A stretch of 64,000 bases of DNA from a virus. The position numbers were made by a program, and so were the translations under genes. Where the stretch lies: IMG/VR virus record IMGVR_UViG_3300020057_000496, positions 1 through 64,000 of that record, one strand, 5' to 3'. Under the pieces are notes generated by a model. It worked only from the letters and a program-made list of their open reading frames with translations. It had not been told where the DNA came from and ran no database searches. Below, one piece after another: positions 1 to 64,000 of this stretch; positions within the stretch are counted from its first letter, which is position 1; the number at the start of each line of letters is the position of its first letter.

Positions 1-2
1 GG

Positions 3-4675
<4,673 letters not shown>

Positions 4676-4676
<1 letters not shown>

Positions 4677-5533
4677 TGGCCGTATATAAGTTTCTTGACA
4701 TTCCAAGTGCGGCCTCCTTCGAGAATTTCATTCTTAGTTCGAATATAATTTCAGTTACGAACGAAAATAAACTACATCCGGCGAAAAACCTACTGGACCC
4801 CATCAAGTCTAATACGTACCGAACCACGAGCGTCTTCAACGAACGTAACGGATATTTTCAGATAGTTTTCGACTTGGGGTCAGCCAGGCTCCCGACAGTT
4901 TTGGCAATTGTCAATTCGAACATAACGAAAATAACCGGCAGCGGCGCGTACCTCATAGGGGCAACCAACCAGGCCCTGACCACCAGTACTATTGTCTACG
5001 ATGCTTTTCCGCTTTACCAGACGCATACCGGCGTGTTGCGGTGGTACCTGGATACTCCGTCAACGAACCCTCCGGGCGTTGCCAAGCGATACTGGGGCTT
5101 TCGGATGTATCCGAACGACTGGGGGAATAGCTTCACGGGGGACAGCTATTTCGAGTTCGGGAATATATGGCTAGGGGATTACGTAGAGATCAAACATAAC
5201 TACGGCAGTAGCATTTCGCAGTCCGATACGTCAATGAAATCCCTTTCGTTCGGTGGGGCCACTTACGTGGACGAAAATCGACTTGGCCATAAAGTCTCGC
5301 TAAGTATGTCGCTGGTACCGCGCCTGGTTCGTAACGACGTAGTCGCGGGATTCAAGACATACCGGAAAAGTTCACATATTCTATTAGATTTCGAACCATA
5401 CGTGAATGACGTAACGTCCTTAGTTGGCGGACACAACGCTTACTACGGGAAGCTAGGTAACTCCATTAAAAGTTCGATTCAATTCTCTGGTCATGCTGAC
5501 ATGTTCGTTACATTCAATGAGGCGCTAGCTTAA
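4676..5533 (+). CDS. Tail protein (distal-tail-like)
   Basis: Coupled to the TMP stop (TAATG). Shares motifs 'FDLG.AR.P', 'RYW' and 'G...LGDYV.I' with the next gene. Confidence 0.6.
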
Positions 5534-7965
5534 TGGCGGGGTTCGTCAACCCGGTCTCTGGGGCGATTCTGTGGGACAACTTCCTGGCCGATACCGGAGT
5601 GTCCGTAATCTCGTCTCCGTCAAATCTATCGACACTGACGCCTAAAAAGAACCTCCTAGTCCAGAATCGTGCATCCGTCGTCCTCTTGACCAGTAACGCT
5701 GGCGGGTCGTTTGTGTTCGATCTTGGATATGCTCGTCGCCCCAGGGCCGTAGCCTTCGTTGACAATAACGCCGTTATTTCCGGGGTGTCGAGTGCTAATC
5801 AGTGGTCACTGGTAGGGGCCGACGACAGTGGTATGTCGGCGAATGTTGTCTCGTGGCAATTTTCTCTTTACAGTAATGACGTAACACGTTTTTATATTGG
5901 ACCAGACACGCTCGCTGGGTATAGCACGTTCTCGACCGGCAACGACATAGGGGTCGGAATTAACACGGACAGTGTAGGTAGGATAATCATAGGGAGTCGT
6001 GTGTCCGGGTTCTTCCGTGAGATCAGGTTCCTTTCGGACGGGGAGCTAGATACATCATTCGGCAGTGGCAACGGCTACGTAGATACGGCCATGACCGGGA
6101 CTACCGAGCTGATGTATTACGAATTTAAGGATTCTGCCGGCAGGCGCGTCGCCGTCGGCAGTAGTGTGGTTGACGATACTGTCGTGAGCGACGCTGGACT
6201 AAATCTAATGTTCGGCGGAACTGGAGTCGAGATAGACGGCGGCAGCGACCTCTATATGGGGGCGACTGTTGACCCAACACGCGAGGCGGTATGGATTCCC
6301 CTGCCTAGCGTCTCGATAACACAGTTTTATGTCGCGTCGAGCCTGGCGCCGGGGACGGGCGAAACATACGTCTTTACGGTCTACAAGAATGCGGACGCGA
6401 CGGCAATGGCGGCAACCATCTCTAGTTCGGGGACTTCGTCGAGCTACACTGGATCAATTGCCTTTGCCGCAGGTGACAAGTTCTCTGTTAGAATCGTTTC
6501 GTCGGCAGGTGCGAGCACTGGTTTCGTGACATACTCGGCAAGTGCCGGAGAAACGGCTGCGTCGGCCGGCACTAAGGGTTTGATTGGCGTTTTTAGTAAC
6601 GACGGCACTCTCGATACCGCATTTCATGTTGACGGACAGAATACCTTCACCGTTTCCGCCGACGCATTCGTGTACGCAAAACACGGCGTCCAGCAAACTA
6701 CCGGTCACTACGTAGTGACCGGCTCGCACGGCAGTAGTTCCTCTAGTTCGTATTTCTTTTTCTATCGCTGTACCTCCACTGGCGGGACTGAGACCAATCT
6801 GGCGGACCTGTCATTTTCGTTGACTCCGTTTACCGCTACCGGTGGGGCGGTAGATTCCAACGATAAGCCGCTCATCATTGGAACAAGCGGAGGCCTGTTT
6901 ACCTCGGCGAAGATGGCGATCGCTCGCGCGCTTAGTAACATAACGGCGCTGGACACTACGTTCAGTGGAGACGGAAAATACGAACATCAATTCAATCTTT
7001 CCGTCCTTAATATAACTATCGGCGAGGCCCTAGCAATCCAGAGTGATGGTAAAATCGTAGCAGTAGGGAGCACTTTAGTAGACAACGTCACGGATGGGAG
7101 TATCTCTCTTGCTTGGGGGGTCATTAGACTTACGTCGGCCGGAGTTCTGGATACTTCCTTTGCTACGAACGGGGAGTTTGTCTACAACTGGGGAACGGGG
7201 GGTCAGGCTAAGTGCGTCGTAATACTGAGTGACGGATCGATCCTCATAGGCGGGTCGGGTGTCCTTAACGGCGTCCCGTGTATTGCTTTGATCAAACTAA
7301 AATCTTCCGGCCTCATCGACACGTCATTTGGTGATAATGGAGTAGCGACATTGTCGGCTGGGGCAGCTAATGCATATATTGAGGCGATACATATTCTTTC
7401 TACCGGTAAAATACTGTGCACGGGGGTATTCGAGAGCTACCTGGATGTAAGTAACAGCGTATTCGTCGCACGATTCAACTCTGACGGATCACTGGACTCT
7501 ACGTTCGCGGCCGACGGGCCGAACGCCGGGCGTCGTTATTGGCAGTTGAACATCGGGACAACTAATTCAAGTCCGGCACACGGCAAGGTTGGCTATTTCT
7601 TCTTGGGTGACTATGTCGATATCAGGCCAGAGCCGGGGGCTACTGTTACATACAGTGATGAAAGTAACGTTTTCGAGACAAGAGCGGGTGTAGAATACTG
7701 CGACATTATGCCAATCTCGCGCGACTGTGATTTCGCCATCGAAGATGCCACTAAGGCTGAATTGACAGCCTTGCGGACAATGGCAAAGAGTGTCGGCAAT
7801 CACAGGCCGATTATACTTGACTTAATGGCGAATTCAGGGAATAATGAAGACGTCCAGACAGGAACAATTTACGGACACCTAGATAAGTCCGGTTACTTCA
7901 GTATAGACCTACGAGCCGCCCAGACGGACAACATCAAGATCAAAGTAAAAGAATCCACCGAGTAA
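5533..7965 (+). CDS. Tail protein with inserted delta-60 (DUF5122-like) beta-propeller repeats
   Basis: Repeated 'G.LDTSFG..G' and 'A.AIQSDGKIVAVG' units. N- and C-termini are paralogous to the 4676 gene. Confidence 0.7.
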   Translation: MAGFVNPVSGAILWDNFLADTGVSVISSPSNLSTLTPKKNLLVQNRASVVLLTSNAGGSFVFDLGYARRPRAVAFVDNNAVISGVSSANQWSLVGADDSGMSANVVSWQFSLYSNDVTRFYIGPDTLAGYSTFSTGNDIGVGINTDSVGRIIIGSRVSGFFREIRFLSDGELDTSFGSGNGYVDTAMTGTTELMYYEFKDSAGRRVAVGSSVVDDTVVSDAGLNLMFGGTGVEIDGGSDLYMGATVDPTREAVWIPLPSVSITQFYVASSLAPGTGETYVFTVYKNADATAMAATISSSGTSSSYTGSIAFAAGDKFSVRIVSSAGASTGFVTYSASAGETAASAGTKGLIGVFSNDGTLDTAFHVDGQNTFTVSADAFVYAKHGVQQTTGHYVVTGSHGSSSSSSYFFFYRCTSTGGTETNLADLSFSLTPFTATGGAVDSNDKPLIIGTSGGLFTSAKMAIARALSNITALDTTFSGDGKYEHQFNLSVLNITIGEALAIQSDGKIVAVGSTLVDNVTDGSISLAWGVIRLTSAGVLDTSFATNGEFVYNWGTGGQAKCVVILSDGSILIGGSGVLNGVPCIALIKLKSSGLIDTSFGDNGVATLSAGAANAYIEAIHILSTGKILCTGVFESYLDVSNSVFVARFNSDGSLDSTFAADGPNAGRRYWQLNIGTTNSSPAHGKVGYFFLGDYVDIRPEPGATVTYSDESNVFETRAGVEYCDIMPISRDCDFAIEDATKAELTALRTMAKSVGNHRPIILDLMANSGNNEDVQTGTIYGHLDKSGYFSIDLRAAQTDNIKIKVKESTE

Positions 7966-10900
7966 ATGTCTCAAAAATACAACGTCTTCTATTCATCTCA
8001 GGACAGCATTCATACTGAATGTTTTAGGTTTAGCCTTTCGTCGGCTGAGTCGTTTACCCCCGAACCACAGGGGGTAAGTATAGAAATTACGAGCATCCCG
8101 ACAGGGAATTACGCCGGGCAGTACGTGGTCGTCGCAAAGTCCGGCCTACCTACTTGGTACGGCGTAGTAACGCACCAAGTAGACGCAACACATCTGTACG
8201 TAGTCCCTATTCAGTCAAGCGCAGATACCGGGAATATATTCCAGGCATACGCAAGCCCCACCACCGTCACTAGCGAGAAACAACCGCACGTCACGCTCAG
8301 TATAGACCTGTCGGACGCGCCGGACGGCACGTATACGTACGTCATCGCCGGGTCGTGCTCGATAGCTAGTTCGAAGTCTGGAAGTGGCGGTGTTGTCAGG
8401 CCGTCCTTCTTACGGAATTGCAAGCCGGGGGATATCTTTTCTAACGACGAACCGCGCTTCCTGGGGCGCTATCACTTCAATAACGGCTCGTACGTCGCGT
8501 CCCGCGAGACGCTTGAGGACACTTACCTCTATAATATCGCCCATTCGGTCACGCTTGCTGCTGGCAGCGTAACTGAATTCCATATCGCGGCCGAAGCCAC
8601 ATCGACCTCGGTGGGGTCGTGCTGGTTGCGTCAAGGCCGACTTGCGGCGTTCCGTGTCGGGGCAAAGCAAGAAGTAGATGGAAGTCTTGACACTACCGGG
8701 GTCAGTTCGTCTGGTGGCTGGGTAGTCGGATCGACAATCACGTTGAGTTCGACTGACGACTACATGATCCTGGCATGTGCTGCCGGCGGACACGGCTCCA
8801 TTGCCGTCGGTGGTTGTCAGATGAGACTGACCATCGGCGGCGTTACCTGGCAAGAAGTTACCTTTCTACCACCAGCAACGAATTCACTTATCTCGTTTGG
8901 CGCCTGGATTTGGCGACCGGCCCTTGCGTCTGGTACGGTCTTGGATCTCTCCGTTAATAACGCCGGAAGTGATACTGCGACTATGGACAGGATGTATCTG
9001 GTTGCTATTCCGATGTCCGGACAAACTGGGTACGGGTTTGACTATTCCTCTAGTGGGTTCTTGTCATCTCATAATTTTACAGATACGAACTCCACGAGTA
9101 CGCTGATATGGAATGAGGGGATTGCTTCCGGCACACATACCCCCGTTAATCGTAAATATATCGAAGTTATTAATACGAACGTACGTAAGGCTGCCGGTGA
9201 CAATCGGGCGTTTGCTCGTCCTGTTTTCCGAGACGGACTATCTACGGGCGTCGCCGACCGTGGATATGTTGGTCCAGGCATAGCGCAATGGAAGGGGTTC
9301 TGGTTTGCACGAACAAATCCTTACCTGGCCGGAACCACGACTAATGCAATCGAAACTCGTGCGGCCGTAGACGACGGTAACAATGTTAAATTAACGAATA
9401 CATTTTTCCTATTCCTGCCGGAATATGGCGAACTAATTCCAGACGAGCTAACGCCGACGACGATCATTGCCGACGTAGAGTCCGGCCTGCAGTTCAAGTC
9501 GTGGAACCTGCATACCACGAGCGTTTATAAGCGGATTATTGCGGACATAGCGTTGGTCTCGCGCGTCCTCCGGAACACGGCCGAGCTGACGGAGCTGGCA
9601 ACGAAGCCGGTTGATGCAGCAGCCTGGAGTAGTACCGCCACTGACTCTTGGTATTGGGATCTCGGCGAGATGACGATATACGTCAAGGTCGCCTCGTCTC
9701 CGGCAAATGACGATCAAACATTGATTGTCGTGGCGCTGGACACCTACGGCCGTACGTCAGAAATCCTTTACGACACGGACGGAACGTTGATTCCTTATGA
9801 ATCCAGGCTCCAGAGGATTCCGGGCCTACAGCAGGACGTTCAGGCGCGCGGGACGCAGAGTCAGACCTCCAGTACTCTCGGATCTATTGTTATTTCGGCG
9901 GCTGACAGAAAGTTCGATAAGAGAATTACTAGCCGCATCTACGAGGGCCTGCGAGTAACTGTCCGACGTGGGTACTCTTCGCTGTCCAAGAGTCTCGACG
10001 GGTTCCATGTAATCGCGAAAGGCATCATGGGGATGCCCAGGATGGACACGAGCAGGCTAGAGCTAAAACTCTACGATACCGGCGTAATTCTAAATCGGGC
10101 ACTGGACGATACGACGATCTCTGTCTATCGCGGAGCCGTACAGACGGTAGGCCAGGCACTGCCGGTCATCTACGGAACTCTGAAGCGCGTCCCGGCATTC
10201 CGGGTAACGCATTTCGGCACGCCCGTTAATGGCATTACCAAGAATACATATAAGATAGCGTCGCATTACCTGAAAAGTATAGATGCAATGTACCTGAACG
10301 GCACAACCTCTACGGCGACGACGATGACGAACACCTATCCAGCTAGCGCCGCCTTTACTGGTGTCTTATATGATTCGGGGGCTACGGACAACGGTTGGAA
10401 CGCCGACGTTGTATACGTTGATGTGACTGGCCATACATCCGATAATGTATATACCGGAACGCTCATGCAGAACCCCGGAGACATCGCCAAGCACCTCCTG
10501 CAGAACTACCCCCGTGTCAAGTCCGACCAGGTTGGCGGATTTGCAACTACGGACGTTATCACTTCCGGTCCTACCATAACGGCCGCAGTGTTCAATATCA
10601 ACGTAGCTAGCAGCGCGGCGTTCTCGATTGGGGACGTCATAAAGATTCGTGAGGGTGCGAACTCCAATCGGTGCTATGTTTACGCCAAGCCCAGCGGTGT
10701 ATCAATTAGTGTAGCAACTTTGTATTATACCGATGACGCCGCCGTGGGGACGGCGTATACGACGGCGGCCGACGTAGATCTCGTTGAGAAGTCCGGCGGG
10801 ATGGCGAGTACGATGCTCCATACCGAATCGTTCCGGCTCCTGGACCGGAAGTGGCGCAAGAAGCTTTCGGCTGGATTTCTTGTCCGCCGGTCCCCTCCCC

Positions 10901-13900
10901 TAATTGGGGCATTCCTGACCGACAGTGAGTCCGTCTCGGCGGCGCTGAACAAGATCGCCAGCTATACGTTTTCGTACTGGTACGTCAATCGACTGGGGCG
11001 TGTTGCAATGGGCGTCTCGGATTTTGACGCGTCGAACGAAATAGAGAATCCGGGATTTGAGGACTTCCCGAGTGTCTCGACTCACCCGTTCAGGGGCCTG
11101 AATAACATAGACGGCCGCACTGCGCAGGGTATCTTGACGCTTACGGCAAACAAGAAGTTCGAAGGACTGTTTTCACTCAAGCTCGAAAATAAAACGGGCA
11201 ACTTCGAGGCTAATCCAAACGCACGGCACCTAGCTCCCGTCTCGATGCCACGTAGTGGCCTGTATGCCGTAACGGCATTAGTTGCGCTGGATACCGGGAA
11301 CGGCCAGGCAGTAAGGCTGGGCATCTCTGGGCCGGGAGACAGCCGAAACGTAGCAGTGTCAGCCCCGGTCCAGGCCGTATCCGAAGAATGGCGTCGAGTC
11401 ACGACGTACATCGATACCGGGCGAGGGAATGCCGGGACTGGGGTCATCCGCGCTTACGTCTATAATCCGGCCCCGATTGCGCCACCGACGATCCAGGGGG
11501 TTACATTAACTCATTGGCTTAAGGCAGACGAGCCTAATTCTACATTCGAACTGCCTAAAGATAACGCCATTATGGATAATTGGTACAACAAGGGCAGCGT
11601 CGGCGGAAGTTTCGTGAAGGGCACAGGCAGTGCCCCACGTTATGTTCTCGACTACTGCCTTGGCCGTCCGGGCATTAGGTTCGATTCGGTCATCGATACG
11701 ATGCTTCAGTATACGACTGGGCCAACCTCCCAGTATACACTATTTTTGGTATATTCCTTGAGTGATACCTACTCAGATGCGCGCCGGGTAGCCTTCGGTG
11801 GGATTGGGGCCGGCGCTAATGATCTCTACCTTGGCGTAAAGAGCGGAGTTCCGAACTACACGCTTGAAGTAACTGACGGGACCGCCAGCACGACTACCAG
11901 CGATACGATCACGGCAAATGTTAATATCCTGAAGGTGCATACCGTCAGGGTCTCGGCGACTGGTCTTCAGTACTGGCTGAATGGAGTCTCGGCCGGGACG
12001 CAGACTCAGACGCCCGTCCTGGACATTGTGATGCAGATAGGTAACTCCGCAAGCGGGCTCAACGGTGTCGTCTGTGAATTAATGATTTACAACAAGGCGC
12101 TCAGCGCGGCGAACAGGCGAGCCGTTGAGTCCTATTTAAAACAGAAATACGGCATAGACGCGGCGTCTATTTACATCGACAACGTCGAGGTAACTCCGAT
12201 TGCCGGAGTGATCGACGACATTAACGCAGACTCACTGCCACTGGAATTCCGTGACGAGATCTACCCGGAAGTTCGGGTAACGTTCGACGTTAATCTACAA
12301 GATACTGGGCGGGCCATTGCGACTTTCGTCTCGGATACTTCCGCAAAGGGGTTAACGACTGCCGTAAGTGAAGGAAAAAACGCCATACTGACCTCCGCTC
12401 AACTTGATCTTGGCACGCCTACCCTTGTCGATTCGGCGTCCGCCGGTGGCGTTGGGGCCGCGCTGGTCGCCTACTTCGGGCGTCTCCGGTATTTTATCAA
12501 AATCAAGACGATCTGTCCCTATGACTTCATTCCGGACGTTGGGATGAAGCTACTTGACATCGGGATGACGCGACTGCCTACCACGAACGACGGCTATCCG
12601 TTGTTTTCGATCACAATGGTAGACTACAACGAAGAGAATGCCGTCCAGTTAGGGCTGGAAGTCGAGGCACAAGTGGACCCCATCATGGACAGGGGTAATA
12701 TTGTCCAGGACAGCCTGCCGCTAGGGGCCGTCTTCGTTACGCTGGACACGCTGGCCACGCCTACTTACGTTACGAGTTTACAGTTTCAAGAAATCCTTGA
12801 ACTTAGTGACAGATTCGTCATGGGGGACTCGGCGACTGACATGATAACGGAGCGCGGGGACCTTTTCCATACACATACGCTTTCGCACAGCCATAATATC
12901 GCGAGCCATTTACATACATTTACAATCGACTCAGTCGGCACCGAATCGGTCCTATGGGGAGATTACGACGCGCGTAACCTATTCGGGCTTGCTGCGTCTG
13001 CTGCGCGAGGATTAGATTCCGGTAGCCATACGCATTCCGGCTCCGGTTCTGGGTACAGCACCGACCTGGCTAGCGGCAACAGTGGACTCGCTACGACTAC
13101 CTTGACGTCTATCCCCGGAACGATCCTTCCGGCGTTTATTCGTGCTCGTTTTATGCGACATAATTACGACGCGGGGCTTTCGACAACTTATCTTCCGACG
13201 ACAATCTACTGTATGTTCGAGTCAGGCACTCTTCCGACAGGATGGACAAGGAAAGCTGAATTCAACGGATATTACTTGCGCGGCGCGACCACGGAGACCG
13301 CCATCGTTGCGAGCGCGACCAGCGCGACCTTCACGCCGACTGACACCGGCAGTACCTTGAGCCTTTCGACCCTGGCCGATATCCAGAAGATGAATCGTGG
13401 CAAGCGGTTGACCGTGACGAACACGACTTCGGGGACGAAGAAGTTCAACGTAGTCGTAGAATTCGTCGATGAGGCTACGTCAAGCGTAATAGTTTACCCA
13501 CTGCACGAGTCCGGCGATACCGCTAACGTGGCAGTTCTTACTGCCAACACTACAGTTGCAGCCGATACGGAGATTGCCGGGACCACGTTCCCAACTGGCG
13601 GGGGTGCCGCACCTACCCATGACCACGGCGACAGTGTCGCGTCGCACACCCATGCCGCCCCACATCAACACGACATGACGGCGAATTTCTTATCGGATGG
13701 ACCTACTCCTTCAGTTGACATTATCGACGGACCGCAGAATCTTCTGGCGAACACCACTCACCAACATACCGTCACTGAAGGCCAGACCCCGAACACTACC
13801 GGTGGTAGTATCGGTAATGCGACAGGCGGAACGTTCACCGATACACAGTCCCAGCCGGACGGCTATGGTTTGATCTTCATGCAGTCTCCGGCAACGAACC

Positions 13901-14319
13901 GTCTTATTCCGACGGGTGCTATTATCTTCTTCGACGGAGCCGCCTGTCCGGCCGGCTATACGCACTTCGCCGCTGCCGACGATCTCTTGATTTACGGGAC
14001 TAGTGGAAGTACCGCTGCCGCCACTGTCGGTGGACACACGCATACCTTCACGGCAAACTCGCATACGTTCTCACACAATCACGGTGGCGCGATGACGCTA
14101 AGTACTGATCCAATGCTGGACCTGAGTGACGCACAAACTGGTAGCGTTGTGGAGGACACTACACATGCGAACGTTTCCCCATTTGGCCACAGCCACGACG
14201 TAACCGCGACCGTCGCGACAACCGCCCCCACCCTGGATGCAAAAACACTAGTGGCCACCAGTGCGGCGAATGTCAAGATACCACTACACAAGAAGCTCCT
14301 TTTATGTAAGAAGGATTAA
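7966..14319 (+). CDS. Large tail/baseplate-fibre protein with carbohydrate-binding/LamG-like domains and C-terminal HxH-repeat (tail collar/needle) segments
   Basis: 'ALPVIYG' tail-tip motif; 'NPGFE' CBM-like start; LamG-like 'E.MIYNKALS...R.AVESYL..KYG'; three 'P.G....P.G' collar-like units followed by many HTH/HSH motifs. Confidence 0.7.
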   Translation: MSQKYNVFYSSQDSIHTECFRFSLSSAESFTPEPQGVSIEITSIPTGNYAGQYVVVAKSGLPTWYGVVTHQVDATHLYVVPIQSSADTGNIFQAYASPTTVTSEKQPHVTLSIDLSDAPDGTYTYVIAGSCSIASSKSGSGGVVRPSFLRNCKPGDIFSNDEPRFLGRYHFNNGSYVASRETLEDTYLYNIAHSVTLAAGSVTEFHIAAEATSTSVGSCWLRQGRLAAFRVGAKQEVDGSLDTTGVSSSGGWVVGSTITLSSTDDYMILACAAGGHGSIAVGGCQMRLTIGGVTWQEVTFLPPATNSLISFGAWIWRPALASGTVLDLSVNNAGSDTATMDRMYLVAIPMSGQTGYGFDYSSSGFLSSHNFTDTNSTSTLIWNEGIASGTHTPVNRKYIEVINTNVRKAAGDNRAFARPVFRDGLSTGVADRGYVGPGIAQWKGFWFARTNPYLAGTTTNAIETRAAVDDGNNVKLTNTFFLFLPEYGELIPDELTPTTIIADVESGLQFKSWNLHTTSVYKRIIADIALVSRVLRNTAELTELATKPVDAAAWSSTATDSWYWDLGEMTIYVKVASSPANDDQTLIVVALDTYGRTSEILYDTDGTLIPYESRLQRIPGLQQDVQARGTQSQTSSTLGSIVISAADRKFDKRITSRIYEGLRVTVRRGYSSLSKSLDGFHVIAKGIMGMPRMDTSRLELKLYDTGVILNRALDDTTISVYRGAVQTVGQALPVIYGTLKRVPAFRVTHFGTPVNGITKNTYKIASHYLKSIDAMYLNGTTSTATTMTNTYPASAAFTGVLYDSGATDNGWNADVVYVDVTGHTSDNVYTGTLMQNPGDIAKHLLQNYPRVKSDQVGGFATTDVITSGPTITAAVFNINVASSAAFSIGDVIKIREGANSNRCYVYAKPSGVSISVATLYYTDDAAVGTAYTTAADVDLVEKSGGMASTMLHTESFRLLDRKWRKKLSAGFLVRRSPPLIGAFLTDSESVSAALNKIASYTFSYWYVNRLGRVAMGVSDFDASNEIENPGFEDFPSVSTHPFRGLNNIDGRTAQGILTLTANKKFEGLFSLKLENKTGNFEANPNARHLAPVSMPRSGLYAVTALVALDTGNGQAVRLGISGPGDSRNVAVSAPVQAVSEEWRRVTTYIDTGRGNAGTGVIRAYVYNPAPIAPPTIQGVTLTHWLKADEPNSTFELPKDNAIMDNWYNKGSVGGSFVKGTGSAPRYVLDYCLGRPGIRFDSVIDTMLQYTTGPTSQYTLFLVYSLSDTYSDARRVAFGGIGAGANDLYLGVKSGVPNYTLEVTDGTASTTTSDTITANVNILKVHTVRVSATGLQYWLNGVSAGTQTQTPVLDIVMQIGNSASGLNGVVCELMIYNKALSAANRRAVESYLKQKYGIDAASIYIDNVEVTPIAGVIDDINADSLPLEFRDEIYPEVRVTFDVNLQDTGRAIATFVSDTSAKGLTTAVSEGKNAILTSAQLDLGTPTLVDSASAGGVGAALVAYFGRLRYFIKIKTICPYDFIPDVGMKLLDIGMTRLPTTNDGYPLFSITMVDYNEENAVQLGLEVEAQVDPIMDRGNIVQDSLPLGAVFVTLDTLATPTYVTSLQFQEILELSDRFVMGDSATDMITERGDLFHTHTLSHSHNIASHLHTFTIDSVGTESVLWGDYDARNLFGLAASAARGLDSGSHTHSGSGSGYSTDLASGNSGLATTTLTSIPGTILPAFIRARFMRHNYDAGLSTTYLPTTIYCMFESGTLPTGWTRKAEFNGYYLRGATTETAIVASATSATFTPTDTGSTLSLSTLADIQKMNRGKRLTVTNTTSGTKKFNVVVEFVDEATSSVIVYPLHESGDTANVAVLTANTTVAADTEIAGTTFPTGGGAAPTHDHGDSVASHTHAAPHQHDMTANFLSDGPTPSVDIIDGPQNLLANTTHQHTVTEGQTPNTTGGSIGNATGGTFTDTQSQPDGYGLIFMQSPATNRLIPTGAIIFFDGAACPAGYTHFAAADDLLIYGTSGSTAAATVGGHTHTFTANSHTFSHNHGGAMTLSTDPMLDLSDAQTGSVVEDTTHANVSPFGHSHDVTATVATTAPTLDAKTLVATSAANVKIPLHKKLLLCKKD

Positions 14320-14322
14320 CAC

Positions 14323-14595
14323 ATGCGTTATATTTTTTATTACGAACACGGCTGCTTGGTTTGCTCCGAAGTCGAATCCGTCCTGGAAAGCTGGCTCCCT
14401 AAACAGTACCGTAAAATACGCTATAGTAAATCACATATACCCGGTAAGAGCGTTATTCACCTTCCGGACGGCCCGGAAGTTGTCGATTCCGAAACTATCC
14501 CGGCCGTGCCAGCACTTTACGACCAGGCTGCCCAGACACTTTACGTCGGGGACCGCAGTATCTATGGATTCCTACGGGTAGAAGGCGAGGCTTGA
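14323..14595 (+). CDS. Small thioredoxin/glutaredoxin-like protein
   Basis: CLVC motif after a beta strand; 'IPAVP' cis-Pro-like motif; paralogous to the 15202 ORF. Confidence 0.5.
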   Translation: MRYIFYYEHGCLVCSEVESVLESWLPKQYRKIRYSKSHIPGKSVIHLPDGPEVVDSETIPAVPALYDQAAQTLYVGDRSIYGFLRVEGEA

Positions 14596-14709
14596 ATCGT
14601 TGAACTTTCTGTCCGGACCGTGCCATACTGGAGGTGAATTGACGAAAGCCGAGCGCAAGCAAATCGAGGCAGTCCTTGAGGACTGAACTCGACTCAATTC
14701 CGGTTAAAA

Positions 14710-15150
14710 ATGATCCAGAGAATAAACGTCTATAGCTATCTCGAAATGAGGGATGCCTTGCCGTTCCTTGCGGAGGACGCCAAGATAGTCGGTTGTGCCG
14801 ACACCGGCAACTTCCTTGCTCCGCTGTTCAGTTCGGACAGCCACAAGTTACTGCTTGTCTTCGACGACTGTCTGCCAGGTGCGGACCCGCAACTGCCGAT
14901 GAGCGCCGAGCAGGCGCTGCAGGTGGTTCGATATTTGTCTGAGTTGATAGACACGCGCGTACGCCACGACCTGCACGTACATTGTGTCGAAGGACAAGCC
15001 AGGAGTGCGGCTGTCGCCAAGGTCGCGGCATTTATGTCCGGGCTGGAGGCTAAGTACATCACGTCCACGAACCAACTTAACCCAAATCAACATGTCGAGA
15101 CGCTCCTCATAAGGGTCTATCGTGACGTGGTCGTAGGTGGCGTGGCTTGA
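14710..15150 (+). CDS. Cys-dependent protein tyrosine/dual-specificity phosphatase-like protein
   Basis: HCVEGQARS matches HCxxGxxRS; upstream 'FDD' acid loop; 'PN.HV' tail. Confidence 0.75.
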   Translation: MIQRINVYSYLEMRDALPFLAEDAKIVGCADTGNFLAPLFSSDSHKLLLVFDDCLPGADPQLPMSAEQALQVVRYLSELIDTRVRHDLHVHCVEGQARSAAVAKVAAFMSGLEAKYITSTNQLNPNQHVETLLIRVYRDVVVGGVA

Positions 15151-15201
15151 GTATTTTTTATTTCGAACCTCCTGATCAAAAATTGCGCCCTTGGTCACTT
15201 T

Positions 15202-15555
15202 ATGGATAACACCGATTCGGGCACGACGGACGACCAGTCATTATTCGACTACACGCCGCCCAATCGAAAAATACTTATATTATTTTTTCGAACAGACTGT
15301 GAGTTCTGCTCGGAAGCCATGTCGCTTTGTGACGAGGTCACGTTAGTTAAGATTGTCCACTACCAAGTATTTCAATCCAGGATAGAGGGAAAAGTAGAGA
15401 TCCGGCCGTTCGGGCAGCGCCTGGAGGGGTTGCCGCTACTGGTAGACGAGCACGAAATTCCAGAAGTCCCGTGCCTCCTGGACCCAGTCTTGGGCCAGAT
15501 GGTGCTCGGCGTCGCCGGGATTGAGAAATACCTGGAGGACGTCGGCCTTGTTTGA
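15202..15555 (+). CDS. Thioredoxin/glutaredoxin-like protein
   Basis: 'LFFRTDCEFC' CxxC and 'IPEVP'. Confidence 0.55.
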   Translation: MDNTDSGTTDDQSLFDYTPPNRKILILFFRTDCEFCSEAMSLCDEVTLVKIVHYQVFQSRIEGKVEIRPFGQRLEGLPLLVDEHEIPEVPCLLDPVLGQMVLGVAGIEKYLEDVGLV

Positions 15556-15624
15556 TTCTTCACGGGGTAGCCTGTCAAAATATAGTAATAGAGTTACCAC
15601 ATGCACCCATAGGCAAATTATACT

Positions 15625-16146
15625 ATGAAGTACGATTTTCCCGCACAGCGCTGGCTTCCGGCCATACAGGCACACGCAGACAAGTACGAGATTGATCCGT
15701 ATGTTATAGCTGCCATTATTACACAAGAAAGTGGCGGGCAATACCTATTGCCTGACGGTAGCTGTAATAATTATGCCATAAGGGTAGAAAAAGGATTCTG
15801 GCGAAACTATCTTACTGGAATCATGCGTTACGTAAGAAGCACGAAGACCCCGCATGACGACAGGTGGGCGAAGTATCCGGACATATACGCATGTAGTTAC
15901 GGCCTTGGTCAGATCATGCTACAGACCGCGTTCGAGAATGGCCTTACCTGTATCTTCCCGACTGAGTTGTGTGACCCAGATACGAACATTAACTTGATAT
16001 GTAAGATAATGTCAAAGAATTTAAGATTGAGTGGACATAGTATGAGTAGGGCGCTTTTGCGATATAACGGCGGCGGCGATCTCGAATACCCAGCACACGT
16101 CCTGGCGCATCGGCAGAAGCTTGTTGATGGAAGGGTGTTCGAATAA
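15625..16146 (+). CDS. Endolysin, SLT-family lytic transglycosylase
   Basis: 'AAIITQESGG', 'GLGQIM', 'L.DPDTNI' and 'ALLRYNGG' motifs. Confidence 0.88.
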   Translation: MKYDFPAQRWLPAIQAHADKYEIDPYVIAAIITQESGGQYLLPDGSCNNYAIRVEKGFWRNYLTGIMRYVRSTKTPHDDRWAKYPDIYACSYGLGQIMLQTAFENGLTCIFPTELCDPDTNINLICKIMSKNLRLSGHSMSRALLRYNGGGDLEYPAHVLAHRQKLVDGRVFE

Positions 16147-16176
16147 CGAATTCAACTACCGGAGCATGACCCTAAT

Positions 16177-16662
16177 ATGTCTAACGAACACCCACAGTCG
16201 TACGAATTCGACTTAAGCACTCGCGTTACGCGAATGGAATCCGCCGTCGAGACTCTTGCTGGCACCATGAATGAGGTGTCCGTTTCGATTAAGCATATCG
16301 AGCGTTCGCTTACGAACGTAGGACGGACGGACACCAAGACTCTCGTGACTATCGGGAGCAGTCTGGCTGGTGTTGTCATTACGATTTGGTTTATCCTTGT
16401 CGCGCCAATCAATCTGCAACTGACAACCCTCAAGGACGGCTTCGAAAAACTAGATGTAGCGGTCCGCTCCCGCGCAACTGTTCTGGGTGACGTGGCTCGA
16501 CTCGAATCCACAACAAGTCGCCTTTCGGAGAGGATAGACGCAATGGAGCGTCGTGAGGCCGCCGCAACGGAGCACGCAAAGTTCGTCGAGGAATTAGTAA
16601 TGGACCTAGCAGCGGGCCGTGGCCAAGTCCGGCGGGAACTACCTAGTCGCGGAAGACAGTGA
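16177..16662 (+). CDS. Single-TM coiled-coil membrane protein (lysis-associated)
   Basis: One hydrophobic segment between coiled coils; lies directly after the endolysin. Confidence 0.5.
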   Translation: MSNEHPQSYEFDLSTRVTRMESAVETLAGTMNEVSVSIKHIERSLTNVGRTDTKTLVTIGSSLAGVVITIWFILVAPINLQLTTLKDGFEKLDVAVRSRATVLGDVARLESTTSRLSERIDAMERREAAATEHAKFVEELVMDLAAGRGQVRRELPSRGRQ

Positions 16663-16765
16663 GTAAGCTTGAAAAACTGGAGCGTGAAAGCCAGGAGCTG
16701 CCGAAGCCGAAGTTTTGGTTAGACTTGGCGCCGTTATTTAAAGCGCTCGGAAAGCTAATATTTAG

Positions 16766-17026
16766 ATGAACCTGTTCCAGATCATTGCGTTTGTAATCCC
16801 GTTGATTGAAGCGCTGGTTAAAAGCGCCGAGCAGTCGGCTGCCCCCGGAGAGGACAAGAAGAAGGTGGTCGCCGCGCAGCTCCAGCAGGCATACGAGGCG
16901 GTCCAGTCCACCGGAAGCATCCGGGAAATCAACGGGGTCCCCTGGGGGGCGGTCGCGCCTGTGGCGTTGCTGGGGGTGGATTTAATTGTGAGTGGCTGGA
17001 ACATGCTCGGTGTGCTTAAGAAGTAA
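16766..17026 (+). CDS. Holin-like protein
   Basis: Small protein with hydrophobic ends and 'AEQ...GEDKKK' motif, in the lysis cluster. Confidence 0.55.
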   Translation: MNLFQIIAFVIPLIEALVKSAEQSAAPGEDKKKVVAAQLQQAYEAVQSTGSIREINGVPWGAVAPVALLGVDLIVSGWNMLGVLKK

Positions 17027-17062
17027 ACAGGAGAGATTACAACAAATCAAAGGTATAACAAA

Positions 17063-17254
17063 ATGGACAGTAAATCAATCTTTCAATCAAAGACTTTTTA
17101 TCTCAATATCGCCCTGGTACTCGCAGCGGTGCTGCAGCAATATGCCGGAATTCAACTTGCGCCAGAGGAGCTAGAAATAGCAATCGTGGCCATTCTGAAT
17201 ATCGCAGTTCGTCTATTTACTCACGATTCGGCACATATCCTCCCTCCGAAGTAA
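17063..17254 (+). CDS. Holin-like protein
   Basis: 'KSIFQSKTFYLN...LNIAVRLFT' two-TM holin pattern. Confidence 0.6.
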   Translation: MDSKSIFQSKTFYLNIALVLAAVLQQYAGIQLAPEELEIAIVAILNIAVRLFTHDSAHILPPK

Positions 17255-17288
17255 TAACGCATTGCCTAAGTACAAGCAGATAGATCAG

Positions 17289-17320
17289 GACGTTGACTTG
17301 GATACGTCCGAGTCAACGTC
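17289..17320 (+). terminator. Strong hairpin after the lysis cassette
   Basis: gacgttgacttgga-tacg-tccgagtcaacgtc, a 14-bp stem with one G-U pair; no clear U tail. Confidence 0.35.
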
Positions 17321-18049
17321 TAGGTCACCCCAGAGGACGCGCGATCGGGGCGCAGAACCCGAGCGTTTCGGGGACAAGCGGAAGAAGACCAAGCAGTTTC
17401 GCCAGGCAAGAAAAAAGCGCTCGCTGAATTAACTTCTTTCCTTTCTGTTGCGGAACTGTCAAGCTCCCGGCGTGAAGGAGGAATCAACCGACGGCGGGGT
17501 GCTCTATCACCTGGTTACTTTCTATATAGACGAAGTCGGCTGCTTCACGCCACCTGGCTGGCCTGGATACTACTATGTAACGGTAGGGGACGGCACGGTC
17601 GTAAGCCGACGTTGGGTTTTTTCGTCATTTCTTCACCTTCCCCCAGGAAGCTCCGCCCCACCAGGTTGGACAAATAAATGGGACGAAACGCAAAGAGAAG
17701 AATCTATATTCCAAAGGATGCGGTCATCCTCAAGCAGGCAAGTGGCTCGCTTGCTCCGGTTCGTTACTGGGGGTTGCTAGACGCATGGCTCGACGGTACA
17801 CGACTAGATAAGGTCGCATGTGATGCCAACTTAACTATGAGTGAACTGGAAGAGCTATTCAGAAGCATGGTGCTCGATATTGTCTACTCAAAAGAAAAAA
17901 GAAAAGGCGGGACTAAGGCGCTTCATTAAAGACATGCACTACCTTGGGCGCAAGTACCAAGGTTCCGTAAAGCCATCCAGGGCGATGGACTCGAAGAACA
18001 GAGTATCGCGCCAACAACAGAAGGTCATAGACAAGACGGAGAAGGAAGA

Positions 18050-18310
18050 ATGAGAAAAAGGTACGAAGTATATCTTGACAGCGTTAGGCTCGTAGTAAAC
18101 GCTGACTCCTGTCGCACCCAGGAGAACGGCGCCCTAGCTTTCTATGTGCACGACACGGACGAACCAGTTGCGGTGTTCCAGCACTGGCTCGGATTTAATT
18201 GCCTGACACTTACCCGTGGAGCGGAAGTGAGCGAGGCGCCTGTTCCGTTTGAAGTATGGACTGTGCCTAACGTTACTACGTCATGGGACGAGTCCGTACA
18301 GAAGCGTTAG
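18050..18310 (+). CDS. Hypothetical phage protein
   Basis: ORF with purine-rich RBS. Confidence 0.5.
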   Translation: MRKRYEVYLDSVRLVVNADSCRTQENGALAFYVHDTDEPVAVFQHWLGFNCLTLTRGAEVSEAPVPFEVWTVPNVTTSWDESVQKR

Positions 18311-18323
18311 GGGACACGGAGTA

Positions 18324-19082
18324 ATGGGCATTGAACAGAAGGTTCACTGTCTCGGGAAGACTGGGGAGTTAGTTGTCGTAAGTGACGTACATATTGGTGC
18401 GGACACATTCGACGAAGTCCACTTTCTTGAGACAGTAGACTATTGTAAGATCACCAAGTGTAAGATTTTCCTTAACGGCGACATTATCGAAAATGCGATC
18501 ATACAGGGGTCAAGTCCTGGCGAGAAGTTACTAGAGCAGAAGCTGATCCCTACGGATCAGATCAAGTACGCAACGGATCTATTCAAGCCGCTCGCGAAGA
18601 ATATCATTGGAATGACGCGCGGCAATCACGAGGCGCGGTCGCGTCGGGAGTCACTGGTTGATATCTCGGACCTGCTGGCCCACTCACTAGGCGTCCCTTA
18701 TCTCGGCCTTGGTGGATATATTCGTGTCCGGGCCGGTAGTCAGCCGTATACGCTTGCGTTACACCACGGCGGCGGCGGTGGCGTTAATACCTGGAAAGAA
18801 CTGGACAGGCTCATGGGCCTTTACCCGTCGGCGGACCTGGTTGGCGCGGGGCACGACCATAACTTCTGTACTCGGGAAATGACTTCATTGAACCTCAACG
18901 AGGACGGCACGGAATATATCCGGGTTGTGCACGAAGTGCGTACCGGTACGTATCTGAAGTATGCCGAGTACGCCCGTGGGCGGGCCTATGCCCCGAGTGC
19001 GGTAGGGTCCCCGATCATTACGTTCAACAGTAACTATAGCCATATTGATGTAGATGTCAAAAGCCTCCGGTGGTATGGCTAA
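18324..19082 (+). CDS. Calcineurin-like metallophosphoesterase
   Basis: Motifs SDVHIG, NGDIIE, GNHE, HHG and GHDH. Confidence 0.85.
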   Translation: MGIEQKVHCLGKTGELVVVSDVHIGADTFDEVHFLETVDYCKITKCKIFLNGDIIENAIIQGSSPGEKLLEQKLIPTDQIKYATDLFKPLAKNIIGMTRGNHEARSRRESLVDISDLLAHSLGVPYLGLGGYIRVRAGSQPYTLALHHGGGGGVNTWKELDRLMGLYPSADLVGAGHDHNFCTREMTSLNLNEDGTEYIRVVHEVRTGTYLKYAEYARGRAYAPSAVGSPIITFNSNYSHIDVDVKSLRWYG

Positions 19083-19413
19083 GGTGCCTATAGACGAAGA
19101 CGCACTTCGCGCGGTACGAGAAAAGCTCGGCTTGCGCGACTACAACTCCGAGGAGTTGCGCCTCCGGGCGCAAGAGCAGGTCATTCCCATTGGGATAAGC
19201 ATCCCAGAGGCATTAGTTCTCAAGGGTGCGATTCTACTCCAGCTTTCGTTATTTGCTTACCACCAGGAATTTATTCTGAAAGAATTAGGATTCGATAGGA
19301 CAACAGAAGAGATTCGTTACGGCTTGATCATGACGCTCTGCGATCTCCAGAAACGAATAACCGAGTCAATTTTTGCTAGGCAGCGAGAGATTTATGAAGA
19401 CAAGAACCATTGA
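19075..19413 (+). CDS. Hypothetical protein
   Basis: ORF overlapping the end of the phosphoesterase gene. Confidence 0.5.
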   Translation: MAKVPIDEDALRAVREKLGLRDYNSEELRLRAQEQVIPIGISIPEALVLKGAILLQLSLFAYHQEFILKELGFDRTTEEIRYGLIMTLCDLQKRITESIFARQREIYEDKNH

Positions 19414-19613
19414 GGCGTTACGTTGTGAGGGCTGTGGGTGTAGACAAGAGTCACACCCGGTGGATCAATTTCTCTCCGAGCGATACGGGGAACTTACACT
19501 AGGGGCCTGTACGGACTGCCAGCAATGTGAGTTTTACGACACGGACGGGGGGTACGACGATGAGGACAACTGGGATTCTTGAGTCGATTCCGGGACGGTC
19601 GCTTTACGGTGAC

Positions 19614-19789
19614 CGACAGCGAGCGCAGGCCCCGTCCCTTAGGGCGGGGTAAGCGAGCCATGAATGGCGGCAGGGCATGCCGTCACTGCGCGTGGAGGCA
19701 CAACGGTGCCGTTGAAGCGCGAACCCACTCGGGAGGTGCCGTATACTCCCCGAGGAATCCCCGTCCCCTTAGGGCGGGGAGGATGTCAA
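19614..19789 (+). mobile_element. Non-autonomous IS200/IS605 derivative (PATE/MITE): left end + omega-RNA/right end
   Basis: Near-identical to both ends of the 26201-27484 element with tnpB deleted after the ATG. Has two subterminal ccccgtccc..gggcgggg hairpins, ends in TCAA and is preceded by TGAC. Confidence 0.88.
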
Positions 19790-19859
19790 TAAGGGCGGGC
19801 CTATTTAGGCCAGGTAGGATGTCAATCATGCATCCACCGCTACACGAAAGAGGAGTTAG

Positions 19860-20117
19860 GTGGGGAGTACATTGAAATCTGTAACAACCTTACGGGTTAC
19901 GCCAGAGGTTGATTGTGACGCCAGTATTTGCTATAATTGTATTGCATTTAAGCTGTTGGACGGCCCCCAGGACGCCGAAGGCGAGCTTGGAGGCGAATGT
20001 AGGCTGAAGCCACCCGTAGTAGCAACGATAGACGAAGACGGCTACCCCATGACCGTCTGGCCATTAGTTATAGCCCAAGGCTGGTGTCTGTGTTTCGGCA
20101 AACGACCCACGACGTGA
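19860..20117 (+). CDS. Cys-rich phage protein (C..C...ECR..PP...WP.V....WC)
   Basis: Common small phage Zn-binding-like pattern. Confidence 0.55.
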   Translation: MGSTLKSVTTLRVTPEVDCDASICYNCIAFKLLDGPQDAEGELGGECRLKPPVVATIDEDGYPMTVWPLVIAQGWCLCFGKRPTT

Positions 20118-20126
20118 GGATGAGAT

Positions 20127-20489
20127 ATGTCTCTCAATACGGACGTGGGTGTTATGGGCAAAACTCGCAAAATAAAGGTTCGAAATAAAAGATACGAAAT
20201 CCGGCAGGTCGAGAATATTTCGGAGTCCGTCCCGGACTTGATTGCTCTGAATTACTCAAGGCCATTCAAGGATACCATAGGTCTCCTGCACCCCAAGAAA
20301 GACTTGATCCTCATTACTGAGAAGCTAACCGAAAGAGAAAAGGAAAGTACGATTCTACACGAGATTATTCACGCTTGCCTGCCTAACTTGACGGAAAAGA
20401 ATGTCAAGAATCTAGAGATTCGCATCTTCCCGACACTCTATAATAACGGACTGCGGTTCCTTAGTACCAGGAAGAAACGAGGACAGTAG
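20127..20489 (+). CDS. HExxH zincin-like (ImmA/IrrE-type) small protein
   Basis: 'STILHEIIHA'. Confidence 0.6.
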   Translation: MSLNTDVGVMGKTRKIKVRNKRYEIRQVENISESVPDLIALNYSRPFKDTIGLLHPKKDLILITEKLTEREKESTILHEIIHACLPNLTEKNVKNLEIRIFPTLYNNGLRFLSTRKKRGQ

Positions 20490-20660
20490 TGTCTGTGAAT
20501 ATTCACTCCAAGAATCCAACTATACGGGACAAGCGTGGCAAGGACACGTTTAATTCGTTTAGCATAAAGAACAACAAGGACCCGGCGGCCACTCCGGGCA
20601 AGATTGGCTCAAGTAAGGAGTACCGGCAGAACTACTACAAGGTATTTAAGAAGAAATGAC

Positions 20661-20837
20661 CGACAGCGAGCGCAGGCCCCGTCCCTTAGGGCGGGGTAAG
20701 TGAGCCATGAATGGCGGCAGGGCATGCCGTCACTGCGCGTAGAGGCACAACGGGTGCTGTTGAAGCGCGAACCTACTCGGGAGGTGCCGTATACTCCCCG
20801 AGGAATCCCCCGCCCTTTAGGGCGGGGAGGATGTCAA
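20661..20837 (+). mobile_element. Second PATE/MITE copy
   Basis: Near-identical to 19614-19789; TGAC upstream, TCAA end. Confidence 0.88.
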
Positions 20838-21272
20838 GCAGTTCGGTTGTGCCGCAACGATATAGTTGCCTTTTTTCGAACCAACCGAAGAGACTTCACG
20901 TGACGGGGCAGCCACGGGCGCCTGGTCGCGGGGTAGTTACGTGGAAATTGTTTGTTTTCCTGACTCATCGCGAGAAAGATGCGGCGATCTCGCGGGTAAT
21001 GGAAGCCAAGGAAGTTGTTCGGATGGACAAGCGCTATCAGTTCCTGAACGAACCATACAGTGATGTTCCTCACTATACTACAGACCAGACATTAGTTGGT
21101 TCGATGTTGAACTACATTCTATCACGTAGTTTCTGTGTTGACCTGGAGTTATCTACTTCTGGTGCACACGTCATGCGTGTCCGCGACGCCAATAACGGGG
21201 TCGCTTTACACTACCACGACCTGCAGGTCTTAATAGGAGCGGCCGTACTTTTTACAGCCGGTGAATTGGTTT

Positions 21273-22946
21273 ATGAGTGACTGTTCGAATGAATTTGAAA
21301 CAAGCCGACGCGGCCGACTTATTGGTTGCTTCTTCCTTGCATTGATCGTCGTCCTTTGGTGTGCCTTTGCGTTCGCCTCGACGGTTATCCTTCCGACAGA
21401 GGACGACATGATCGACGCAAGCGACGTTGTCGCCGTCGCGAAGGTGACAAGCATTACTTCTTACGACACCGACGTGGGCATACGGACACTAGTAGACTTC
21501 GCAGTCAGTGAGGTACTGAAGGGAACCCCGCCGCCGGGACTGGCTGTCCGTGAACTTGGCGGCAAGGTCGGAGAAAATGTCTTCTGGATTCCGGGTTCCC
21601 CGACTTACCGGGTTGGCGAACGTGTGATGGTATTCCTTGACCAGCGGGAGGACGGGACTTATCGAACCAAGCTCCTTGATGCCGGTCGTGTTCCGGTTCT
21701 TCCTGACGGAGTTGCGCGGAGTATGTCTGGGGACACGCTGGACACCTTCAAGTCGAGACTCACAAGTCGAGTCCTGCAGCGTAAGCAGGAATTACAGTCC
21801 CGTTCGGCGAGAGCGGCCAGCGCGACCTTTATGGTTCAGCCAGCGCCCCTTTCCGGTCCTGCCGAGAGCCAGGCAGAATTTCGTTTCATGACCGATCCTC
21901 CGTCGCTCTGGCTGAACAGGCCAGTCATGGTCTACGGCGACCCCGCTGGTGACGCCAAGATTGGACCAGTCGAGTCAAGACGTGCCGTGGCTGACGCGGC
22001 GGCTTCATGGTCAAGCGAGGCGAACGTAATCTTCGCCTACGCCGGGGACACGCCAGCAGTTGGGTACGCATGTGTCCCGGACAAGCTACTCGTGCAGTTC
22101 CGGGATGTCAAGAACGACATCGAGGACCCCAGTAACTGCTCGGGCGTTTTGGCTATAGGTGGTTTCTGTACTAGTGGCCTAGTGAGCGGCAAGTACCGCA
22201 TTGCATCAGGGGCCGTAGTTTTTAATAATGGCTGGGAGGGCTGTTCGTTCTGGAGCGCAGACAATATCGCCGAAGTCATGACTCACGAGTTCGGCCATGC
22301 GGTAGGACTTGCTCATTCCGCCGAGAGTGGCCAGACCTCGACGCCACACCTGGCAGACGCAACGATGTACTGGACGGCCCATTTCGACGGGCGACGTACC
22401 GGTCTGCGTGCGTACGACAAGGGGGCCATTCAGTCCCTTTATGGTTCAGTCAGGGCCTCGCCTGTACCGACGCCAGTCCCAACCAGGACGCCAGTACCAA
22501 CTGCGACAGTAGTCCCAACGGCGACTCCGACACCTATCCCTACTCCGGTCCCGACAGCCACGACGACGCCCGGCCCGACTGGCTCACCGGCCGGTCGATT
22601 CCTTGAGGTCCGGCAACTCCTGATTAAAGGTTCTGCCCGGAGGGGGCGTTCGGGGACACTCACGTTCAAGCTCGTCACAACCGAGAAACTCCCGAAGGAC
22701 CGGCCGACTGTTTTGTTCGCCAGTGAACTAGGCGGCAGTGTCCTGAGTAATCAGAATATTCAGAACGTCCAGACGTACGGGGAAACCCTGACCTTCCGTG
22801 CTGTCAATGTACCAAGTATTTTTTATCGAACCAGTATCAGAGTGGTCGTGATCGTCGGGCAGCGAGTCGCATTCGAGACGCTGACTTGCACCGCGCGTGA
22901 TCTTCTGCTCGGTACTACTATTTACTGCAGCCTAATAAAGGACTAG
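21273..22946 (+). CDS. Secreted/membrane-anchored matrixin-family (metzincin) metalloprotease with Pro-Thr linker
   Basis: N-terminal hydrophobic signal; HEFGHAVGLAH (HExxHxxGxxH); Met-turn 'ATMY'; (PT)n linker. Confidence 0.85.
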   Translation: MSDCSNEFETSRRGRLIGCFFLALIVVLWCAFAFASTVILPTEDDMIDASDVVAVAKVTSITSYDTDVGIRTLVDFAVSEVLKGTPPPGLAVRELGGKVGENVFWIPGSPTYRVGERVMVFLDQREDGTYRTKLLDAGRVPVLPDGVARSMSGDTLDTFKSRLTSRVLQRKQELQSRSARAASATFMVQPAPLSGPAESQAEFRFMTDPPSLWLNRPVMVYGDPAGDAKIGPVESRRAVADAAASWSSEANVIFAYAGDTPAVGYACVPDKLLVQFRDVKNDIEDPSNCSGVLAIGGFCTSGLVSGKYRIASGAVVFNNGWEGCSFWSADNIAEVMTHEFGHAVGLAHSAESGQTSTPHLADATMYWTAHFDGRRTGLRAYDKGAIQSLYGSVRASPVPTPVPTRTPVPTATVVPTATPTPIPTPVPTATTTPGPTGSPAGRFLEVRQLLIKGSARRGRSGTLTFKLVTTEKLPKDRPTVLFASELGGSVLSNQNIQNVQTYGETLTFRAVNVPSIFYRTSIRVVVIVGQRVAFETLTCTARDLLLGTTIYCSLIKD

Positions 22947-22949
22947 GGA

Positions 22950-23450
22950 ATGAACCAATTTGAGAAGCAAGTACGTGAGTTCCATGCCCACTTTGGCGCA
23001 ACTGTCGGGGACGCCCGCAACCCCGGACTTAATGAGTCGGCCCTTCGTAAGAACTTACTGCTGCAAGAGGTAGACGAGTTTATTCACGCAGTCGAATGGG
23101 GAGATTTTGACGGATCAATCCGAGAGCTACTTGACATTCTTTACGTGACGATCGGAGCACTTGTTGCATTCGGGGTCGAGGACATAGCGAGCTATTTTTC
23201 AGAATTGCACGAGGCTAACATGCGCAAAGAGGGTGGTTCGACTCGTGAAGACAGAAAGATCGTAAAGCCGGAAGGTTGGCAGCCGCCACACATCGGTCGG
23301 CTAATCGAGGCCCAACGCCTACGCGGCGAAGGTTCGGACCCGGCAAAGCCAGTGACAGGGAAGCCCGTGACTACGAAACCAGTGACGACGAAGCCTACGA
23401 AGCCAAGGAAAGAAGGGGCCAGTGTCTCAACTGAAAACAATCCTGGCTGA
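22950..23450 (+). CDS. MazG-like / PRA-PH nucleoside triphosphate pyrophosphohydrolase
   Basis: 'V.EFH..F', 'EVDEF', 'ELLDILYV..G' and 'H.ANM.K.......D.KIVKPEGW.PP'. Confidence 0.85.
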   Translation: MNQFEKQVREFHAHFGATVGDARNPGLNESALRKNLLLQEVDEFIHAVEWGDFDGSIRELLDILYVTIGALVAFGVEDIASYFSELHEANMRKEGGSTREDRKIVKPEGWQPPHIGRLIEAQRLRGEGSDPAKPVTGKPVTTKPVTTKPTKPRKEGASVSTENNPG

Positions 23451-23676
23451 GATTCGGAATCTCATCGACGCCCTTGAGTCCGCCGAAAGGGCTAAGTTCG
23501 AACAGGAGAACATAGCCGGGGAACGTAAGTTCGTTCTCGTTAAGCTGAAAAAAGGACTCATAGAGCTACGTGCACAGAGAGAGAAGGCACGCACTTCGCC
23601 AATTCGAGGGTCCTTCTGGCACGCGATTGACGACTGTACTAGTCTACTGGGGGAAATAGATGAAGTCATCGAGTAG
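23422..23676 (+). CDS. Hypothetical coiled-coil protein
   Basis: ORF in the operon. Confidence 0.45.
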   Translation: MSQLKTILAEIRNLIDALESAERAKFEQENIAGERKFVLVKLKKGLIELRAQREKARTSPIRGSFWHAIDDCTSLLGEIDEVIE

Positions 23677-23971
23677 TATTTTTGAATTCTTCGGGGCGCT
23701 AGTAGTATTACTAGTGGCCGTCGTAGCCTCGACGGTTGGTTTTAGCATACTCTTGTCGGTCGGCTATTTCGTGACTGTACTAGTCATGCCGTTATGGCAG
23801 GTACCACTGGCCAACTTCTTCCCGTTCTGTGTCGGGGTCGGCCTACAAGGAAAAATCCTGTTCACCGTTTGTTCGCCCCCATTCGGCAAAGATGACGGGG
23901 CACTAGCGCGGATCTTCGTGTTGCTCCTGGTCGGCCTCATCGCCGTAAGCATGCGATATTTACTGTTGTAG
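23660..23971 (+). CDS. Small multi-TM membrane protein
   Basis: Three hydrophobic segments. Confidence 0.5.
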   Translation: MKSSSSIFEFFGALVVLLVAVVASTVGFSILLSVGYFVTVLVMPLWQVPLANFFPFCVGVGLQGKILFTVCSPPFGKDDGALARIFVLLLVGLIAVSMRYLLL

Positions 23972-24019
23972 GGTCCAGGCCGTGGTGCTACAGTGCCCCC
24001 GTTGAGTCAATGTCCGATT

Positions 24020-24069
24020 CAATCAGGTTGCTCGGTCGAGCAATCAGGTTGCTCGGTCGAGCAATCAGG
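24020..24069. repeat. 21-bp tandem repeat (2.4 copies) containing the palindrome TTGCTCG-N2-CGAGCAA
   Basis: caatcaggttgctcggtcgag x2 + caatcagg, immediately upstream of the sulfatase RBS. Confidence 0.85.
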
Positions 24070-24080
24070 AGGAGGAATAC

Positions 24081-25328
24081 GTGAAAAAGATTCTCGTCGT
24101 AGCACTGCTTGGCCTACTGCTAACTCCCGATTTTTGCTGGGGAAAACCGAACATCCTGGTCGTAATCGCGGACGACATGGACTGGGTTACGTTCAACGCG
24201 ACGCCGGGCCTGGCCGAGATCGCCAGTCAGGGGGTGTTGTTCAATGCGGTCACGAGCACGCCGCTCTGCGGGCCTTCCAGGGCCTCGATCTTGACCGGCC
24301 GGGCCGCGCACAATCACCGTGTTCTGGGCAATGAGCGGAGCGCCCATAACGCGGCCTGGTACGCCAACGTACTTGGCAAGACTTTTGCTGACTACTGCCA
24401 GGGTGAAGGGTACCGGACGGTGATGGCCGGTAAGTACGCGAATCCATTCGACCAGCTCGACACGACTGGCTGGGATTCCTGGATTCCGCCCGAGGGGCGC
24501 GGCGAGCGCCAGGTTGGCCCATTCTGGCACGACGTGATGGTAGATCGGGTTGTCCTGGACATTGAGGCGCACCCGGACCAGCCTACGGTCGTCTGGTACA
24601 GTAGCACGATCCCCCACGGCCCCCTGATTCCGAGTAACGCCTACGCCGGGGTCATGGCAGGACTAACCCTACCAAAGGGGCCGAGCTTTAATGAGGCGGA
24701 CGTAAGTGACAAGGTGTCCTCCGTCTCGCTATTGCCGCTGTTTAGCGAGACTCAGCTAGTTGACCTAGAGAAGCGTTTCCGGCGGCGCGTGGAGATGTCG
24801 TTGTCGCTGGTGGACGGGATTCGGCGGCTGACAGAGGCACTGTCCGGCCGGCCGCTTTACGTTTTCTTCGTGTCCGACAACGGTTTTTTCGAGGGCCAGC
24901 ACCGAATCTTCCAGGGGAAGGGCTTGCCGTACGAAGAGGCGATCCGGGTGCCGATGTTCGTTGTTGGCGCAGGGGTCACGCCGGGTACCTCGCCGGCGTT
25001 AGTGTACGCCGGGGACATCGCGCCGACCGTCACCTCGCTCTGTGAGGCGAGTCCACGCGAAATGGACACGCATACATTAATCCCTCTTTTATCGAACCAC
25101 CTGCAGCCCTGGCGCAAGCGCGTTTTGGCCGAACACGGCTGGCGTGCGATCCGGACGGAGGTTCGGAAGCTGGTTCGATTTAGTGGAGGTGGTCGGGAGC
25201 TATTTCACCTTGGCGAGGACCCGTACGAGCTGTTGAGCAGGAGCAAGACTGTCCAGAGCCTAGAGGCCTACTTGGACAGGATGCTTGCTTGTTCGGGCGA
25301 AGATTGTTGGGAGATTGAGACAGAATAG
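24081..25328 (+). CDS. Formylglycine-dependent sulfatase with signal peptide
   Basis: 'PNILVVIADD', CGPSRASILTG (CxPSR), 'AGKY', 'SDNG', 'K..PYEE.IRVP' and 'DPYE'. Confidence 0.92.
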   Translation: MKKILVVALLGLLLTPDFCWGKPNILVVIADDMDWVTFNATPGLAEIASQGVLFNAVTSTPLCGPSRASILTGRAAHNHRVLGNERSAHNAAWYANVLGKTFADYCQGEGYRTVMAGKYANPFDQLDTTGWDSWIPPEGRGERQVGPFWHDVMVDRVVLDIEAHPDQPTVVWYSSTIPHGPLIPSNAYAGVMAGLTLPKGPSFNEADVSDKVSSVSLLPLFSETQLVDLEKRFRRRVEMSLSLVDGIRRLTEALSGRPLYVFFVSDNGFFEGQHRIFQGKGLPYEEAIRVPMFVVGAGVTPGTSPALVYAGDIAPTVTSLCEASPREMDTHTLIPLLSNHLQPWRKRVLAEHGWRAIRTEVRKLVRFSGGGRELFHLGEDPYELLSRSKTVQSLEAYLDRMLACSGEDCWEIETE

Positions 25329-25330
25329 GC

Positions 25331-25359
25331 TTGACATGCCGTCCCTTAATGAGTATTTT
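25331..25359 (+). promoter_or_regulatory. Sigma70-like promoter
   Basis: TTGACA-N17-TATTTT; an alternative TAAAAT lies at 25363. Confidence 0.55.
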
Positions 25360-25369
25360 TCTAAAATCT

Positions 25370-25464
25370 GGCGGTAGGGCGTGCCGTTAATGCGCGAACC
25401 TACTCGGGAGGTGCCGTATACTTCCCGAGGAATCCCCGCCCCTTCAGGGCGGGGAGGATGTCAA
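25370..25464 (+). ncRNA. Stand-alone shortened TnpB omega-RNA scaffold/right end
   Basis: Matches the 3' part of the PATEs with an internal deletion between gcgcg repeats; ends GGATGTCAA; no intact left end. Confidence 0.6.
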
Positions 25465-25527
25465 GAAGTGCTCGATTGGTCGAGCAAGAGATTGTTCGAT
25501 TGGTCGAACAATCCGAAAGGGAGAGAC

Positions 25528-26058
25528 ATGGCACCGAAGAATAACGTGATGAAGCTGGCGACCTCCGATACGGGCGACACCGACGCGCCGACGGACGCAA
25601 CCGGAGACGCAACGGACGAGACGACCTCGACCATGGCGTCACCGACCATGGACGTACACACCACGGACGTACACACCACGGTCATGGTGGAACAGTTCAT
25701 CAGGCGGCGCGAAGAGGCCATTGCGGCGTCGGCATCGATCGATGCCGAGATGGACACAGCAATCTCCGATCTTGAGGCCCAACTGGAGGTTCTGTACGGG
25801 GCGCGCGGTTCGCGCCCGAAGCAGGGTACTCGCCGGGCCGCAGCCCGCCGTCAGGTTCCGATCGGGTCCGACCGGCTGAACTGGGACGAGAAGCTGTCCG
25901 CGCAGGAAGCCCACTTCACCATCGACGACTTGATGACCGACAAGGCGACCGCCGAACGCGGTCGCCAGGCATGCCACCAGGCTGTCAACCGCTGGGCAGA
26001 GAAGGGGCTAGTGAAGAAGCTGGGCGACGGGCGTATCCGCAAGAACGCCACCCGGTAA
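25528..26058 (+). CDS. Putative DNA-binding protein (acidic N-terminus, coiled coil, C-terminal winged-helix-like region)
   Basis: RBS GAAAGGGAG; C-terminal 'FTIDDL...QAVNRWAEKGLVKKLGDG'. Confidence 0.5.
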   Translation: MAPKNNVMKLATSDTGDTDAPTDATGDATDETTSTMASPTMDVHTTDVHTTVMVEQFIRRREEAIAASASIDAEMDTAISDLEAQLEVLYGARGSRPKQGTRRAAARRQVPIGSDRLNWDEKLSAQEAHFTIDDLMTDKATAERGRQACHQAVNRWAEKGLVKKLGDGRIRKNATR

Positions 26059-26088
26059 GCCGTCGGCCGACAAACTCGTCCTCGACGG

Positions 26089-26130
26089 GGAATGGGGAGT
26101 CTGATATAAGCAGGCTCCCCATTCCTGTTT
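26089..26130 (+). terminator. Intrinsic terminator
   Basis: ggaatggggagtctg...caggctccccattcc followed by tgttt. Confidence 0.65.
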
Positions 26131-26200
26131 GTGGGACGTGAGGTGTTATGGACGCACATGAAGCCGCCGGGAGACTCCGGCAGGAATCCGAAACTCTTAC

Positions 26201-27484
26201 CAACAGCGAGCGCAGGCCCCGTCCTTTAGGGTGGGGTAAGCGAGCCATAAATGCGTCAACGCCTACAGCCCACGACGGACGAAGCCGAAGCACTTCTGGA
26301 GCATGCTGCTCAGGCACGCTTCGTCTGGAATCTCGCCCTTGAGCAGGCGAACCAGTACCGCCACGATCGTGGTCCGACGCCAGGATGGGCTGCGCAATGC
26401 CGCCAACTCGTGCAACTTCGGGCGGAGCACAACTGGATTGGTACGGGATCGTCAAGCATTCAGCAGCAGGCGCTCAAAGACCTGGCGCAGGCGTTTATTA
26501 ACTGGTGGAAACGTCCGGGCCACTTTGGGCGTCCGACTTGGCGAAAGCGTGGGCAGCACGAAGGCTTCCGCGTCGTGAACGTCACCGAGAGGTCAGTCGA
26601 GATTCTGCACCGGAGGGCGGCCACCGTCTTCGTTCCCAAGGTTGGTCGAGTACGCTTTCGAATCACACGACCGGTGCCGCTCGGCATCAAGTCGTATCGC
26701 ATCCGACGGGACGCGGCGGGTCGCTGGTGGCTGGCGTTCGCGGTCAAGCCGCAGGCGCTCACGAGAGGCGAAGGCGAGGTCGGTATCGACCGTGGCGTCG
26801 CACAGTCGCTAGCATTCTCCGACGGGACGTTTAGTCAGACACCGTCGCTGTCGTTGCCCGAACGGCGCCACCTGTTGCGCCTACAGCGCAAACTCGCGCG
26901 GCGGGTGAAGGGCAGTGTCCGTCGTGGCCGGGTCAAGCTCGCCATCGCTCGGCTGCGGGCGCGCGAGTCGGACCGCGCAAAAGACTGGGTCGAGAAGCAG
27001 ACGACGCGGATCGTCCGCGCGTCGCGTCTCGTGGTGATCGAGAAGCTTCAGATTCGGAACATGGTGCGTAGCGTCAAGGGCTCCATCGAGGAGCCCGGCA
27101 AGAACGTCCGCCAGAAGGCGGGCCTGAGCCGTGTGATCCTGGCGCAGCGCTGGGGCTTGTTTGCCAGGCGCCTACGAGAGAAGTCGGAACTAGCCGGTGT
27201 TGAGCTGATCGAAGTCAACCCGGCGTACACGTCGCAGCAGTGCTATGCGTGCGGCCACACGGCACCGGAAAATCGCGAGAGCCAAGCGAAATTCAGATGC
27301 CAATCGTGTGGCCGCTCAGCGAACGCAGACACCAACGCGGCGAAGAATATCCTTGCGGCAGGGCGTGCCGTCAATGCGCGTGGAGGCACAACGGTGCCGC
27401 TGAAGCGCGAACCTACTCGGGATGTACGCCGTGCCGCGTAACTTCCGAGGAATCCCCGTCCCTTCAGGGCGGGGAGGATGTCAA
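26201..27484 (+). mobile_element. IS200/IS605-family (IS1341-type, tnpB-only) element
   Basis: TTAC upstream of the left end, subterminal hairpins, TCAA right end, tnpB inside. Confidence 0.9.
26251..27441 (+). CDS. tnpB: RNA-guided endonuclease TnpB
   Basis: 'ARFVWN'; RuvC-I GIDRG; RuvC-II VIEKL; zinc finger CYAC/CQSC; RuvC-III NADTNAAKNI. Confidence 0.95.
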   Translation: MRQRLQPTTDEAEALLEHAAQARFVWNLALEQANQYRHDRGPTPGWAAQCRQLVQLRAEHNWIGTGSSSIQQQALKDLAQAFINWWKRPGHFGRPTWRKRGQHEGFRVVNVTERSVEILHRRAATVFVPKVGRVRFRITRPVPLGIKSYRIRRDAAGRWWLAFAVKPQALTRGEGEVGIDRGVAQSLAFSDGTFSQTPSLSLPERRHLLRLQRKLARRVKGSVRRGRVKLAIARLRARESDRAKDWVEKQTTRIVRASRLVVIEKLQIRNMVRSVKGSIEEPGKNVRQKAGLSRVILAQRWGLFARRLREKSELAGVELIEVNPAYTSQQCYACGHTAPENRESQAKFRCQSCGRSANADTNAAKNILAAGRAVNARGGTTVPLKREPTRDVRRAA

Positions 27485-27669
27485 CAAGAACGCCAGGTAC
27501 CTAGAGTCACTGGCCGCAAGTGCGACCGGGAGAGACGGCCGAGTTCCGATTGCCAGTAGGCTGTTCGATCAAGCGGTAGAGAAGGCCGTTACCGCGTATC
27601 TCCTGGCGATTGGGAACTCACGGGATCTCACACTCTTCATTCAACGCGAGCTGTGTTCGAGGTGCGTAG

Positions 27670-28281
27670 ATGTCTCTCAAGATCAATCAGTCAGAAAACC
27701 AAGAGTTACTCACCGTACAGATACAGAAGCCTAGCGCGAAATACTTTGATGAGATGTTGCGCATGTCCAGCGCGGCCGACTTGCTGCGGTCGGGCGTCTT
27801 CCCGAACGCCAAGGAAGTCACCGAGAGCTTCGGGGCGTACGACGCTGTCCGGAGGCACCTCTGGCGCGACTTCAAGCCGGACGACGACGAGGTGCTCTGT
27901 ATTTGCGTCGCGGACGGCCGGACGCCACGGACAGCACTGACGTTCGGGCTCCGTTCGGCCTGGACCTGTATCTCGGTTGATCCAAATCTCAACACCGGGC
28001 GCTTCCCGTTTTGGGTAACGAACTTCCGACGGCTCTTGATGTTCGCAAAGAAGATCGAGCAGTGCCAGTTCTCGGCACGGAAGGTGGTTGTCGTCATGGT
28101 CCACCCCCACGTCAAGATCCCACTCGCACTGGAAGCGATCACCGGATTCGAGCAGCGGGCGGTCGTGTCGATGCCTTGCTGTGTAAAACAGGAGATCCCC
28201 GGCCATCCACCCGACCTGGAGTACCACGATAGAGGGGTCTGGTCGCCACAGCGGACGGTGAAGGTGTGGAAGCAAATCTGA
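27670..28281 (+). CDS. Hypothetical protein, possible SAM-dependent methyltransferase fold
   Basis: 'CVADGRTPRT..TF......SVDP' and 'MPCC'. Confidence 0.45.
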   Translation: MSLKINQSENQELLTVQIQKPSAKYFDEMLRMSSAADLLRSGVFPNAKEVTESFGAYDAVRRHLWRDFKPDDDEVLCICVADGRTPRTALTFGLRSAWTCISVDPNLNTGRFPFWVTNFRRLLMFAKKIEQCQFSARKVVVVMVHPHVKIPLALEAITGFEQRAVVSMPCCVKQEIPGHPPDLEYHDRGVWSPQRTVKVWKQI

Positions 28282-28613
28282 AATCTTATCTTGACGTTGT
28301 CAAGCTGGTCGTCGAGTTACTTGACGGACGGGTAGTCGAGCCGGAAGATGATCAATCCAGCGACGAGGACCAGGTCATTGAGACAACCTCGATAGGACAT
28401 TGCATGCCACTAGTTAGGTAGAAGTCTAGGGACAAGTTGAATTACTGACTCGGTGTCGTAAAATCGCTAGCCTTTCTGTTCCTTTCGATCTAATCTCTCC
28501 GACAATCAAGTCGGGCACACGGAGTGGCCTTCCTCCCGGAAGGCGGTAAGAGGACTAGGACCCGCCCTTCGTGCTGCTTTCATGACCGACCTAACTCGGA
28601 AGGAGAGTTGAGA

Positions 28614-30440
28614 TTGAAGCCTAGCGCATGTATCGAAGTACTCCGGGCCACGGTCAAGATGAGTTCTCCGGTTTACCTGTGGGGACAGCCAGGATGTATC
28701 GCTGCCCAGACTAAGCTAAGTTATGTATCGCGTGGCCCTGACGGCAAGACACGTTCCACTAAGGGTGGTTCAATTGAACGACTCTACCAGGTGTTCCATG
28801 GTCTGACCGGACCAGGAAAGGGGCGCTATCAGGTAGCCCCAGTTGATTCGCAATTTTGGGTTTCGTCCGTAGACGACGAAGGGCGAATCTTCAAGAACCG
28901 CGTACTGGACGTAGTCCAGAGTGGCCAGAGGAAGTGTCTCCGACTCCGGACTAAGTCCGGCCTTGAAATCGAGGCGACCGACGACCACGAGTTTATGTCC
29001 GACGGGGAGTTTGCGGCACTTCGAGACTTACGGCCCGGTTCGGTCGTGGACGTACATACTAACAAGATCATCAATACGTCAACACGAAGGCCCAAGCGCA
29101 GTCGCGCCAGCCTCTCCGTACCTCACCATCCGTATGCCAGTACGCATGTGATTGAAAAGAAGTACACCTATAAGGCTCTTCCGTTGGCCAGAGCAATAGT
29201 GGAAGCTGACATGAATTCGCTCTCTATTGCCGAGTATCAGGCAAGGCTCAATAGTGGCGACCTTAGAGGGCTTCAGTTCCTTAAGAAGTCTGACGACGTT
29301 CACCACCGCGACGAGGATTGCACGAATGATGTGATCGAAAATCTTGAGGTTATTAGTCACACAGAGCACGCGCGACGCCACGGACTAAGGTATCAATCGT
29401 TACGTTACGTCACTACACGGGACGAAGTTGACTGGATTCAGCCGGTAGGTGTCAAGGAAACTTACGATCTCAAGATGGCTGGGCCATACCATAATTTTGT
29501 TGCAGCAAGTTTCGTCGTACATAACTGCGGCAAGAGCGATATCGTCAAGCGGGTAGCCAAGGAGCTAGAACTGCCGGTCATTGACATCCGCGCAGTCCTG
29601 CTCGACCCCGTTGATCTTCGGGGCATCCCGTACGTTCGTGACGGGGTCGCTCACTGGGCGTCGCCTTCGTTCCTCCCCCGCGACGGCGAGGGCATCATGT
29701 TCCTGGACGAGATCGCGAATGCGCCTCCGATGGTGCAGTCAGCACTCCTTCAACTTATTCTCGACGGCAAGGTCGGCGAGTATACAAAGCCGCCGGGCTG
29801 GCGTTTTGTCGCCGCGTCTAATCGCGTCGGCGACCGCGCGGGTAGCCATAAGATCATTTCGTCACTGGCGAATCGCTTTGCGTGCCACATCAACATGGAG
29901 GTTGACCACGAAGACTGGAATACCTGGGCAATAGAGGCCGGCATCGCCCCGGACATTCGTTCGTTCCTTAACTTCAAGCCGGCACTGCTGTCACAGTTTA
30001 ATCCGAACTCCGACGAGCCCGCATTTTCAACTCCAAGATCCTGGAAATTTGCCAGTGATCTTATCGCTAACATCCCGGAGGGGATGCACCTGCAAGTTCT
30101 TTCCGGTACGGTCGGGGCCGGATGTGCAGCCGAGTACGTTGCGTTCCGTGACGTGTATATGCGGATTCCGACGCTTGAGCAGATAGTCAAGGACCCCCAG
30201 AAGGTCAGCGTAAATAACGACCCGGCAACAAACTTTGCACTGGTCGGCGCACTTACCGACGCATGCGGGCGGCGTCCTAAGAATAAGGAAGTCCTGAACG
30301 CAGTCGTGGAGTTCATTTGCCGACTCCCGGCAGCGTTTGCGACCGTGTTCTTCCGTGACGTGTCACTCGTTGCTCCTATCACGATGAACCTACCCGGTAG
30401 TCGCGAGTGGGTACGCAAGCATCGTGGGACGATCGCGTAA
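28614..30440 (+). CDS. MoxR-like AAA+ ATPase containing an intein
   Basis: Walker A GQPG|CGKS split by the intein; 'DLRGIP'; Walker B 'FLDEI'; 'AASNR'; 'LANRF'; 'TPRSW'. TTG start inferred from RBS GGAG. Confidence 0.9.
   Translation: MKPSACIEVLRATVKMSSPVYLWGQPGCIAAQTKLSYVSRGPDGKTRSTKGGSIERLYQVFHGLTGPGKGRYQVAPVDSQFWVSSVDDEGRIFKNRVLDVVQSGQRKCLRLRTKSGLEIEATDDHEFMSDGEFAALRDLRPGSVVDVHTNKIINTSTRRPKRSRASLSVPHHPYASTHVIEKKYTYKALPLARAIVEADMNSLSIAEYQARLNSGDLRGLQFLKKSDDVHHRDEDCTNDVIENLEVISHTEHARRHGLRYQSLRYVTTRDEVDWIQPVGVKETYDLKMAGPYHNFVAASFVVHNCGKSDIVKRVAKELELPVIDIRAVLLDPVDLRGIPYVRDGVAHWASPSFLPRDGEGIMFLDEIANAPPMVQSALLQLILDGKVGEYTKPPGWRFVAASNRVGDRAGSHKIISSLANRFACHINMEVDHEDWNTWAIEAGIAPDIRSFLNFKPALLSQFNPNSDEPAFSTPRSWKFASDLIANIPEGMHLQVLSGTVGAGCAAEYVAFRDVYMRIPTLEQIVKDPQKVSVNNDPATNFALVGALTDACGRRPKNKEVLNAVVEFICRLPAAFATVFFRDVSLVAPITMNLPGSREWVRKHRGTIA
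28695..29525 (+). mobile_element. Intein with HNH homing endonuclease (277 aa)
   Basis: Begins C(IAAQT); block B 'ATDDHEF'; HNH 'VHHRDEDCTNDVIENL'; ends 'VVHN' followed by Cys. Confidence 0.92.
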
Positions 30441-32779
30441 TGTCAGGGGTAATCATTCCGGCTGATCCGACCCGTGTTGACCCCGATATCGAAAGGGCAA
30501 CACTGGAGGCTTACGAGAAGTCAGTCGTGTCACTCGTGCTCGGCACCGGAGCGCAGATGCGCTTCTTCGCCGCGCTCGTTATGCGAATGCGGTACAGTGT
30601 CGTGACGTGGATTCCGACCGCCGCCACTGACGGTCGGCAGATCTATCTCAATCCACAGTTCTGGCTCGACTTAACCCCAGCACAGCGCCGGACCGTACTA
30701 GCACACGAAGTCATGCACTGTGTCGAGAAACACACTGAACGACGCCAGCATCGCGACCCATACATATTCAATATCGCATGTTTTCCGGCGGGGACACTCT
30801 TGCCTGGCAATGTCCTGATTGAATCTGTAGCCAGTATGGTTTCCCATCTAGACGGTGAGTTAATTGAAGTTGCGCACCAAGGGGGAAAAATAAGTGCCAC
30901 CCCTGAGCATCCATTCTTTGTTCGAAAAAGAAAAAACAAAGTTGGCCTTACTCCGGTTCGCTTACTTGCGCCGGAGTGGGTCAAGGCGGAAAATATTCGT
31001 ATAGGCGATTACGTCTGCGTCCCGCGACTGGAACGCTATGGACTACGAGATGATGCGGTAATCAATCTCCATTCCTATATTAGGAATGGAATATCTAGCC
31101 GAGCAAATGGCAATAGAGCGGTTAAGTCCATTCCCCTCAATCAAGACACCGCGTGGCTAATTGGCCTCTATGTAGCCGAGGGTAGCGCTAGCCCTAGCGT
31201 TAGCTTCTCTCTTGGCTCACACGAGACTCATTTAGCAGATCGAATTAAGGCGATCGTATCATCGATTGGTTATTCGGCGAGTGTTTCGGTTAATGGGAGC
31301 AGCATGGCCGTAAACTTAGGGACGACCGTTCTTGGGCGATGGCTAAAGGCAAATGTCGGAACCGTAGCAAAGAATAAGCATATTCCCGATGTTATTCTTC
31401 GCCATAGCGACCCCTTGATTCGGCAAGCATTCCTTAAGGGTGTCGTTGATGGTGACGGGTGTACCCAAGTTCGTAATGGAAAGACCTGGATCGTGGTGGG
31501 TGTTTGTTCCCCGTCCCTTATTCGGGACATAATACTTCTCTTAGCGCAGGACGGACTTGGTGCTCGCGTCTCCACCCAGACACTCAAGCCGCGCTGGATT
31601 GGTAAAATGTATACTACTGTTCGGACAGTTATACATAACGTAACATGGAATCCCGATGGCCCCTCCAGGTCAATGAGGGAATTAAATGGTAATGTAGTAG
31701 TGTCCACTAATGCGCGGTATCGCACTGACGAACATGGTGTTTGGTATCCAGTAAAGAGCACTGAGCATTACCCGTACTCTGGTAATGTCTATAACTTAAC
31801 TAATACGCCAGATCATACTTATGTTGCCGAAAGTGTCTTAGTACACAACTGCGACCTCGAAATAAATTATATTCTCGAAGAAGCGAAGATGGAGTTCCCG
31901 AAGGACGCTTGTCTTCCGGGAAAGGGCGCGTTCGTCGGCACGGCTGGCAATCAGATTTCCGAGACATACTACGGACTCTTGCTCGAACAACAGCACAAGA
32001 AGACGGGCTTCTTTGGTCAAAAAGGGAAGGGCAAGGGCAAGGGCAAGGGCAAGGGCAGTCAAGACCCCGGCGGTCCGAACACTGACCCAGGTGGTTGTGG
32101 CGTAATCTTCGATAACTCACCAGGAGAGGCCGAACGCACGAAGCTGTCACTGGACTGGGACGTTGCGATCAAGCAGGCTGCGCAAGTGGCGAAGGATACA
32201 CAGGAACGCAGTCGCGGGACTATGCCTGGTTACTTCTCGAAGCTACTAGAGAAACTCCTGAAGCCACCTAAAATTCCCTGGTACTCCGAACTGCGTCAAT
32301 TCTTTACAGTCACGGCCAGGGATGACTATTCATGGGCATCACCTAATCGGCGCCATGTCGCGTCCGGGGTTTATCTGCCATCACTACGCTCCCAGCGCCT
32401 TGGCGAAATCTGTATGTTCGTTGATCTGTCTGGTTCGATGATGGGCGGAGATGACCTAGCACGTTGCGCAACCGAGATGACTGCCATTCTCGAAAACTAT
32501 CCGTCGAAGGTATGGATCGTATATCACGATACCCACGTTCGGACGGTACAGGAATGGACGCCGCTTGACGGTCCGATCGAATTCAAGGGGGACGGCGGCG
32601 GTGGAACCGACCACGTCCCTTGCTTTACTTGGATGGTGGAGCAGGGAATAGACCCGTGTGTCTCGATCTTCTTCACGGATCTCCAGACTAGGTTTCCGGT
32701 AGATCCACCGAGCCACCCGGTATTCTGGGTAACTGTCTCCGGTGGTAGTGCCCCATTCGGGCGTGTACTTGAGATTTGA
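30440..32779 (+). CDS. DUF2201-type metallopeptidase + VWA domain protein containing an intein
   Basis: 'TAATDG', 'AHEVMH', NIA|CD.EIN, MIDAS 'VDLSGSM', 'GGGTD' and 'FTD'. Confidence 0.9.
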   Translation: MSGVIIPADPTRVDPDIERATLEAYEKSVVSLVLGTGAQMRFFAALVMRMRYSVVTWIPTAATDGRQIYLNPQFWLDLTPAQRRTVLAHEVMHCVEKHTERRQHRDPYIFNIACFPAGTLLPGNVLIESVASMVSHLDGELIEVAHQGGKISATPEHPFFVRKRKNKVGLTPVRLLAPEWVKAENIRIGDYVCVPRLERYGLRDDAVINLHSYIRNGISSRANGNRAVKSIPLNQDTAWLIGLYVAEGSASPSVSFSLGSHETHLADRIKAIVSSIGYSASVSVNGSSMAVNLGTTVLGRWLKANVGTVAKNKHIPDVILRHSDPLIRQAFLKGVVDGDGCTQVRNGKTWIVVGVCSPSLIRDIILLLAQDGLGARVSTQTLKPRWIGKMYTTVRTVIHNVTWNPDGPSRSMRELNGNVVVSTNARYRTDEHGVWYPVKSTEHYPYSGNVYNLTNTPDHTYVAESVLVHNCDLEINYILEEAKMEFPKDACLPGKGAFVGTAGNQISETYYGLLLEQQHKKTGFFGQKGKGKGKGKGKGSQDPGGPNTDPGGCGVIFDNSPGEAERTKLSLDWDVAIKQAAQVAKDTQERSRGTMPGYFSKLLEKLLKPPKIPWYSELRQFFTVTARDDYSWASPNRRHVASGVYLPSLRSQRLGEICMFVDLSGSMMGGDDLARCATEMTAILENYPSKVWIVYHDTHVRTVQEWTPLDGPIEFKGDGGGGTDHVPCFTWMVEQGIDPCVSIFFTDLQTRFPVDPPSHPVFWVTVSGGSAPFGRVLEI
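30779..31849 (+). mobile_element. Intein with LAGLIDADG homing endonuclease (357 aa)
   Basis: Begins CFPAGT; 'ATPEHPF'; 'IGLYVAEG' and 'LKGVVDGDG'; ends 'LVHN' followed by Cys. Confidence 0.92.
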
Positions 32780-33210
32780 TGGGTTATACCCAGCGCACAG
32801 CAACGCTGTTCGTAAGGGACGCCAGGGATGTCCCTCACCTCAACGCGCGAGAAGTTGTATTTACCTACGACATTAGGTCCGGTACGGCAAGCTCTAGGCT
32901 ATGCCTAGAGCGCTCGGTGTACGGTGTCCTTGAAAACCCCGGCTTACTCAAACCTATCACTGATAGGTTTGAGGCATTCTGTCGTAGTATCAATCTCGGC
33001 GGAATGATCGAAAAGCGCATCATTGTTGTCCTTCGGTTCGTAGTATTCTTTGATGAAGAATTCTTTATCGAACAGTGCTACAGGAGTGGGCAAAGTAGTT
33101 TTTTCAATCGGATCTACGACAAGGCGTCCTTGGCTGTCGACAAGATGAACGAAGAAGCGGTCATCATGTGCGCGTCGAGCTTAGCTACCCATTATACGCT
33201 GTTTAAATAG
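32776..33210 (+). CDS. Hypothetical protein
   Basis: Translationally coupled to the VWA gene. Confidence 0.5.
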   Translation: MMGYTQRTATLFVRDARDVPHLNAREVVFTYDIRSGTASSRLCLERSVYGVLENPGLLKPITDRFEAFCRSINLGGMIEKRIIVVLRFVVFFDEEFFIEQCYRSGQSSFFNRIYDKASLAVDKMNEEAVIMCASSLATHYTLFK

Positions 33211-33573
33211 GAGCACGAAATGGTAAACGAAACCCCTCCGAGCACTGAATCGGCACGTAGAAGGTGGGAACCGTGAGTAGCACGGGGCTCGCTGACATCA
33301 CCGCAGGCGAAGAGGTAGTCGAGGGGATCATTATCCTTCACTTCGGCCGACGTAGCGTGCTGATCATTGACGGGTACGGGTCGCTTGATAAGGTCAAACA
33401 AGAAGAGTTCTACACGCGAATGTACTCGGAATTAGGTACATTTGGGATCGACAAGATAGATGCGTTCGTCGTCGAGGTAAGGTGGACCTCCGCGGGGGAG
33501 GTCGTGAAAGAGGCGTATCACTTCATGGAGAAGTGTACGATGACGGACATCTACGCAGTCCACAACAAACTTT

Positions 33574-34095
33574 ATGAGTCCATCTTTCTCGAATGAGCGT
33601 CACTTGAAGAACTACTCAATCGAAACTGACCTATATTCCGGAGTCGGCCAGGCAGTCCAGGATCACTGCCGTATGGCTGGCTTGACTTGTGCGGGGATTG
33701 TAATTGCTACCTACCGGGTTGATTTTGGATTGATCCCCGCAAGTATGCATGTACGGAAGGTATGGCACGGGAATACCCGTGAGGACGTACACCGTTCAAT
33801 ACTCTCCAGGTCAAACCTACTACTTATTCCCTATATTGGCCAACTCACCTCGGATCTTGACCTGTTGTACAATACGGCAAGAAAGGGGCGCCGCGTCGTG
33901 TTCAAGTGCGACATGTCGATCGAAACTGGCGAGGAACACGGCGGGCTTCTGTCTCCGATCAGAACAGTGCCGTGGGGGAGCTATAAGGATTATTCTAATT
34001 ACGGAGCAATTATAGCAGTTATGGGTAATACCGAAACCGAACGTCCCGGCATCTATCAGGTAGCAAGAACATGGCTGAGCAGGGTATTCTCTTAG
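33574..34095 (+). CDS. Hypothetical protein
   Basis: ORF in the operon. Confidence 0.45.
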   Translation: MSPSFSNERHLKNYSIETDLYSGVGQAVQDHCRMAGLTCAGIVIATYRVDFGLIPASMHVRKVWHGNTREDVHRSILSRSNLLLIPYIGQLTSDLDLLYNTARKGRRVVFKCDMSIETGEEHGGLLSPIRTVPWGSYKDYSNYGAIIAVMGNTETERPGIYQVARTWLSRVFS

Positions 34096-34463
34096 ATCAC
34101 CCGAGGATTTTGTTCGCTGTCGTCGCCAGTAGCTTTGCGGATATAGTGGAAGCATGTCCGGGTGACATATTAAACTATGCGGTGATTGAGTTTGACGAAA
34201 CGGGCGTAGTTAAGTTGCGGACCCCACTAAGGGGGTTTCCGATAACGACCAGGGCGCGCGGGGTCCCGTTGTGGTTCGTGGCTCAACTACTAACTGAAGG
34301 TAAGATCTGGCCCTTTAAGTGCCGGACGGAAGTTGCGGTTCGGATCAAGGACAGGATATTAATAGATGACTTGATGGAATATCTTTACTCGAACCTCACG
34401 GAAGAGGTCGTGATCATGATGTCGTCCGGCCTGACGAAGACCGTTACCCTGAAGGACGATTAG
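34071..34463 (+). CDS. Hypothetical protein
   Basis: ORF in the operon; C-terminus resembles that of the 32776 ORF. Confidence 0.45.
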   Translation: MAEQGILLDHPRILFAVVASSFADIVEACPGDILNYAVIEFDETGVVKLRTPLRGFPITTRARGVPLWFVAQLLTEGKIWPFKCRTEVAVRIKDRILIDDLMEYLYSNLTEEVVIMMSSGLTKTVTLKDD

Positions 34464-34888
34464 TCCTGGACGGTCCGCCTGGTTTGTGCTACTGTGGGGC
34501 GTGACCTGAGTTGCGTCTTGCTAATCAAGAAGGGGACACAATGGCGCTCCTGCTAGTCGCGGCCTGTTCGTATCTGTTCGGTCGGTTCCAGTCCAAGATA
34601 GATGGCTACATAAAGCAGAAGTGGTCCGAGATCTAGTGCGTACGGGCTGGTTCGTTAAAGGGTTCGTTGTTTGGTGATCTTTGTTGACTATTGGCGACCA
34701 CTTGAGTTATTTTTTCGCTGAGGTCTCTTCCATTACTGTAAATATTTACGGCGCAGATCCTGCGTGGCGGATTGTTGGCATAAATTTCCGGGACGGAGAA
34801 AAATATGTCACCACCATTACCAACCCTAGGCCCCGCAAAAGCAAACGGCTTTACCTGATTTAGTGCGTGTCTGAAGGATAACCGTCAA

Positions 34889-35686
34889 ATGATAACCGTC
34901 AATGGTACACCAGTCCGTGCGGACATCTTCCCAGACAAGACTTCGCAAGTCTGGAAACTCCCGCCGGAACTTACGCAAGCTCGGACGTGCGAGGTGGTCT
35001 GGAGGTTCGAAGAGGAACGAGAGGTCATTGACCTGCTCAGTCTGCGGAAGCTCCTCGACACCCAGGACTGGCTACTGTCCATTCCTTACTTCCCTTACGC
35101 CAGACAGGACAAGCCAGTATCGAACAACGAGACGTTCAGTCGCTCTGTTATTCTCGGGCTGCTCAAAACACTAGGATGTCGGCTAATCACGACCGTAGAT
35201 GTTCATTCCGGGTTCGACAAGGAATCTATCTACATCTTCAATCGCGAAGTGTCAGACTTCCACCGATTTGTTTTGGACGCGACCGAGCCGAACGTCGTCG
35301 TCTTTCCGGACAAGGGGGCCAGGTTACGTTATCCATATTTGGTTGAGCTTCCGTACGTCCAGTACGTCTACGAGAAGACACGCAATCCACTGACTGGCGA
35401 AATTACCGGACACGGCCTAGAGGGCCAACTGGCCATGATCAGCCCGGCCCATGTTCAGTTAGCACCGAAGACACGTTTTTTGATTGTAGACGACCTATGT
35501 GACGGCGGCGCGACGTTTCTTTCGATCAAGAACGATCTCGACCGGAGGTGTCAGGGTGCGGACGTAAGTCTTGCGGTGACACACGGGGTATTCTCGAAAG
35601 GGAAGACGCTTCTAACGAATGCCGGGATTGAACTCTTCTATACGAACAGCCTGCTCGCTAACCCAGAAGGATTCAAGGTATGCTAG
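34889..35686 (+). CDS. Ribose-phosphate pyrophosphokinase-like protein (PRS/Adps-like)
   Basis: 'FPD', 'PYFPYARQDK', 'DVHS', 'PDKGA', 'IVDDLCDGGATF' and 'VTHGVFS'. Confidence 0.88.
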   Translation: MITVNGTPVRADIFPDKTSQVWKLPPELTQARTCEVVWRFEEEREVIDLLSLRKLLDTQDWLLSIPYFPYARQDKPVSNNETFSRSVILGLLKTLGCRLITTVDVHSGFDKESIYIFNREVSDFHRFVLDATEPNVVVFPDKGARLRYPYLVELPYVQYVYEKTRNPLTGEITGHGLEGQLAMISPAHVQLAPKTRFLIVDDLCDGGATFLSIKNDLDRRCQGADVSLAVTHGVFSKGKTLLTNAGIELFYTNSLLANPEGFKVC

Positions 35687-37143
35687 TCATTCCACCAGAA
35701 TTCAAGATAGACATCTACAAGGCCGGACATCTTTTTCAGATGCCTCCGGGGACAACTGAGGTTTATTCGAACTTCACCCCGCGCGCATCGCGCTTGCCTG
35801 GCGTTGATAAGGTTGTCGTCTGGGGCCTGCAGCCGTTCTTTGTGCGCGACCTAATCGACGCCTGGGACGACGAGTTCTTCGGCAAGCCCCTCGATAAGAT
35901 CCTGGCTCGCTACCAGGCCCGCATGGACCGCATGATTGGTCCGGGTACGATCACCGTAGGCCACATCGCGGCACTACATAAGCTGGGATATCTGCCGGTG
36001 CGGATCAAGGCACTGCCGGAAGGTTCGCTTTGTCCGATGCGTGTGCCGTTTATGACTTGGCGGAACACGCACCAGGACTTCGCGTGGGTTACGAACTACA
36101 TCGAGACTCACATGTCGTGCTCAATCTGGCACCCGATAACGTCGGCGACCACATGCTGGGAGTTTTATAAGGAATTCTACCGATCGGCGAAGCGGTCGGC
36201 CCCTGACAAGCTGGACTTCGCCTCAGTCCAGGGGCACGACTTCTCTATGCGCGGGCAAACTTCCCTGGAATCAGCAACGGCGGCTAGTGCTGCGCACCTC
36301 CTTTCGTTCATTGGTACCGACACGGTTCCGGCGCTGGACTACCTGGAAGAGCACTACGGCCCGGACGACAAGATTACCGGCGTAAGTGTGCGTGCGTCGG
36401 AGCACATGGTGATGCAGATGGGTGGTAAAGATACTGAGCTGGAGACGTACCGACGACTGATCTCTGACGTAGCGCCAAGTGGTATCATATCGATCGTTTC
36501 AGATACATGGGACTACTGGAACGTAATCGACAATATCCTCCCAGCACTCAAGGACGTTATCATGGCACGCGACGGGCGGGTCGTGGTCAGGCCAGATTCC
36601 GGCAGTCCCGTCAAGATACTTTGTGGAGACGAAGAGCAGTCGGCGGGGTCGTCGGCACACAAGGGCACTATCGAGGCTCTGTATGATTCGTTCGGTGGTT
36701 CACTAAATAACGTGAACTGCAAGGAGCTTGACCCACACATCGGAGTAATATACGGTGACAGCATTACTCGCGAGCGCCAGAAGGAGATCAACGAACGCCT
36801 CTGGCAGAAGCGTTTCGCATCAGTCAACTGGGTCGCCGGTGTCGGTTCGTTTGCATTACAGCATGTCACTCGTGACACATTCGGCTTCGCTATCAAGACC
36901 ACGCACGGAGTTATCGACGGCGTTCCGGTAGATCTCTTCAAGGACCCCAAGACAGACGACGGAACTAAGCGTTCAGCACGCGGGTACCTGCGCGTGAACG
37001 AAGACTACACACTGAAGGAGTGCTGCACTCCGGAAGAAGAGGAAGGGGGGCTACTGGAAGTAGTGTTCGAAAATTCGATGCTAGTTCGGAAGCACAGTTT
37101 CAGTGAGGTCAGAGAGAGACTTCACTCGAACCTCGAAAAGTAA
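35680..37143 (+). CDS. Nicotinamide phosphoribosyltransferase-like protein (NAMPT/Namat-like)
   Basis: 'D.YK.GH', 'HDFSMRG', 'GTDT', 'ASEH', 'SIVSDTWD', 'VRPDSG', 'IYGDSIT', 'RDTFGFAIK' and 'KDPKTDDG.K.SA.G'. Confidence 0.93.
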   Translation: MLVIPPEFKIDIYKAGHLFQMPPGTTEVYSNFTPRASRLPGVDKVVVWGLQPFFVRDLIDAWDDEFFGKPLDKILARYQARMDRMIGPGTITVGHIAALHKLGYLPVRIKALPEGSLCPMRVPFMTWRNTHQDFAWVTNYIETHMSCSIWHPITSATTCWEFYKEFYRSAKRSAPDKLDFASVQGHDFSMRGQTSLESATAASAAHLLSFIGTDTVPALDYLEEHYGPDDKITGVSVRASEHMVMQMGGKDTELETYRRLISDVAPSGIISIVSDTWDYWNVIDNILPALKDVIMARDGRVVVRPDSGSPVKILCGDEEQSAGSSAHKGTIEALYDSFGGSLNNVNCKELDPHIGVIYGDSITRERQKEINERLWQKRFASVNWVAGVGSFALQHVTRDTFGFAIKTTHGVIDGVPVDLFKDPKTDDGTKRSARGYLRVNEDYTLKECCTPEEEEGGLLEVVFENSMLVRKHSFSEVRERLHSNLEK

Positions 37144-37414
37144 GAAGGAGATACGCCATGGCCGACGATCGCGCTATTAGAGATCTCGTCATCCCGCCGT
37201 CTTCGTATGTCTATATCCAGGACAAGCAGACTGGGCAGATCAATACCATCGCAAGCTAGTACGAATACGGGGTCCCCGATCCAACGAAAGGGACCCCGTA
37301 TTTGTTCGAATGGAGAAAAAGTGCCTAGTGGCCGGATGTTCTTGTTGAACGCATTGCGGGTGACTGCTGCGTTTGCGTGTCCGTACGTGTATTTAAAACT
37401 AGAGCGAGCTTGAG

Positions 37415-37633
37415 GTGGAGGTCGCTACGCTACGGATGTTACGCGAGAAGCTAGGGCTGAATCAGGCGTCGCTAGCGGCCAAGCTCGGCAAGAGTCAGGG
37501 ACAGGTATCCCGGACGGAGGCAAACGACGACCCGCGCATTTCGACGATCAAAGAATACGTGGAGGCATTAGGTGGCAAACTCGAAGTTACGGTCAGGTGT
37601 GGTACGACAGAAATCAAGCTCGCGTTCGATTAG
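37415..37633 (+). CDS. XRE-family HTH protein
   Basis: 'LRMLREKLGLNQASLAAKLGKSQGQVSRTE...ISTIKEYVEALGG'. Confidence 0.85.
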   Translation: MEVATLRMLREKLGLNQASLAAKLGKSQGQVSRTEANDDPRISTIKEYVEALGGKLEVTVRCGTTEIKLAFD

Positions 37634-37644
37634 TACGGGCTTAT

Positions 37645-39222
37645 ATGTCAGTTGATTTCGTAACCTCAGACGTTCACTTTCTACATGCGAACATCATCAA
37701 GTACTGTAACCGGCCGTTCAGTAGTGTCGAAGAACAAACTGAGTACTTGATAGAGAACTGGAATAGAGTAGTCGGCAAAGACCACGTCGTCATGAATCTC
37801 GGCGACTTCATTTGGACCAAGGACCCCGACGCTTGGGTAGGAATCGTCAACCGACTGAACGGCAAGCAGCAGATCGTCGTCGGAAACCACGACCACTTGC
37901 TTACCGAAAAGGACGGCACGCCAAAGAACTACGCCGACCTGGCGCCACAGATCCAGGAATTGATCAAAACCGGGAAGATCATTTCAATCAAGTCGATGTG
38001 TGAGATCAAACTCGCCGGACGCTGGTTTCACTACGTACACTTCCCGTTGGGGGCCTGGCATCGGTCGCTCTACGGAAGTGCGATGATCCACGGACACTGC
38101 GTTGATGAAGAAACAGAGATCATGACAACGAGCGGATGGAGGGGTATTCGTAATATTGCAATTGGTGACGGAATATATTCATTCGATCCAAGTAGGTGCG
38201 AATTTGTACTAGATACTATCAGTCAGATTGTGAAACAAAACTACCATGGTGACGTGTATGAATTAGACACTAGGAACATATCGTTTCGCGTTACTAGTGA
38301 GCATACCATGGTACATTTTAGTCGGGGTGGTAAGTTTTTGGAATCCCCAGCTAGTGTGCTGCTAAAGCAAAATACCATGAGGCTACTTAAGGCTGGAGTG
38401 CGTAGCGGAACTCGACTGAATTTATCCGACGATCTACTTGCCCTACTTATTCTTATTGCTGCCGATGGTTCAATTAAAACAGAAACGCAACTTGCACGGA
38501 TCAAGGTTAAGCGCCCACATAAGATTGCTTATATTAAGCAGGTTTTATGTAACTTACAATTGCAATATAGTAAATACAAGCAAAAGGATGCCTCTTGGTC
38601 GTTTAATTTTTATATTCCACCAGAGCTGTTGTCATTTACTATAAAGGGACTAGATAGAAAATTAATGAGTTGTAGCCCCGATCAATTTAAGGTCATACTA
38701 GGGGCCTATGCAAATTCGGATGGTTCAGTAAATGGTAATGGCGTTATTATCTATTCCGCAAAAGAAGCAGAGATAGACCTTCTCCAGGAACTTGCTGTAA
38801 TCTCTGGTTTTAGCGCAACTAAATTCACAAGGAGACATGGGTTCTCTGGTGGATTACGACATCAATTATCAGTTTATCCTAATGCAATAAGTCGCGTGCA
38901 GTCGATTCGTAGTAAACTCAAGGTCGAAAGAGTATATGGAGAGTTATTTTGGTGTATAAAATGTAAGAATCAGAATTTCATAATGCGTCGCAATGGCAAG
39001 GTTCATCTTACTGGTAATTCGCATGGTAAGTATCGGCTTTCTTGGCCACAGTCGGTTACTGACGGCAAGGCAATGGATGCCGGGGTTGACAGTCGTTCGA
39101 TCGCAACCAATACCCTTGACGACAAGGGACTATATCGCCCATTCTGCATGCGGACGGAAGTGGCCCCACTAATTGCCAGTATCAAGTCCCGCAACCAGAA
39201 CGACTTCAACGGCGACGCGTAA
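37645..39222 (+). CDS. Metallophosphoesterase containing an intein
   Basis: SDVHF.H.NII.YC.RPF, LGDF, GNHD, HFP and HGH|SHG. Confidence 0.9.
   Translation: MSVDFVTSDVHFLHANIIKYCNRPFSSVEEQTEYLIENWNRVVGKDHVVMNLGDFIWTKDPDAWVGIVNRLNGKQQIVVGNHDHLLTEKDGTPKNYADLAPQIQELIKTGKIISIKSMCEIKLAGRWFHYVHFPLGAWHRSLYGSAMIHGHCVDEETEIMTTSGWRGIRNIAIGDGIYSFDPSRCEFVLDTISQIVKQNYHGDVYELDTRNISFRVTSEHTMVHFSRGGKFLESPASVLLKQNTMRLLKAGVRSGTRLNLSDDLLALLILIAADGSIKTETQLARIKVKRPHKIAYIKQVLCNLQLQYSKYKQKDASWSFNFYIPPELLSFTIKGLDRKLMSCSPDQFKVILGAYANSDGSVNGNGVIIYSAKEAEIDLLQELAVISGFSATKFTRRHGFSGGLRHQLSVYPNAISRVQSIRSKLKVERVYGELFWCIKCKNQNFIMRRNGKVHLTGNSHGKYRLSWPQSVTDGKAMDAGVDSRSIATNTLDDKGLYRPFCMRTEVAPLIASIKSRNQNDFNGDA
38098..39018 (+). 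mobile_element. Intein with LAGLIDADG-like endonuclease (307 aa), AT-rich
   Basis: Begins CVDEETEI.T..GW; 'VTSEH'; 'LIAADGS' and 'ANSDGS'; ends 'TGN' followed by Ser. Confidence 0.88.
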
Positions 39223-39552
39223 TTGGCGAGTGAAGTAGTGGTAAAGGACAAGAAAGAACACGACCGGCGTAAGCTTACGAAGGAAGAAGGCGCAGCGATT
39301 TATCGGTGGCTGACGGAACGCTGGGGCCTTAGCCCGAAAGCGGGTTCGCAATTCCTGGACGAGGTGCGAGACAAACTTCCGTATCGGACAGTCGGGGAGG
39401 CATTCATGGAAGTCTGGACCTTCGCCAGGCGAGAGTACATGCTTCAGTTACTTGTCCACGTCAAGTCTGACAAGTACGATGAGCGACAGAAGGAATTGTT
39501 CATGTTCAAGACTGGTGGCTTGGATAAAGAAGATAGTTAGCCCGCTAAAATT

Positions 39553-40071
39553 GTGATCCACGTCTTTAAGCACCCCTGGTCGCTTGACTACACGCAGCTA
39601 CTCAATAGCTACGAGCTTGCCGTTAAGTACACCAGTGAGAATCACTACGTCTTCTACATAAGAATACGTGAGGGTCGCATACGCTCCTCGGATGGGCTAT
39701 CAAGGCCACTAACGGAGTACAGACTGACGCAACCCTCAAGGCTAAGCGCCGTTATGCGTGGCTGTCGCATGAGTAGCTTCAAGCCCGAATTACTAGTAAC
39801 GGAAGGCGAAGGCACGACTTGTGCCTGGATAAAGAAACTGACCGAGCTATCTCAAATGATTAGAATTTGCACCGCTGATTTTCAGAAGGGGCCTAGTCTC
39901 GTAGTTCAGTACCACAATAACGATGTCCATACTTGGAATTCGACTGCATTCAGGCTCGTGATAATAACGGACCGTCCGATCAAGAGAGCTGAAGTGTTGA
40001 GTCAGGTACTCACTGAGCATAATCTAATTTGCCTTACTTCAGGACTGGCTGGTGTCATTGCTTTAGGTTAG
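39553..40071 (+). CDS. Hypothetical protein
   Basis: ORF; C-terminus resembles those of the 32776 and 34071 ORFs. Confidence 0.45.
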   Translation: MIHVFKHPWSLDYTQLLNSYELAVKYTSENHYVFYIRIREGRIRSSDGLSRPLTEYRLTQPSRLSAVMRGCRMSSFKPELLVTEGEGTTCAWIKKLTELSQMIRICTADFQKGPSLVVQYHNNDVHTWNSTAFRLVIITDRPIKRAEVLSQVLTEHNLICLTSGLAGVIALG

Positions 40072-40404
40072 TCGTTACAGAGCGCATTAGCACTGCGTAC
40101 CGCACGGGCCTTCCGAACATTCTCGCGGCATGACTGTAGCTTTTTGATTGAGCGTGCCACTCCACCTGACGCGCCGCCCTTTAGTCCGTTGCAACTCGGG
40201 CAATGTAGCTTAGTTCCGGGGTGAATGTCGCAGTCGTAGTGGTTGACTTGTAGTTCCAAGAGGTTCTCGATCGCATTGTCTATTTCTTTTTTCATCGAAC
40301 ATATTATAGCACGACCCCAGATGGATAAACGACCCCTTGACCGACTGTTGAATCAGTGATAGGTTCGCCGCAGGCGGCGACCGCAACTTGCGAGGTAGGT
40401 GAGG

Positions 40405-40851
40405 ATGAAAGCAAAAAGGCTCCTGAAGCTGGCCGACTTCCTTGAAAAGCTCCCCGAGAAGAAACGTAAGGGGAAGTTCGACATGGACACCTTCGGGAAA
40501 CATGTCGGCCCACACCACCCCAAGAAGTACAACTACTGCGGCACGTCGGCATGTGCTCTTGGTTGGGCAACAACAAGCCCTTACTTCCGCCGACTTGGGC
40601 TAAAGGCCGGCTGGCGCAAAATGGGTCGGAAGGGAAGTCCAGGATATCGCTGGAGAATGGACATGAGTTACCGTAAGCTCCACGAATTCGCCGCAGCCGG
40701 GAGGTTGTTCGACATCCCAGAAATGGAAGCTTACTTCCTGTTCGGAGGTGGGGAACTAACGAGTAGGCGGAAAGTAATTCGGAGTCTGCGAAAACTAGCC
40801 AGGCTAGGAGTTACTAAGTTTAGGTTGGCACACGGGGCTAGCTATCAATGA
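40405..40851 (+). CDS. Hypothetical phage protein ('CGT.AC..GWA' family)
   Basis: 'FDM..F...CGTSACALGWA'; upstream TTGACC-N17-TAGGTT promoter at about 40337. Confidence 0.6.
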   Translation: MKAKRLLKLADFLEKLPEKKRKGKFDMDTFGKHVGPHHPKKYNYCGTSACALGWATTSPYFRRLGLKAGWRKMGRKGSPGYRWRMDMSYRKLHEFAAAGRLFDIPEMEAYFLFGGGELTSRRKVIRSLRKLARLGVTKFRLAHGASYQ

Positions 40852-42030
40852 ACGGATGAAAAATCCATACTGGTTCGTAAGGAAATATGCGAAGTACGCG
40901 TTGCAGTCACTGCAACTCGCAGGCAGCTTGGTTGAGTTCTGTAAGAAGTGTGGTCGGAAACAACCGTTGGTCTGGACTGCTCCAAATAATCTATGGCTTG
41001 AGATTAACGGGAAATCTGGCGGGGTACTTTGCCCCGAATGCTTCCAATCTTGCTGTGACGCACGCGGAATCCCTGTTTGCTGGGAACCAAAAGTTAGAAC
41101 CAGGGCACGCGGAAGTCAGCCAGGAAGGTAGGGTAAATTCGAATATGCCCGGTGTGTATTCCTATGCCGCGTGCCTCGCCCGTATTTGGTGCGTGCGTAG
41201 AGTACGTTACCTGTCGCCGTTGTCTCGCAATAAGAAGTCAACAGAGTCAGCGGACTGAAGGGAGATAGTCCATGGATGCGTTACCACCGAATCCACCGGC
41301 CGTAGTCAGTGCGGTATGCCCAGAACTACAGGTGCGGTCAGTTGAACTAGGGAAGCGCTTCTTTATTGTCGAGTACTGTGTTTACCGAGGGTCGGGATTT
41401 TACGCCCCGGCTACCGTAGACAGCCAACCTCACTACCCGGCACAGGCAACTGTCTATGAACTCAAGGGGGGTGTCCGGGTACGGCTCGGTCGTACATTCC
41501 CGGCTTCATGGATAGACCGAGGCTGCTTCGAAGACGATCCGGCGACACTCGTGTCTGAGGCGACAAGGAACTTCGGGAAGAAGTCCGGGAAGGTTCGAAA
41601 GAAGTAATTAGGGAGTGTGACGTAACGCAGTTTCGCTGGTCCTTTAAGCCAGAGTCGGCCAGATTAGCCGCGTCCAACTTGGTCCCATAGTTTAACAGGT
41701 TAAAACGGGCTCCTTATAAGAGCTTGACGTACGTTCAAGTCGTACTGGGACCACCTACCTATTAACGAAGGACTTAACTGTGGCGATTTCTAAACGTAGA
41801 CTTGGTTGTAAGTGCACCTGCCATACCAATAATTGGCGGCTGTCGGGGTACAGGAGCCATGCTGACTGCTTGAACTGTACGAGCTTCCTGCGCTTCGAAC
41901 CTAAAGTGCGGAAATTCCTTGAGCGAACCTTCAAGCCGAGCGTCGCCCCGATCCTTGGTCGCTCAACACTCCCGACCTTCAAACGGTCCCGAACGGTCCC
42001 GAACTCCTGCGCTTAGCCACGCATTCCTCC

Positions 42031-42059
42031 TTGCTGGAGGTTCGAAAAGGTGATAGCAT
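42031..42059 (+). promoter_or_regulatory. Sigma70-like extended -10 promoter
   Basis: TTGCTG-N17-TAGCAT with TG at -15/-14. Confidence 0.45.
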
Positions 42060-42064
42060 GAGAC

Positions 42065-42191
42065 GTTCCGTGGGACTGCGGCTCGGTCAACGAGCCGGGT
42101 CTCCTGGATCGATCGGGAGGTCGCTGCGTCCGTAATTATGCTGGCGTGGTACGGCCGGGCTGCTCACTCGCACGCCCGGTCGTCTCCTTTT
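42065..42191 (+). ncRNA. Candidate small structured RNA
   Basis: Follows the promoter. Hairpins cggctcg/cgagccg and ctcctg/cgggag; terminal acggccgggc/gcccggtcgt stem followed by ctcctttt; no ORF. Confidence 0.4.
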
Positions 42192-42219
42192 CTGGACTAT
42201 AACTGAATCGGGGTGTGGT

Positions 42220-42456
42220 GTGGGCGCAATTTTAGTCGCTTCGTGTCTCTGTCAGAATGCGTACCAGGACGGCCTTTATGGTCGCGGGAAGCGGCTGTTC
42301 AATCTCAAGTTCGACAAGGCCAAGGGGTCACTGTGTACCGTCTGCGGCAAGTCCGGGCCAGGCGTGGCCGTCCGTGAGGTTGCCACGAAAATCAAGCAGG
42401 CGAAGAAGGAAGAGCCGAAGGACAAGTCCGGTAAGAAGGGCAAGAAGGCAAAGTAA
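42220..42456 (+). CDS. Small basic zinc-finger-like protein
   Basis: 'C.C....QD.LYG.G.R..N......CTVCG' with a Lys-rich tail. Confidence 0.6.
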   Translation: MGAILVASCLCQNAYQDGLYGRGKRLFNLKFDKAKGSLCTVCGKSGPGVAVREVATKIKQAKKEEPKDKSGKKGKKAK

Positions 42457-42531
42457 GCCAGTTCCTTCGTCGTCAATGCTCTATACTTTTTCCTTTTACT
42501 TCAACGACGAGTCCAGGCGGGCTATTCGTTC

Positions 42532-42835
42532 AAGTCGGAACTAGCCGGTGTTGAGCTGATCGAAGTCAACCCGGCGTACACGTCGCAACGCTGCTACTCC
42601 TGTGGCCACACGTGCGCATCGAATCGCGAGAACCAAGCGGAATTTCGTTGCGTGTCGTGCGGCCACGAAGCGAACGCGGACATCAACGCGGCGAAGAATA
42701 TCCTTGCGGCAGGACATGCCGTCAATGCGCGTGGAGGCACACGGGTGCCGTTGAAGCGCGAACCTACTCGGGAGGTACGCCGTGCCGCGTAACTTCCGAG
42801 GAATCCTCGTCCCTTCAGGGCGGGGAGGATGTCAA
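42532..42835 (+). pseudogene. tnpB: 3' fragment of a tnpB element with intact omega-RNA/right end
   Basis: First ~55 nt are identical to 27181-27236; similarity continues to GGATGTCAA. Confidence 0.85.
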
Positions 42836-43650
42836 AACGTAGCCAGGCTGGCTAGCCTAGGGACAGGACAGAGCGCGGCGACGCCGCTCGTCTTAGGGTG
42901 GGGGGACCTTACGTCCGGGTTCCCCCACCCCACCCCGGCCGTTGCCGGGCACCGACCAAGGCAGGCCCGAAAAGCCTACTGTTTCGGGCACGGTGCAAGT
43001 TACCACACTCTCTTGCATTTACAGGGACGCCAGAACCAAGATCTTACCCCTCCCGAGAGGGGGACCAGCCGCTTCCTGCCCGACTTCCACCCCACCGTCG
43101 GGTATCGTCGGTCCCGGACAGCGCAAAAAGCCTAGTGTTTACGGGTGCGAGCTTAGTTACCACACTCTCTTGCATTCCCCTCTTGCAAGGTAGTGTGGTA
43201 ACTTTGCTCTCCCCTTATTCTAGGGCTCAACCGACCAAAGCGGGGAGTCCGAGGAGTCGAACCTGAGGCACCCCAGCCGCTCGGTTAGCCCGGCAGTCAC
43301 AAGGTGCCATGGGACGGGGAGCCCGGTACCCCAGCCTTGAACTATACCGAGGTAGCCGGGGTGCGTGACGGTCTCTCTCCATCCCGGCCCCACGCGCAAA
43401 GGAACCCAGAAGATTCGCGTCATCGTTTTCTCCGTAACGCTTGGCTGTGTCTCGGTCTGATCACGGGGCCAGTTCTGGCATAACACGGGTCGGTATAAGC
43501 AAGGCCCCGCTTGCCTGATTTTACCAGCCGATGGTTATGCTGCCTTAACAGTGAAGCTACTTCGCGACGGCAATCTACACAGATGTTTCCATAGACCTGT
43601 CCCCGTCCGAACGGCGTCGTAAAGACAGGGGTCAGAGGTCCACGTATTTT

Positions 43651-43722
43651 CTAACGGGCCAGATGGACGTGCAGTTGATAGACGACGTGTCGCCCAGTGC
43701 GTAACTCTTGACTCTTCCGCAT
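43651..43722 (-). pseudogene. tnpA: Truncated IS200 tnpA (Y1 transposase) N-terminus, divergent from tnpB
   Basis: Translates MRKSQELRTGRHVVYQLHVHLAR*, matching the TnpA start 'RTGRHVVY.LHVHL'. Confidence 0.7.
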
Positions 43723-43745
43723 AGACCAAGTACCCTCGGCCTGTC

Positions 43746-44792
43746 GTGGTACTTACGTTTCGCTACCGTGTCAAGAAGCCCGGTGTGCTCCCCGCGAAAG
43801 CGCGCGCCGTCAACTTCGTCTGGAACTACTGCGGCGACGTGCAGAATCAGGCACGACGCTGGGCGCGACGCTGGCCCAGCGGCTTTGACCTCTGCAAGCT
43901 CGCCGCTGGATCGACGCGACTGCTCGAACTGCACTCCGACACCGTGCAGGACATCGCCAGGCACTTCGCTCGCTCGCGCGACACGAAGCGCCGTCGGCCA
44001 CGATGGCGCGCCTCGCAGGGGTCTAAGCGTGCGCTCGGCTGGGTTCCCTTCCAGTCCGCGCGTGCCATCCATCTCGACCAAAGCGGCGTGACCTACCTCG
44101 GGACTCGCTACCGACTCTGGATGCATCGCCCAGTCGAGGGCCGCGTGCTCTCTGGGTCGTTCAGTGAAGATGCGCGCGGTCGGTGGTACCTGAACCTGCA
44201 GTGCGAAGTCGAGCCCGCTGCCGCGCGCGCTGGCGAAAGTGTCGGCATCGACCTCGGGCTGAAGACGTTCGCCACGATGTCCAACGGCGAGACGATCGAG
44301 AACCCCCGACACTACCGTCGCGAGGAAGCCGCACTCGCCATCGCGCAGCGGGCTGGTCACAAGCAGCGAGCGAAGGCGATCAACGCCAAGATTTCCAATC
44401 GAAGGAAGCACGACCTGCATGTCGCCTCGCGGCGACTGGTCGATCGCTTCGCCACTATCGTTGTCGGCAACGTGAACGCCGCCAGTCTCGCCAGGACTCC
44501 GCTCGCAAAGAGCGTGCTCGACGCTGGCTGGTCGATGTTCCGTGGGATGCTCCGCTACAAAGCCAACAGGCACGGCGTGACCTACGTAGAGGCTGACGAG
44601 CGATTTTCGACGCAGACCTGTTCCGAGTGCGGAAGCCTCGGCGGCCCGAGAGGGCTGGAGGGTCTCGCAGTAAGGGAATGGGTGTGCGAGCACTGCGCTG
44701 CGGTCCACGACCGCGACGTCAATGCCGCTCGAAATATCCTGTTCTCGGGGCAGAACGTTGTCCTCCACTTGACGGAAAGCCCCAGCCTTTAG
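43746..44792 (+). CDS. tnpB: TnpB (IS605-group) with non-canonical RuvC-II
   Basis: 'AVNFVWN', GIDLG, 'IVVGNV', 'DERFSTQTCSEC', 'CEHC' and 'HDRDVNAARNI'; right-end hairpin ccccagcctttaggccgggg ending about 44809. Confidence 0.92.
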   Translation: MVLTFRYRVKKPGVLPAKARAVNFVWNYCGDVQNQARRWARRWPSGFDLCKLAAGSTRLLELHSDTVQDIARHFARSRDTKRRRPRWRASQGSKRALGWVPFQSARAIHLDQSGVTYLGTRYRLWMHRPVEGRVLSGSFSEDARGRWYLNLQCEVEPAAARAGESVGIDLGLKTFATMSNGETIENPRHYRREEAALAIAQRAGHKQRAKAINAKISNRRKHDLHVASRRLVDRFATIVVGNVNAASLARTPLAKSVLDAGWSMFRGMLRYKANRHGVTYVEADERFSTQTCSECGSLGGPRGLEGLAVREWVCEHCAAVHDRDVNAARNILFSGQNVVLHLTESPSL

Positions 44793-45252
44793 GCCGGGGA
44801 AGACGTTACCTGGGCATCCTTCGCGAAACATCTGCCGTTGCCTCAGGTAACAATGGCGGACTGAAACTCGTATCTAACTGGGTACTCAGCGCGCTTGCTG
44901 TGTCGCCGATATTAACGGCATAGTCCTTTATTAACTGACATAGGCAAGAATTCGAAGGCAGAGGCCAGCGATCGGCCAGCCAGCTAAGGATTTCGAAACG
45001 AATATCTAAACGGACATCACGCAGCCGTTTCATTCGTCAGGCCACGTTCGCTGGTCAGTATAATTACGCCAGAACGTACGCCGACAGTGATCGACGAGTT
45101 CGCCTAGTTCTTGACAGACGCACCCTTCCTGGATTAACTCCTGACCCCTGAGGAATTCGTTACAGTCCTCTCTTAAGAGAATGGTGATTTCCTTAGTTTT
45201 CTGCATAGTTTACCACTCGGACTCCATAGGCCCTTCATGTTTGAGCGAATAG

Positions 45253-46131
45253 TTAGGCTTCGTACCAGTAGGAAAGAACGGGGTCCGCCTCGCATTCCGC
45301 CGGAGTGTTAAGTACGGCCTGCCACTTCCGAGCCGCCTGGGCGGTCCGTAAGTCCTCGTGGACCGGCTCGATATAGAGTGGCTGTTCCCCGGTCTGGAGC
45401 TTTGGGGACTGCTTCCGTAGCCATTTTAGGTCAACCCCGGCTATTGCCGACTTCAGAAGTTCGTAGGTGAGGGAAGTCGAAGGATCAGTCCAGACATTGA
45501 CGGTGACAGCGCCCAGAAGGTTGACAACGTGGTCCCAGCCGACGATCTCGCCGAAGGCGCGGCGGACTTCTGTGTCGGTGATCGCGGCGTAGTCCTCCTT
45601 GGTATACGACTTGGCGTCTTCCGCCATACGCTTCGAGATCCAGGTGCCGTGCCAAGCGTAGGCCATTTCCCCGTTCTCCCAGAGCACGGCGGGACCCCCG
45701 GCGGCGTGCGCGCGGCCTTCGTCGTCCATGCTTAACTTGGGCATCTTGATCACGATCGCCGCCTCGTCCAGCAGGATCATGCCCCACGCACACCGGATGA
45801 ATTCACGTAGGTTCCGGACGTGTTCGACATTGGGTCCCAGGTCAGTGCCGATGCGTTCAAGGAAGTCGTAGCAGGCGACCCACCCCGAATCGGGGATACC
45901 ACACCAGTCTATGCTGACCTGTTTCGCGCCGGTCAATTCGGTCGCTAGGTCTAGCGCGACCTGAGTGGACGGCACTACCTCGATACGCTCAGGGCAAGTA
46001 GCGCCGTACAGCGAATACGCGGACACTAGCCACGCCTTGACAGTATCCATGTCGAAGGGGTTAGGGTTGCGAATGAAATGGTGGTATTCCTGTACCATCT
46101 CGCCTATGAGGGCCTTGTGCTCGTCAGTCAT
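45253..46131 (-). CDS. DUF6745-like phage protein
   Basis: 'G..H...GPAV.W..G...YAWHG' and 'TEVRR'. Confidence 0.65.
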   Translation of the reverse strand: MTDEHKALIGEMVQEYHHFIRNPNPFDMDTVKAWLVSAYSLYGATCPERIEVVPSTQVALDLATELTGAKQVSIDWCGIPDSGWVACYDFLERIGTDLGPNVEHVRNLREFIRCAWGMILLDEAAIVIKMPKLSMDDEGRAHAAGGPAVLWENGEMAYAWHGTWISKRMAEDAKSYTKEDYAAITDTEVRRAFGEIVGWDHVVNLLGAVTVNVWTDPSTSLTYELLKSAIAGVDLKWLRKQSPKLQTGEQPLYIEPVHEDLRTAQAARKWQAVLNTPAECEADPVLSYWYEA

Positions 46132-46154
46132 TTTTTGATCCTCTCTCCGTCTAT

Positions 46155-46445
46155 TCAGTCTTCGACTGCGCGGTCCTGGCCATCGCCGCGCTCTCGTAAC
46201 GGGCGGACGGCGTAATCGCCGGGCTCCAGCGGAACGGCGTCGTGCCTACCGGCGTGCGCGAGGGAGGTTGGTACCGCGACGCGGAAGGAAGTAACCTCGC
46301 TGTCCTTCCGGAACTCACAGGCCCCAACGACCGTATGCGGCGCAGAAAGATGACCGGCGACCACCAGGTCAACGGCCGGCGTTAGATCGCCCGTGATCCT
46401 ACGACGCTCAACGACACAGTCGCCCTGTCGTGCGTAAACTTCCAT
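46155..46445 (-). CDS. His-rich beta protein commonly paired with DUF6745
   Basis: 'RQGD', 'GH...H' and 'L.H..H....L.PG.Y.VR..RE'. Confidence 0.6.
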   Translation of the reverse strand: MEVYARQGDCVVERRRITGDLTPAVDLVVAGHLSAPHTVVGACEFRKDSEVTSFRVAVPTSLAHAGRHDAVPLEPGDYAVRPLRERGDGQDRAVED

Positions 46446-47277
46446 TTTACTCTCCTTTAGGGAACCTGTCTAGGCCAATAGTGGTGGTTCGGCGTTACTT
46501 ACTTCATGCCCTGCCTTCATTACATGTATCGAAGTACGACACTTTATCAAGTGACCACCGTATAGGTCGGTAATGTCGCGGTAGCTCAAGTGGTTATAAA
46601 AGATGCGGTGTAGACACCTAGTCCCTTTGCTAGATGGTTATAGACTTCTAGATACACCCTTGCCGTCAATTGGTAGTGGCCGTACTGTACGGACATTTTT
46701 CTACTAACCGAGATAGCTGGAGTGATGAGCCGTCGCATTCAATTCGGATAACCCCGCAAAGGATAACCTTGTAAAAAAACGCGGGTGTCGTAACTGCCGA
46801 TTAAATTCATATAGATAGGCGGGCGCTACTAATGACGTTGCTTCGGTGAGTTTATGACGTATTTCAAGGGGAAAATCCGGAAAGTTCTCTACGGCAGATA
46901 GTCTATTCATGGTGGCACCTGCCCCATCTTAGGTATCGAAAGATGTCCAAGATAGTGATGGTTGCTTGCGAGAATAGGTGGTCCGTGTAAAATGGGGACT
47001 CGATTCCGTTGCCCGTAAGTATCTCCTTGAACCATGGTTTGCACCTGCTCCGATGCGTAAGGCGTTGCACTACCCGGCCTCGTTGTTGTCTCGCCAGTAT
47101 ATCTTCCGTATCGCCACGGACGCCTCCTCGCACGTGGTGATCGTGTTCTCGATGATTAAACGGTCGGCCGCCGTGTGAGTCCCTGACAGGGCGTGGTGTA
47201 GTGCGCTTGTTAGAACAGTCGCATTCCGGGCGAGGAGTGAGAATGCTTTCAGCAAGTCCTCGGACACAACAATAGGT

Positions 47278-47640
47278 TCAGACATTGCGGCAGTTCCCCC
47301 ATTGCTCTATTGAGCCGTCTATGCCGAGACGTAAGTACTCGACACGTAGAGATTGAGACACCTGCGCCGGTGTCCACTTATAGTTCGGTATCGAAGCACC
47401 GACACGGTATCGAAGCATCGACACCTCACCCTTGGCCGGCTCGTGTTCTAGAAATGTTCCTTCAACCAGTACGCGTCCATTACGCGGACGTAGCTTGGCG
47501 TCACGTAAGAGGACGACCGGAACACTGCCCAGTAACTCGTCCTTAACGTAGTCGGTGAGTACCCACAACTCACCCTTACGGCGGACCTTCACCCGTTGTC
47601 CCAGTAGCAAGTACGCACCCCTAGCTAATTGGCTCAGCAT
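47278..47640 (-). CDS. Hypothetical protein
   Basis: ORF with GGGG RBS. Confidence 0.45.
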   Translation of the reverse strand: MLSQLARGAYLLLGQRVKVRRKGELWVLTDYVKDELLGSVPVVLLRDAKLRPRNGRVLVEGTFLEHEPAKGEVSMLRYRVGASIPNYKWTPAQVSQSLRVEYLRLGIDGSIEQWGNCRNV

Positions 47641-47751
47641 ACCCTATACCCCCCCATGAAAACAGTCAAGGAGAATCTGTTTTTTCTGTAAAGACATGGA
47701 CTTACGCCGGTCGGAAAATGGACTGCCTGTTCTGGCGACCCCTGTGTACGA

Positions 47752-47991
47752 CTAACGCCGCGAACCCCGGCGGCGTGGTCGCCGGTGGACAGGTCGTCCC
47801 GGCGCGCCGGACGCGAATTTAGACATCTTCCCGCCGCGCCCGTGGCCGACATGGAAGCGCCCGCATTCCCGGCAGTGGTATGCTCGGACGTTTGTCTCGC
47901 CGGTCTGGCTACGCTTGAGTCGCATCGCAAGTACGTGCGCGTCGTCACGCGTGAGGAAAATTCGCTTACCGTCACAAATCAAGGTGTCCAT
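47752..47991 (-). CDS. Small zinc-binding phage protein ('C.GK..F....A...Y.C..CG.FH.G')
   Basis: Motif pattern. Confidence 0.55.
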   Translation of the reverse strand: MDTLICDGKRIFLTRDDAHVLAMRLKRSQTGETNVRAYHCRECGRFHVGHGRGGKMSKFASGAPGRPVHRRPRRRGSRR

Positions 47992-48074
47992 CCTTTTCGT
48001 GTACGGCGAGAAACATATCCGTGTACGTCAAGCTCCTAGAGCATCGCGAGCATTATTATTGAATATAGAACTCA

Positions 48075-48392
48075 TTACTGGCGGGAATAATGGTTCGTCC
48101 GCATCTCTTTAATTAGGCAATCGAAAGTACAAAGTTCAGAGACCTTACCAGTATCAACAAGTAGTCGATCAGACTTGAATTCAGTATCTTCAATGAATGG
48201 CGACTCGCCATACGCGACACAAATAGTAACATCACAGTCATAGTTAGAGAAGTACAGTGATTCAATGTCAGCTAGTTTACCAACGATCATTGGTCCATTC
48301 AAATACTTCCTGAGGGCAAACCATGAAACAAGTTGATTATCTGTCTCAGTTCTACCGCAACTATCGCACTTGTGAGCATCAATTTTAGCCAC
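48075..48392 (-). CDS. AT-rich hypothetical zinc-binding protein
   Basis: CDSCG...C...C; RBS AAGGAG. Confidence 0.5.
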   Translation of the reverse strand: MAKIDAHKCDSCGRTETDNQLVSWFALRKYLNGPMIVGKLADIESLYFSNYDCDVTICVAYGESPFIEDTEFKSDRLLVDTGKVSELCTFDCLIKEMRTNHYSRQ

Positions 48393-48686
48393 TAAGATTC
48401 TCCTTAAGTGGTTCAGTCAAAGGCTCAATACCATACAAATTACGGAGGACGTTCTCTGGCGAACCACCTGCTTCATTAAGAATATTCTTAGAAGCAGCTT
48501 TCTTAGTTTTATTACGGTTTACATCTCTAAGATCGTCCAAAAGAACCAACCACTTACCCTCTGAGCTATGGTATTAATGAGCCGAAAAATGGTCTGGATT
48601 ATCATAGTAAAAATCTAGTTTTTTGACTCCTGGTATCTCAAGTCTATCTACATACTCCTTGAACTTAAGATATCTCCGATCTTTAC

Positions 48687-49772
48687 CTACTCCGAACGGA
48701 AGATACTCCTTAGCTCTGCTTGGTACCTCACCTCGACATCTTCGCGGATAGGGTGTCCTTCGAACTTGACGGCCGACAGTCTAGGCAGGGCGGTTCGAAG
48801 AAAGGATGTCAATTGATTGTCGAGTACATATTCGTGTACGGCGAGAAACATATCCGTGTACGTCCTGGTTTGTTTCCAGCATGACAATAAATCGACTTCA
48901 GTGAAGTTCTCGGCGTGCTGGACCCATTCGGCAATAGTCTTGTAGCGCCCGATGTCCGACTTAGAATACCCCAGCCTAGTACCGAACGCCTCGATTGCCG
49001 CCCGATCCAGGAGAGACAAGAGGCAACCGATACGTACGTCGAGCGGTACCAGTGCTGCTGCGGCGACGGCCAGGAGCGGCAGTGCCCCATGAGTAACTTC
49101 CGGAAACCACCAACTCAGACAGTCGGCGTCATGAAGGGACAAGAAGAATTCACTTGCCCCACGCGCCGTCATCGCCCGGTGGAATTCTTCACGCACTCGT
49201 TCGTGCGACAACAGCGGCAACTCCGGCGATGTCCGGCGCATCATCCGGACAGTATCCGGGTGAATCCGGTAGCCGAACGACGCAGCGAACCTGGCGGCGC
49301 GAATGGTCCGGAGTGGGTCCTCCGCGAATGCGTCCGACGTATGCCGGATTAGTCGAGCCTTGATGTCAAGCTCCGCATTGTGTGGGTCAATCAGTCCGTC
49401 ACTCGGGTGATATGCCGCCGAGTTTATGGTCAGGTCGCGTCGGAAGAGATCGGTTCCGAGATCCGCCGCCGGATACCACGCAAAGCCGTGATAGCCTTGG
49501 CCCTGCTTCTTCTCCCCCCGCGCAAGTGCGATCTGGACGCCAGGGAAGCGAGGGTGTTCGAATACGGGGAAATCCGCCTTGATCGGCGTACACCCGGCAG
49601 CCAGTAGATGGTCCAGTCCTCCGACAACCACAGTGTCAATGTCTTTTATCGAACCAACTTCTTCGCCGTTAAGTGCCCGGACAGTATCCCGGACCGCGCC
49701 GCCGACTACGTATACCTTGAGACGGAGGAATACCTCAAGGTCGCGGATGAGTGAATCGAATTGAGTGAACAG
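48687..49772 (-). CDS. tRNA nucleotidyltransferase (CCA-adding)/poly(A) polymerase family, probable CTG start
   Basis: In-frame upstream extension contains 'VYVVGGAVRD...KDIDTVV'; also 'DL.RRDLTINS', 'F.EDPLR.IRAARF' and 'ERV..E'. Confidence 0.88.
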   Translation of the reverse strand: MFTQFDSLIRDLEVFLRLKVYVVGGAVRDTVRALNGEEVGSIKDIDTVVVGGLDHLLAAGCTPIKADFPVFEHPRFPGVQIALARGEKKQGQGYHGFAWYPAADLGTDLFRRDLTINSAAYHPSDGLIDPHNAELDIKARLIRHTSDAFAEDPLRTIRAARFAASFGYRIHPDTVRMMRRTSPELPLLSHERVREEFHRAMTARGASEFFLSLHDADCLSWWFPEVTHGALPLLAVAAAALVPLDVRIGCLLSLLDRAAIEAFGTRLGYSKSDIGRYKTIAEWVQHAENFTEVDLLSCWKQTRTYTDMFLAVHEYVLDNQLTSFLRTALPRLSAVKFEGHPIREDVEVRYQAELRSIFRSE

Positions 49773-50004
49773 CTTAGCCCCCTGTCTCGCGGACTATCTC
49801 CGTAGAGAATGGTCAGTAAGGTACTGGCTAAACAGGTCGTGATGCGTACCCCTGGACCTGCATCTCAGGCAAATCGCACTTACGCCCGTACCGATTAGGG
49901 TTGTGCGGACTTCGTACGCGATTCCATTACCGTAAGACTCCTCGCCGTCGTGGTGGTCCTTGAGGTGTCTCTTGTTCCATTCAACGAAGACGGCCTGCTC
50001 GTGT

Positions 50005-50481
50005 TTACTTAAATCGAACGTCACTGGCACTCCGGGCTTGTTCGGCGAGTCGTTCGCAGCTCCGGTGGACGTACGCCAGGTCCTTGTAACCGGCCTCCGG
50101 AAACACGCTCAGGGCGGGCATGCCCGGTGCAAAATCTCCGCCATGGGCTGTGTCGAACCCTAGCCACCAAAAATCGTCGGACTCGCCAGGTTCGGGGACG
50201 TGACAGACGCCGATGTCGGGCCGACACTTATCGGTGTACGTGACCCCTCCATGGACACTTGCGTCAAGACTGTCCTGTTCGTCTTCGCCGTACGCGCCGC
50301 GCCCGTGCCAGGGGTGCAGCGGGGGGACCCCGACGTACCCACACCACGCCCCGATGCCATTCCGGCGTGCGATACAAGGGTAGCCAGTCGGGCTACGCCA
50401 TACCTCGTAGTCTGGCTCCTTGTCCCACTGTCCGGACGGCCATCCGGTGCGGTCAATCACTGGTCGCTTAATTTCTTCCAT
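50005..50481 (-). CDS. Conserved hypothetical phage protein
   Basis: 'G.WCGYV.VP..HP', 'VHGG.TY' and 'WW.GFD.AH..D'. Confidence 0.65.
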   Translation of the reverse strand: MEEIKRPVIDRTGWPSGQWDKEPDYEVWRSPTGYPCIARRNGIGAWCGYVGVPPLHPWHGRGAYGEDEQDSLDASVHGGVTYTDKCRPDIGVCHVPEPGESDDFWWLGFDTAHGGDFAPGMPALSVFPEAGYKDLAYVHRSCERLAEQARSASDVRFK

Positions 50482-50789
50482 TGCGTTTGTCCCTATGCTT
50501 CCAGGGCGGCGTCGAGGTTGACGTAGTCAATGTCTATTTCTTCACTCAGTGAGTCAATCAATTCAAGTACGGCCTGGCCGGCGTCACCCTCTTGCCATGT
50601 TTCCGACTTGTCGTCGTGCTGCGACTGTAAGTCTTCAGCCAGGGCTGTACAGAACTTGTTCGCCGCACTAATGGCAGTGCGGAGTGCGTCTTTGAGGTTT
50701 TGCGCTTCGTCCTTCTGGCTCTTCGTGATCTTCATGTTTTCTCCTTTTGCTCCGGTGATTCGGAGCGGCCTCGATTACCTTAGACCAGA

Positions 50790-51992
50790 TTACTGATTAA
50801 CCCAGTGGTTGACTAGTCGGCTCGTTAGCTCTGGCGTTACGAAGGGTCCCTGTGCGCGGAACTCCTGCTCGCCGTCCTGGAACATCAAGTCTCCCTTACC
50901 CATGAGGTTTTCCGCGCCGGTCCTGTCCAGGATGACCCCACTTGCAGATGTGGTTCGTACTCTGAAAGCGATCTGCGCCGGGAAGTTCGACGTGATCGTG
51001 GTGCTGATCACTTCCGCCTTCGGGTGCTGTGTGCATAGCACCAGGTGAATCCCGGCTGCTCTCGCCTTCTGGCCTAGCCGTGCGACGTGTACCTTCGCAC
51101 GCTTGTCTTGCGCGACTAGGTCGGCGTACTCGTCGATGAACACGACGATAGGGTAAATGCGTTCCCTTGCTTGCTGTGGCGACACGTCAACTACTGACGG
51201 TGCCTTCGCCTGGTTCCACTGCTCGACCGACTGGTAGCCAGCTTTCTGTAGCCAGGCGTACCGATGGTCCATGAGCTTACACATGCCCTCAAGTACGGCG
51301 ACGGCCTGTGGGATTTCGTCCACTACCGGATGAAGCAAGAACGGCAGCTTCTTGTACTGGCCGTACTCCACTCGTTTCGGATCGATCATTACTAACTTCG
51401 TCACGCTCGGGTTATGCGCTGCCATGAGGCAGGCAATCATGTTATTTACCCAGACCGACTTGCCGCTGCCCGTTTGGCCTGCAACCAAGATGTGCGGGTG
51501 CTTAGTCAAGTCGGCAATTCGTACCTGTCCGTGTGAATCCAGTCCAACGATGTACGGCACCTGGAGCTTGCTGTATGCGGCTTCCAGCGCCGGCAGGCAT
51601 GCCGCGAAGTCTACGGATGTGCGTTCCTTGTTCGGGATGATTAGTTCGTCGTTGTCTACCAGTACGTTGAACGGCACTCCGAGTCGCACGGCAATGTCCG
51701 TTGCGCGAGACGGAAGCAGGCTAATTCGCGTGCTGCCGAGAGGGCTCAGCTTATAGCTAGTAGTCACCGGGCCGTTACTGACTGACGTGACGGTACACGG
51801 TAGTCGTAGCTCTGCTAGTGTCGCCTCGACAAGTGCTGTCGGGAGTGAGCCGATACACTGCGGAAGATGGACGAACTCGAATTCCGGCGCTCGCCATTGC
51901 TTGATATGCTCACGGTCGAGCAAGCCAGTGAACGCGGCCTTGATTTTTGAAAACACACCCTCTCCTTTGCTCGGGATTACGAGAACAGCCAT
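50790..51992 (-). CDS. FtsK/SpoIIIE-family ATPase
   Basis: 'PHILVAGQTGSGKS', 'MIDPKRVE', 'FIDEYADL', 'ARAAGIHLVLCTQ.P' and 'GAENL.GKGD'. Confidence 0.92.
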   Translation of the reverse strand: MAVLVIPSKGEGVFSKIKAAFTGLLDREHIKQWRAPEFEFVHLPQCIGSLPTALVEATLAELRLPCTVTSVSNGPVTTSYKLSPLGSTRISLLPSRATDIAVRLGVPFNVLVDNDELIIPNKERTSVDFAACLPALEAAYSKLQVPYIVGLDSHGQVRIADLTKHPHILVAGQTGSGKSVWVNNMIACLMAAHNPSVTKLVMIDPKRVEYGQYKKLPFLLHPVVDEIPQAVAVLEGMCKLMDHRYAWLQKAGYQSVEQWNQAKAPSVVDVSPQQARERIYPIVVFIDEYADLVAQDKRAKVHVARLGQKARAAGIHLVLCTQHPKAEVISTTITSNFPAQIAFRVRTTSASGVILDRTGAENLMGKGDLMFQDGEQEFRAQGPFVTPELTSRLVNHWVNQ

Positions 51993-52347
51993 GCGAGAAA
52001 GAGAACTATGACGACAAACGACAGCCAGGGGGTACCCTTGCCATCGTCGTCACCGGGTCCGAGCCATGCTGGATTCATCACGGTAACAGTGAGACCAGCA
52101 GTAGCACGAGTGCTACGGCAATCGCGCCGTAACAGAATCCATTCAGTATCTTTTCGAACCGTTCCTGGTTCACGTTCCCCCCTTACAGAACTTGTTATGT
52201 TGCCAAAGCGAGTGACAGCCCGTGACATAGGCTAGACACTTTTGGCACAGGTATTTCCTTGCGTGCTCGGGTATCTCCCGTATCGGTTCGTCCGAGTGGC
52301 GCTGTCTGACAGGAAAGTCGTGACGTAGCGACTCTAGTTTGTCCGAG

Positions 52348-52848
52348 TTAGGCACGGGGGTCACCTATGTCAGTTACGATCGACGAGTACTTAGGCCGCA
52401 CGAACGTGCCGTGCGGGAGAACTGGTGTCTGGTACGTATCAGCCCCCATCCGTGCAATCCAGGTTACCCCGTCCGTACCGATCGAGACAATCACCTGGTC
52501 AGGCTCGCATGTCATCATCGGATACATGTCGGAATGAATCAACACCGGCGTGTCCGTGAGTTGCCTCAGTAGATCCCTTGACACCGGGTCACTTGCCCCC
52601 GTTACGGTCTCGATGTCCGTGTCTAGGTAGTATACCAGATCCAGCGCCGGGTCGTCCGTGCGGTCCGCAAGGTACTTGTCCATGCGCTTGAGTAGCCGCC
52701 CTTCCGTCGTCAAGTCTACTCCGAGTTGGAAAGCGACGGGGTTACGAATGCGCGGGCTTGCCCCGCGTGTATACTGGTCCGCCCGGAGTAGGAGCGAACA
52801 GAATTCCTCCCGTCTGTCCGGCGGGTGGACCCTGATGATGTCTGCCAT
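52348..52848 (-). CDS. Hypothetical protein
   Basis: ORF with RBS. Confidence 0.5.
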   Translation of the reverse strand: MADIIRVHPPDRREEFCSLLLRADQYTRGASPRIRNPVAFQLGVDLTTEGRLLKRMDKYLADRTDDPALDLVYYLDTDIETVTGASDPVSRDLLRQLTDTPVLIHSDMYPMMTCEPDQVIVSIGTDGVTWIARMGADTYQTPVLPHGTFVRPKYSSIVTDIGDPRA

Positions 52849-52876
52849 TGTCGAACCTTTCCTGGCTTGGGTGGTC

Positions 52877-53944
52877 CTAGTTAGCGACGATCGCCAGGAG
52901 CTTCCCGGCGCGCTCTTCTAGGTTGTTACGTGAGTCGAGGTGAACGTAGTCTCGTGCCGATGCCGTGAGCCCCTGGATGAGATCCCAGAGAGTGGCGCAC
53001 TTGCCTTCTTCGTTCAGCGCGTAAGTGACGGCCTCTCGCGATTCCCCTTTCGTGAACTTGCCGTGTTCGTTCAAGAACATAAGTACGGCGTCGGAGTCGT
53101 CGGCCTTCGGCAGTACGTACTGCTGCGCCCGCCTGACGGTATCCGCCATCGTAGAGTCCTGTTGCTCGGCGATCCGCAGTAGCCCGTCTAGCGCTTCCCG
53201 CTGGAAGCGCTTGGGGCCGTACTTCGAATGACGGATCAAGACGGACTGGACATGCTGTGCCCCCCAGACAATGTGGTTCCCGCACACCGAGTTGAAGTAG
53301 AAGATAGTACAGCCGAACATGCGTGCCCCCGTCTCGGAGTTCCAGGTGAAGAAACCGCGATTCAGTTCGGCACGTGGGCCGACATCAAGTTGGGACCCAC
53401 CGTCGATCATGAAGATGAACACGTCGTGGTCGGAAGCGTAAAGGCCGTTACGGTTGTCGTCGTATGACTTTGGATTGTAGAACTTTCCGTCCGATCGCTT
53501 GACGGCCGTCTCGGCAAGCTCGACTACCTCGGCATCCCAGATACGTCCGTAGTTCGGGCCGTTGAACGAACGGATCTCGGTGTGGTCGTCGTACGCGCAG
53601 GAAAGAACCTGCACGTCCTGTTCGACAATTTCATTGGTTCGAAGAGAGTAATTAAGGTTCCGTGCGGCCAGTTCTGGGGGGAGCTTCCGCAAGTAACTGG
53701 CCGGGGCTCCCACCTGAGTGCAGAGTTGTCCGAAGGCGCTGAACGTCGGCACGGCGTGTCCGGCCTTGTTGGCGATAGTCAGTCCGCCGTGCTCGGGGAC
53801 CACCGAGAGGTTCCCGAAGGAACGAACGCTCTCGCGGGAGATCGCACGGCGGGAGGTGACGGCCGACTTGAGTGCGTCGAGCGTCGCGTAGCACTCGTCG
53901 TCCGGGCGGTTCGCCCAGTTCTTGTTGGCTTGCATCAGTTCCAT
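52877..53944 (-). CDS. DUF932-family protein
   Basis: 'W..RP.DE.Y', 'YGRIWD', 'LYASD.D.FIF', 'RGFF.WNSE.G' and 'VC.N..VWG'. Confidence 0.8.
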   Translation of the reverse strand: MELMQANKNWANRPDDECYATLDALKSAVTSRRAISRESVRSFGNLSVVPEHGGLTIANKAGHAVPTFSAFGQLCTQVGAPASYLRKLPPELAARNLNYSLRTNEIVEQDVQVLSCAYDDHTEIRSFNGPNYGRIWDAEVVELAETAVKRSDGKFYNPKSYDDNRNGLYASDHDVFIFMIDGGSQLDVGPRAELNRGFFTWNSETGARMFGCTIFYFNSVCGNHIVWGAQHVQSVLIRHSKYGPKRFQREALDGLLRIAEQQDSTMADTVRRAQQYVLPKADDSDAVLMFLNEHGKFTKGESREAVTYALNEEGKCATLWDLIQGLTASARDYVHLDSRNNLEERAGKLLAIVAN

Positions 53945-54014
53945 TGCGTTTTCCTTTCTTGATTGAGTCTTACTCAATCTTCTAGTTACGAACTTAGATT
54001 GACGCGTACTCGAA

Positions 54015-54734
54015 TTAGTCGCGTCGTCCCTTGCCGTTGTGGTCGCGGGTATAGCCACCCCAGCCTGCTTTCTTGAGCAAGGCAAATGCACGTCCCGCAG
54101 CGCTGCCTGCCTTTTGTCCCCCGTGAATAAGCAGGGCAAAATCGTGGTCCGCTGCGGCGGCGTGCGTGTCGTCGTGGTCGATCGGTAGGGCGGATTTCGT
54201 GTCGAGTACCACCCATGCGATGCTATAGCCGAGCTTACGTGCGCGGTCCGTTCCGTAGCGCGTGCCGTCCGACACGGTGATGCGGAGGTTATCGGGTAAT
54301 TTTGCTCGCTCGGGCAGCAGATGTACTGATTTGGTGTACGCATAGAACGTGACGGTCGGCCTAGCATGGGCGACGGCAATCCAGGCCGCAAGATAGGCAG
54401 GCGAGAAGAAATCGCCCGAGACGTGTAGGCGAATGCGCGTTGTTTTGTTCGGAATAGAGGCCAAGATAAGTCCCGTCATCGCATCGGTAGTCTTGGCTGA
54501 GCGGAGTAAGTTGAAATTGTTCCATCGTGAGTTTCTGACGGAAGGGTACATTTCCGCCGAGGCAGCAAAGCAGCGATAGGTTTGCGATGTCCCGTCCGTA
54601 ATCTTGCCAGTGTCCGGATCTGCCTTGGCAAGACATTCCAGCGCACCTGGGCAACTATGCCCAGCCGGAAGGGAGAAGGTGTAGGTCCGCTTGTCCAGCT
54701 TGGCATTACCCTTTCCGAATGTCAGCTTGTGCAT
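54015..54734 (-). CDS. GP88-like phage protein
   Basis: 'GNAKL...FSLPAG.SCPGA..C', 'RLHVSGDF' and 'FYAYTKS'. Confidence 0.8.
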   Translation of the reverse strand: MHKLTFGKGNAKLDKRTYTFSLPAGHSCPGALECLAKADPDTGKITDGTSQTYRCFAASAEMYPSVRNSRWNNFNLLRSAKTTDAMTGLILASIPNKTTRIRLHVSGDFFSPAYLAAWIAVAHARPTVTFYAYTKSVHLLPERAKLPDNLRITVSDGTRYGTDRARKLGYSIAWVVLDTKSALPIDHDDTHAAAADHDFALLIHGGQKAGSAAGRAFALLKKAGWGGYTRDHNGKGRRD

Positions 54735-55138
54735 GTTCCTCTCCTCCTATCACCGATAAGGCTATAGGGTCAAGGGGTCTTTCTTCCCCCCGGCTGGGGC
54801 CTTTTGGGGCCGAGAAATCCCTGACAATCCGCCTCCTTCCGGGTGTATTACTAGCCCGGTCGAGAGCGGAAGCTGGCTTACGAAGCGTACCTCTACTCGG
54901 TCGCCTTTTTGGTTTTCGAACAGGACCGTCCCGTCCGGTGCTACTTTCATCTGCCGAGCCGTGACGCGCCTCCATGCCCCGATCAAGGTTCGTATCGCCG
55001 CAACGGGTGTTACCACGAACACTTCTTTGGCGGCGGCGATCTTGCCGTGACGGTAGTGCGTGACATGCCACCGCGACGCAACTCCGGCGCTGGCCGTATT
55101 GCGTTTGCGGTATCGAGGTATCGATACCGTTCGTTCGT

Positions 55139-55675
55139 TCATTGGATACTAACCCGGTATTCCTCGCCACCTAGCTTGATTGAAAGCAGGCTAGTGAGCG
55201 CGTAGTCCCGCAGGATAATTTCCTTGTCCGTCTCCTGTGTCAGGGCCTGTTTCTTTTTGACAAGGTAAGACTTGATCTCGTCGAGCCTTTCTTCGTTCTC
55301 GACCAACTCGCCGTCCAGGTAGTAAAGCGGGGCCTCGACAGAACGCTCTACTTTTAGTTCGAGGTAGTACAGTTCCTTGTTCCGTACCAGTGGCGACCCC
55401 GGAATGCGCTCACCCCACTTGCGCGGCTGCGCGGCGAACGTCTCGGTGTGGCCTTCGCGTTCGCGCTGGTTATTGACCGAGTTCTGGTAAGACCAGCCGA
55501 TCATCCCGTTGACCCACGACCGCTTCTTGACCCGGAAGCATTTCTTGATTTTGTCGTAGAACGGATTGTCCGTCTTGTTCATGCTGGGGACCGTCTCGGT
55601 ACAAAGCGTGACGGGTTGCGCGCCGCGCCGCTCGTGTACCAGTTCCATGAATTCCGGTAGATTGACGACTCTCAT
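55139..55675 (-). CDS. Conserved hypothetical phage protein
   Basis: 'MNKT.NPF', 'Y.NSVNNQ..REG' and 'WGE'; RBS AGGAG. Confidence 0.65.
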   Translation of the reverse strand: MRVVNLPEFMELVHERRGAQPVTLCTETVPSMNKTDNPFYDKIKKCFRVKKRSWVNGMIGWSYQNSVNNQREREGHTETFAAQPRKWGERIPGSPLVRNKELYYLELKVERSVEAPLYYLDGELVENEERLDEIKSYLVKKKQALTQETDKEIILRDYALTSLLSIKLGGEEYRVSIQ

Positions 55676-55721
55676 CTTACTCTCCTCTTTCTTAATGGTC
55701 CATGTTCGATTGCATGTTCGA

Positions 55722-56087
55722 TCATCGGGAGCGGGAAGTCCAACGAGTCTTGTACGTACGATTATTATTCTTGCCGGGGACAACAACTGTCGTGGTTGAC
55801 GTGCCACTACTATAGTTAGTGCCACTACTGCTTGTTCCCTCGGCATTAGCAGCACTGTCAATGACGGCCCCAAGGAAGAGGAACGGAACGACGACGGCAG
55901 TTAGCACGACACGACCGGCAGTCTTGATAACATGGTAGTCCTCGCCCTCAACGTACCCAAGTCCGCCCCAAGCAGACGGGACTGGTTCAGTAAGAGCGTA
56001 GCTGTCAGTATCACTAGTTACCCTTGCTGCACACCCAGAAGTTACGAGTAAAAGTAAAAAGACAATTACTCTCATCAATCTCTCCAT
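55722..56087 (-). CDS. Putative lipoprotein
   Basis: 'MRVIVFLLLLVTSGC' lipobox. Confidence 0.55.
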   Translation of the reverse strand: MERLMRVIVFLLLLVTSGCAARVTSDTDSYALTEPVPSAWGGLGYVEGEDYHVIKTAGRVVLTAVVVPFLFLGAVIDSAANAEGTSSSGTNYSSGTSTTTVVVPGKNNNRTYKTRWTSRSR

Positions 56088-56112
56088 TTCAGTAGGTGAC
56101 GACGCCTACGGC

Positions 56113-56397
56113 TTAGGCGGTGACACGCGGGATTAGGCGGACCCGCAAGTCGAACCCTAGTGCGTCCGCCGTCCTCGCGAAGGTCCGAATCGTCAGGTTA
56201 CGCTGCGGGTCAAATAGGGTGCTGACGGCCGGCAGGGTCACTCCGAGCCGGCGCGCTAGTGCTGACTTGCTGATGTCCGCCCGCTTAAGTCCGGACTCAA
56301 GTGCGCCGACCGCCTGTGCCAATGCCTCGTTCTCGCGCGCCGTCTTGACTCGACCGACCGCTACCCGCTCGCCGGGCTTTCTGTTCTGCTTGCTCAT
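56113..56397 (-). CDS. XRE-family HTH protein
   Basis: 'ISKSALARRLGVT..AVS......NLTIRT..R.A.ALG'. Confidence 0.8.
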   Translation of the reverse strand: MSKQNRKPGERVAVGRVKTARENEALAQAVGALESGLKRADISKSALARRLGVTLPAVSTLFDPQRNLTIRTFARTADALGFDLRVRLIPRVTA

Positions 56398-57050
56398 CTT
56401 TTTCCCCCTTGCTGTTCGGGAAGCCGTGCTTCCGGGTTAATTGCCTTACGCCCTTCTAGGCGAGGTAGGGACTCTAGTCAACTTCTTTTCTTTATTTAAT
56501 TCTCGTCAAATTCAGAAAGACCTAGCTCTCAGCAAGCCCGTGCAGGCCGCGAATTAGTAACTGCTCTGCGCCGAACACCAGTAGATTCCCGCAGTTCTCG
56601 CACTTGTAACGCTCGGCATCTGGCTCGACTCCGCCGACCTGAATGCCGCAACCTAGACAGAACCCGTAGTTATCGTCTATTTCGAGGGCTTGAACCAGGG
56701 CGGAAAAAGTCGGCTTATAGCGGCGCTTGCCGCTCTTCGAGATGTAGGCGATAGAATCGCTACTTGCAGTGTGATTTCCTGGCGTCATCGTGACGGCACC
56801 GCGTCCAGTATGGCTGCCCATGGGGCGTCCCGGCCCTCACTACGGCAAGGCCAGTCGAGCGCCGTCAGTCGTCCGTCCGTCGAGCGCTCAACCACAACGT
56901 CCGCCCTCAGTGCGTCGGCCAACACAGGGTTGTCCCGGAGGGCGCGTGCGTTCCGGCGTGCGTCCGCCGGAGCCGAAAGCGCGTACCTCGTACCGCCATC
57001 GGCCTGTGGCCATTGTCCCCACACCTGCAGTGCCTTGCTGTCGTTGGTCG

Positions 57051-57305
57051 TCACCGTCTGTCCTCCTGCGCGCGTGCATCGTTAATCGCTGCGGCGCAAG
57101 CGGCGAAAGCCTCATCGCGCGACATGTCCCCTAGCCTGATTAGGGCTGCTCGATTGAGGGTCGAGTAGTCGTATGTATTGATCTGGCCATCTAGCGCCAG
57201 GTCGCAGACCGCGCCCAGGAAGTCGTCCCCGTGCTCGTATGCTGCGTGGCGCAGTGTGCTGATCTGACCGAAGCTGATATTGTGCTTGGTTGTCTCGGTA
57301 CTCAT
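57051..57305 (-). CDS. Hypothetical protein, duplicated within the 62003 ORF
   Basis: About 215 nt near-identical to 62243-62458. Confidence 0.6.
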   Translation of the reverse strand: MSTETTKHNISFGQISTLRHAAYEHGDDFLGAVCDLALDGQINTYDYSTLNRAALIRLGDMSRDEAFAACAAAINDARAQEDRR

Positions 57306-57399
57306 ACCCTATGCCCCCTTCTGTTTACTCTTTATCGAACAAAATCAAAACGGAATCGCCGCGTTGTGCGCGACGGATTTTGGGACTTGGTTGGGTTGG

Positions 57400-58158
57400 C
57401 TACCCCACGGCCTCTGACTCGTATACTGCGTTGTACTTGTCGGTCACAGAAACCGAATCAGGCTTGACATCTCGGCAAGACTTGCAGTGCGGACATTGGA
57501 CTACCTTCCGTTCCGTGTACTTCGCGGACAGCCTGAACAAGTTCCCTTCCGGACTGCCGTCGTCCGGAATCAAGAGGTCGAGAATGTCACCCCAGAAATA
57601 CTGGTCCAGGGGTTGACTCCAGGCAAGGGCATTTCTGGTCCGCGCGACCAACTCCGGTGTTGCAAAACCAACGGTGGCCTGGAAAGTATTGTCATTGCTG
57701 TCGTGACGAACAGCAAGAACCCCCTGTTGGATCGTCAGTTTCGTCCCTGGCCGGTAGTCTGCGCGCCGGACCCCGCACCGCTCCCGGAGGATCTGGTCCG
57801 CGTAATTCGCGAATTCCCAGGATGCGCCACCAGACTTTACGCCCCGTTCCGGGACGCCGCCGGGCATGAGGTGGCCGTAAAAGTAGATAATATTAGCGGC
57901 GCGAGCCAGCGAGTACGAAATGACTTCCTCGAATAGCTCCCGGAGTGAACCCGTCCAGTCGTTAGACTGGTCAATGCGTATGTACCTGTCTACGTCGGTG
58001 GACGTGGGCCAGATACAGTCAAGCGTGCTTCTGTCCTGCCCGAGTGCATCGGTCTTGAGGCGGGCGTACAGGTGCGAGATTTGTGCTGACTTCATAAGTG
58101 TGTCGAACTGTGGCTTGACACACTCATGCCAGGCTCGGCCGTAATTAAATTCGAGCAT
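57400..58158 (-). CDS. Hypothetical protein with C-terminal CxxC
   Basis: RBS AGGAG. Confidence 0.55.
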   Translation of the reverse strand: MLEFNYGRAWHECVKPQFDTLMKSAQISHLYARLKTDALGQDRSTLDCIWPTSTDVDRYIRIDQSNDWTGSLRELFEEVISYSLARAANIIYFYGHLMPGGVPERGVKSGGASWEFANYADQILRERCGVRRADYRPGTKLTIQQGVLAVRHDSNDNTFQATVGFATPELVARTRNALAWSQPLDQYFWGDILDLLIPDDGSPEGNLFRLSAKYTERKVVQCPHCKSCRDVKPDSVSVTDKYNAVYESEAVG

Positions 58159-58662
58159 CAGAATTTCTCCTTATTTACCCTATTGTCCTCTTGCCGCCTC
58201 GATAGCTTCGAGTGCGTCTAGAATCGCCAGCGTTTCGCAGGATGGTTAGCCCCTTCGTTTGAGCTTGGCCAAGCTGCGCTCAAGCTCCGGGAAGTCGTCG
58301 GCGAGAATGCTTACGTCGCGGACTTCGTAAGGACCCCGGAGTGCTGCGATGGCGTCCGCAGCTTGATCGGCGGGGACCATGAATCGGAAGCTGTGGCACC
58401 GAACGAGAACCCTTACCCCGCCCCCACATGCGGCCGCCAGTGATGCCAAGCTGGCAAAGTCGAGGAAACCTAAGCAGTCAACGATCTTCTCGGCATCGTC
58501 GAGTTTCAGTTGATCGAACCGACAAAGCTCGACTAATGACTTGTCGGAAGTTTTGCCCCTCATTTAGGTTGTCCTTTCTTAGTTCAGAACTGTTTTCCAA
58601 GTGCTGTTAGCGCCGAAAACGGGTCCCGGAAAGCGGTGGCGATTTCGGAGGCGGGTTTTTCG

Positions 58663-59340
58663 CTATCCCTCTGCGTCGGCTACCAGTAATCGGATAATGG
58701 CGGGAAGTGTACTTTCCGAGATCCTGACGCAGCTAATGCATGAGCGGTTGTTCGGACTAATTTCGACATCGTGCCAGATGTCCCCGATCTTGACGGAGCC
58801 CTTCCAAAGATAGGTCGCGGTGTCCTCGTTGCGGGAGTCATCCGACACGCGGATGCCGGCCGGAAGGTTCGATTTGAACCTCTCTACTAGTTGGGCCACG
58901 CTGGCGGTGCCGGCGTCGTCTGCGTCGACACGCGCCTTTGCTAGGCCGTATGCTTTTTCGGCGCTGTCTAAGAGACGACGCGCGATGTCTTTTGCGACTT
59001 GCTCGGCGGATTTCTTTGCCGAGCAAAAGATAGAAAGCGTCAACTGGTCCTGCTCGCGTTGCGTGGTGCCGCTGAAATATGCCCTGTGGTATCGCTGGAA
59101 TTCCAGCCGATTGCGCAAGTCCCCCGGACGTGCCGACACGCCATACCTCTCGCGGTCCCGCCTGATGTAGAGAGTAGTGCGGCCGTTTGTGATGTCGCAA
59201 GTCTTGTCGTTCCCGACGAAGTCCTCCGTATCAACCCATTTGGCTACCGGGACGAAGCCCGGAAGGTACGTTGCGATTTCGCGCGCCGTTGCGGCGTTCG
59301 CCTTTACGAGGTTGATTCGCTGCTGCATGTAGTCATTCAT
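58663..59340 (-). CDS. Hypothetical protein
   Basis: RBS GGAGG. Confidence 0.55.
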   Translation of the reverse strand: MNDYMQQRINLVKANAATAREIATYLPGFVPVAKWVDTEDFVGNDKTCDITNGRTTLYIRRDRERYGVSARPGDLRNRLEFQRYHRAYFSGTTQREQDQLTLSIFCSAKKSAEQVAKDIARRLLDSAEKAYGLAKARVDADDAGTASVAQLVERFKSNLPAGIRVSDDSRNEDTATYLWKGSVKIGDIWHDVEISPNNRSCISCVRISESTLPAIIRLLVADAEG

Positions 59341-59350
59341 GGCTCCCTCC

Positions 59351-59986
59351 TTACGCTCGGTTGCCGAGCACGTCATATTCGTATTCGTTCATCCGGATAT
59401 TGTCGTCTACTATTTCGTCCGACTGTGAATACTCGTAGCCAGCTTTAAGCTGACGGTACATCCAGCGCATGAGGTCCCGGAATGCTTCCGGCAGGACTTC
59501 GGAGTCTACAACGTCGGCTGCTCCCGTGTCGTCGGGAAGCTCAACGACTACACTCACCGTGTACTCGTGACTGTAGAAATAACTACTTTTTGCAATCACG
59601 GCCGACAATACATTACCGTTACGCGCCTGCTCGTCGGCGAGTACGTCGGCGATTCTGGCGAGTTCCGAGTCCCCCGGTGCGTGCTGCCGGATCAATTTTT
59701 GCGCATGGGCCGCGAAAGTGTAGGTGGCCTCGAAACATGCGCCGTCACCCTGTGAGTAGAATCCGCTGAAAAAGATACAAGAGTCCTGCCGCGTGTTGCC
59801 GGACATTAGCTTGACGGCGAAAGTCTTGAGCTTGATTCCGAGAATCGCACAGACCGTCTCGAAATCGTCACTGCAGGCATTTAGCGGGGATTCATTTGCC
59901 CCCTCGCGATACCAGTCCCGCGCCTTCTCTTTCGCCTTATCCCCCAACTCGTCGAATTGATAGAGGTTGATTTCGACTGTACGCAT
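59351..59986 (-). CDS. Conserved mobile-element protein ('antitoxin of stability system'-like family)
   Basis: 'Y.FDEL...AKEKAR.W', 'FSGF.SQGDGACF' and 'W.YRQL...YEY..SDE.VD..I..NEY'. Confidence 0.7.
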   Translation of the reverse strand: MRTVEINLYQFDELGDKAKEKARDWYREGANESPLNACSDDFETVCAILGIKLKTFAVKLMSGNTRQDSCIFFSGFYSQGDGACFEATYTFAAHAQKLIRQHAPGDSELARIADVLADEQARNGNVLSAVIAKSSYFYSHEYTVSVVVELPDDTGAADVVDSEVLPEAFRDLMRWMYRQLKAGYEYSQSDEIVDDNIRMNEYEYDVLGNRA

Positions 59987-61896
59987 TACCCTTTCCCCCA
60001 TTGCTGTTTTGCGATATTGAGAGACGAGGAATAAAGCTCCCCGTCGTTCGACAAACATCCGTAGCAGAAGATCACGTCGGGTCCTGCCATGTCGTATTCT
60101 ATGGCCATGGCCGTATTCGCAGAATTATGGGTCCCGCACGGGCCGCGCGGGTCCGGGTCGCCGCCGTCTACTCGGTACACCCTGGCGCGACACCTTGCAC
60201 ACTTCCCGACGTAAGTGAGAATCTCGCCGGCCGACGTGACTTGTGGCGCATTGGTTCGAAAGGACAGATTACTCATGGATAACCTCGACCTTTTCGGCTA
60301 GAAACACACTCCCTATGTATCCGGGCTTATCCCGGCAGTCGTCAAGGATTACTGACACCCTGAATGGCTTGGCGGTCGTGGAACCTGCATACCACGAGCG
60401 TTTATAAAATTTTGGCGTGTCGTTAATGACGTAATTCACGGTGCCAAGCCTTCCGTCCTGTAGCTTCACCCGATCACCCCGCGTCATATTCAACCTCGAT
60501 TTCTTCGTCGTCGAACCCGCAGCATGGGTCCCCTACGTCGAGCGTTTGCCCACATTCGTCGCAGTCGTATTGCTTGACCCATCGGTCAAGATCACGGTCG
60601 AAACGGGCGTTTGTGTTCGGGCATCCGCGCTCATGGCACGGCACGCCACAGATTGAGAGAAGCTCGCACTGGTCACATGACAGTCGGTAAGCTCTTATGC
60701 GCGGCACGGGTCCCCCTATTCGTCAGTTTTAATCTCAATCCCAAGTGCGATCAATTCCGACAAATTCATCGGCGGATTGTTCAATTACTGTTGGCATATC
60801 CGCCCCTTACGTCGTCCATGGGTCCCTCAATAATCCTCGGCGTCGATCGGTTCGTCTACGTCGGACTGATTGTAGCCGGACAGAATTTCCGGACGAAATT
60901 GTCCGAGCTTTTCCTTTTCGCACTTGTCACACACGCGACAAAGGTAAACCCCCTGCGCGTCAAATTCCTCCCACGACTCGTCGCGGGAATGTTGGCAGTA
61001 GTTACTCATAGTGAGCCTAATCCCTGCCCCTGTGGTACTTGTTGTCGTCCGAGGATAACTTGCCACACATGGCGATTGGCGATCGTATAAGTAAATCCTT
61101 CATTTCGGGACCCTCGACAGTATTCGTCCTGGTAGGGGCGTGGCGTGAAGTAGTTAGCGTGAGTGACGACGGCCTTCGGGTCGCGATCCAGAATTTCCTG
61201 AGCGACGGGTGCCCATTTATCCAGAATCTCCTGCGGCCACCCACCGGGGATGTTCTCCCCGTTGAGTTGTTCGATTATGGTCATTTACTTACTCTCGGAG
61301 TAGGTGTTTTCATTGCGAAAGCCTTTCTGCGTTGTCCTGTCGCCTTCTAGTTACAGGGGACTAGCTCGTAATCGTGTACCCAGCTATAGCCGTACGGTCG
61401 GCCAGCGGCAAATTCCCGCTGGACAAGAAACTTCGTGGCGGGGCCCTCCGGCGTTCCGGGTATAACGTCAATTACGTATCCGGACAGGCTAACCTCGTCG
61501 TCGAGGTCGACTAGCGCGGTTCGACCCATTTGCATTTCGCAAAGGTCGTTCCGCGTGTTGCGGTAAAGATATACCGCCGCCTGCACCTTGAGCTTGACTC
61601 GATCACCGAGGCGAACAGTCGTCATTCTCCTATCTCCTTGGCGCTTCTCCCGAGCGCCGGTGTCCGTCACGACCTGCACCCGCAAGCCGCGCGGCGGTCG
61701 CCGCAATCGGAGCAGACGCCACCCGCGTGGCGCGTGGCTACTGCGGGCGGGGCAGGGTACCGCTCGCGATACGCGGCGGTAGCGGCGCAGTCCCGCTCCG
61801 CGCACACCTGGCATGGTGCCCAGTATCCGTCTGCGCCCACGACTCGTGGTGTGCGGCACCGAAGGCAGGCCTCTTCGCTGCTCGTCATTGGTCCTT

Positions 61897-62019
61897 CCCC
61901 CTGGCACTCTCCAGAGCGCCCATCCTGCGAAAGTGCAGGCGGAAAGGCTCGCCATGGGCGCAAGCCTGACCGTCTAGGCTCTACGCGGGACCGATCGTAT
62001 GGTCAAACATCAATTTCGG
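61897..62019 (-). promoter_or_regulatory. Repeated promoter + structured leader cassette, copy A
   Basis: TTGACC(62006-62001)-N17-TAGAGC(61983-61978), conserved ~85-nt leader, RBS. Confidence 0.75.
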
Positions 62020-62644
62020 CGCCCCTGTGGTAGCTCAGGGCAGCCCGTCTCCTGGCCCTGACGGCCAGGCGGAGGTCTTCGGCCTGCTTGGCCCCGTCGT
62101 TGTCACTCCACAAATAGGCGGCGCGAACGACGGCGTAGCTGGCTTCGAGGAGAACGTCGGCTCGTCTCTCTTCCTGCTCTTCCTCCTCGCAGACTGCGCA
62201 CGAGCACCCGGGCTGCGGGGCTGGGTCGTCGCCCACCAGCTCGTTGACCGCTGCGGCGCAAGCGGCGTAAGCCTCATCGCGCGACATATCCCCTAGCCTG
62301 ATTAGGGCTGCTCGATTGAGGGTCGAGTAGTCGTATGTATTGATCTTGCCATCTAGCGCCAGGTCGCAGACCGCGCCCAGGAAGTCGTCCCCGTGCTCGT
62401 ATGACGCATGGCGCAGCGCGCTGATCGTCGCGAAGCTAATATTGTACTTGGTTGTCTCCTCGCAGACCGCGCACGTGGCGTCCTCGCTGTGCGCGTCCAT
62501 GACGTGTGCAGCCGGGCACCAGGCCTTGCCGTAGCAGCACGGGCCGATGCTCGTGCCGTCCTTCAAGCGGGGGATCGGCCAGCCCTGCGCGGCAGCCTCG
62601 GCCGTGATCGCCTCGCCACAGCCGTCGCACTTCTCGATGCTCAT
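62003..62644 (-). CDS. Mosaic Cys-rich hypothetical protein
   Basis: Contains a copy of the 57051 ORF; ends AEIDV like the 63490 ORF. Confidence 0.55.
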   Translation of the reverse strand: MSIEKCDGCGEAITAEAAAQGWPIPRLKDGTSIGPCCYGKAWCPAAHVMDAHSEDATCAVCEETTKYNISFATISALRHASYEHGDDFLGAVCDLALDGKINTYDYSTLNRAALIRLGDMSRDEAYAACAAAVNELVGDDPAPQPGCSCAVCEEEEQEERRADVLLEASYAVVRAAYLWSDNDGAKQAEDLRLAVRARRRAALSYHRGAEIDV

Positions 62645-62691
62645 GACGTCACCTCTGTTGCTGCGTCAGCTTGATCGTCTTTGCGAATCAT

Positions 62692-62787
62692 GGTCTCTTC
62701 CCCCTGGCACTCGTTCCTGAGCGCCCATCCTGCGAAAGCGCAGGCGGAAAGGCTCGCCATGGGCGCAAGCCTGACCGTCCGGACTCT
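62692..62787 (-). promoter_or_regulatory. Leader cassette, copy B (promoter degenerate)
   Basis: Same core sequence; precedes a 16-codon ORF (62691-62641) coupled to the 62644 start. Confidence 0.7.
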
Positions 62788-63371
62788 CAGGTACGCATGG
62801 GCATAAGCAGCGCCTTGCGCCCGGTATTAGGGCACGCAAGTTCGATAGGATGATCCCCGACCTCTGCCGCATTGTCACCGCGGAGCGTAAGCGTGATGGC
62901 TACGCCGTGGCCGTTTCGGGCACCGCCCTCGTCTCCCGCCAGTGCCTTGGCTAGCTCCGCGATGTAGCGCGCCGAGAAGCGCACTGTCGCGAAAATCGGG
63001 TGCGCCGTTGCGTCATTCAAGACACTCCGGTAGTCGAAAAACTTGTCGCCATCGGTCTCGCGCTTGAGCACGAGCTTCGTACCATCCGCCGAGCAAATGG
63101 CGACATGCCCATTAGCCAGCGTTTCGGCAAGGTTTATCTCAAGCTTGACCCCCTTGCCTACGCCCTTGGCCACCTGCGCTGCCTCGGTCGCGGAAAAGAG
63201 AATCTCCGCATCCCCCAGCTCGGCCGCGCCATCAAGCGGGATAACAAGCAGTCGGTGCCCATCGGTCGAGACAAGTCCGTCGCGATTCAGGCAGACCCGC
63301 CGATACGTTCCGCGCTTAGGGTCAGTGCTGGCCACGTTCGTTGCTAGGTCATTCTTCGTGATGTTGATCAT
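62787..63371 (-). CDS. DNA polymerase III beta-clamp-like fragment protein
   Basis: 'STDGHRL', 'F.DYRSV', 'FSARY' and C-terminal 'ALLMPMR'. Confidence 0.7.
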   Translation of the reverse strand: MINITKNDLATNVASTDPKRGTYRRVCLNRDGLVSTDGHRLLVIPLDGAAELGDAEILFSATEAAQVAKGVGKGVKLEINLAETLANGHVAICSADGTKLVLKRETDGDKFFDYRSVLNDATAHPIFATVRFSARYIAELAKALAGDEGGARNGHGVAITLTLRGDNAAEVGDHPIELACPNTGRKALLMPMRT

Positions 63372-63506
63372 GGTCTCTTTCTCCCCTGGCGCTCGTTCCA
63401 GAGCGCCCATCCTGCGAAAGCGCAGGCGGAAAGGCTCGCCATGGGCGCGAACCTGACCGTCTAGGCTCTACGCGGGACCGATCGTATGGTCAAACATCAA
63501 TTTCGG
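63372..63506 (-). promoter_or_regulatory. Promoter + leader cassette, copy C
   Basis: TTGACC(63493-63488)-N17-TAGAGC(63470-63465) plus leader. Confidence 0.75.
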
Positions 63507-63903
63507 TTCTCAGTGCTTCTTGGAAGCACTCGCTAATGTGATCCTTGATCTCGTTCCGGTTTTCTCCGGATATCGAAACATCAATTTCGGCCGCAAGCGA
63601 AGCCTTGACTTTGACCTCGTGAGAGGTCCATCCATCATAGCTCCCATTATCGTCCATGTGATGGAACGACACACGGAAGACCAGAAGTTCCCCGGTGCTG
63701 GCGTCGGGCATAAGGGTGGTTCCGTCGTCGAACCCACCCCCGCTAGGCATGTACTCGCGAGTTAGCGCGCGAGCGGCTATGCCGTGATCAATCGCCCATT
63801 GCGCCGCGAGAACATTGCTAACATCGCGGGCGAGGCGATCCTCGCAGGTACGCCTTGCGTCGCACATACCGGCCAGGACGCGATACAGCTTTGCTTTTCT
63901 CAT
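63490..63903 (-). CDS. Conserved hypothetical phage protein
   Basis: 'PSG.GFD.GT' and 'FHHMDDNG.YDGWT.H.V.V..SL'. Confidence 0.7.
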   Translation of the reverse strand: MRKAKLYRVLAGMCDARRTCEDRLARDVSNVLAAQWAIDHGIAARALTREYMPSGGGFDDGTTLMPDASTGELLVFRVSFHHMDDNGSYDGWTSHEVKVKASLAAEIDVSISGENRNEIKDHISECFQEALRTEIDV

Positions 63904-63931
63904 GTTATTCTCCGTATGTCGCGACTAGCGC

Positions 63932-63982
63932 GCGCAGGCGGAAAGGCTCGCCGTGGGCGCAAGCCTGACCGTCCGGACTCTA
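63932..63982 (-). promoter_or_regulatory. Leader cassette, copy D (partial; -35 beyond window)
   Basis: -10 TAGAGT plus the 5' half of the leader. Confidence 0.65.
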
Positions 63983-64000
63983 CCTGCCATTCCTTTTGCC

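What the first reader, a model, noticed from the sequence alone, without database searches (positions are those of the whole stretch)
19614..42835. One intact TnpB plus four dispersed omega-RNA-retaining derivatives, each with a different guide: a possible distributed guide repertoire in a phage
Seen: the full element (26201-27484) has all three RuvC acidic residues. Four relatives (19614-19789, 20661-20837, 25370-25464, 42532-42835) lost most or all of tnpB, yet each keeps the 3' scaffold to GGATGTCAA. All five lie on the transcribed + strand. Their 3' flanks differ: taagggcgggcctatt, gcagttcggttgtgcc, gaagtgctcgattggt, caagaacgccaggtac and aacgtagccaggctgg. Established: TnpB omega-RNA derives from the element's right end and its guide is the 3' flanking DNA. 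Inference: one nuclease could be loaded in trans with up to five guides, protecting the mini-elements or targeting element-free alleles in competing phages. No intact tnpA is present in the window.
Basis: partly seen in the sequence, partly recalled or inferred. Interest (0 to 1): 0.8.

Follow-up and report, generated by a model that had tools for sequence, protein, structure and literature searches.

The report
Phage TnpB transposon with gene-less guide-RNA copies
A large microbial-mat phage carries an IS605-type TnpB transposon plus cut-down, gene-less copies that each keep the nuclease's guide-RNA scaffold next to a different flank; this kind of element is already described, and real use of the extra guides is plausible but not shown.

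Summary
A complete tnpB-only IS200/IS605 element (26201-27484) and four co-oriented derivatives all end in GGATGTCAA and have five different 3' flanks.

The count "one intact TnpB" is wrong. A second TnpB ORF lies in the window (43746-44792) and a third at 74207-75262(-) of the 167-kb phage record. Further micro-relics lie at 89 kb, 91 kb and 135 kb.

- **The two minis** are PATE-like: left end plus right end, with the same deletion junction.
- **The scaffold** is a real conserved RNA. It has four stems, with compensatory changes in 36 of 40 pairs across 76 relatives.
- **The derivatives** fit a model built from those relatives alone: 98-118 bits. The solo copy scores 76 bits because stem 2 is cleanly deleted.
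- **The solo copy** starts about 10 nt after a sigma70-like promoter. It is polymorphic, and an allele without it coexists in the same mat sample, with the guide match behind ATAC.

No guide matches anything except its own flank. No vacant site was found for the minis or the full element.

Different guides follow automatically from insertion at different sites. Trans-loading of PATE guide RNAs, and homing into co-infecting phages, are already proposed in the literature. This scan has reported similar phage cases in at least 22 other genomes.

Verdict: a new member of a known kind.

The parts
19610..19613 (+). TAM TGAC in front of mini-1
   Evidence: Sequence. Same tetranucleotide class (TGAC/TTAC) in front of all six copies that keep a left end.
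19614..19789 (+). Mini-1: PATE-like gene-less element. It has about 55 bp of left end with hairpin fused to the last 123 bp of the right end, which is the complete four-stem guide-RNA scaffold.
   Evidence: Scores 105.4 bits against model R2, built from relatives only. Its deletion junction is identical to that of mini-2.
19790..19805 (+). Guide-equivalent flank of mini-1 (TAAGGGCGGGCCTATT)
   Evidence: matches only its own position in the 167-kb record.
20657..20660 (+). TAM TGAC in front of mini-2. Its TGA is the stop codon of ORF 20489-20659.
20661..20837 (+). Mini-2: second copy of the same deletion derivative, 95.6% identical to mini-1
   Evidence: R2 score 98.1 bits.
20838..20869 (+). 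Guide-equivalent flank of mini-2 (GCAGTTCGGTTGTGCC), followed by a terminator-like hairpin and T run (20854-20869)
   Evidence: The terminator is a consensus match only.
25331..25359 (+). Sigma70-like promoter TTGACA-N17-TATTTT, ending 10 nt before the solo scaffold
   Evidence: 10 of 12. Its spacer, -10 and discriminator resemble a second promoter-like site at G000 83685-83713(-). The allele without the solo copy keeps TTGACA-N17-TATTAC.
25370..25464 (+). Solo copy: right-end scaffold without a left end. Stem 2 was removed cleanly between GCGCG repeats and the remaining stems are fully paired. It is present or absent in different variants of the phage population.
   Evidence: 76.3 bits, 34 model positions missing. 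It is absent in L020 and L021, where 29 other bases replace 25341-25464. Both alleles occur in run X2.
25465..25480 (+). Guide-equivalent flank of the solo copy (GAAGTGCTCGATTGGT). It is the 5' leader of the gene that starts at 25529 and contains a twice-repeated TCGATTGGTCGA palindrome.
26197..26200 (+). TAM TTAC in front of the full element
26201..27484 (+). Full tnpB-only IS200/IS605 element. Left-end hairpin 26217-26236, tnpB 26251-27441, guide-RNA scaffold 27354-27484, right-end hairpin 27454-27474, end ...GTCAA.
   Evidence: A 99.3% identical copy lies at another site in a distantly related phage.
27485..27500 (+). Guide-equivalent flank of the full element (CAAGAACGCCAGGTAC)
   Evidence: No vacant site was found in IMG/VR.
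42532..42835 (+). 5'-truncated copy: the last 86 codons of a diverged tnpB, still in frame with Cys and Asp motifs kept, plus a complete scaffold. It has no left end.
   Evidence: R2 score 118.3 bits.
42836..42851 (+). Guide-equivalent flank of the truncated copy (AACGTAGCCAGGCTGG)
43746..44809 (+). Its own right-end-like hairpin lies at 44780-44799 and its end is ...GACGTTAC. The RuvC-II Glu is replaced (motif VGNVN).
   Evidence: The scaffold is only faintly like the TnpB-1 family (11.9 bits, E 0.16).

Best explanation
The phage has been colonised repeatedly by tnpB-only IS200/IS605 elements that use IS608-like end chemistry. They insert 3' of TTAC or TGAC, carry subterminal hairpins at both ends, and end in TCAA. 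The other copies are their deletion derivatives. Mini-1 and mini-2 are a PATE-like non-autonomous element. One internal deletion fused the left end to the last 123 bp, and the product then moved to a second site. The movement used a Y1 TnpA supplied in trans, presumably by the host, because the phage record has none. The copy at 42532 is a 5'-truncated relic of a diverged sister element. The solo copy is a right-end fragment of the mini subfamily. It now sits just after the predicted start point of a phage promoter. Each copy has a different 'guide' only because the guide RNA reads into whatever DNA lies 3' of the right end. Inferred, not shown: the copies lie in co-directional transcription units, and TnpB can cut its guide RNA out of a longer transcript. 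TnpB-1 could therefore load the mini, truncated and perhaps solo scaffolds in trans. It would then cut the vacant version of each site (TAM plus flank), and recombination with an occupied genome copy would restore or spread the insert. That is selfish retention or homing among replicating or co-infecting phage genomes. It is not a repertoire aimed at other targets.
For: Shown, identity: TnpB domains and the catalytic triad. Left and right hairpins, and TAM TGAC/TTAC in 6 of 6 copies that keep a left end. No TnpA or serine recombinase in the record. Shown, mobility: the two minis share one deletion junction at two loci. The full element is 99.3% identical at a different TGAC site in a phage that shares only 30-50% protein identity in the structural module. 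Shown, scaffold: 76 of 80 metagenomic relatives carry the four-stem scaffold. In them, 36 of 40 pairs show changes on both sides, and 86.8% of cells are paired against 37-50% when partners are slid. Model R2, built from relatives only, scores the full copy 118.8, the truncated copy 118.3, mini-1 105.4, mini-2 98.1 and the solo 76.3 bits. Among the six copies, 13 changes at paired positions keep pairing and 3 break it. Shown, context: all ten copies are co-oriented with local genes. A promoter lies before the solo copy and a terminator-like hairpin lies 17 nt after mini-2. Shown, population: the solo copy is absent in variants L020 and L021, with the right boundary exactly at the element end, and both alleles occur in run X2. 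[quoted passage not shown] TnpB processes mRNA into guide RNA (PMC10278001). Homing into co-infecting phages has been proposed (PMC13565253).
Against: There is no direct evidence that any derivative is transcribed, processed or bound. The pair-preserving changes may be inherited from intact ancestors rather than selected in the derivatives, and the binomial support is modest (P about 0.01 at best). Co-orientation with genes is also expected from the known replication-strand bias of IS200/IS605 insertion (from my own knowledge, not checked here). The minis and the full element are present in every variant assembly that covers their sites, and no vacant site was found. The vacant allele of the solo copy has ATAC, whereas T is invariant at that TAM position in the copies and relatives examined. 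The left side of that polymorphism is a 29-bp replacement, not a clean insertion. The solo copy lacks stem 2, which is 39 nt in 59 of 76 relatives and only rarely shortened. A decay series down to hairpin-only micro-relics exists in the same genome.
Confidence: 0.6

Rival explanations
1. Inert debris. The derivatives are decaying leftovers of IS insertions and deletions, with no present activity. Their intact look reflects youth, and their guides are incidental.
For: A full decay series is present. It runs from the complete element to the minis, then a truncated copy, a solo copy lacking stem 2, 45-bp micro-elements that keep only one hairpin, and bare tip relics. The minis differ by only 7 substitutions and 1 gap, so there has been little time to decay. 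Variable columns are no rarer in stems (18 of 76) than in loops (10 of 59). The guides match nothing but their own flank.
Against: Changes at paired positions keep pairing 13 to 3. The derivatives score nearly as well as intact elements against an independent family model. The solo copy sits precisely behind a promoter with all remaining stems perfectly paired.
Confidence: 0.28
2. A phage-serving distributed guide set. The phage keeps the extra scaffolds because TnpB-1 armed with them cuts competing phage variants that lack the inserts. This would give marker exclusion or a gene drive that benefits the flanking phage genes. The promoter-fused, immobile solo copy would be a domesticated guide.
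For: The solo copy has lost its left end, so it cannot transpose. It starts about 10 nt after a promoter and lies 740 bp upstream of tnpB-1. An allele without it, carrying a perfect guide match, coexists at similar depth in the same sample: 8.4 against 10.7. The phage carries inteins, at least one with a LAGLIDADG homing endonuclease, so homing-type elements do occur in it.
Against: ATAC in the vacant allele departs from the invariant first T of the TAM. The two alleles coexist, and there is no sign of a sweep. The haplotype without the solo copy also carries at least the left 442 bp of the full element, including the start of tnpB-1, at the same site; its contig ends at 26642. No targets were found for the other four guides. 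Stem 2 is missing from the solo copy.
Confidence: 0.1
3. Structural or regulatory RNA/DNA use unrelated to TnpB. The GC-rich hairpins would serve as terminators, RNA stabilisers or leader structures for the neighbouring phage genes.
For: Mini-2 lies between a stop codon and a terminator-like hairpin. The solo copy forms the 5' leader of the gene at 25529.
Against: The conserved part is the whole TnpB scaffold with family-specific covariation, not just a hairpin. The variant without the solo copy expresses the same gene from the same -35 box, so the leader is not needed.
Confidence: 0.02

Closest known systems
PATEs (palindrome-associated transposable elements): protein-less IS200/IS605 derivatives, such as those noted in Geobacillus stearothermophilus (Meers et al. 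2023, PMC10055086)
   Same: They have no ORF. They keep the left and right ends with hairpins and encode a guide-RNA scaffold that would need TnpB from another element. They are mobilised in trans by TnpA. Mini-1 and mini-2 fit this description.
   Different: Here they sit in a virulent-type large phage genome that has no TnpA of its own. The solo and truncated copies lack a left end, so they are not PATEs in the strict sense.
IS608 / ISDra2-type IS200/IS605 elements with TnpB and guide RNA (Karvelis et al. 2021, PMC8612924; ISDra2 TnpB structures 8EXA, 8H1J)
   Same: Insertion is 3' of a tetranucleotide (TTAC for IS608). The right end finishes in TCAA, both ends carry subterminal hairpins, and the guide-RNA scaffold overlaps the 3' end of tnpB. 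TnpB-1 aligns to ISDra2 TnpB over its whole length with the D-E-D triad.
   Different: There is no tnpA (a tnpB-only element). The TAM is TGAC or TTAC. The scaffold has four stems with a clade-specific sequence. Cleavage activity is untested.
Transposon homing by TnpB: restorative, or 'non-restorative' into homologous plasmids or co-infecting phages (Meers 2023; review PMC13565253)
   Same: This is the mechanism proposed here: cut the vacant TAM-plus-flank site and repair it from an occupied copy.
   Different: The phage case is only a theoretical row in the review's table. Here there is a natural phage population in which occupied and vacant alleles coexist, but the vacant allele has an imperfect TAM.
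Earlier findings of this scan: gene-less TnpB guide-RNA mini-elements in other phages (e1-5351273, e1-5706335, e1-5511973 and others)
   Same: The architecture is the same, including a scaffold placed directly behind a promoter and, in one case, sister phages that keep the vacant site.
   Different: This phage combines three TnpB lineages, two scaffold subfamilies and a within-sample polymorphism. I did not re-check the earlier notes.

Membership tests
IS200/IS605 family (IS608-like ends) | Subterminal imperfect hairpins at both ends, with no terminal inverted repeats | tested here: met
   Left hairpin 26217-26236 and right hairpin 27454-27474, with similar sequence. The same hairpins occur in the minis.
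IS200/IS605 family (IS608-like ends) | Insertion 3' of a specific tetranucleotide without target duplication, and a right end finishing in a fixed cleavage motif | tested here: met
   TGAC four times and TTAC twice, directly 5' of the left end. All right ends finish in GTCAA (one micro-relic has GTCAG). The flanks are unrelated.
IS200/IS605 family (IS608-like ends) | Y1 HUH transposase TnpA in the element or the genome | tested here: not met
   No PF01797 match in the 166,852-bp record, with positive controls working. No serine recombinase either. The elements are therefore non-autonomous. The record is estimated to be 87% complete.
TnpB / guide-RNA (OMEGA) nucleases | TnpB domain architecture with the RuvC D-E-D triad and a zinc finger | tested here: met
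   TnpB-1 has PF12323, PF01385 and PF07282. It aligns to ISDra2 TnpB. D180, E264, D360 and four Cys are invariant. TnpB-2 and TnpB-3 have Gly in place of the RuvC-II Glu, as in the rearranged clades of PMC10691335.
TnpB / guide-RNA (OMEGA) nucleases | Conserved structured RNA scaffold that overlaps the 3' end of tnpB and stops at the right end | tested here: met
   76 of 80 relatives match the full model. 36 of 40 pairs show compensatory change, and slid controls fall to 37-50% paired. Caveat: the alignment was fitted to the model.
TnpB / guide-RNA (OMEGA) nucleases | Guide RNA is expressed, bound by TnpB, and directs TAM-dependent DNA cleavage | not testable with these tools
   This needs RNA and biochemical data.
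PATE / MITE-like non-autonomous derivative | No ORF, with both transposon ends retained | tested here: met
   Met for mini-1 and mini-2. Not met for the solo (25370-25464) and truncated (42532-42835) copies, which lack a left end.
PATE / MITE-like non-autonomous derivative | Has transposed as a unit: the same internal deletion is found at more than one locus | tested here: met
   The left-end/right-end junction ...GCCATGAATG|GCGGCAGGGC... is identical at 19.6 kb and 20.7 kb. The junction was not found in other IMG/VR contigs.
Multi-guide targeting array (CRISPR-like repertoire) | Guides match targets other than their own insertion site | tested here: not met
   No match with 2 or fewer mismatches in the 167-kb record or the sister-phage loci. 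No vacant sites in IMG/VR. Only the solo guide matches a natural alternative allele.

The most novel reading that the evidence does not exclude
The solo copy is a domesticated, immobile guide-RNA gene. It would be transcribed from a phage promoter as the first about 95 nt of an mRNA leader and loaded onto TnpB-1, which is encoded 740 bp downstream. It would be programmed against the coexisting phage allele that lacks it. That would make it a natural RNA-guided gene drive or marker-exclusion device operating within a wild phage population.
Probability: 0.12. Interest if true: 0.7.

Novelty: new member of a known kind. Interest (0 to 1): 0.33.

Why it matters
The biological role of the very abundant tnpB-only elements is still argued mostly from laboratory plasmids and chromosomes. 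In this phage, occupied and vacant alleles of a guide-RNA insert coexist in the same mat samples. A 99.3% identical element is also shared with a distantly related phage. Together these give a natural setting for testing whether TnpB homing works between co-infecting viral genomes, and whether gene-less scaffolds borrow a nuclease in trans. As a discovery it is incremental. The element class and the trans-loading idea are published, and this scan has reported similar phage cases on other DNA.

Tried and rejected
- **RNA evidence:** no RNA holder is listed among the nine sequencing runs that hold the stretch. All laid runs were DNA contigs, so transcript ends could not be read.
- **Rfam:** only a tRNA passed the gathering threshold in the window, and no guide-RNA family matched.
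- **INPHARED phages:** megablast of the full element found no match.
- **Neighbouring gene:** the 561-aa protein gave no related loci in IMG/VR.
- **Vacant-site scans of IMG/VR (exact):** none found for mini-1, mini-2, the full element, or the sister phage's insertion.
- **Other exact scans of IMG/VR:** the mini deletion junction and the promoter-scaffold junction of the solo copy were not found either.
- **Guides against the record and sister loci:** only self matches.
- **GTDB genomes:** the right-end tip motif is exact in more than 120 stretches across cyanobacteria, Ktedonobacteria, actinobacteria and haloarchaea. Only the last 38 nt or so resemble this element, so no host or parent element was identified.
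- **Idea that the 29 bases left of the solo copy are a decayed left end:** rejected. They match a second promoter-like site of the phage at 83.7 kb instead.
- **Idea that the full element interrupts a small gene (26148-26200 joined to 27486-27731):** the frame is open across the joint, but the C-terminal part has no homologues. Left open.
- **Higher identity of the truncated copy in the scaffold than in the upstream coding remnant** (7 of 131 against 25 of 173 mismatches, P 0.013): not taken as selection after truncation. The coding differences keep the Cys and Asp motifs, and 9 of the 23 differing codons are synonymous, so they fit divergence while the gene was intact.
Full report
**Setting**

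The window is the first 64 kb of a 166,852-bp IMG/VR virus record, called linear and estimated 87% complete. The record holds a portal-protease-capsid module that is syntenic, at 30-50% protein identity, with another phage from the same samples. Nine public DNA runs hold the stretch, all from microbial-mat metagenomes.

**Observation**

- GGAGGATGTCAA occurs exactly at 19778, 20826, 25453, 27473 and 42824, all on the + strand.
- The 41-nt left end occurs at 19613, 20660 and 26200.
- The full element runs from 26201 to 27484, behind TTAC.
- Its limits are confirmed from outside. A 99.3% identical copy in contigs L014-L019 aligns to 26196-27484 and to nothing beyond. There it lies behind TGAC, four codons into a glycosyltransferase gene.

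TnpB-1 (396 aa) has the HTH, OrfB_IS605 and zinc-ribbon domains. It aligns to ISDra2 TnpB over residues 4-380. It keeps D180, E264, D360 and the four cysteines, which are invariant in 25 homologues.

There are three TnpB genes, not one.
- TnpB-2 (43746-44792, 348 aa) lies 900 bp after the truncated copy.
- TnpB-3 (G000 74207-75262, minus strand, 351 aa) ends in a right-end tip almost identical to that of TnpB-1.
- Both have Gly where ISDra2 has the RuvC-II Glu. That matches the 'rearranged' clades described in PMC10691335, so their activity is uncertain.

The genome also holds further relics.
- Two 45-bp micro-elements keep only the first bases of the left end, one hairpin and the right-end tip: 89217-89263(-) and 135162-135206(+).
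- A bare tip relic lies at 91561-91595(-).

The tip motif GAGGAATCC-hairpin-GGAGGATGTCAA is ancient and widespread. It is exact in more than 120 stretches of cyanobacterial, Ktedonobacterial, actinobacterial and haloarchaeal genomes. The record has no Y1 TnpA and no serine recombinase.

**Anatomy of the derivatives**

- **Mini-1 and mini-2.** Both join about 55 bp of the left end to the last 123 bp of the right end, at the same junction. They are 95.6% identical to each other and both lie behind TGAC. One deletion followed by transposition is the simplest history, and that is what defines a PATE or MITE. In mini-2 the TGA of the TAM is the stop codon of the upstream ORF, and a terminator-like hairpin follows 17 nt after the element.
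- **Scaffold subfamilies.** The minis and the solo copy share a stem-3 apex (GGTGCCGTATAC). It differs from the apex of the full and truncated copies. There are therefore two scaffold subfamilies, and the full-length parent of the mini subfamily is not in this phage.
- **Truncated copy (42532-42835).** It keeps the last 86 codons in frame, with the Cys and Asp motifs, plus the whole scaffold.
- **Solo copy (25370-25464).** It has no left end, and stem 2 was lost between two GCGCG repeats. Its other three stems are perfectly paired.

**Is the scaffold a real RNA, and are the derivatives decayed?**

I built a covariance model from the five complete copies. It found a full-length match at the 3' end of tnpB in 76 of 80 metagenomic relatives, which are about 50% identical in protein.
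- On that alignment, 36 of 40 pairs show changes on both sides.
- 86.8% of cells are paired, against 37-50% when the partners are slid.
- Caveat: the alignment was fitted to the model.

A second model was built only from those relatives, so it is independent of this phage. Its scores are:

| Copy | R2 score (bits) |
|---|---|
| Sister-phage full copy | 123.0 |
| Full element | 118.8 |
| Truncated copy | 118.3 |
| Mini-1 | 105.4 |
| Mini-2 | 98.1 |
| Solo copy | 76.3 |

Among the six copies, 13 state changes at paired positions keep a standard pair, including one double change (C-G to U-A). Three break a pair. An apparent break in stem 4 of mini-2 disappears with a one-base register shift.

The support is still modest (binomial P about 0.01 at best). 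Much of the variation separates two subfamilies that probably diverged while intact. Paired columns vary as often as unpaired ones.

**Transcription context**

Genes run + from 1 to 45 kb, - from 45 to 95 kb and + from 95 to 160 kb. All ten element copies follow the local direction. This fits read-through transcription. It equally fits the known replication-strand bias of IS200/IS605 insertion, which I cite from my own knowledge and did not test here.

The solo copy begins 10 nt after TTGACA-N17-TATTTT. The spacer, -10 and discriminator of that promoter resemble a second promoter-like site at 83.7 kb.

**Population evidence**

Other assemblies of the same phage are 98-100% identical. They carry both minis, the full element, the truncated copy and TnpB-3 at the same sites. 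The solo copy is the exception.
- In L020 and L021, bases 25341-25464 are replaced by 29 unrelated bases. Those bases preserve TTGACA-N17-TATTAC, and the alignment resumes exactly at 25465, the first base after GTCAA.
- In run X2 both alleles are present: a contig with the solo copy at depth 10.7 and a joint without it at depth 8.4. Run X8 shows the allele without it.
- The vacant allele reads ...CTGCATAC|GAAGTGCTCGATTGGT..., so the guide match is perfect.
- The TAM position there holds ATAC. In this subfamily the TAM is TGAC or TTAC. In relatives it is TGAC, TCAC or TCAT, always with T first.
- The haplotype without the solo copy also carries at least the left 442 bp of the full element, including the start of tnpB-1, at the same site; its contig ends at 26642.

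**Targets**

Each 16-nt flank matches only itself in the record and in the sister-phage loci. Exact scans of IMG/VR for the vacant sites of mini-1, mini-2, the full element and the sister phage's insertion found nothing.

**Interpretation**

The identity part is secure: a non-autonomous IS200/IS605 TnpB element with PATE-like and fragmentary derivatives, mobilised by a transposase from outside the phage. It was moved recently between distantly related phages.

The functional part is inference. The scaffolds are intact and probably transcribed, and TnpB can trim guide RNA from longer transcripts (PMC10278001). Trans-loading is therefore plausible, and each RNA would direct cutting of its own vacant site.

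This is the published model for PATEs (PMC10055086) and for homing into co-infecting phages (PMC13565253). A set of different guides is what any set of independent insertions gives, and nothing shows that the phage uses them against other targets.

The most interesting piece is the promoter-fused, immobile, polymorphic solo copy. Its missing stem 2 and the ATAC in the vacant allele keep that reading at low probability.

**Comparison and novelty**

The closest known things are PATEs of IS200/IS605, IS608/ISDra2-type TnpB elements, and TnpB homing. This scan has already reported gene-less TnpB guide-RNA mini-elements in phages of at least 22 other genomes. I rate this a new member of a known kind. 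It is useful as a natural test bed rather than as a new mechanism.

Noticed in passing
window 43632-44831 (-): A 399-aa open frame runs antisense across the whole of TnpB-2 and has no Pfam match. A 2026 preprint on cyanophage A-1(L) reports a translated reverse-strand ORF over tnpB (10.64898/2026.02.14.705889).
   Followed up: no
window 19790-19825: A second tip-like GTAGGATGTCAA lies 24 nt after the right end of mini-1. The bases between (TAAGGGCGGGCC...) resemble the 3' arm of the right-end hairpin, as if mini-1 abuts an older right-end relic or a partial duplication.
   Followed up: partly
G000 89217-89263 (-) and 135162-135206 (+): These are 45-bp micro-elements made of the TAM, the first bases of the left end, one hairpin and the right-end tip. 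They are probably products of recombination between the left and right hairpins. The one at 135 kb lies just after the GT4 gene, in the neighbourhood where the sister phage carries the full element.
   Followed up: partly
L014 9946-11234: In the sister phage the element sits four codons into a GT2 gene (ATG GTC GCT GAC | ATC GGC ...). The gene caller starts the GT2 ORF inside the right end, in frame.
   Followed up: no
L014 18757-18880 and G000 152152-152275: A 124-bp patch is 99% identical between the two phages, which otherwise share no nucleotide similarity. A 49-bp patch lies at G000 149544. This suggests recent DNA exchange between them.
   Followed up: no
window 26148-26200 and 27486-27731: The reading frame stays open across the vacant joint of the full element: 18 codons before it and 82 after it. 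The element may therefore interrupt a small gene, but the downstream part has no homologues.
   Followed up: partly
window 27423: G000 has T where the sister copy and contigs in runs X2, X6 and X8 have G. The T breaks a stem-3 pair and changes Glu to Asp near the TnpB-1 C-terminus.
   Followed up: no
window 19602-19902 and 20806-21106, run X2: Contig depth over the right-end tip reaches several hundred and up to about 2,400, against about 20 for the phage. Many different flanks follow it, so the element family is very abundant elsewhere in the mat community.
   Followed up: no
G000 76495-79878: A 3.4-kb stretch is absent from variant assemblies L313 and L314 of the same phage, in the small-gene region next to TnpB-3.
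   Followed up: no
window 28524-30440 and 30407-32779: Two neighbouring genes carry intein matches. The second is a DUF2201 metallopeptidase/VWA protein with a LAGLIDADG homing endonuclease. The phage carries inteins as well as the IS elements.
   Followed up: no

Follow-up and report, generated by a model that had tools for sequence, protein, structure and literature searches.

The 95-nt sequence at 25370-25464 is, on balance, best read as a decaying and immobile PATE-like mini-derivative of a TnpB element, which is passively transcribed as a 5' leader. As such it would be a transposon relic of a rather common sort, and its domestication as a guide-RNA gene is not proven. Domestication had been considered in the original prediction, but the scaffold is present in one haplotype and absent from another, a conserved helix is gone and no terminator follows it. 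A TldR-like guide would be expected to be fixed in the lineage and to have a target besides its own flank, but this guide has no second target in the 167-kb record. The original prediction had also proposed a comparison of related loci. Contigs from other microbial-mat samples show such a scaffold-less allele.

The window, by which we mean the whole 64,000-nt stretch that was analysed, covers the first 64 kb of an IMG/VR phage record of 166,852 bp (54% G+C). Its DNA occurs in microbial-mat metagenomes, and no RNA run was listed among the sequencing runs that contain it. All features described here lie on the plus strand unless indicated otherwise. A sulfatase-like gene (24081-25328) is the upstream neighbour of a sigma70-type promoter-like site, TTGACA-N17-TATTTT, at 25331-25359 (hexamers at 25331-25336 and 25354-25359). 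This site serves gene 25528 (25528-26058), an ORFan of 176 aa with AAGGGAG before its start. The -10 hexamer is part of an AT-rich 29-nt segment at 25341-25369 that is specific to this haplotype, and TATTTT ends 10 nt 5' of the 95-nt scaffold copy. The sequence statements of the original prediction were all confirmed at their coordinates, including this promoter-like site just before the scaffold 5' end. The locus had no match in the phage GenBank collection, and IMG/VR, from which near-identical records may be excluded, gave no relatives for either gene 25528 or the sulfatase-like gene.

The scaffold starts with GGCGGTAGGGCGTGCCG (GGCGGTAGGG) at 25370 and ends with ...GGATGTCAA at 25464. It is one of five scaffold copies in the window, and none of 100 shuffled sequences gave as many matches. 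With the other four scaffolds, at 27354-27484, 42705-42835, 19666-19789 and 20713-20837, copy 25370 shares 81-91% identity, and it is homologous to the RNA at the tnpB 3' end that reaches the transposon right end. The first of these scaffolds (full length, from about 27354) forms the 3' end of an intact TnpB-only element of the IS200/IS605 family at 26201-27484, with the TnpB gene at 26251-27441 (Pfam matches) and TTAC before it at 26197-26200. The second belongs to a TnpB 3' remnant with stop codon, full scaffold and right end (42448-42835). The other two are found in gene-less mini-elements, each preceded by TGAC. Mini-element 1 (19614-19789) consists of the left end, the TnpB start codon and a complete scaffold, and mini-element 2 (20661-20837) is 95.6% identical to it. 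We observed that an ORF at 20711-21280 starts at the TnpB start codon of mini-element 2 and reads through the scaffold into the downstream gene; the gene probably begins only after a terminator-like hairpin at 20854-20869.

Stem 1 of copy 25370 (25370-25388) has the loop GGGCG, a candidate pseudoknot partner of the 3' tail. Comparison of the copies placed a GCGCG deletion junction at 25392-25396, stem-loop 3 at 25403-25429, the right-end hairpin at 25434-25454 and the TCAA-terminated tail AGGATGTCAA at 25455-25464. Exactly 29 nt (TGGAG...GAAGCGCG) are gone between two GCGCG repeats relative to the other four copies, in agreement with the loss of about 29 nt noticed at first. The deleted segment is stem-loop SL2, a conserved module, and copy 25370 does not have the full helix set of its clade. 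In the phage both strands of the SL2 closing helix read GCGCG, which makes them direct repeats and complements at once. We propose that SL2 was lost by slippage between these repeats at the hairpin base. Since copy 25370 shares the short stem-loop 3 and the TGGCGG junction with the mini-elements, it was placed in their lineage.

The two ends of copy 25370 are preserved to a different extent. On the right we found the subterminal hairpin (25434-25454) and TCAA at 25464. On the left there is no intact end, as had been stated: the 3' arm of the hairpin and the 16 nt 5' of it are absent, and there is no left end with hairpin, guide and adjacent target tetranucleotide. The sole trace is the 10-mer CCGTCCCTTA at 25339-25348, which corresponds to the 5' arm of the left-end hairpin. 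It lies at nearly the expected distance, and 1-5 of 2000 shuffled sequences scored as high. The copy had been judged not mobilisable, and this is supported: the left-end hairpin, guide and cleavage site required by the IS200/IS605 TnpA are lost, so that mobilisation should fail. The deletion junction was not found in other flanks elsewhere in IMG/VR by pattern scan. Pattern scans of IMG/VR with the scaffold core and with the mini-lineage stem-loop 3 gave no match either, and one metagenome scan returned only a chance 20-mer in a coding region (L049).

Some observations speak against a relic. The retained helices show no decay: at the three stem positions where copy 25370 departs from the other copies, the bases pair as well as before or better (C-G to U-G in stem 1, A.C to A-U in stem-loop 3 and G.U to G-C in the end hairpin). 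Moreover, an apparently intact TnpB gene lies 790 bp downstream, and the guide of copy 25370 matches a co-occurring scaffold-less haplotype perfectly.

The intact element is a mobile unit. A copy 99.3% identical over 26196-27484 was present in two IMG/VR contigs (L013 and L014) with unrelated flanks, which fixes the ends of the unit. The homology stops exactly after TCAA on the right, where a hairpin is followed by a 10-nt tail with TCAA at its end, and on the left it includes CT(G/T)AC. TGAC or TTAC precedes all six left ends in the phage and also those in L013 and L014, from which we infer that TGAC/TTAC is the likely target site and TAM. The phage record yielded no gene for a TnpA (Y1) transposase, which means that the element must be mobilised by a transposase from another source. 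The TnpB protein aligned over its full length with ISDra2 TnpB (E = 4e-26). Judged by its acidic residues in GIDRG, VIEKL and DTNAA and by two CxxC motifs, it is apparently catalytically intact. The bins of the mini-elements had a depth of 59-371 in the mat samples X2 and X4, compared to 20-32 for neighbouring phage bins, and many different flanks followed the mini-element right ends in the mat samples. This means that the element family is active in the community.

The flank to the right of the intact element (27485-27984) was strain-variable. In X4 the right end (to 27485) was joined via CC to 27985, so that 499 nt with the beginning of the ORF at 27670-28281 are missing, and in X8 27484 was joined to 27942. 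The guide of the intact element thus varies between haplotypes. We also observed micro forms of about 45-50 nt further along the phage record (G000 C1), at 89217-89267 (minus strand) and 135162-135205 (plus strand). In each, one hairpin stands between the left-end leader and the right-end tail, which reads AGGATGTCA or TAAATGTCAA, and they resemble products of recombination between the left and right hairpins. The phage also has another two TnpB homologues, both distant (29-33% identity), at 43746-44792 and, on the minus strand of G000 C1, at 74222-74839. The latter is followed by a right-end hairpin and a tail that resemble those of the 26201-27484 element family.

The phage scaffold belongs to a widespread clade. 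The 18-mer GGGCGGGGAGGATGTCAA was found in more than 120 genome contigs (L050-L169) of Proteobacteria, Actinobacteria, Cyanobacteria, Firmicutes and haloarchaea. In many of these contigs a recognisable tnpB 3' end precedes it, and a subset of them has the same architecture as the phage scaffold. The 18-mer usually comes after GGAATCC and a hairpin. Some of its copies, in Enterobacteriaceae, Yersinia, Sodalis and haloarchaea, are seemingly solitary units of hairpin plus tail. This 3' motif is thus common to TnpB elements across Bacteria and Archaea, and Rfam covers it with narrow archaeal families only. The Rfam family HgcC (RF00062) matched copy 25370 over the whole model with 27 bits and a full copy with 24.3 bits, both below the gathering score of 50, and sot0042 (RF02656) also stayed below threshold (17 vs 88 bits). 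Since HgcC begins at stem 1, the mini-elements and copy 25370 start at approximately the 5' end of the RNA as modelled.

Covariation was examined in 13 related scaffolds from other bacteria, of which only the stem 1 and SL2 helices were used. Four of the six pairs of stem 1 had changes on both sides. The SL2 closing helix (5 pairs) was 100% paired, with changes on both sides in 3 pairs and up to 4 pair types per position. Its strands are CGCG/CGCG in the phage, and other sequences have CUUG/CAAG, CCUG/CAGG or CCCG/CGGG. In slid controls, pairing dropped to 42-49%. AUGUC in the 3' tail complements the stem 1 loop GGACA (in the phage GGGCG/GGGCA), and a pseudoknot between this loop and the tail, like that of ISDra2 (PMC10097598), may be formed. 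It is put forward as a proposal only, since both sides are nearly invariant.

To compare haplotypes, contigs of four other mat runs were aligned over 18000-29000. A 5.3-kb contig of X4 (depth 22) and contigs of X2 and X8 join 25340 to 25465 through another 29 nt, TGTAATGCAGGACTATTACACCTGCATAC. This sister allele reads TTGACA, N17, TATTAC, ten bases and GAAGTGCTCGATTGG..., so it directly continues with GAAGTGCTCG (GAAGTGC) where our haplotype has the scaffold, and it carries the palindromes and the gene. It is dominant in X4, and no other allele was seen in X8. X2 contains the two alleles side by side (joint depth 8.4, plus a 260-nt contig identical to 25162-25421 of the window). The scaffold had been described as lying behind its own promoter, but in the sister haplotype the hexamers and their spacing exist without it, which means that the promoter is native to gene 25528. 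The sister haplotype also shows that the scaffold is dispensable for the phage.

The right junction between the alleles is the exact transposon end, after TCAA. We also considered a clean empty site, and this failed on the left, where a simple insertion can be derived neither from TGAC (25332-25335) nor from the CATAC in the sister allele. The 29-nt segments of the two alleles are equal in length but share only 11 positions, among them GA(C/G)TATT in register, which was recognised by eye. From its sequence, 25341-25369 could be a promoter region orthologous to that of the sister allele but diverged, or else a left end that has degenerated. Likewise, the polymorphism could be a gain or a loss of the scaffold, with either allele ancestral. 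The 29 nt of the sister allele are absent elsewhere in this genome and gave no match in IMG/VR (pattern scan). They form an imperfect hairpin, GTAATGCAGG ... CCTGCATAC, with the -10-like TATTAC (which contains TTAC) in the loop.

To the left of the scaffold the haplotypes differ strongly. The 125 nt at 25192-25316, at the end of the sulfatase-like gene, contain 13 base differences and two indels (about 12%), compared to about 1% divergence over the preceding 4.4 kb and the following 760 nt. Recombination or co-conversion may have produced this spike, and it is probable that the haplotype received the scaffold together with its left flank, by recombination with a more distant lineage.

We then considered the leader of gene 25528. 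No intrinsic terminator was found between 25465 and 25528, so transcription would run into the gene and the scaffold would be part of its mRNA leader. Two tandem palindromes span 25469-25511 in both haplotypes. The first, TGCTCGATTGGTCGAGCA at 25469-25486, is the one into which the guide had been reported to run, and this was confirmed; the second, at 25492-25511, is an additional finding. They have the same 12-nt core, TCGATTGGTCGA, their outer positions compensate (GC...GC vs GT...AC), and both are hairpins in the minimum-energy fold of the leader. They are candidates for operator-like sites or for twin leader hairpins with UUGG loops. A pattern search with the palindromes matched only an unrelated coding region (L170). 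A 2-nt indel upstream of the ATG of gene 25528 differs between the haplotypes and shifts the upstream frame, which means that the leader is non-coding and that 25528 is the start. The product of the gene had no Pfam or PHROG match and only one homologue (94% identical), and its structure was predicted with low confidence (pLDDT 63, pTM 0.26).

For a decaying relic we propose the following. In this haplotype the 25528 mRNA leader, transcribed from the promoter, would begin with ~95 nt of scaffold, and the scaffold would not be a separate small-RNA gene. The element would be immobile and selectively near-neutral. As a side effect of the insertion, the palindromes, which in the scaffold-less allele would sit at about +5 to +45 from the transcription start, would have moved to about +100 to +145, and a stable 5' structure would have been added.

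Alternatively, the scaffold could be a co-opted cis-acting leader that is kept since it changes the expression of gene 25528. This could be achieved by separating the promoter from the operator-like palindromes, by protecting the mRNA 5' end or by TnpB binding to the leader. The scaffold is indeed positioned between the promoter and the palindromes, and the predicted fold of the leader is very stable (-73 kcal/mol, z = -5.25, minimum-energy prediction). The palindromes, which lie between the promoter and the ribosome-binding site, and the ribosome-binding region are conserved in both haplotypes, with no differences listed for the palindromes. At the C-terminus of the 25528 protein, an Atlas search gave weak winged-helix leads (scores of 0.79-0.82, to be taken as leads only), which makes autoregulation via the palindromes conceivable. 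However, there is no evidence of selection: the scaffold is a polymorphism, and the commoner haplotype does without it. We consider co-option rather unlikely. Of the original prediction of a co-opted 5' UTR of gene 25528, only the position in the leader is shown, and a function is possible.

A further explanation concerns the guide. The guide-equivalent 20 nt, GAAGTGCTCGATTGGTCGAG at 25465-25484, are simply the DNA that flanks the right end, since similarity between the copies ends exactly at TCAA. A second match in the 167-kb genome was found for none of the five guides (12-nt seed, at most 1 mismatch), as expected of guides derived from transposon flanks. The only genome match of GAAGTGCTCGATTGGTCGAG is itself. 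It is, however, present 20/20 in the scaffold-less haplotype, so a trans-acting role is conceivable. Copy 25370 could thus be a homing cassette that consists of an omega-RNA only: the promoter would produce the shortened omega-RNA, TnpB would be loaded with it and cut scaffold-less sister genomes, and recombinational repair would copy the cassette together with its left flank. Both haplotypes were found in one sample, TnpB looks catalytically intact, and copy 25370 retains stem 1, the candidate pseudoknot loop, stem-loop 3, the end hairpin and the 3' tail. The divergent 125 nt to the left of the insertion look like co-conversion from a diverged donor, and there are precedents for omega-RNAs acting in trans (PMC10691335) and for TnpB homing (PMC10055086).

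Several observations do not fit such a cassette. The conserved SL2 is missing, and there is no terminator to define the 3' end. The target in the sister haplotype is directly preceded by ATAC (CATAC), not by the TGAC or TTAC seen at the left ends in the phage, L013 and L014. Positions 5-22 of the guide lie inside the stable hairpin predicted for the first palindrome (7 bp), and guide function would therefore be hindered. To the right of the insertion, on the side of the presumed cut, the haplotypes show no elevated divergence, and the scaffold-less allele is still dominant in X4 and the sole allele seen in X8. We consider homing unlikely. A bolder form of it would be an allele drive between phages by an omega-RNA alone. 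Here a guide cassette with a captured strong native promoter would use the TnpB of the neighbouring IS to cut co-infecting sisters at the empty site, and it would spread by recombination alone while co-converting the left flank. We regard this as very unlikely; if true, it would be an RNA-guided counterpart of the marker exclusion by homing endonucleases in phages.

The last explanation questions the promoter. The site at 25331-25359 has 10 of 12 consensus matches and a 17-nt spacing, within the 16-18 nt expected between the hexamers. By itself this match is statistically weak: a consensus scan of 12 kb found no enrichment of promoter-like sites (5 found vs 5.2 expected), and the excess of TTGACA-N16-18-TANNNT in the 167-kb genome was modest (6 sites vs 2.5 expected). 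Nevertheless, the site is above chance because of its intergenic position, 3 nt past the upstream stop codon and about 170 nt before the next start, and because the sister haplotype keeps an identical -35 and a -10-like hexamer with the same spacing in an otherwise unlike intervening sequence, so that a fortuitous match in a region read only from the transcription of upstream genes is highly improbable.

The locus is a natural experiment, in which haplotypes of an uncultivated 167-kb mat phage co-occur, the guide carried by one matches the other, and an apparently active TnpB is encoded close by. It allows tests of TnpB homing between competing phage genomes and of the need for SL2 in TnpB function in a widespread clade. 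The effect of an insertion between promoter and operator-like sites on phage gene control could be tested here as well.

The ends of the phage elements are like those of IS608 from Helicobacter pylori (PMC3201880), with subterminal hairpins and a TCAA that ends a 10-nt tail 3' of the right hairpin. TGAC/TTAC in the phage is positioned ~16-20 nt 5' of the left hairpin, and IS608 uses TTAC (PMC3201880). Unlike IS608, the phage elements carry TnpB only or nothing, and TnpA was not found in the record. The scaffold resembles that of ISDra2 (PMC10097598) in its length of about 116-130 nt, in the UUYA-type loop of its end hairpin and in the possible pairing between tail and stem 1. Its sequence is unrelated to the ISDra2 scaffold, and in the phage clade an additional conserved stem-loop, SL2, follows stem 1 and precedes the next stem. 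The ISDra2 parts that can be removed while activity is kept are the 5' region and the distal stem 3b (PMC10097598). HgcC and sot0042 are archaeal RNAs that overlap tnpB 3' ends, and their 3' domain is nearly the same (...CCCCGCCC-UUYA-GGGCGGGGAGGAKGUCA).

An immobilised guide beside a regulated promoter would resemble the TldR guide RNAs of nuclease-dead TnpB repressors (PMC13622181). Unlike in the TldR systems, the phage TnpB is part of an intact mobile element with catalytic residues, and the only target of the guide is its own flank. Gene-less PATE-like IS200/IS605 elements that carry omega-RNAs were described previously (PMC10055086; PMC10691335), and TnpB homing was established by Meers et al. 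(PMC10055086). Stand-alone omega-RNAs can act in trans, according to the passage of PMC10691335 that refers to Altae-Tran et al. 2021. Like these elements and RNAs, copy 25370 is protein-less and keeps the right end and the scaffold, with a compatible TnpB elsewhere in the genome and the DNA adjoining its right end as guide. The described examples are mobile and keep both ends, whereas copy 25370 lacks the left end and one conserved helix. It is also fed by the promoter of a gene and not by one of its own. Copy 25370 is thus a broken, immobilised member of a described kind in an unusual position.

Follow-up and report, generated by a model that had tools for sequence, protein, structure and literature searches.

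A leader cassette of about 100 bases lies between successive small genes of a 167-kb uncultured phage from a microbial mat, and with a probability of roughly 60% it is a portable, structured intercistronic leader that is at the same time a seam for homologous recombination. The window analysed is a stretch of 64,000 nucleotides from the 166,852-bp phage record. It holds three full copies of the cassette and one 5′ half-copy, between 61.9 and 64.0 kb. Recombination-seam regulatory cassettes are hereby extended from T4-type coliphages to an apparently unrelated, uncultured group of GC-rich phages in microbial-mat metagenomes. The genes would be co-transcribed from an upstream promoter region at about 64.5-64.8 kb of the record, and the cassette would act at the RNA level, supplying every accessory gene with one and the same self-contained start of translation whose SD is free just 3′ of the last hairpin. 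The hairpins would buffer each cistron against neighbouring sequence and RNases, and the action of the RNA is presumed to be one of stability, insulation or an operator.

Cassette copies and recombination at their seams

The cassette occupies the whole of the gap that separates one gene's stop codon from the next start codon, and copies B, C and D each have a stop codon within them or at their 5′ edge. These full copies are 88-97% identical to each other, and each has a purine-rich SD and an ATG at its end. The preliminary description had announced a four-copy cassette; all four copies are indeed co-oriented on the minus strand, but copy A (63931-63982, minus strand) is a 5′ half only, comprising TAGAGT (63977-63982), hairpin P1a/P1 (63939-63971) and the 5′ arm of hairpin P2. 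Past this arm the sequence gives way to an unrelated short leader, whose SD is ACGGAG, and to the ATG (63903) of a 137-aa ORF. Copy A scored 43.8 bits with covariance model R1 and is identical in four related contigs (L013, L033, L190 and L192).

The extended cassette of copy B (63369-63506, minus strand) takes in the last five codons (..EIDV*) of the 137-aa ORF, whose stop TGA (63490-63492) lies within TTGACC (63488-63493). It continues with TAGAGC (63465-63470), P1a/P1 (63427-63459), P2 (63411-63426), P3 (63388-63407) and a purine-rich SD (63374-63387), and its ATG (63369-63371) opens a 194-aa clamp-like ORF. The stop TGA of that ORF (62787-62789), read as GAGAGT, forms the 5′ edge of copy C (62689-62788, minus strand), which is without a -35 box and has P1a/P1 at 62745-62777, P2 at 62729-62744 and P3 at 62706-62725. 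The ATG of copy C (62689-62691) starts a 16-aa remnant ORF overlapping (ATGA) the start of a 213-aa ORF. Copy D, again an extended cassette (61886-62019, minus strand), shares its upstream 45 nt with copy B, including the ..EIDV* end of the preceding ORF, here the 213-aa one, and the TGA in TTGACC. Its elements are TTGACC (62001-62006), TAGAGC (61978-61983), P1a/P1 (61940-61972), P2 (61924-61939, with A.C as top pair) and P3 (61903-61920, with a loop of 4 nt), and its ATG (61886-61888) opens a 73-aa Cys-rich ORF.

Further downstream a degenerate P3-like hairpin of the form GGCGC-9 nt-GCGCC (61640-61658, minus strand; the whole element spans 61623-61658) stands before AAGGAGAUAGGAGA, after which a 92-aa ORF opens with its ATG (61623-61625). 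It has an 11-nt GGCGCTCGGGA in common with the P3 of related cassettes and gave no score with the full-cassette models; it looks like a diverged P3-SD module alone. No further cassette copies were found in the 166,852-bp record by BLAST, fuzzy matching and two covariance models, which answers the earlier question of copies beyond the window. None of the ten neighbouring ORFs matched a Pfam family. Upstream of the array, promoter-like sites occur in tandem repeats.

In related contigs the cassette is surrounded by 14 distinct upstream-to-downstream gene combinations. The contig L190 joins record position 63383 to 62019 via one cassette, exactly the product of a crossover between copies B and D, and lacks 1,487 bp relative to the arrangement in the window. 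Partial cassettes with breakpoints inside the element were seen in copy A, in L087 and in a second leader type of the relatives. At the level of sequence these junctions demonstrate that cassette copies are seams of gene gain, loss and exchange by homologous recombination in related phages, and the earlier suggestion of a recombination module resembling the PeSLs of T4-type phages is strongly supported by the natural recombinants. A natural population in which the parent arrangement occurs together with its exact deletion product offers a clean case for studying accessory-gene exchange.

A predicted, conserved three-hairpin leader

The predicted RNA consists of P1a/P1, P2 and P3 in this order, followed by a single-stranded purine-rich SD and ..GACC-AUG-A. 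P1a/P1 has the form CGG-2 nt-[8 bp, 7-nt loop]-2 nt-CCG, its 11 bp with a 2x2 internal loop being the longest stack of the leader; P2 has 6 bp and abuts P1a/P1 directly, and P3 has 7 bp and a variable loop. Three consecutive hairpins are the MFE fold of copies B and C, and the RNAalifold consensus agrees, whereas copy D has a different MFE fold in which the SD is sequestered, which counts against the three-hairpin reading. The MFE of the leader is -43 to -45 kcal/mol (z = -1.9 to -3.1). The loop variants of P3 (UGGAAC, AGGAAC and UGGA) and the GAG(C/U)GCC variation in its arm are as first described; the inner GGCG/CGCC and CCUGC/GCAGG hairpins proposed alongside them overlap by two C residues and are not confirmed in that form.

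Among 14 near-identical variants, loop positions vary freely, indels included, and three compatible stem changes were found, all C/U opposite G, so that pairing is valid in the sense RNA only. Variable sites were over-represented in unpaired positions (Fisher p = 0.039), an excess that drops to p = 0.10 after removal of 19 columns fixed by the search pattern. Conservation of the cassette within the window's lineage is no better than that of the flanking genes (93-99%).

The evidence that decides for the fold comes from three divergent leaders of other metagenomes (L193, L194 and L197), which lie upstream of homologues of the clamp-like gene. The protein of L193 is 52-53% identical to that of the window, and for those of L194 and L197 the identity to each other's nearest relative is 84% and 77%. 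All three leaders retain UAG(A/G)GCCCGGACGGU, the CGG-NN-[P1]-NN-CCG layout, CCUGC(G/A)...GCAGG and a P3 with a 6-nt loop, while their stems differ, with P1 of GGGCCC and GGCGCGC type and P3 of CGCCGCG; the top pair of P2 changes from G-C to A-U in L193 and L197. Covariation, proposed earlier as a check on the fold, was found: both sides had changed in 11 of 24 pairs, a count based on three divergent sequences whose alignment came from a model constructed with the same structure and hence leans towards the fold. None of 500 shuffles reached this count, and slid controls gave one or two pairs. In the model-based alignments 98.8-98.9% of cells pair. The L193-type P1 sequence recurs within another intergenic hairpin of L194, so that stems may come from recombination swaps instead of stepwise compensation. 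With these alignments the compensatory conservation of the predicted fold is shown across four lineages, and the three-hairpin structure as such is supported. Several kinds of GC-rich intergenic hairpins are common in the related contigs, and the second leader type found there has only P3-SD in common with the cassette.

Rfam, searched with the whole window at gathering threshold, gave one tRNA (41681-41753) as its sole match, and between 61500 and 64000 at E up to 10 it gave two chance-level matches, both outside the cassettes. The view of the cassette as a repeated structured cis element in front of successive small genes, undescribed in that Rfam has no match for it, is upheld, and a leader with compensatory support and without an Rfam family is a candidate new cis-regulatory RNA of phages. 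A tRNA-like or ribozyme reading, with a possible four-way junction and a GGUC/GACC closing helix, was dropped as it had no Rfam support. The cassette region had no BLAST match in 50,697 phage records. Pattern scans of IMG/VR for the P3 hairpin and for the P1 5′ arm returned only unrelated palindromes and coding matches, and a search for the conserved 5′ motif with CCGCCTGC in IMG/VR and 185,579 species genomes returned nothing besides L007. The portal protein of the phage matches the Pfam Phage_portal family, but its matches among phages are at most 26% identical and no host could therefore be assigned. No RNA polymerase was found among the ten largest ORFs of the phage.

Promoter, recognition site, neutral repeat or switch

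The preliminary description had placed a promoter, TTGACC-N17-TAGAG(C/T), in all four copies. A strict PeSL of this kind, with a promoter and its 5′ UTR, would make its own transcript at each cassette from about GACGG, 7 nt past TAGAG(C/T), and P1 would become a 5′-terminal stabilising hairpin. Such an arrangement is possible but rather unlikely. It accounts well for the exact spacing of 17 nt between TTGACC and TAGAGC in copies B and D (8 of 12 matches to the sigma-70 consensus) and for the four positions between TAGAG and GACGG, the most variable of the element and discriminator-like; furthermore TTGACT-16-TAGAGT occurs elsewhere in the record, and the second leader type of the relatives carries a near-consensus TTGACA-17-TACATT, which implies that these phages use host-type promoters. 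However, a -35 box is present in only two of the four window copies and two of six upstream contexts, while copies A and C (whatever the spacing from 16 to 18 nt) and the remaining upstream contexts match TTGACA in no more than 3 of 6 positions. As a -10 box, TAGAGC has no T in the last place, and it was left uncalled by the consensus scan. L013 deleted the -35 box and kept the cassette. No -35 box was found in any of the three divergent homologues, where TAG is the stop codon of the upstream ORF in L193 and L197 (the latter reading TAGGG) and apparently also in L194, as read from the sequence, the ORF being uncalled there. The claim of a four-copy promoter is therefore not supported, although on the favoured reading, too, TTGACC-17-TAGAGC may act as a weak internal promoter in copies B and D. 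TAGAG was also considered as a genome-wide promoter motif and rejected, the extended motif being confined to the cassettes.

With invariant stem and junction sequences over four lineages beside stems that covary, it is conceivable that the core GACGG...CCGCCUGC...GCAGG binds a phage or host factor and that the genes behind it are one regulon, and here a translational repressor in the style of T4 RegA, gp43 or gp32, an HK022 put-style antiterminator and an RNase III-like specific endoribonuclease are the candidates. The element precedes the same clamp-like, replication-type gene in all lineages, and its copies stand in series between genes like the RNase III sites of T7. Against such an operator or recognition RNA, which we regard as unlikely, the analysis yielded no candidate RNA-binding protein, the 11 bp of the longest coaxial helix, with an internal loop, are short for RNase III, a processive antiterminator needs no serial copies within one operon, and the P3 loop is unconserved in the window's lineage. 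Nothing in the analysis specifically indicates the put/nut-like or processing role that had been suggested at first. More speculatively, and doubtfully, the cassette could found a new family of cis-acting phage RNAs with a core recognised by a phage or host protein, be it a repressor of translation, a processing nuclease or an antitermination factor. In this lineage the element would have been copied before several unrelated accessory genes, drawing them into one post-transcriptional regulon while the gene set is still reshuffled through these copies.

A selfish or neutral repeat, persisting by recombination that copies it along with the genes, and with hairpins that are incidental GC-rich palindromes, would agree with a within-lineage conservation not above that of flanking genes and with the richness of related contigs in varied GC-rich intergenic hairpins. 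It is decidedly unlikely given an architecture that three divergent lineages keep in the same place with different stems, wobble pairs that fit the sense strand only, and a fixed orientation and fixed spacing to SD and ATG in every copy.

Least of all does the evidence favour two mutually exclusive folds, in which a helix of GCGCCCAU with AUGGGCGC would alternate with P3 or P1 and control the RBS or termination, and such a two-state switch is extremely improbable. The two sequences are, as first noted, perfectly complementary over 8 nt in copies B, C and D, and both substitutions of the GCGCUCGU variant preserve pairing via G.U, but 7.4% of dinucleotide shuffles of the leader also contain a perfect 8-bp complement, and enforcing the long-range helix costs 8-14 kcal/mol above the MFE at an ensemble probability of about 0, the helix being unpreferred even in a partial transcript. 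It is broken in L193 and L194, which have lost three and five of its eight pairs. Of the proposed junction the complementarity stands, the closing helix is not supported, and neither is the claim of a switch. P3 and the SD do not overlap, Rfam gave no match, and there is no conserved U-tract after any hairpin: the scan called no intrinsic (U-tract) terminator, and UUU after P1 occurs in the window's lineage only, being absent in L193 and L194.

Two translational readings were rejected as well. A leader peptide from the ATG in the P1 loop would end differently in copies B, C and D, its codon is ACG in copy A and is missing as an ATG from L193, L194 and L197, and the frame is disrupted by indels in the loop. 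Programmed stop read-through was considered, the hairpin of L193, L194 and L197 beginning 8 nt after UAG; the entering frame varies by lineage, and the extended product would not run into the next gene in its frame.

Comparison with known systems

In the early region of T7, RNase III cuts polycistronic RNA at sites that each form one long, irregular hairpin of some two helical turns (~20 bp). The cassettes are likewise similar structured elements in series between early genes, probably co-transcribed, but their helices have 6-11 bp and fall short of a ~20-bp duplex.

The SAS and ESAS of Cluster K mycobacteriophages comprise a 13-bp motif 3-8 nt before start codons and 17-bp inverted repeats (Pope et al. 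2011, PMC3203893). As in the cassette, a conserved motif goes with the translation starts of some of the genes, has a single orientation, follows an imperfect inverted repeat whose spacer varies and is conserved with a gene family across related phages. The resemblance is positional and not one of sequence. While the SAS is 13 bp and the ESAS a single 17-bp inverted repeat, the cassette has three hairpins in about 80 nt with a separate SD, and its copies are demonstrably recombination seams; the two are set apart by description only.

The PeSLs were described in the T4-type phages RB49/phi1, T4/PST and KVP40/nt-1 (Arbiol et al. 2010, PMC2839356; Comeau et al. 2014, PMC4122927) and are defined by a strong sigma-70-consensus promoter, an AT-rich upstream region and one terminator stem-loop, with about 50 per genome (PMC2839356; PMC4122927). 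Both they and the cassette are small repeated intergenic units running from an upstream stop codon to a downstream SD and start codon, with stem-loops, before ORFans in a plastic region, and in both, genes are lost, gained and replaced between close relatives through recombination of one copy with another. In contrast to the PeSLs, the cassette has no sigma-70-consensus promoter and most copies are without a -35 box; its conserved part is a GC-rich three-hairpin leader of about 80 nt, downstream of any promoter, it has only four copies, and divergent phages keep its fold through compensatory changes. The cassette works like the T4-type PeSLs yet is not a member of that family, and it illustrates that the seam can be something other than a promoter, in this case a conserved structured RNA leader.

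The repeated leader and its gene setting

The virus record has 166,852 bp at an estimated completeness of 87% (IMG/VR), the window being its first 64 kb. Small genes follow one another on the − strand at 61.9-64.0 kb, with ORFs of 137 aa, 194 aa (beta-clamp-like), 16 aa (a remnant, coupled to the next), 213 aa, 73 aa (Cys-rich) and 92 aa in this order. The 194-aa ORF matched the PHROG 'DNA polymerase processivity factor' (E = 2e-10) and, weakly, a beta-clamp in PDB (E = 0.099), which tentatively suggests a clamp-like protein; Pfam families were matched by 0 of the 10 ORFs neighbouring the cassettes. The repeated element noticed between these genes in the preliminary description was recovered in four − strand copies, A (5′ half only, 63931-63982), B (63369-63506), C (62689-62788) and D (61886-62019), the full ones being 88-97% identical. 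Searching the entire record by BLAST, fuzzy matching and two covariance models, as the proposed count beyond the window called for, gave no extra copies, and the total stays at four with A as a half. A degenerate P3-like hairpin with SD precedes the 92-aa ORF (61640-61658, −).

Behind copy C, the 16-aa ORF MIRKDDQADAATEVTS (62641-62691, −) runs into the 213-aa ORF, the two overlapping at ATGA. In the related contigs L007 and L090, reading from the matching start gives 102 aa, and a hydrophobic ORF of ~60 aa ending ..CEVPS* comes next; the 16-aa ORF is a deletion remnant of two genes intact in L007.

Fold and covariation of the leader

RNAfold predicted three consecutive hairpins in the sense RNA of B and C, P1a/P1 (CGG-UC-[AGGYUYGC, 7-nt loop, GCGAGCCU]-UU-CCG), P2 (CCUGCG-CUUU-CGCAGG) and P3 (GGCGCUC-loop-GAGYGCC), followed by a free purine-rich SD, at −43 kcal/mol (z = −1.9 to −2.3) and in accord with the RNAalifold consensus. 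One of the two mutually exclusive folds proposed earlier depended on a long-range helix, GCGCCCAU/AUGGGCGC. Its arms are complementary, but 7.4% of shuffles yield an 8-bp complement by chance, enforcing it costs 8-14 kcal/mol at an ensemble probability of ~0, it is not favoured in a partial transcript either, and it is disrupted in the divergent leaders L193 and L194. The two-fold switch was rejected on these grounds; a conserved sense-strand fold and the lack of any matching Rfam family are in line with the suggested undescribed cis-regulatory RNA.

A metagenome scan with an invariant 19-mer gave ten contigs of related phages, part of them sampled under the label microbial mat; the 14 distinct full cassettes differed at few sites. 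Three of four stem changes were C/U opposite G, where pairing is kept only in the sense RNA, and the fourth broke the top P2 pair; the P3 loop was free to vary (UGGAAC, AGGAAC, GGGAAC, AGGAGA, UGGA, GAAC). Since none of these 14 cassettes had a pair changed on both sides, and the excess of variable sites at unpaired positions (p = 0.039) fell to p = 0.10 once columns that the search pattern itself constrained were left out, variation within the lineage is only compatible with the structure and does not demonstrate it.

Three more distant leaders, each before a homologue of the clamp-like gene, were obtained by searching with the clamp-like protein and then retrieving the contigs encoding its matches. 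The proteins are 52-53% identical to that of the window in L193, 84% identical to the L193 protein in L194 (P0004) and 77% identical to P0004 in L197. All three leaders keep UAG(A/G)GCCCGGACGGU, the architecture CGG-2 nt-[P1]-2 nt-CCG, CCUGC(G/A)..GCAGG, a P3 of 7-8 bp capped by a 6-nt loop, and SD with ..GACC(A)AUG. The P1 stems differ in sequence (GCGGGCCCGG/UCGGGCCCGU and CGGCGCGC/GCGCGCCG), as do the P3 stems (CGCCGCG/CGCGGCG), and the top P2 pair is A-U in L193 and L197 with an A.C intermediate in copy D. The covariance model R1, built from the window's lineage alone, scored these leaders at 35-49 bits. The covariation sought among homologs was found, with 11 of 24 pairs changed on both sides and 98.8-98.9% pairing cells in R1-based alignments, a level matched by 0 of 500 shuffles and compared with 1-2 pairs in slid controls, these counts coming from three divergent sequences only in an alignment fitted to the structure. 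Because hairpin geometry and location persist although the stem sequence has been exchanged, the modelled three-hairpin sense-strand RNA is taken here to be a real structure. The L193-type P1 sequence also occurs in L194 within a different intergenic hairpin, which suggests that whole helices may move as modules.

Hairpins and repeats were also seen elsewhere. More distant relatives carry repeated leaders of their own (L195:1-170 and 720-862, both intergenic regions with GGAGCGCTCCGGCGCGACCCCGC; intergenic regions of L193, L194 and L196, with recurrent CGGCAA-loop hairpins and, ahead of start codons, the motif CGCACGAGGAG), and share the start context GAGACC-ATG-A with the window. A perfect 33-nt direct repeat holding a small hairpin (CGTGG..CCACG) lies at 9498-9530, within a 2,117-aa ORF, and at 60375-60407, in the small-gene region. 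Positions 19610-27493 and 42532-42835 hold families of repeats in which a GGGGCGGGG/CCCCGCCCT hairpin runs out into a terminal GGATGTCAA, and a duplicated TnpB-type zinc-finger coding segment. At 67-73 kb of the record (− strand) a different hairpin, GTCGAAGTACGAC, recurs beside the start codons of a neighbouring mini-gene array, from which it appears that this phage generally places hairpins before starts in its accessory regions.

Promoter-like sequences

The four-copy promoter first proposed, TTGACC-N17-TAGAG(C/T), could not be upheld. TTGACC-N17-TAGAGC is present in copies B and D only, where the TGA within TTGACC terminates the preceding ORF, whose final five codons (..EIDV*) are part of the repeat. 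No −35-like hexamer was found at 16-18 nt in copies A and C or in the relatives' other upstream contexts, and in the related contig L013 a 16-nt deletion has removed the −35 box with the cassette retained. TAGAGC does not have the final T of a −10 box and was not called in a consensus promoter scan; one of the three divergent leaders has TAGGG. In L193 and L197, and apparently in L194, the TAG is the upstream ORF's stop codon. The leader has a fixed position from stop to start codon. At ~64.5-64.8 kb of the record, tandem repeats of 113 nt contain promoter-like sites that point towards the cassettes. Given the −35 box in B and D only, the TAG as stop codon and these upstream sites, the cassettes are read as intercistronic in the main, with B and D as possible weak promoters inside the array. 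A second leader type in relatives has a near-consensus TTGACA-17-TACATT, showing that strong host-type promoters, unlike the cassette, exist in this phage group.

The region at ~64500-65100 of the record (L093:500-1100) has three to four 113-nt repeats with TCGAC(A/G)-18-TAAAAT sites and runs of the 12-nt unit TCGAGCCGTCGG, and may be a control region or origin. Within the 137-aa ORF the 15-mer GAAATTGATGTTTCG (63574-63588, −) matches, at all but 2 positions, the 5′ edge of B and D that codes for ..EIDV.

Recombination at the cassette and comparison with known systems

The cassette is used as a crossover site, as the PeSL-like recombination module of the preliminary description implied. One cassette has different gene neighbours in different contigs, with six upstream contexts, at least eight downstream genes and 14 combinations observed. 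Contig L190 is collinear with the record as far as cassette B and resumes from cassette D (q1300-2054 against 64139-63383, 99.2%; q1933-2661 against 62019-61291, 99.9%), and the two alignments overlap within one cassette. By this alignment L190 is an exact B x D crossover product, without the 1,487 bp of clamp-like gene, copy C and 213-aa gene. The gene behind the cassette is replaced in L033/L060 relative to the window, and also in L008/L011. Breakpoints lie inside the element as well: copy A retains P1 only, L087 retains the P2 3′ arm onward, and the second leader type has only P3-SD in common with the cassette.

That second type (L007:8770-8850; also L008, L011, L031 and L090), absent from the window's record, consists of TTGACA-N17-TACATT, 17 nt, and then P3, SD and GACC-ATG as in the cassette; it stands at the head of the small-gene run, and takes the place of copy B before the clamp-like gene in L008 and L011. 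Part of the 213-aa ORF and an 84-aa ORF 5 kb off share a duplicated 218-nt segment (57079-57296 and 62241-62458, 93% identity); since the mosaic breakpoint of L013, at record 62233, is right at the edge of this paralogous patch, the patch may serve as a further seam for recombination. Just past the window a perfect 103-nt tandem duplication (record 64037-64242; L004:1604-1809) shifts the frame of the ORF upstream of copy A; being missing from the otherwise 99-100% identical L192, L013 and L033, it is either a recent event or an assembly artefact.

As an intercistronic leader, the cassette array would be co-transcribed, each copy supplying an incoming gene with a ready-made, context-independent translation start, and the hairpins would shield the ends of each cistron. 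The main alternative, an operator or processing site recognised by a protein, would account for core parts staying invariant while other stems covary. With about 90-97% identity across about 100 nt the copies would be good substrates for homologous recombination, and any gene behind one would be open to being moved, lost or exchanged.

The cassette resembles the PeSL cassettes of T4-type phages in recombination behaviour and position, but differs in the promoter that defines them and is for that reason not classed as a PeSL. Compared by description, it is alike in position to the SAS/ESAS start-associated repeats of Cluster K mycobacteriophages. What appears to be new is a promoter-less leader of three predicted hairpins backed by compensatory changes, its occurrence in uncultured phages of an unrelated group, and the capture of a parent together with its deletion product.
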